From positions 1-13,314 of the forward strand of contig CAXTTL010000135.1 of assembly GCA_964247135.1 (NCBI GenBank): a DNA stretch of 13,314 nt. The letters are read 5' to 3'. The position numbers and the translations under genes are program-made. The notes under the pieces are model-generated. The model was not told the origin of the DNA. It ran no database searches and saw nothing but the letters and a program-made list of their open reading frames with translations. This stretch comes from an uncultured Deinococcales bacterium. Lineage in GTDB: Bacteria; Deinococcota; Deinococci; Deinococcales; JAAFIG01. Positions 1 to 13,314 of this stretch are shown in pieces (the first letter of the stretch is position 1; the number at the start of each line of letters is the position of its first letter).

Positions 1-1
1 A

Positions 2-640
2 CGCCTCGGTCACCGCGTGGCGTTGGCAGTCACCGACGGCAAACTCGAGATGGATGCCATGAACAGTATTCTGAAAGCCGGACGTGTCACGGGCGTCAAA
101 TACCTGGCTGTTGCCGCCCCCAGAGACGTGCTTGGCTTCCTCGAACCCAGCGCTGCTTTTGGGCGCGTTTGCAAAGTCGAACTCGAGTCACTCTCGGACT
201 TGCGCGACCTTGCCAAACTGTTTTCATTTGGACCACTCGAGCTTGAGGGCTACTGGAATGCGGGCAATATCAACACCGAAACGTTGGATTCGCTCGAGGC
301 GAACGTGCAAAGCCAAATTCAAAGCCGTGGCTTGTTCAGTTTTGTCACGCTGGCACTGAACCATTTTGATGCGCCACGCATCATCACACCCGAAGAAATT
401 CAGGACAAACTCAGCGCCACGGGCATTACCACCGGCACAATTACAGAAGTCCTCGAGACACTCTCCAAACCACCATTCAACCTGCTCTCCCCAATGGGCG
501 TGGGCGAATACCACCTCCGCGCCAACCTCGAGCGCGGTTTGTCGGATGTGGCAGAATACGTCTCGAGCCTGAGAATCCGCCTTCGTCATCCTGTGGTGAA
601 TGCCAGTGCGGAAGCGGAAACAGTTTCAAGCGGCAAGTAA
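2..640 (+). CDS. Hypothetical protein, 3' part (5' end probably outside the window)
   Basis: The frame is open from base 2 (RLGHRVALAVTDG...) to TAA at 638-640 and is followed directly by a terminator. No family motif recognised. Confidence 0.7.
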   Translation, partial: RLGHRVALAVTDGKLEMDAMNSILKAGRVTGVKYLAVAAPRDVLGFLEPSAAFGRVCKVELESLSDLRDLAKLFSFGPLELEGYWNAGNINTETLDSLEANVQSQIQSRGLFSFVTLALNHFDAPRIITPEEIQDKLSATGITTGTITEVLETLSKPPFNLLSPMGVGEYHLRANLERGLSDVAEYVSSLRIRLRHPVVNASAEAETVSSGK

Positions 641-658
641 AATCTGGATTTTCTCGAG

Positions 659-687
659 CGGACAGCGGTTGTGCTGTCCGTTTTTTT
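659..687 (+). terminator. Rho-independent terminator
   Basis: CGGACAGC-ggttgt-GCTGTCCG stem-loop followed by T7, 18 nt after the stop codon. Confidence 0.85.
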
Positions 688-904
688 GATGCTCGAGAAA
701 GCATCGAAATGTAAAAACCTCGAGCCTCACAAGATGATTTTACGCTCGAGAATTTGAACCTGAAACCTCGAGAAATATGCCCAAAACTTTCTTGAAATTT
801 TCGCCCCTTGTGTTCATTATTTTGGTAAGAATGGATCAAAATAACCTCGAGATTTACGTCTCTGACAGCAATGTGGGTTTTGTAAGAAATCGGTAAGTCT
901 GTGC

Positions 905-913
905 TGCTAAGAT
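905..913 (+). promoter_or_regulatory. Putative extended -10 promoter for the pilin genes
   Basis: TG-c-TAAGAT about 87 nt upstream of the pilin ATG. RBS AAGGAG at 987-992. No well-spaced -35 seen. Confidence 0.4.
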
Positions 914-999
914 AACTGAGTTCCGAAGAGGAACAAGCACTAAGGAAGATCAACCCGAGCCTATAAAATACCTATTCGGGAAGATCAAGGAGAAAGAAA

Positions 1000-1398
1000 A
1001 TGAAGAACAAGACCCAAGGTTTCACGCTGATCGAGCTTCTCATCGTTATCGCCATCATTGGTATTCTCGCCGCAGTTTTGATTCCAAACTTACTGTCAGC
1101 CCGTACCACCGCGAACCAACGCGCCGTTCAAGCCCACAGCGCCAACGTCTATAAGGCTTTGACCGCTGCTCTTGCAAGCGATAGCGCAGCTACTGTTGCT
1201 ACAATTGGTACGTTGTACGGTGCAACTTGCACCGCAGAATCTTTGGTTGCTGGTTCCAAGTTGTACGGTTGGTCAAAAGCACCAGGTGCAGTGGCTAGTT
1301 GCGCCATTGGTTCAGCAGGTACAGATTTCTCAGTTGTGGTTACGGCAGACGCTGCGACCGGTGGCAAAGCATCAACCAACGGCGGACCACTCCAATAA
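1000..1398 (+). CDS. pilA: Type IV pilin (probable major pilin, Thermus PilA4/Deinococcus pilin type)
   Basis: Class III signal peptide MKNKTQG|FTLIELLIVIAIIGILAAVLIPNLL with Glu at +5, 132 aa, C-terminal Cys pair, strong RBS. Confidence 0.95.
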   Translation: MKNKTQGFTLIELLIVIAIIGILAAVLIPNLLSARTTANQRAVQAHSANVYKALTAALASDSAATVATIGTLYGATCTAESLVAGSKLYGWSKAPGAVASCAIGSAGTDFSVVVTADAATGGKASTNGGPLQ

Positions 1399-1437
1399 TC
1401 GCACAGTATACATAGGTTGATTTACAGTTCATTTTCG

Positions 1438-1475
1438 ACCCCGCCTTGTCTAAATGACCTGGCGGGGTTTCGTTT
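1438..1475 (+). terminator. Intergenic stem-loop (terminator/attenuator) between the pilin genes
   Basis: ACCCCGCC (1438-1445) pairs with GGCGGGGT (1461-1468), followed by TTCGTTT. Confidence 0.7.
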
Positions 1476-1487
1476 AAAGGAGAGTAT

Positions 1488-1889
1488 ATGAAGCGGTATA
1501 CCCAAGGGTTCACGCTCATTGAACTATTAATTGTTATTGCCATCATCGGTATTCTTGCTGCTGTTTTGATCCCAAACTTACTAAATGCTCGGGCAACAGC
1601 CAATGCAAGGGCAGCACAAGTTCATAGTTCTAATGTTTATAAAGCCCTTTCGGCTCAAATTTCCAGTGAACCCAATAAGAATGTTCAGCAAGTTGTTGCA
1701 ATGTATAGTTCCACAGATTGTAAACTTCCTCAAGTAACAACAGCATCTATTCTTTATGGGTGGCAAGCATCGCCACCAACGGTTCAAAGCTGCACGATCA
1801 CAACCCCAACAGCAGCAGATACAGATTTTACAGTTACGGTTGTAACTGATTCAACGGCATTTAGTAAAACTTTTGTTAATGGTAGATAG
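1488..1889 (+). CDS. Second type IV pilin, paralog of the upstream pilin
   Basis: MKRYTQG|FTLIELLIVIAIIGILAAVLIPNLL, 133 aa, Cys pair flanking YGW as in pilin 1. RBS AAGGAG at 1477-1482. Confidence 0.93.
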   Translation: MKRYTQGFTLIELLIVIAIIGILAAVLIPNLLNARATANARAAQVHSSNVYKALSAQISSEPNKNVQQVVAMYSSTDCKLPQVTTASILYGWQASPPTVQSCTITTPTAADTDFTVTVVTDSTAFSKTFVNGR

Positions 1890-1924
1890 TAGTAAATCAA
1901 ATAACTTGAAATATTTTTATTGAA

Positions 1925-3271
1925 CTATATGTCCGAAACACTATCGTTTCGGACACTTTTATTTTGGATACAAGCCACCGCAAGGATCACAAAAAATATT
2001 CCCTCGGCTTCAACGGTCATATACCAAAACAAGTTCCAGACCAGGTACGCGAAAATTGACAGTGAAAAAAAATCAAATCTTAATAGGTTTCTAAACGAAA
2101 ATGAAATAAGCCACAAATACAAAGCCAAGCCAACCAATCCCCACATTAAGGCAATATCTAAAAATTGATCGTGTGCTTTCCAAGTGGAAAGACTCATAAA
2201 AGATGGTTGATTTTTATCGTTTAAAACCTGAAACATTTCAATTCCAGTTTTTTCATCTCGAATCGTCCGAACATATTTGACCCCATAGAAAGCTTTAAAA
2301 AATTGAATTAATTCGTCAGGTGTGACAAATTTTCTCCAAGCATCTTGAAATTGAGGTCCGCCATAACCAAAAACAGGTGCAGCCAAAATTCCTTTTAAAG
2401 CAATTTTATACAAAACTGCTCTCGCTTGATACTGGGTTGGTTCGGTAAAATCACGTTTAAAAGCTTGATTGATTAAAAAGACAAAACCAAACCCAAATAA
2501 AGCACCAATAAGAATTGCAGTAGCAGCGCTTAAGGCAATTTTTATTTTTTTATTTAAGGCAAAAAAGAAAGAAGTTGCTGCCAAACTTATATAAGGCGAT
2601 TTACTAAAGGCTAGTCCTATACCAAAGCTTGTAAAAATCAATAAAAAAAGCGTGTTTTGAAAATTCGTGGTCAAAAAACTAAAGAATCCGCCAGTTAACA
2701 AAATTAAAAAACCACCCAAGTGACCATTCGATCCAAAATTTAAAACGGGTAAATCCGCAGGTAAGGCACTGGGAATTAAAAAAGATTTTCTCAATACAAC
2801 TTCAATAATTGCAAGTACAATAAAAACAATTAAGAGATACCGTAAAGTAAGCATAAAAATATCTTTTATCTCTTGATCTCGATTCACTTCAAAATAAACC
2901 AGAAAGAAAACGAATGAAAGCAAAACCGTTCCAAAAGCGCTATCGGCGTTTGAATTTAAATCACCCAACAAGCCAATAATTGGGGTTTTGGAAAAAATTG
3001 AACTCACAACCGCCCAAAAGCCGAATAAAAGTGCCACAAAAGGCGCAGGGTGTATTTTCACAAAAGGTACAAGGTTTTTGATATTGCTTAAGCGCAGATC
3101 GGGATAAGCAGTCCAAGTTAGAAAGAAACCACCAAGAACCGCAAAAAAGCTGAGCAACAACCTGATTTGAGTACTTCCTGACGCGTTGGGGTGTTGAAGG
3201 GGATAAAAAAGTATGGCATAAAGCACAACATAGCCAGCCCACCAATACCGACGCACAAGCTTTAAATCCAT
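1925..3271 (-). CDS. O-antigen ligase (Wzy_C) family membrane protein, probable pilin O-oligosaccharyltransferase
   Basis: 448 aa with many hydrophobic segments. The loop PVFGYG...AHDQFLDIALMWGLVG resembles the Wzy_C H-N/D...G..G motif. The pilin substrate is inferred from adjacency. Confidence 0.75.
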   Translation of the reverse strand: MDLKLVRRYWWAGYVVLYAILFYPLQHPNASGSTQIRLLLSFFAVLGGFFLTWTAYPDLRLSNIKNLVPFVKIHPAPFVALLFGFWAVVSSIFSKTPIIGLLGDLNSNADSAFGTVLLSFVFFLVYFEVNRDQEIKDIFMLTLRYLLIVFIVLAIIEVVLRKSFLIPSALPADLPVLNFGSNGHLGGFLILLTGGFFSFLTTNFQNTLFLLIFTSFGIGLAFSKSPYISLAATSFFFALNKKIKIALSAATAILIGALFGFGFVFLINQAFKRDFTEPTQYQARAVLYKIALKGILAAPVFGYGGPQFQDAWRKFVTPDELIQFFKAFYGVKYVRTIRDEKTGIEMFQVLNDKNQPSFMSLSTWKAHDQFLDIALMWGLVGLALYLWLISFSFRNLLRFDFFSLSIFAYLVWNLFWYMTVEAEGIFFVILAVACIQNKSVRNDSVSDI

Positions 3272-3292
3272 GTGGCAATTGTATGCTTATTC

Positions 3293-5062
3293 TCAAGGCA
3301 GCGACAACACCGTAAACACCGTCACTCGAGCACCAAGACTGCCAAACGCCAAGTCCATGCCCAAATTAAACGGTAAAAAACCAAACCAGCGCCCTGGCAA
3401 GTTTAGACCAACTCCAGCATCGAACAGGTAACTCGAGTTCAAGTCCCAGCCAAAATCGCTGAAGATGCGGATTTCTGGCGCTAGGCTGGCAATGCCTGCA
3501 ACATTCGGGATTTGAAAACGGTATCCAAACTCGAGGTTGGCAATCAGCACACTTTGGCGGGTCAGGTAGGCTTCTGGGTAGGCGCGAAGCAGGCTGCTCG
3601 AGCCGAGGGCAAAGCCTTGGGTGTTGCTTGAATAACCGATGAGGGCACGAGCGCGGGTGAACCAGGGCGAGCCAAGGATTTGCCATTTAAACGCAATTTG
3701 GCTTTCGATGCGGGGATTCAGGTTTTCACCGAACCGAAGCTCGAGTGAACTTGAGAAATCGAAATCACCCAGTTGCGCTCGAGCCGTGCCTGTCAAACCA
3801 ATGGCTTGCGAATCAAGCGACAACCGAATACCAAAGTCAGTATTGCGGTACTCGAGTCCAAGTTCCCAGGGTGCGCCCGTCGGTCGGCGGGCTGGGTCAA
3901 ACGTTCCATAAACGCGAGTTTCGCTCGAGAATCGGTACTCGAGTTTGGCGTAACCGCTGCTTTCGGGGGCGTTGAGCAGTTTGACGTAACCGCCGGCAAT
4001 CCCAAAGTTTCCAAGGATTCCGCCTGTGGCTTCCAAACCCAGTCCGAGCGAACCCCAAGCGCTCGGCGCGCCGACTCGAGTGCCCCAGTCAAAGGCGCTC
4101 GGTCCAAGCTCGATTTGGGGGGCAACAGTCAATTCGGCTGGAATCGCTCGAGCCAGATTTAAACCTTGATCGAGTCTTGAACGCCAGACTTGATTGATGG
4201 GATTGTTCTTGTGCGGATCGCCTGGAGGATTGAGTTTGATGTTTTTTTGCTCGAGGATTTTGGCAACCTCGAGCCAGTGTTCGCTTGCGGTTTCACGTCC
4301 GCGTTTGATGAGTTCTCGAGCACTGCCAAAATCAAAATATTGTGCATCATAAGCTTTCACGCGCACCGTCAAATCGGGCTGGGCTTGATCGACAGGCAGT
4401 GTCACCGCCGCAACCGTCAAGCCAAGACTCGAGATGAGATTGTCTGGTTTTATATTGGGTTCGGCAAGACCGCGAATGGAAATCACGACACTCGAACCTA
4501 AGTCTCTGGCAACGTCCACGGGGATTGGGTTTTTCAAGCCACCATCGGCGTAATAATGCCCGTCAATTTCGACGGCGGGAAAGACAATCGGCAAACTGAT
4601 CGAGGCTCGCATGGCGGTGGTCAGGTCACCTTTGGTTAACGCAATGGCTGGTGCAACCTCGAGTTTGGTAACTATGACCGCCAGTTGCGGACTGGTGTTC
4701 TCGAGTTGCTGGTTGTCCACCAGGGCGCGGTAAACAGCTTCCAAGCCGCGAATGTCGAGCAATCCTTTGGTTGGTGGGAAGGTGACTCGAGCCAGGTCGG
4801 ATTGATGGTGTTGAAGTTCGGAAAAAATATCGGCAATCGTGTCAAAGCTATAACCACTTGAGTACAAGCCTGAAACCATCGCGCCGGCGCTCGTGCCGAC
4901 GATCAAATCCAGCGGCATTCCGCGTTCGACCAATTCTTGCAGTGCGCCCAAATACGCAAAACCCCTGGCGACGCCGCCCGCCATCGTTACGCCCACTTTT
5001 TGGGCGAAGGCGCTCGAGACTAAAATTTGAGAGAACAACAGAACCAGCAGAAGACGACGCAT
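3293..5062 (-). CDS. Secreted patatin-like phospholipase with probable C-terminal outer-membrane beta-barrel (PlpD-like)
   Basis: Signal peptide MRRLLLVLLFSQILVSSAFA, then GGVARG oxyanion loop, GTSAG nucleophile and DGG. The C-terminal half has alternating beta-strand patterns and FALGSSSLLRAYP. ATG 5062 preferred over 5071. Confidence 0.85.
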   Translation of the reverse strand: MRRLLLVLLFSQILVSSAFAQKVGVTMAGGVARGFAYLGALQELVERGMPLDLIVGTSAGAMVSGLYSSGYSFDTIADIFSELQHHQSDLARVTFPPTKGLLDIRGLEAVYRALVDNQQLENTSPQLAVIVTKLEVAPAIALTKGDLTTAMRASISLPIVFPAVEIDGHYYADGGLKNPIPVDVARDLGSSVVISIRGLAEPNIKPDNLISSLGLTVAAVTLPVDQAQPDLTVRVKAYDAQYFDFGSARELIKRGRETASEHWLEVAKILEQKNIKLNPPGDPHKNNPINQVWRSRLDQGLNLARAIPAELTVAPQIELGPSAFDWGTRVGAPSAWGSLGLGLEATGGILGNFGIAGGYVKLLNAPESSGYAKLEYRFSSETRVYGTFDPARRPTGAPWELGLEYRNTDFGIRLSLDSQAIGLTGTARAQLGDFDFSSSLELRFGENLNPRIESQIAFKWQILGSPWFTRARALIGYSSNTQGFALGSSSLLRAYPEAYLTRQSVLIANLEFGYRFQIPNVAGIASLAPEIRIFSDFGWDLNSSYLFDAGVGLNLPGRWFGFLPFNLGMDLAFGSLGARVTVFTVLSLP

Positions 5063-5097
5063 CTCGAGCATCGTAAAACAGATTTGCTAATTTACAG

Positions 5098-6276
5098 TCA
5101 AGCAAGCCGCAATTTCGCGCCTGACGCAAGTAGCAAAGCTCGAGCGCGTCCGACCAAGTACAGCGATCCGGCGATCACGATTTTGGGAGCGGTGATGGTG
5201 ACTAGCGCCATCTCGAGGGATTCAAAAGCCGTTCCATCAAACTCGAGCGCCAGCACAAACGGATCGGCACCCAATTCGCCAGGAGAGACAAAACTGACAC
5301 TCGAGGTTTTTAAGCGCAGGGCTTCGAGCATGGCGGAGACGTTCTTTCGTGCCATCACACCAAAAATCAGGGCAAAACCAGGCTCAAGATTTTCAGCCAA
5401 GGCTCGAGCGCCAGCAGGGTTGTGAGCGCCGTCGAGAATGTACTGGCGGTTTTCAAAGTCAAAAATTTCAAAGCGTCCAGCCCAGGTGGTTTGCATGGCG
5501 GCATCGATGCTGAATTCGGGTTGCTCGAGGATTCTTAAACTGGCGGCAACCAAAGCGGCATTCTCGAGTTGATGGCTTCCGCGCAAGGCGGGCGCTTGAG
5601 GCAGGGTGAACAAGGGATTCTCGAGGTCAAGCACATGCAACGGTGCGTGACGCTGACTGGTAATCTCACGGATGATCTCGAGTGGCACACCTCGAGCGGC
5701 GGTCACCACCGGAATGTCATTTCTGATTGCCCCAGCTTTCTCGAGCGTGATGCGCTCCAATGTGCCGCCCAAAGCTTCGACATGGTCAAAGTCAACATTG
5801 GTGATGATGGTCAGTTTGATACGCTCGAGGTTGTTGGTGGCATCGTGCAAGCCGCCCACGCCAGCCTCGACCACTGCAAGATCAACGTGTTGCTTGGCAA
5901 AATACTTGAACGCCATGGCGGTCACGAAATCAAAAAATGCCGCCTCGAGTTGCAAACTTTGCGCCCAACGCACGAACGATTCAATTTCTGAGGCTGAAAT
6001 CTGCTGTCCATTCACCAAAATCCGTTCCGAAAACTCGAGCAAATGCGGCGAGGTAAAACGCCCAACTTTAATACCGGTCGAACGCAAACCCGCCTCGAGC
6101 ATGGCACAGACGCTGCCCTTGCCGTTCGTGCCGATCACATGAATGGCAGGAAATTTGGTTTGAGGCTTCTCGAGTTTTTCCAGCAATTCTCGGGTTCGTT
6201 CAGTGCCTCGCGCCGCGCCAGAACGCGTGCGGGCGAACAACCAATGAATCGCGTTTTCATCAACAGGCTTATCCAC
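5098..6276 (-). CDS. folC: Folylpolyglutamate synthase/dihydrofolate synthase
   Basis: HVIGTNGKGS P-loop, FTSPHL, VEAGVGGLHDATN, ILDGAHNPAG and IAGSLYLVG motifs. GTG start. Confidence 0.95.
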   Translation of the reverse strand: MDKPVDENAIHWLFARTRSGAARGTERTRELLEKLEKPQTKFPAIHVIGTNGKGSVCAMLEAGLRSTGIKVGRFTSPHLLEFSERILVNGQQISASEIESFVRWAQSLQLEAAFFDFVTAMAFKYFAKQHVDLAVVEAGVGGLHDATNNLERIKLTIITNVDFDHVEALGGTLERITLEKAGAIRNDIPVVTAARGVPLEIIREITSQRHAPLHVLDLENPLFTLPQAPALRGSHQLENAALVAASLRILEQPEFSIDAAMQTTWAGRFEIFDFENRQYILDGAHNPAGARALAENLEPGFALIFGVMARKNVSAMLEALRLKTSSVSFVSPGELGADPFVLALEFDGTAFESLEMALVTITAPKIVIAGSLYLVGRARALLLASGAKLRLA

Positions 6277-6289
6277 AGTGTGTTGATAA
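6257..6289. promoter_or_regulatory. Cluster of three DnaA-box-like 9-mers
   Basis: TCATCAACA (6257-6265, 2 mismatches), TTATCCACA (6269-6277, perfect) and TGTTGATAA (6281-6289, inverted, 1 mismatch), each 3 nt apart. Confidence 0.55.
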
Positions 6290-6291
6290 CC

Positions 6292-7110
6292 CTACCGAGT
6301 TTGGGCTTCGGCTGGCAAGCTTTTCAGCCATTTCAAATGCGATGCCCAAACTTTAGACCACAAGGCACTGGTGTCAACCTGCAAATCAAACACTTCACGC
6401 AACACCGTGTCGTACTCGTCTTGAGACTCGAGCGTGCGGCTGGTTTCGATGCCGTTTGAAATGGTTTGCAACACCGCCCCGCGCAAACTTTGCACGCCCG
6501 TTTCGGTCATGCGGTGACACACCACAACCCGCACAAAACCGCTCTCGGGCGAGGTTTGTAGATAGGTGCAACGCTCCTGGAAAGATAAAAGTTCTTGAGG
6601 TGTGAGTGTAAAATCAAAGCTGTTCCCGACCGCGCCAAGTGCCACACTCGGAATATCAAATCGCCAATGTTCGCCGTGTTGCTTGAGTTTGAAGGCTCGA
6701 GATTGCTGCGTGTAAACACCCGGCACAAGTGGGATGGGTTCGAGCAAACCATTGCCAAAACCCGCATCCGCCAAATAGGCTTGCTCGAGGTTGACTTTTA
6801 ATGCCAAATGGTTGGCGCTGGTGTTGGTTTGACCCACCGCACACGCCAAATACTGTACTTCAAAACCGATTTCACGCAGCGCCCAAGCCAGCAAACCGTT
6901 CATCTCGTAACACCAACCGCCGCGTTTCTCGAGCACGATTTTTTCAAACGCTCGAGTTGGATTAAGTTCTAGGGTGCGTCCAAAGTGTATGTCTAAATTT
7001 TCATAAGGAATGTTCAGCAAGTGCTGGCGATGCACAGCAATGAAAGTCTCAAGACTTGACTCGAGGCTGCCTGAGTACTTGATGCGCTCAAGATAGCGCT
7101 CGAGGTTCAT
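6292..7110 (-). CDS. Arylamine N-acetyltransferase family protein
   Basis: IPYENLD motif plus the Cys-His-Asp triad motifs RGGWCYEMNGL, NHLAL and LADAGFG. 272 aa. Confidence 0.93.
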   Translation of the reverse strand: MNLERYLERIKYSGSLESSLETFIAVHRQHLLNIPYENLDIHFGRTLELNPTRAFEKIVLEKRGGWCYEMNGLLAWALREIGFEVQYLACAVGQTNTSANHLALKVNLEQAYLADAGFGNGLLEPIPLVPGVYTQQSRAFKLKQHGEHWRFDIPSVALGAVGNSFDFTLTPQELLSFQERCTYLQTSPESGFVRVVVCHRMTETGVQSLRGAVLQTISNGIETSRTLESQDEYDTVLREVFDLQVDTSALWSKVWASHLKWLKSLPAEAQTR

Positions 7111-7137
7111 GAACTGATTTTAAAGCCTGAAATGTGA

Positions 7138-7167
7138 ATGCTCGAGTCTGTTGTCTAACTCGAGCAT
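7138..7167. repeat. Perfect 10-bp inverted repeat built from two CTCGAG copies, possible terminator of the AKR gene
   Basis: ATGCTCGAGT-N10-ACTCGAGCAT, 14 nt beyond the AKR stop codon. Confidence 0.6.
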
Positions 7168-7181
7168 CAAACGGTTTGTTG

Positions 7182-8192
7182 TTACTCGCTCGAGCCGTGC
7201 AAGCGGGTTTCTTTGTTGTCCAGAACCTTGTCAATCGCAGTCATAACCTCATCGGTCATTTGCGGCATCAGCTCGAGTGCGGCGAAGTTCTCGTGGACTT
7301 GCGCGGCTTTGGACGCGCCCGTGATGACCGTGCTGACGTTAGGGTTCTTGGCGCACCATGCCAGCGCGAGTTTGGGCAGGGTTGTGCCCAAATCGGCAGC
7401 GATCTTTGCCAATTCTTGAATTTTGGGCAGTTGCGCTTTTATTTCCGGACTCTCAAAACGGGCTTTCAACCACTCGTAACCCGGTAAATTGATGCGGGTG
7501 TCGTTCGGCATGACATCGTTGTACTTGCCAGTCAACAAACCGCTCGAGAGTGGTGACCAGATGGTCGTGCCCAAACCGAGCGTGTCTGGGTTGTACAGCC
7601 GTTTGTACTCAACTTCGACGCGGTAACGGGTGAACATGTTGTACTGCGGTTGTTCCATCGTTGGCGGAATCAAATTGTACTGACGGGCGACCGCGTAAGC
7701 TTCCATCAATTCTTGCGCCGACCATTCGCTCGTGCCCCAGTAGAGCACATCGCCGCGATGGATGAGTTCGGTCATGGCACGTACCGTCTCTTCAATCGGT
7801 GTGTTGCGATCTGGGCGGTGACAAAAGTACAAATCGAGGTAATCGCATTGCAAGCGCTTGATGGCTTGATGGCACGCCTCGAAAACGTGTTTGCGCGAAA
7901 GCCCCCGCTGAATTGGCGATGGGTTCTCGATTGCGCCACCAAAAACCTTACTCGAGACAATATAACTGTCGCGTCGCCATCCTGCTTTGGTGAGCGCTTC
8001 GCCCATGATGGTTTCGGCTTGACCTCGAGCGTAAACTTCGGCGTTGTCAAAAAAATTGCAGCCGTTGTCGTATGCCGCCGACATCAATTCCAGCGCCCCG
8101 TCCACATCCAATTGCGTGCCGAACGTGACCCATGCCCCGAAAGACAAGACGCTGACTTGCAAACCTGATTTGCCCAAACGACGAAATTCCAT
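7182..8192 (-). CDS. Aldo/keto reductase, Kv-beta-subunit-like subfamily
   Basis: [42 protein letters not shown] and WSPL..GLLTGKY motifs. An AGAAGGGG RBS supports ATG 8192. Confidence 0.93.
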
Positions 8193-8278
8193 AAAAATCA
8201 CCCCTTCTTGGTGTTACAAGCGAAAAGTATCGCCTGTGGAAGGGGTGAAGCACAATAGCGTATTTTACGTTTACAGCT

Positions 8279-10489
8279 TTAAAACTCGCCGACCAACTCT
8301 GGACGCGCAAAAACGATCTTGCCAGCCTCGAGTCCAATGTAAAGTTCGCCCTCTGGGAAAGAGATCAGTGACATTGAAAGCGGGTCTTCGATTTCGTCGC
8401 GCATAATCGCACGCAACTGACGGCTCGAGCCTTTGAGTTTGACTTTGGAAACAATGTACGGCGCGAGTTTCGGGTCAAATTCGACGTGCAAATCTCGAGA
8501 TTCGAGTTCGACCCGCATGTCCTCGAGCATGTCGCGGGTGATGCTGATGAGTTCGGCTTCGCCCAGGGGTTTGAAGCGAATCACCTCGTCGAGGCGATCC
8601 AAGAATTCTGGGCTGAAGAGGTTTTTAATGGGTTGCGTGTCGGTGATTTCGCCGTCGCCCGCGAATCGCACGCCGCTCGATTGGTTGAAGCCCGTGTTGC
8701 TGGTCATGATCAAAACGGCGCGGCGGAAGTCCACGGTCCGTCCAAGTCCGTCGGTCAGGCGTCCATCGTCGAGCACCTGTAAAAACGTGTTGTAAACGTC
8801 TGGGTGCGCTTTTTCGATTTCGTCGAGCAGAATCACGCTGAACGGTTGACGGCGAATCGCTTCGGTCAAACGCCCGCCCTGGTCGTGACCGACATACCCT
8901 GGAGGTGCGCCGATCAGTTTGGAAACGCTGTGCGCCTCCTGGTATTCGCTCATGTCAAAACGCACCAAAGAGCGTTCAGAACCGAACAAAGTCTTGGCAA
9001 GTGCTTTTGCAAGATGGGTTTTGCCCACACCTGATGATCCAACAAACAAGAACGATGCCGACACTCGGGTTCGTCCACCAAGTCCGACCCTCGAGCGACG
9101 CAGTGCCGCCGACAAAGCCCTGACAGCTTCGGGTTGACCGAAAACTTGCTTGCCCAAGTTGTCCTCGAGCGCCAGAAGTTTGCCGTCGTCGCGGTCATCG
9201 ACGTAAATGCCGCCCCAAGAGTCCACAATCGCTTCAATGTCTTCGCGGGTGACAATCGGTGTGCCGTTGCCGTCCTCGACCACTGGCACGCCGAGGCTGG
9301 CGTTCAGCCGCACCCTCGAGCCAGCTTCGTCAATCAGATCAATGGCTTTGTCAGGAAAATTCCGTCCTGGCAAGCTGCGTTCGCCGACCTTGACCGAAAG
9401 TTCCAAGATTGGGTCGGGAATGATGACATTGTGATGCTCTTCGTAACGTGGTTTTAAACCGCGCAAAATCTCGAGGGTTTCGGCTGGGGTTGGCTCGAGC
9501 ACGATCACGGGTTGAAAACGCCGCTCGAGTGCCGCATCTTTTTCGATGTAACGATGGTATTCACCGGTGGTGGTCGCGCCAATAACCTGCACTTCGCCTC
9601 TCGAGAGCGGTGGTTTGAGGATGTTCGCGGCATCGAGCGTGCCTTCCGCGCCACCCGCACCGACCAGCGTGTGCAACTCGTCCACGAAGGCGACCACTCG
9701 GGCTTGCCGCAGCTCTTCAATGATTTGCCGAAGGCGTTCTTCAAATTCGCCGCGATACTTTGTGCCAGCCACCACACCCGCCAGGTCGATGGAAATCAAA
9801 CGCACGCCGCGTAAATTTGGTGGCACACGGTTTTCGATGATCGCCAGCGCCAGACCTTCGGCAATCGCGGTTTTGCCCACGCCAGGGTCGCCAATCAAAA
9901 CAGGATTGTTCTTGGTACGACGACTGAGAATCTGCACCACACGCCGAATTTCCTCGGCGCGACCAATCACGGGGTCAAGTTTTCCCTCTCGAGCCTCTTT
10001 GGTGAGATCACGCCCGTATTCGTCCAGGAAAGGTGTGTTGGCTGGTTTTTGTTCTTGGCGCGGGTCGGCATGCGCCAGAATGCGCCAACGAATCGTGTCC
10101 ACGTCTCGAGACAAATCTTGCAAAATTCTGAACGCCACCCCGTCACCCTCGCGCAAAATGCCCAAGAGAATGTGTTCAGTGCCAATGACTTGCGAACCCA
10201 AATTTCGGGCTTCGGAACTGGCAAGTTCCATCACACGTCGCGCCCTGGGGGTAATCGCGGGGGCTTCGGTGTGACGCAAACCCTCGCCGCGACCGATGAT
10301 CTCCTCGACCCGACGCCTGAAACCCTCGAGCGTCGCCCCGAACTCGGTCAGGATGCGACACGCCGTGCCACCCTCACGCATCAAGCCGAGCAACAAGTGC
10401 TCTGGTCCAATCATGGCATGTCCGAGTTTGCTGCCCTCTTCCCTGGCATAATGAAACACCAACCGCGCCCGGTCGTCGTAACGGTTCAT
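8279..10489 (-). CDS. clpC: ATP-dependent Clp protease ATP-binding subunit, ClpC/ClpA type
   Basis: Two Clp-N repeats (EHLLLGL, EHILLGI). AAA1 GDPGVGKT and VDELH; AAA2 GSSGVGKT and LLDEIEKAHPDV. RBS AAGGAG. Confidence 0.93.
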   Translation of the reverse strand: MNRYDDRARLVFHYAREEGSKLGHAMIGPEHLLLGLMREGGTACRILTEFGATLEGFRRRVEEIIGRGEGLRHTEAPAITPRARRVMELASSEARNLGSQVIGTEHILLGILREGDGVAFRILQDLSRDVDTIRWRILAHADPRQEQKPANTPFLDEYGRDLTKEAREGKLDPVIGRAEEIRRVVQILSRRTKNNPVLIGDPGVGKTAIAEGLALAIIENRVPPNLRGVRLISIDLAGVVAGTKYRGEFEERLRQIIEELRQARVVAFVDELHTLVGAGGAEGTLDAANILKPPLSRGEVQVIGATTTGEYHRYIEKDAALERRFQPVIVLEPTPAETLEILRGLKPRYEEHHNVIIPDPILELSVKVGERSLPGRNFPDKAIDLIDEAGSRVRLNASLGVPVVEDGNGTPIVTREDIEAIVDSWGGIYVDDRDDGKLLALEDNLGKQVFGQPEAVRALSAALRRSRVGLGGRTRVSASFLFVGSSGVGKTHLAKALAKTLFGSERSLVRFDMSEYQEAHSVSKLIGAPPGYVGHDQGGRLTEAIRRQPFSVILLDEIEKAHPDVYNTFLQVLDDGRLTDGLGRTVDFRRAVLIMTSNTGFNQSSGVRFAGDGEITDTQPIKNLFSPEFLDRLDEVIRFKPLGEAELISITRDMLEDMRVELESRDLHVEFDPKLAPYIVSKVKLKGSSRQLRAIMRDEIEDPLSMSLISFPEGELYIGLEAGKIVFARPELVGEF

Positions 10490-10796
10490 GTGATGCTCCT
10501 TGCTCCGATGAAGTGCTTCATAAAGATGGTCTTAGTTTACCCCGTTCAGCCCCAATTCGTGTGCGTTTTGTCTTACGTTGCTCGAGTCAACCAAAATCCC
10601 TCGAGCCTTGTGTGCTTTAGTTTACGTGCTTGACGGGCAAATGGATTCAAAACCGATGAAAACCAGGGCTGCAAGCATTTAATTTCAGCTCACCAAAACC
10701 GTTGAAAACCCTAAACAGGACCAAAAACGCTGTCGCCAGAGATTCCCAGGGAGTAGACTGTAACCAGTCAGGATTTCTGACCGATGAAGGAGTCAT

Positions 10797-11150
10797 GTGA
10801 GTACAGCAACAATGATTGGTTACAAAGAGCAGATGGGTATTATTTTCGACGCACTGGAAGACAAAAAAGCCACCGATATCGTGATGCTGGATTTGACAGC
10901 GGTCAGCGATTCCTTAGATTACTTTGTGATTTGCAGCGCCACCAGCCAACCTCAAATGAGCGCCTTAGAGCGTCACGTGCTCGAGAAATTGCTGGAAGCC
11001 GATGTTCGCGCCGTGAATGTGGAAGGTCCAAGCCCGCGTTGGGTTTTAATTAACCTGGGCGCGATTTTGGTGCACATCATGACCCCAGAAACCCGCGATT
11101 TTTACGATCTCGAGGGTTTGTGGGCGGATGCCAAACACATGCAGCGTTAA
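10797..11150 (+). CDS. rsfS: Ribosomal silencing factor RsfS (Iojap)
   Basis: ALEDKKATDI, DYFVICSATS, WVLINLG.ILVHIM..ETRDFYDLEGLW motifs. RBS AAGGAG at 10787-10792. Confidence 0.95.
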   Translation: MSTATMIGYKEQMGIIFDALEDKKATDIVMLDLTAVSDSLDYFVICSATSQPQMSALERHVLEKLLEADVRAVNVEGPSPRWVLINLGAILVHIMTPETRDFYDLEGLWADAKHMQR

Positions 11151-11168
11151 GGTTTTTAAGTTGCGGTG

Positions 11169-11201
11169 AAACCTCGAGCAGACAACTCGAGGTTTTATTT
11201 T
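11169..11201 (+). terminator. Rho-independent terminator whose stem is two CTCGAG copies
   Basis: AAACCTCGAG-cagacaa-CTCGAGGTTT followed by TATTTT, just after rsfS. Confidence 0.75.
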
Positions 11202-11265
11202 GTTGCTTTACTTTGTCAAGGTTGTGTGAATATAAAACTGAACTTTCTATAATTTTGGTTTTTGC

Positions 11266-11295
11266 TTGACAAAAATAGAATTCATGCCCTAAACT
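11266..11295 (+). promoter_or_regulatory. Sigma70-type promoter, leaderless configuration
   Basis: TTGACA (11266-11271), N18, TAAACT (11290-11295), then 6 nt to ATG 11302. Confidence 0.65.
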
Positions 11296-11301
11296 CGAGC
11301 C

Positions 11302-11490
11302 ATGAAAAACAGAGACATCGCAGGTTTGGCAGTGATTGGCTTGTTCTTCGGCGGCTTGTTGGGCATCAGCTTCTGGGCATTGCTGGGCATGACGACTATT
11401 GGTCTAACCGCCCTGGTTTTTGAATTTGTCATGCGAATGGAAGCCGCAGGAAATCCCAAAACCGCCCGCATGATGCGCGACTCCTTCTAA
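11302..11490 (+). CDS. Small hypothetical membrane protein (62 aa)
   Basis: Long hydrophobic Gly-rich stretch (probably two TM helices), with its own promoter and terminator. Confidence 0.7.
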   Translation: MKNRDIAGLAVIGLFFGGLLGISFWALLGMTTIGLTALVFEFVMRMEAAGNPKTARMMRDSF

Positions 11491-11505
11491 AAACCCTTTC
11501 AACCG

Positions 11506-11540
11506 TCCCTCGTTCGTGTCTCGAGCGAGGGATTTTTCTT
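11506..11540 (+). terminator. Rho-independent terminator
   Basis: TCCCTCGTTCG-tgtct-CGAGCGAGGGA (one G:U pair) followed by TTTTTCTT. Confidence 0.8.
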
Positions 11541-11552
11541 GTAGCATGTTTT

Positions 11553-11882
11553 GTGCCACACTGGTCAGAAACCCTTGCCGCCAACCACCTCGAGCAACAC
11601 GGACTGAAAATCCTCGAGCTAAATTACCGCATTCGTGGCGGTGAAATCGACATTATCGCCCTGGCGCCAGACGGTACAACCGTCTTTGTGGAGGTCAAGC
11701 AGCGCAAGAGTAATTCGCACGGCACACCAGGCGAAAGCATCACCGCCCGAAAAGCCATGCTGGTACGTCGCGCCGCGCTGCAATACCTTGGACGCGACGA
11801 TATTGCCTGCCGGTTTGATGCCGTGCTGATCGAAGGAGATCAGAAAGCATTGAAACTCGAGTGGGTCAAGGATGCGTTTTAA
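11553..11882 (+). CDS. yraN: YraN (UPF0102) family putative endonuclease
   Basis: NYRIRGGEIDII, VFVEVKQR and CRFDAV motifs. Confidence 0.92.
   Translation: MPHWSETLAANHLEQHGLKILELNYRIRGGEIDIIALAPDGTTVFVEVKQRKSNSHGTPGESITARKAMLVRRAALQYLGRDDIACRFDAVLIEGDQKALKLEWVKDAF
11850..11882 (+). repeat. Direct repeat copy 1 (last 11 codons of yraN)
   Basis: TTGAAACTCGAGTGGGTCAAGGATGCGTTTTAA, 28/33 identical to 12419-12451. Confidence 0.85.
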
Positions 11883-11912
11883 ATCAATTCAAAATTGCGC
11901 TACACTAAATCT

Positions 11913-12416
11913 ATGGCAGCCCAAAACCATTTTGAAAAACTGATGATTGCCGCCGACGCCATTGGTGTGAGGCTCGAGATTATTTCTGGTTTGCCCGTTT
12001 GGGAAACCTCACCCGTTTACCGTCATCAAGTTGAAGTTGATCGTATTCGCAACACCATCCAAGCGATTGAAGGCAGCACATGTGCTTGTCACCATATTGC
12101 AGACACGGTTTTTGCCTTTCCAGACGGTTCTTTAAAACGCCCAGACATTGCCATCCTGTGCCGAATTCCAAACGAAGAAGAAATGGATTCTGCGCTAACT
12201 CAAATTCCAGCCGCCGTGGTGGAAATTATATCCTTGGGTTACGAAGAAAAAGACTTAAAACTCGCACCCAATTTTTACCTCGCTCAAGGCGTCAAAGACG
12301 TACTGATTTTTGACCCTCGAGCAAAGCTAGTTTGGCATCATCGGGTTGATGGCGTGAAATCGTTGAGCGTTCCACAAGAATTTAAGCTCGAGTGCGGTTG
12401 TACATTACAGATTTAA
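11913..12416 (+). CDS. Uma2 family (PD-(D/E)XK-like) putative endonuclease
   Basis: LEIISG...SP..RHQ, KRPDIAI, AVVEIIS, and Y..QGVKDVLIFDP motifs. ATG 11913 lies 6 nt after TACACT (11901-11906). Confidence 0.88.
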   Translation: MAAQNHFEKLMIAADAIGVRLEIISGLPVWETSPVYRHQVEVDRIRNTIQAIEGSTCACHHIADTVFAFPDGSLKRPDIAILCRIPNEEEMDSALTQIPAAVVEIISLGYEEKDLKLAPNFYLAQGVKDVLIFDPRAKLVWHHRVDGVKSLSVPQEFKLECGCTLQI

Positions 12417-12418
12417 AC

Positions 12419-12451
12419 TTGAAGCTCGAGTGGATGAAAGATGCGTTTTGA
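12419..12451 (+). repeat. Direct repeat copy 2: orphan remnant of a yraN 3' end
   Basis: TTGAAGCTCGAGTGGATGAAAGATGCGTTTTGA reads LKLEWMKDAF*, against yraN LKLEWVKDAF*. Confidence 0.85.
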
Positions 12452-12465
12452 AACTCGAGAACCGG

Positions 12466-13314
12466 TTACGGGTTTTGCTGGTGTTTTTTGAAGATCAACT
12501 CGAGTTTGTGATAAAGAGGTTCTAATTCTGATCGGTCTTTTGAATTACAGATTTCAAGGATCGTGAATTTATCTTGATAATTATAATCGTAGTCAATTAC
12601 AATTTCCTTATTTATGATGCGAAGCGTATAGATTAAAATAGGATTTCTCTGATCGTCTATTTGAATATAAATAAAAGAAACCATAAACGCAAAAAATGCA
12701 ATAAAAGCAGAAATCCACAAAGAATTCCCCGAAAATCCTATAAATATACCAGCGATGACCAAGGAAAATAAAAAGGCTACAATAGAAAAATACCAATGGC
12801 TTTCATAGGTTTCGACAATCTCGGCTGTATCAAATTCTCTAAGCTCTTGAGTCGTGTTCAATTCATTACTTGTCACTTTTTTGCTTGTTAACAGAATCGA
12901 ACTCGAGCGATACAAAACATGTTCAAGAAGATTATCAACAGGTTTTTCAGCCTCGAGTTTTGGTTGTGGTTGAACCGAAACCATCAACTCATCAGGCTCG
13001 AGTATTTCCCGCAAGGCACTTACCGTTTGCGGACGCTCATTGATATGCGACTTCAAACCTTGTTCAATCCCAAAACGCAAATTCTCGGCAACGTCGCTCG
13101 AGATTGGGGTCAGTTTTGCGCCAGCGAACAAATCCCCAGCGCTGGGTGGTTGCGTTCCTGTTAAGGCGTGATACAACGTTGCGGCAAGACCATAAACATC
13201 GGTGTACTCACCAAATTTTGCTTCGCTGGCATACTGCTCTGGCGCGGCATACCCAGGACTGACCAGTTGCGTGTGCTGGGTTCGCTCGCCAGCATGAAAA
13301 CTTCTTGCCGATCC
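12466..13314 (-). CDS. Hanks-type Ser/Thr protein kinase with C-terminal two-TM domain (5' end outside the window)
   Basis: The frame is open from the window end: GSARSF...VSPGYAAPEQY...TDVYGLAATLYHALTG...ERPQT (kinase subdomains VII-XI), followed by a linker and two hydrophobic helices. Confidence 0.9.
   Translation of the reverse strand, partial: GSARSFHAGERTQHTQLVSPGYAAPEQYASEAKFGEYTDVYGLAATLYHALTGTQPPSAGDLFAGAKLTPISSDVAENLRFGIEQGLKSHINERPQTVSALREILEPDELMVSVQPQPKLEAEKPVDNLLEHVLYRSSSILLTSKKVTSNELNTTQELREFDTAEIVETYESHWYFSIVAFLFSLVIAGIFIGFSGNSLWISAFIAFFAFMVSFIYIQIDDQRNPILIYTLRIINKEIVIDYDYNYQDKFTILEICNSKDRSELEPLYHKLELIFKKHQQNP

Follow-up and report, generated by a model that had tools for sequence, protein, structure and literature searches.

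The window analysed here is the whole 13,314-nucleotide stretch of contig CAXTTL010000135.1 (assembly GCA_964247135.1), from an uncultured Deinococcales bacterium whose genome is referred to below as the source genome. The hexameric palindrome CTCGAG is scattered over most of it, across genes and spacers. The features used in the analysis were the following:

44..13102, both strands alike (palindrome): dispersed CTCGAG array of 98 sites, 7.4 per kb, from an exact count and shuffles
653..851: dense cluster of six sites (653, 692, 719, 745, 767 and 846) within about 200 bp, none in a listed open reading frame (ORF)
852..3324: motif desert, GC 0.40; the gap 846-3324 measures 2,479 bp
1000-1398, plus strand: prepilin-type gene within the desert
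1488-1889, plus strand: prepilin-type gene within the desert
1925-3271, minus strand: O-antigen-ligase-like gene within the desert
3293..5071, minus strand: patatin-like phospholipase gene with 20 sites (phases 0/1/2: 9/6/5)
5098..6276, minus strand: Mur-ligase/FolC-like gene with 16 sites (13.6 per kb; phases 12/3/1)
8279..10489, minus strand: clpC with 14 sites, the basis for the cross-order codon comparison and tree
10581..11525: six sites outside the listed ORFs (10581, 10600, 11173, 11186, 11294 and 11520), some variable among congeners

The count of about 98 copies given by a sequence-only reading of this DNA proved to be exactly 98, the first at 44-49 and the last at 13097-13102, with 16 of the 98 falling outside the listed ORFs. 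Its per-gene counts were right for the FolC-like gene (16) and clpC (14), while the patatin gene carried 20 sites rather than 19, and its examples of different codon phases were correct (4700 in phase 0, QQLENT; 4786 in phase 1, LARVT; 5013 in phase 2, LVSSA). A search of the window against Rfam returned no match. The gap at 846-3324 was the second-longest CTCGAG gap of the whole genome, and the homologous stretch in congeners was similarly empty, with 0 sites in 2,438 bp in G005 and 1 in 2,445 bp in G004. This desert (852-3324, about 39-40% GC) was absent from the sequence-only reading.

Abundance of CTCGAG

Dinucleotide-preserving shuffles of the window contained a mean of 2.46 and a maximum of 8 copies of CTCGAG, and none of the 200 reached 98. 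The sequence-only reading was correct, and the effect proved stronger than it had recognised, with 98 sites in the window against about 2.5 expected; genome-wide the excess was 24.8-fold over order 0. The whole 5.09 Mb genome held 33,925 copies, that is one per 150 bp or about 6.7 sites/kb, making up 4.0% of genome bases and ranking first among hexamers both by count and by ratio. Markov models of orders 0-4 with the motif masked predicted 564-1,290 copies, an excess of 26-60-fold; the claim had been expected to fall if the excess were lost under 4/5-mer composition, and once the motif was masked it was not lost. In the unmasked model of order 4 the ratio dropped to 1.24, a circular value, since G follows in 88% of all CTCGA. 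The source assembly is of the metagenome type (386 contigs, 84% complete, largest contig 116 kb), and an artefact confined to one contig, another concern of the sequence-only reading, was excluded, as none of the 297 contigs measuring 5 kb or more fell below 2.56 sites/kb (median 6.77). In genome and family alike, the palindrome is truly hyper-abundant and comparable to the highly iterated palindrome (HIP) elements of cyanobacteria.

The exact hexamer alone was raised, with no degenerate form. The degenerate specificities CYCGRG and CTYRAG were rejected, with CCCGGG present in 124 copies and CTTAAG in 449, and among NTCGAN words only CTCGAG was raised, the others having 121-2,188 copies. The suggestion that a TaqI-type TCGA core was the driver failed: TCGA outside the motif occurred 20,685 times against 19,771 expected, and methyltransferases of the TaqI_C type were present in just 6 of 18 family members. 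GAGCTC had 0 copies in the source genome, and 28 of the 63 other hexamer palindromes stood below 0.1-fold, most being nearly eliminated. The purging of CAGCTG and GTCGAC varied within the family and was extreme also in a Thermus-like genus. A tight coupling of CTCGAG enrichment to the general purge of palindromes was rejected as partial at most, one genome (G196) being enriched with little purge.

Effect on codons and dipeptides

Across the genome, CTCGAG was denser in intergenic DNA (7.59/kb) than in coding DNA (6.53/kb). The 29,367 coding sites were spread over phases 0/1/2 as 17,951/4,614/6,802, against 3,154/332/601 in synonymous-codon shuffles, an overall excess of 7.2-fold. The use of all three phases, the higher intergenic density and this excess bore out the claim that the signal acts at the DNA level and is not codon-pair bias. 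Within Leu-Glu (LE) pairs, 17,951 of 23,422 (76.6%) were written CTC-GAG, where context-free codon usage predicts about 4.8% (odds ratio 65, ln = 4.2); outside the LE context, CTC accounted for 14.9% of Leu codons and GAG for 32.4% of Glu codons. The same two codons in reverse, GAG-CTC, had 0 occurrences. The dipeptide LE was over-represented 2.38-fold, while the reverse dipeptide EL stood at 1.01-fold. Relative to genes, a modest peak lay in the first 30-60 nt after stop codons, with otherwise no positional preference. A codon-pair or amino-acid bias would show in coding DNA only and would follow from the usage of codons and dipeptides; neither holds for CTCGAG. Inside and outside genes alike, a strong directional force acts on the DNA itself, at exactly the six base pairs of the word.

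Conservation, turnover and spacing

Between the source genome and its congener G005, 788 of 967 CTCGAG sites were conserved (81.5%), against a background of 47.5% for all hexamers and 51.3% for hexamers of the same composition. Identity was 0.94-0.95 over the hexamer itself, compared with 0.81-0.91 in its flanks, so that the extra conservation was confined to exactly six bases, intergenic DNA included; intergenic sites were conserved in 96 of 122 cases, against a background of 51.0%. Turnover was visible among the 5-6 genomes compared, with 16 sites found in just one genome and 24 lost from a single genome. The synonymous rewrite of xCC-AGG-G to xCT-CGA-G recurred among congeners, and among the clpC genes of the family 10 of 16 showed amino-acid replacements such as RAR to RSR, in a codon alignment of tblastn-anchored ORFs from which G006, G017 and G018 were left out, their clpC loci being truncated or unavailable. 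New sites arise, among other routes, via multi-step synonymous rewrites and conservative amino-acid replacements. The force retains existing CTCGAG, keeps making new copies and saturates permissive positions.

Site variants between congeners numbered 34, 32 and 22 at positions 1/6, 2/5 and 3/4, with no deamination-type hot position. The ratios of one-off neighbours overlapped, at 0.95-1.73 for position 1, 0.51-1.44 for position 2 and 0.08-1.16 for position 3. Spacing was near-geometric (CV 0.96). Of 2,066 ORFs measuring 900 nt or more, just 15 were free of CTCGAG, and these had a mean GC of 0.40; deserts coincided with low-GC, defence-type genes and islands. Recently acquired low-GC DNA lacks the motif.

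Distribution across Deinococcota

Ribosomal protein L1 of the source genome, compared with PDB chains, matched those of Thermus thermophilus (357 bits) and Deinococcus radiodurans (5dm6, 336 bits) best, ahead of B. subtilis (271). The assembly contains no 16S gene and its EF-Tu gene is cut off by a contig end; an Atlas search with ClpC left the placement unsettled. All 18 other genomes of the family, from five genera, carried the trait at 4.3-6.8 sites/kb, with the GC content of their clpC loci ranging from 45 to 64%; one CTCGAG-rich member (G011) is a single-contig genome of 5.1 Mb. One separate lineage with the trait was found in the sister family, in which G253 had 7.0 sites/kb whereas its congener and sister taxon G197 had 0.3/kb. 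Genus g7 (92 species) avoided the word, with 26-1,010 copies per genome. Across the order a graded series ran from avoidance in a Deinococcus-like genus, through parity in the GC-rich Thermus-like genus, where CTCGAG and GAGCTC were both mildly raised and about equal, to about 10-fold in cultured Meiothermus-like genera and 25-fold in the source family.

Search for a cognate enzyme

No methyltransferase tracking the trait was found across the family among the classes profiled (C5, PF01555, TaqI_C, HsdM-like and two native-looking enzymes of the source genome), in a profiling of incomplete genomes; besides these, the source genome has a D12-class methyltransferase. The two native-looking enzymes had orthologues in just 2-3 family relatives, the C5 enzymes split into many small orthogroups, several of them low-GC and motif-poor, and PF01555 occurred in 15 of 18 relatives and was not found in the single-contig genome. 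The latter showed only one foreign-looking C5 enzyme (GC 0.42, 0 sites), three HsdM-like enzymes and one enzyme of 1,111 aa, and G015 yielded one weak 240-aa match only. An HsdM-like methyltransferase of about 700 aa with a NucS_C-like nuclease neighbour was rejected as patchy, with close orthologues in G005, G011 and G016 only.

Vsr was not found in the source genome (84% complete), nor was an XhoI-type endonuclease (PF04555) found there or in the 5 family genomes sampled. In the phylum, such an endonuclease with an adjacent methyltransferase was present in 4 of 251 genomes (G021, G084, G139 and, as a decayed copy, G104). The source genome held no close homologue of these XhoI-linked methyltransferases, the best being 25-28% identical. 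In line with a restriction-modification link, a preprint (10.64898/2026.06.24.734251) counts CTCGAG among the motifs methylated in certain hot-spring genomes.

Comparison with known systems

The likeness to HIP1 proposed by the sequence-only reading held, and HIP1 is the closest known analogue of this DNA-level, genome- and family-wide word. Like HIP1 (GCGATCGC) and the alternate cyanobacterial HIPs, as these are described in passages of Elhai 2015 (PMC4390886) and Xu 2018 (PMC5861425), CTCGAG is a short, GC-rich palindrome that is hyper-abundant throughout the genome, within genes and between them, conserved above background and variable between lineages; HIPs are there thought to be tied to DNA modification or repair. 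The properties by which HIPs are recognised were found in CTCGAG in three respects: a short palindrome many-fold over composition genome-wide, placement in any reading frame and outside genes, to a degree that codon usage does not account for, and conservation above background between relatives. In a fourth respect they were not, as one-nucleotide deviants were not biased to the outermost positions. HIPs in the sense of these two papers (PMC4390886, PMC5861425) have this outer-position bias and a long-range periodic distribution of 10-90 kb. The passages of Elhai 2015 (PMC4390886) put HIPs at roughly 1 per kb, against about 6.7 sites/kb for CTCGAG, and report a methyltransferase specific to the palindrome or a sub-word of it wherever a HIP is frequent, whereas among the classes profiled here none co-occurred with CTCGAG. 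CTCGAG also differs in being a hexamer rather than an octamer, in an inner TCGA that is not enriched alone, in its inflated LE dipeptide and in its host from another phylum, Deinococcota; a cyanobacterial host was rejected, with PsaA/PsaB (photosystem I) genes not found in the source genome. CTCGAG represents a new kind of HIP-like element.

The uptake sequences of Haemophilus (USS) and Neisseria (DUS) are over-represented core-genome words, scarce in foreign DNA, that affect peptides and are thought to have accumulated by molecular drive. CTCGAG resembles them in being over-represented, spread through the core genome, scarce in foreign DNA and reflected in peptides; USS and DUS, however, are longer (about 9-12 bp), oriented, non-palindromic and far sparser (about 1 per kb), whereas CTCGAG is a 6-bp palindrome without conserved flanks at a saturation density of 6.7 per kb. 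In very-short-patch repair (Dcm/Vsr of E. coli), a site-local repair bias at a restriction-modification (R-M)-type sequence shifts words toward the cognate site. The E. coli effect is modest, whereas that on CTCGAG is at least 25-fold and equal over six positions, and the source genome yielded no Vsr homologue. R-M systems of the XhoI/PaeR7I type recognise the identical word, and XhoI-type genes are present in the phylum; a restriction target with an encoded cognate endonuclease is normally avoided, whereas CTCGAG is maximised, in a family where neither the endonuclease (source genome and five sampled relatives) nor a close methyltransferase homologue (source genome) was found.

Possible mechanisms

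That CTCGAG abounds as a by-product of composition, of codon usage or of a preference for certain codon pairs or amino acids is exceedingly improbable and was refuted by the controls. Phase 0 (CTC-GAG, Leu-Glu) was the commonest, the unmasked order-4 ratio was low and the Thermus-like genus raised CTCGAG and GAGCTC equally, all as such a by-product would have it. The word was nevertheless denser outside genes, 7.2-fold over synonymous shuffles and 26-60-fold over masked models, its intergenic sites were conserved as much as coding ones, and the preference for CTC-GAG within LE far exceeded the use of either codon elsewhere, with GAG-CTC at 0. The probability of an assembly, binning or library artefact, such as a linker sequence, is vanishingly small: a fragmented metagenome-type assembly might invite one, but the motif was on every contig of at least 5 kb, sat in frame in conserved genes and at orthologous positions in independent genomes, and was common to 18 other species, including one with a single-contig genome, which refuted this explanation.

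Two further explanations give CTCGAG a function as a signal, and both are unlikely. By one, the natural-transformation machinery or a recombination step prefers CTCGAG, so that richer alleles are imported more often and fill the core genome. Thermus and Deinococcus are naturally competent, all long-resident DNA is rich in the motif and low-GC, defence-type islands have almost none, no methyltransferase is needed (matching the negative gene searches), the strong, lineage-variable purging of restriction sites suits DNA that often enters cells with differing restriction enzymes, and the proteome is affected as by USS. At 6.7 sites/kb, however, one extra site should barely alter the uptake of a fragment with dozens of sites already on it, yet the force per site is near saturation (odds ratio 65) and the sites behave independently; the known uptake signals are 9-12 bp long, non-palindromic and present about once per kb, and DNA uptake in Thermus thermophilus is non-specific. 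By the other, a protein associated with the nucleoid, with protection or with defence senses how dense CTCGAG is, as a mark of resident against foreign DNA or for chromosome organisation, with a small benefit per site. An even and near-random spread over every contig, the few site-free ORFs and the deserts at defence-type genes speak for such a self-mark, and selection on hexamers is clearly effective in this lineage, as shown by GAGCTC with its 0 copies and by the depletion to below 0.1-fold of 28 of the 63 other palindromes. Besides the modest peak after stop codons there was no positional preference relative to genes, however, the reader protein is hypothetical, and no strict palindrome of 6 bp is known to serve as a self-mark elsewhere.

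Because the sites are independent and the force is near saturation, we infer that it works at each site separately rather than on DNA fragments as wholes. What it targets is a strict, sharply bounded 6-bp palindrome; this, the genuine occurrence of the R-M specificity in the phylum and the flips between strong avoidance and strong enrichment among related lineages together make a dimeric, type-II R-M-like DNA-binding enzyme the most likely form of the putative recogniser. The mechanism we favour, tentatively, is that such an R-M-type recogniser drives site-local biased repair, or selection, toward CTCGAG, an explanation we consider quite possible though short of probable. A modification or repair activity would protect or restore CTCGAG, and mismatches or variants at near-cognate sites would resolve toward it, in parallel to the methylation-linked repair model proposed for HIP1; in an alternative form of the same idea, weak selection at each site would favour the marked state. 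Counted against an R-M-type recogniser were the patchy methyltransferases, the negative Vsr and XhoI searches in the source genome, the lack of a deamination-type hot position and the one-off neighbours without outer bias.

A doubtful but conceivable explanation is methylation-independent, sequence-specific genome-writing or self-marking, in which a putative CTCGAG-recognising protein would convert near-cognate sites or use their density as a criterion for resident DNA. One hexamer would thereby have been driven to 4% of the genome, with codons and amino acids rewritten and the trait gained or lost between sister Deinococcota lineages, while ordinary restriction pressure would meanwhile strip nearly all other palindromes.

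Literature and significance

Our literature searches found no paper on CTCGAG as a highly iterated palindrome and nothing on its abundance in Deinococcota. Among the matches listed for its genome-wide over-representation or methyltransferase, none was on topic, as judged by title or the start of the abstract; CTCGAG with Meiothermus returned cloning-type papers only, and iterated palindromes in deinococci cyanobacterial papers only. In the case of HIP1, the question of what makes some genomes fill up with a single short palindrome has stood open for three decades, and CTCGAG provides a second, independent system in another phylum, with the advantages of a far higher density (one site per 150 bp) and a measurable proteome footprint. 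With the graded series across the order and the sister pair with and without the trait, comparative genomics can find the responsible gene, and the same contrasts allow the mechanism to be tested in relatives that can be cultivated. Codon models, gene prediction and binning are all affected by the finding that a force acting on DNA can alter the dipeptide composition of a whole genome. In practical terms, unmodified DNA of the source type would yield fragments of about 150 bp with XhoI.

Abundance of CTCGAG and Composition Controls

CTCGAG occurred exactly 98 times in the window, between positions 44 and 13102, compared with 2.46 copies expected from dinucleotide-preserving shuffles, none of which (0/200) reached 98; 16 of the 98 sites lay outside the listed ORFs, and the reversed word GAGCTC was absent (0 copies). 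The sequence-only reading had counted 16 sites in the folC-like gene and 14 in clpC, both of which were reproduced on recounting, and had placed sites in all three codon phases, as was found (4700 in phase 0, encoding Leu-Glu, LE; 5013 in phase 2, within VSSA; 4786 in phase 1, within LARV). Its count of 19 for the patatin gene was off by one (20 on recounting).

The window represents the whole of contig C135 in the source genome G000 (5.09 Mb, 386 contigs, 84% complete, 52.7% GC), in which CTCGAG occupied 33,925 sites, corresponding to 6.66 per kb or 4.0% of all bases, and was the top hexamer both by count and by over-representation. Confinement to one contig, which the sequence-only reading had named as a possible sign of artefact, was not observed, as all 297 contigs with a length of 5 kb or more carried the motif at a minimum of 2.56 sites per kb (median 6.77).

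Observed/expected ratio of CTCGAG in G000 under Markov models
Order 0: 24.8
Order 1: 35.2
Order 2: 14.4
Order 3: 3.45
Order 4: 1.24

The drop in this ratio at high Markov order was circular, because G follows 87.6% of CTCGA. When motif copies were masked, backgrounds of orders 0-4 predicted 564-1,290 sites, corresponding to a 26-60-fold excess. The idea that a TCGA core drives the signal was not supported; outside CTCGAG, TCGA occurred 20,685 times against 19,771 expected, and the excess was confined to CTCGAG itself. Each of the remaining fifteen NTCGAN words had 121-2,188 copies, and the flanks of CTCGAG showed mild preferences only (39% of sites had G at -1, and 37% had A at -3).

Coding and Non-coding DNA

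On the basis of a crude in-house gene set, in which 4,537 ORFs with a minimum length of 300 nt and no overlaps accounted for 88% of G000 bases, CTCGAG density was 7.59 per kb in non-coding DNA versus 6.53 per kb in coding DNA, even though the GC content of the non-coding fraction was only 46.5%. Sites within ORFs were distributed over codon phases 0, 1, and 2 as 17,951, 4,614, and 6,802. The 29,367 coding sites observed exceeded the 4,002-4,186 obtained by within-gene synonymous codon shuffling, a conservative control because the inflated usage of CTC and GAG is retained. The earlier claim of a DNA-level signal, as opposed to codon-pair bias, was thus supported by the denser non-coding DNA, the occupation of all phases, and the excess over synonymous shuffles.

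Outside the LE context, CTC accounted for 14.9% of Leu codons and GAG for 32.4% of Glu codons, while 17,951 of 23,422 LE dipeptides (76.6%) were written CTC-GAG, an odds ratio of approximately 65 (ln 4.2). The LE dipeptide was itself over-represented 2.38-fold in G000, with SS at 1.62-fold and EL at 1.01-fold. The tRNA genes carried 10 CTCGAG in 5,129 bp, compared with 34 expected at genomic density. Together, the non-coding density and the shuffle, LE, and tRNA controls place the signal at the level of DNA, with a strength that changes proteins and that only functional constraint holds in check. Across sampled genomes, LE excess went with CTCGAG, as determined in samples of 20-205 kb from crude six-frame ORFs no shorter than 150 aa.

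LE observed/expected ratio in sampled genomes (f1, the family of G000)
f1 genomes: 2.2-2.8
G253: 2.67
G196: 2.3
G198: 2.1
G197: 1.27
Thermus-like G022: 1.01
Deinococcus-like G028: 0.92

Spacing and Motif-Free DNA

Spacing of CTCGAG in G000 was near-geometric (mean 148 bp, CV 0.96) with an added 3-bp periodicity, and there were no pairs at a distance of 6, because GAGCTC would arise. Density was flat around gene starts and rose modestly after predicted stop codons, reaching 11.7 per kb in the first 30 nt and 9.3 per kb in the next 30 nt, versus 6-7 elsewhere. Only 18 gaps were longer than 1.5 kb (34 kb in total, mean GC 0.41), and among 2,066 ORFs with a length of 900 nt or more, only 15 lacked the motif (mean GC 0.40). 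Five proteins from the largest gaps were scanned against Pfam; two had no match, and those that could be named were of defence type, in DNA of 27-35% GC:

G000:C4:51576-53231, reverse-transcriptase/trypsin-protease fusion
G000:C20:8451-9617, AAA_21 AbiEii/OLD-like ATPase
G000:C70:14235-16154, AAA_16 ATPase

The second-longest gap in G000 lies in the window and had not featured in the sequence-only reading:

852-3324, no CTCGAG, approximately 40% GC; genes for two proteins with a prepilin-type N-methylation motif (132 and 133 aa) and for one Wzy_C/O-antigen-ligase-like protein

This desert was kept at approximately 82% identity in congeners, with 0 sites in 2,438 bp of G005 and 1 in 2,445 bp of G004. 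Separately, window positions 1-344 have a second copy, 94% identical, at G000:C263:5992-6335; this copy lies on a different contig of the G000 assembly and may be either a paralogue or a strain variant.

Conservation and Turnover of Sites

G000 was compared with 205 kb of its congener G005 over 136,891 alignment columns (47 HSPs, none overlapping, each spanning 400 bp or more with an identity of 75% or higher; 85.8% identity overall). CTCGAG was kept at 788 of 967 sites, versus 47.5% for all hexamers and 51.3% for hexamers of the same composition, and intergenic sites were kept in 96 of 122 cases versus a background of 51.0%. Per-base identity was 0.94-0.95 over exactly the six motif bases and 0.81-0.91 just outside. 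At every position the variants were mostly transitions, with no deamination or outer-position signature among them.

Projection of six genomes onto the window (coverage of 8,745-11,880 bases per genome) gave 31 sites present in 6/6 genomes, 24 absent from one genome only (19 in 5/6 and 5 in 4/5), and 16 found in a single genome of 5-6. Several gains were three-step, fully synonymous rewrites of xCC-AGG-G to xCT-CGA-G on the coding strand, which recurred across positions and lineages with intermediates present. In clpC of 16 f1 genomes, 33 alignment columns had CTCGAG in at least one genome and only 4 in at least 12, and some sites needed conservative replacements relative to outgroups (RAR to RSR in 10/16, AKV to ARV, and GPS to GSS). 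CTCGAG sites are conserved yet still turning over, and are missing from foreign-looking DNA.

Distribution across Deinococcota

Ribosomal protein L1 of G000 matched PDB chains that we take to be from Thermus thermophilus (best, 357 bits), Deinococcus radiodurans (next, 336 bits), and B. subtilis (271 bits). These matches, and the failure to find a photosystem I gene in G000, assign the lineage to Deinococcota, of which one order made up the sampled phylum. All 18 other f1 genomes, from five genera, held 12,028-35,442 CTCGAG, or 4.3-6.8 per kb by rounded genome sizes, and the GC content of their clpC loci ranged from 45% to 64%. The feature is real, acts at the DNA level, is specific to the exact hexamer, and is family-wide.

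Elsewhere in the 251-genome sample, the motif was avoided in the GC-rich, Deinococcus-like genus g7 (92 species; 26-1,010 copies per genome), occurred at approximately 0.9 per kb, roughly level with GAGCTC, in the Thermus-like genus g9, and reached 2-3.5 per kb, with a CTCGAG:GAGCTC ratio of at least 6:1, in the Meiothermus-like g13-g15 and several genera of family f2; enrichment in cultured Meiothermus-like strains was approximately tenfold. Outliers occurred in a third family, f3: G253 reached 7.0 per kb (24,536 sites over 3.5 Mb) and G196 had 13,562 sites over 3.8 Mb, while G197, a congener of G253 (g36), had only 683 (0.3 per kb). In a maximum-likelihood tree of ClpC (33 rows; G006, G017, and G018 were excluded, their clpC loci being truncated or not fetched), f1 was monophyletic (100/99) and sister to f3 (99/97), within which G253 and G197 were sisters (100/99). 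This topology and the patchiness of the trait in f3 indicated that CTCGAG enrichment was gained more than once or lost repeatedly.

Purging of Other Palindromes

In G000, 28 of the 63 other palindromic hexamers occurred at less than 0.1 times expectation. Against approximately 1,100-1,700 copies expected for each, there were 0 of GAGCTC, 1 of GGGCCC, 3 of CGGCCG, 4 of AGGCCT, 5 of CGTACG, 7 of GGATCC, 11 of CCGCGG, and 15 of CAGCTG. Among tetramers, GGCC stood at 0.02 and CTAG at 0.07 times expectation. GAGCTC had at most 25 copies in 16 of the 19 f1 genomes, with G008 (568), G010 (161), and G015 (114) as exceptions. Samples of G005, G007, G009, G011, and G253 were similarly purged, and those of G197, G196, and G028 showed little purging. 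The purged word set differed between f1 genera (CAGCTG ranged from 15 to 1,097 copies within f1), as would be expected of shifting restriction pressures, and extreme avoidance of GTCGAC extended across the whole of the Thermus-like genus g9 (30 genomes of 1.8-2.5 Mb, 0-30 copies each). Unlike the purged set, CTCGAG enrichment was constant in f1, and the two traits are therefore only partially coupled.

Search for an Enzyme

G000 encoded two C5 methyltransferases, five PF01555 matches (one gene being split over contig ends), enzymes of the HsdM-like and the large Eco57I type, and one enzyme of the D12 class; neither Vsr nor a XhoI endonuclease was found in this 84% complete genome. Enzyme profiles were run over the same 30 relatives.

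Occurrence of methyltransferases among relatives of G000
C36 N4/N6 enzyme: orthologues restricted to G002 and G007, with a stop-codon copy in G019
C178 C5 enzyme: only in G001, G002, and G007
C14 C5 enzyme: only in G001, G012, and G018
TaqI_C domain: 6/18 f1 relatives
PF01555: 15/18 f1 relatives, not in G003, G011, or G015

The C5 enzymes at fetched loci comprised 23 distinct proteins forming 14 groups of up to 4 genomes; several of the proteins had a GC content of 0.36-0.45 with few or no CTCGAG. In the single-contig genome G011, matches were limited to three HsdM-like enzymes, an enzyme of 1,111 aa, and a C5 enzyme of foreign appearance, and G015 gave only a weak 240-aa match. Among the families profiled, no methyltransferase thus tracked CTCGAG enrichment; in genomes this incomplete, such a negative does not establish that the enzyme is lacking. 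At three loci, an N6 methyltransferase of the HsdM-like type, approximately 700 aa long, preceded a gene whose match to NucS_C (PD-(D/E)xK nuclease) was borderline:

L152, G011:C1:2186719-2190579
L150, G005:C54
L215, G016:C813

The enzyme was 82-85% identical across three genera, yet absent from most relatives, which suggests that a putative restriction-modification (R-M)-like module has been exchanged within f1.

XhoI-type endonucleases were found in 4 of 251 genomes, none of them among the five f1 genomes of that sample, with partner methyltransferases of the β-class in G021, G139, and G084 and of the γ-class in G104. No close homologue of these partners was found in G000 (best match 25-28% identical), and the Meiothermus-like G030 carried a 48% homologue of the γ-class enzyme. 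At L245 (G021:C1:73699-77256), an apparently intact XhoI-type gene was convergent with a PF01555 methyltransferase; CTCGAG was not avoided in that genome (1.7 per kb, approximately fivefold over order 0).

Possible Origins of the Enrichment

Composition was excluded as an explanation by the motif-masked Markov and synonymous-shuffle controls, and artefact by the excess in all contigs of at least 5 kb and in the 18 other f1 genomes. We infer that individual sites respond independently to a force on CTCGAG that has almost reached saturation, which would favour a site-local process over fragment-level uptake bias. An uptake or recombination drive is considered unlikely, and a protein-binding self-mark similarly doubtful. 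The site-local process may be a bias in repair or conversion, or weak selection acting at individual sites, with a type-II R-M-like recognizer as in models of cyanobacterial HIP1, the prototype highly iterated palindrome (HIP). The strict 6-bp palindrome, the real R-M specificity in the phylum, and the switching between avoidance and enrichment among relatives argue for such a recognizer. Against it stand the enzyme searches, which were negative, and the missing signature of deamination or of outer positions; we therefore hold the R-M-like model tentatively, as plausible but somewhat short of probable.

No description of CTCGAG hyper-abundance was found in the literature searched, supplementary tables aside, and CTCGAG did not occur in the main text of the two main HIP papers (PMC4390886, PMC5861425). 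One preprint includes CTCGAG among the methylated motifs of some hot-spring genomes (10.64898/2026.06.24.734251). As no earlier description was found, we treated CTCGAG in Deinococcota as a new HIP-type variant outside cyanobacteria.

The sister genomes G253 and G197 were approximately 25-fold apart in CTCGAG density and differed also in palindrome purging and LE excess; they provide a natural contrast that could be used for tracing the responsible gene.
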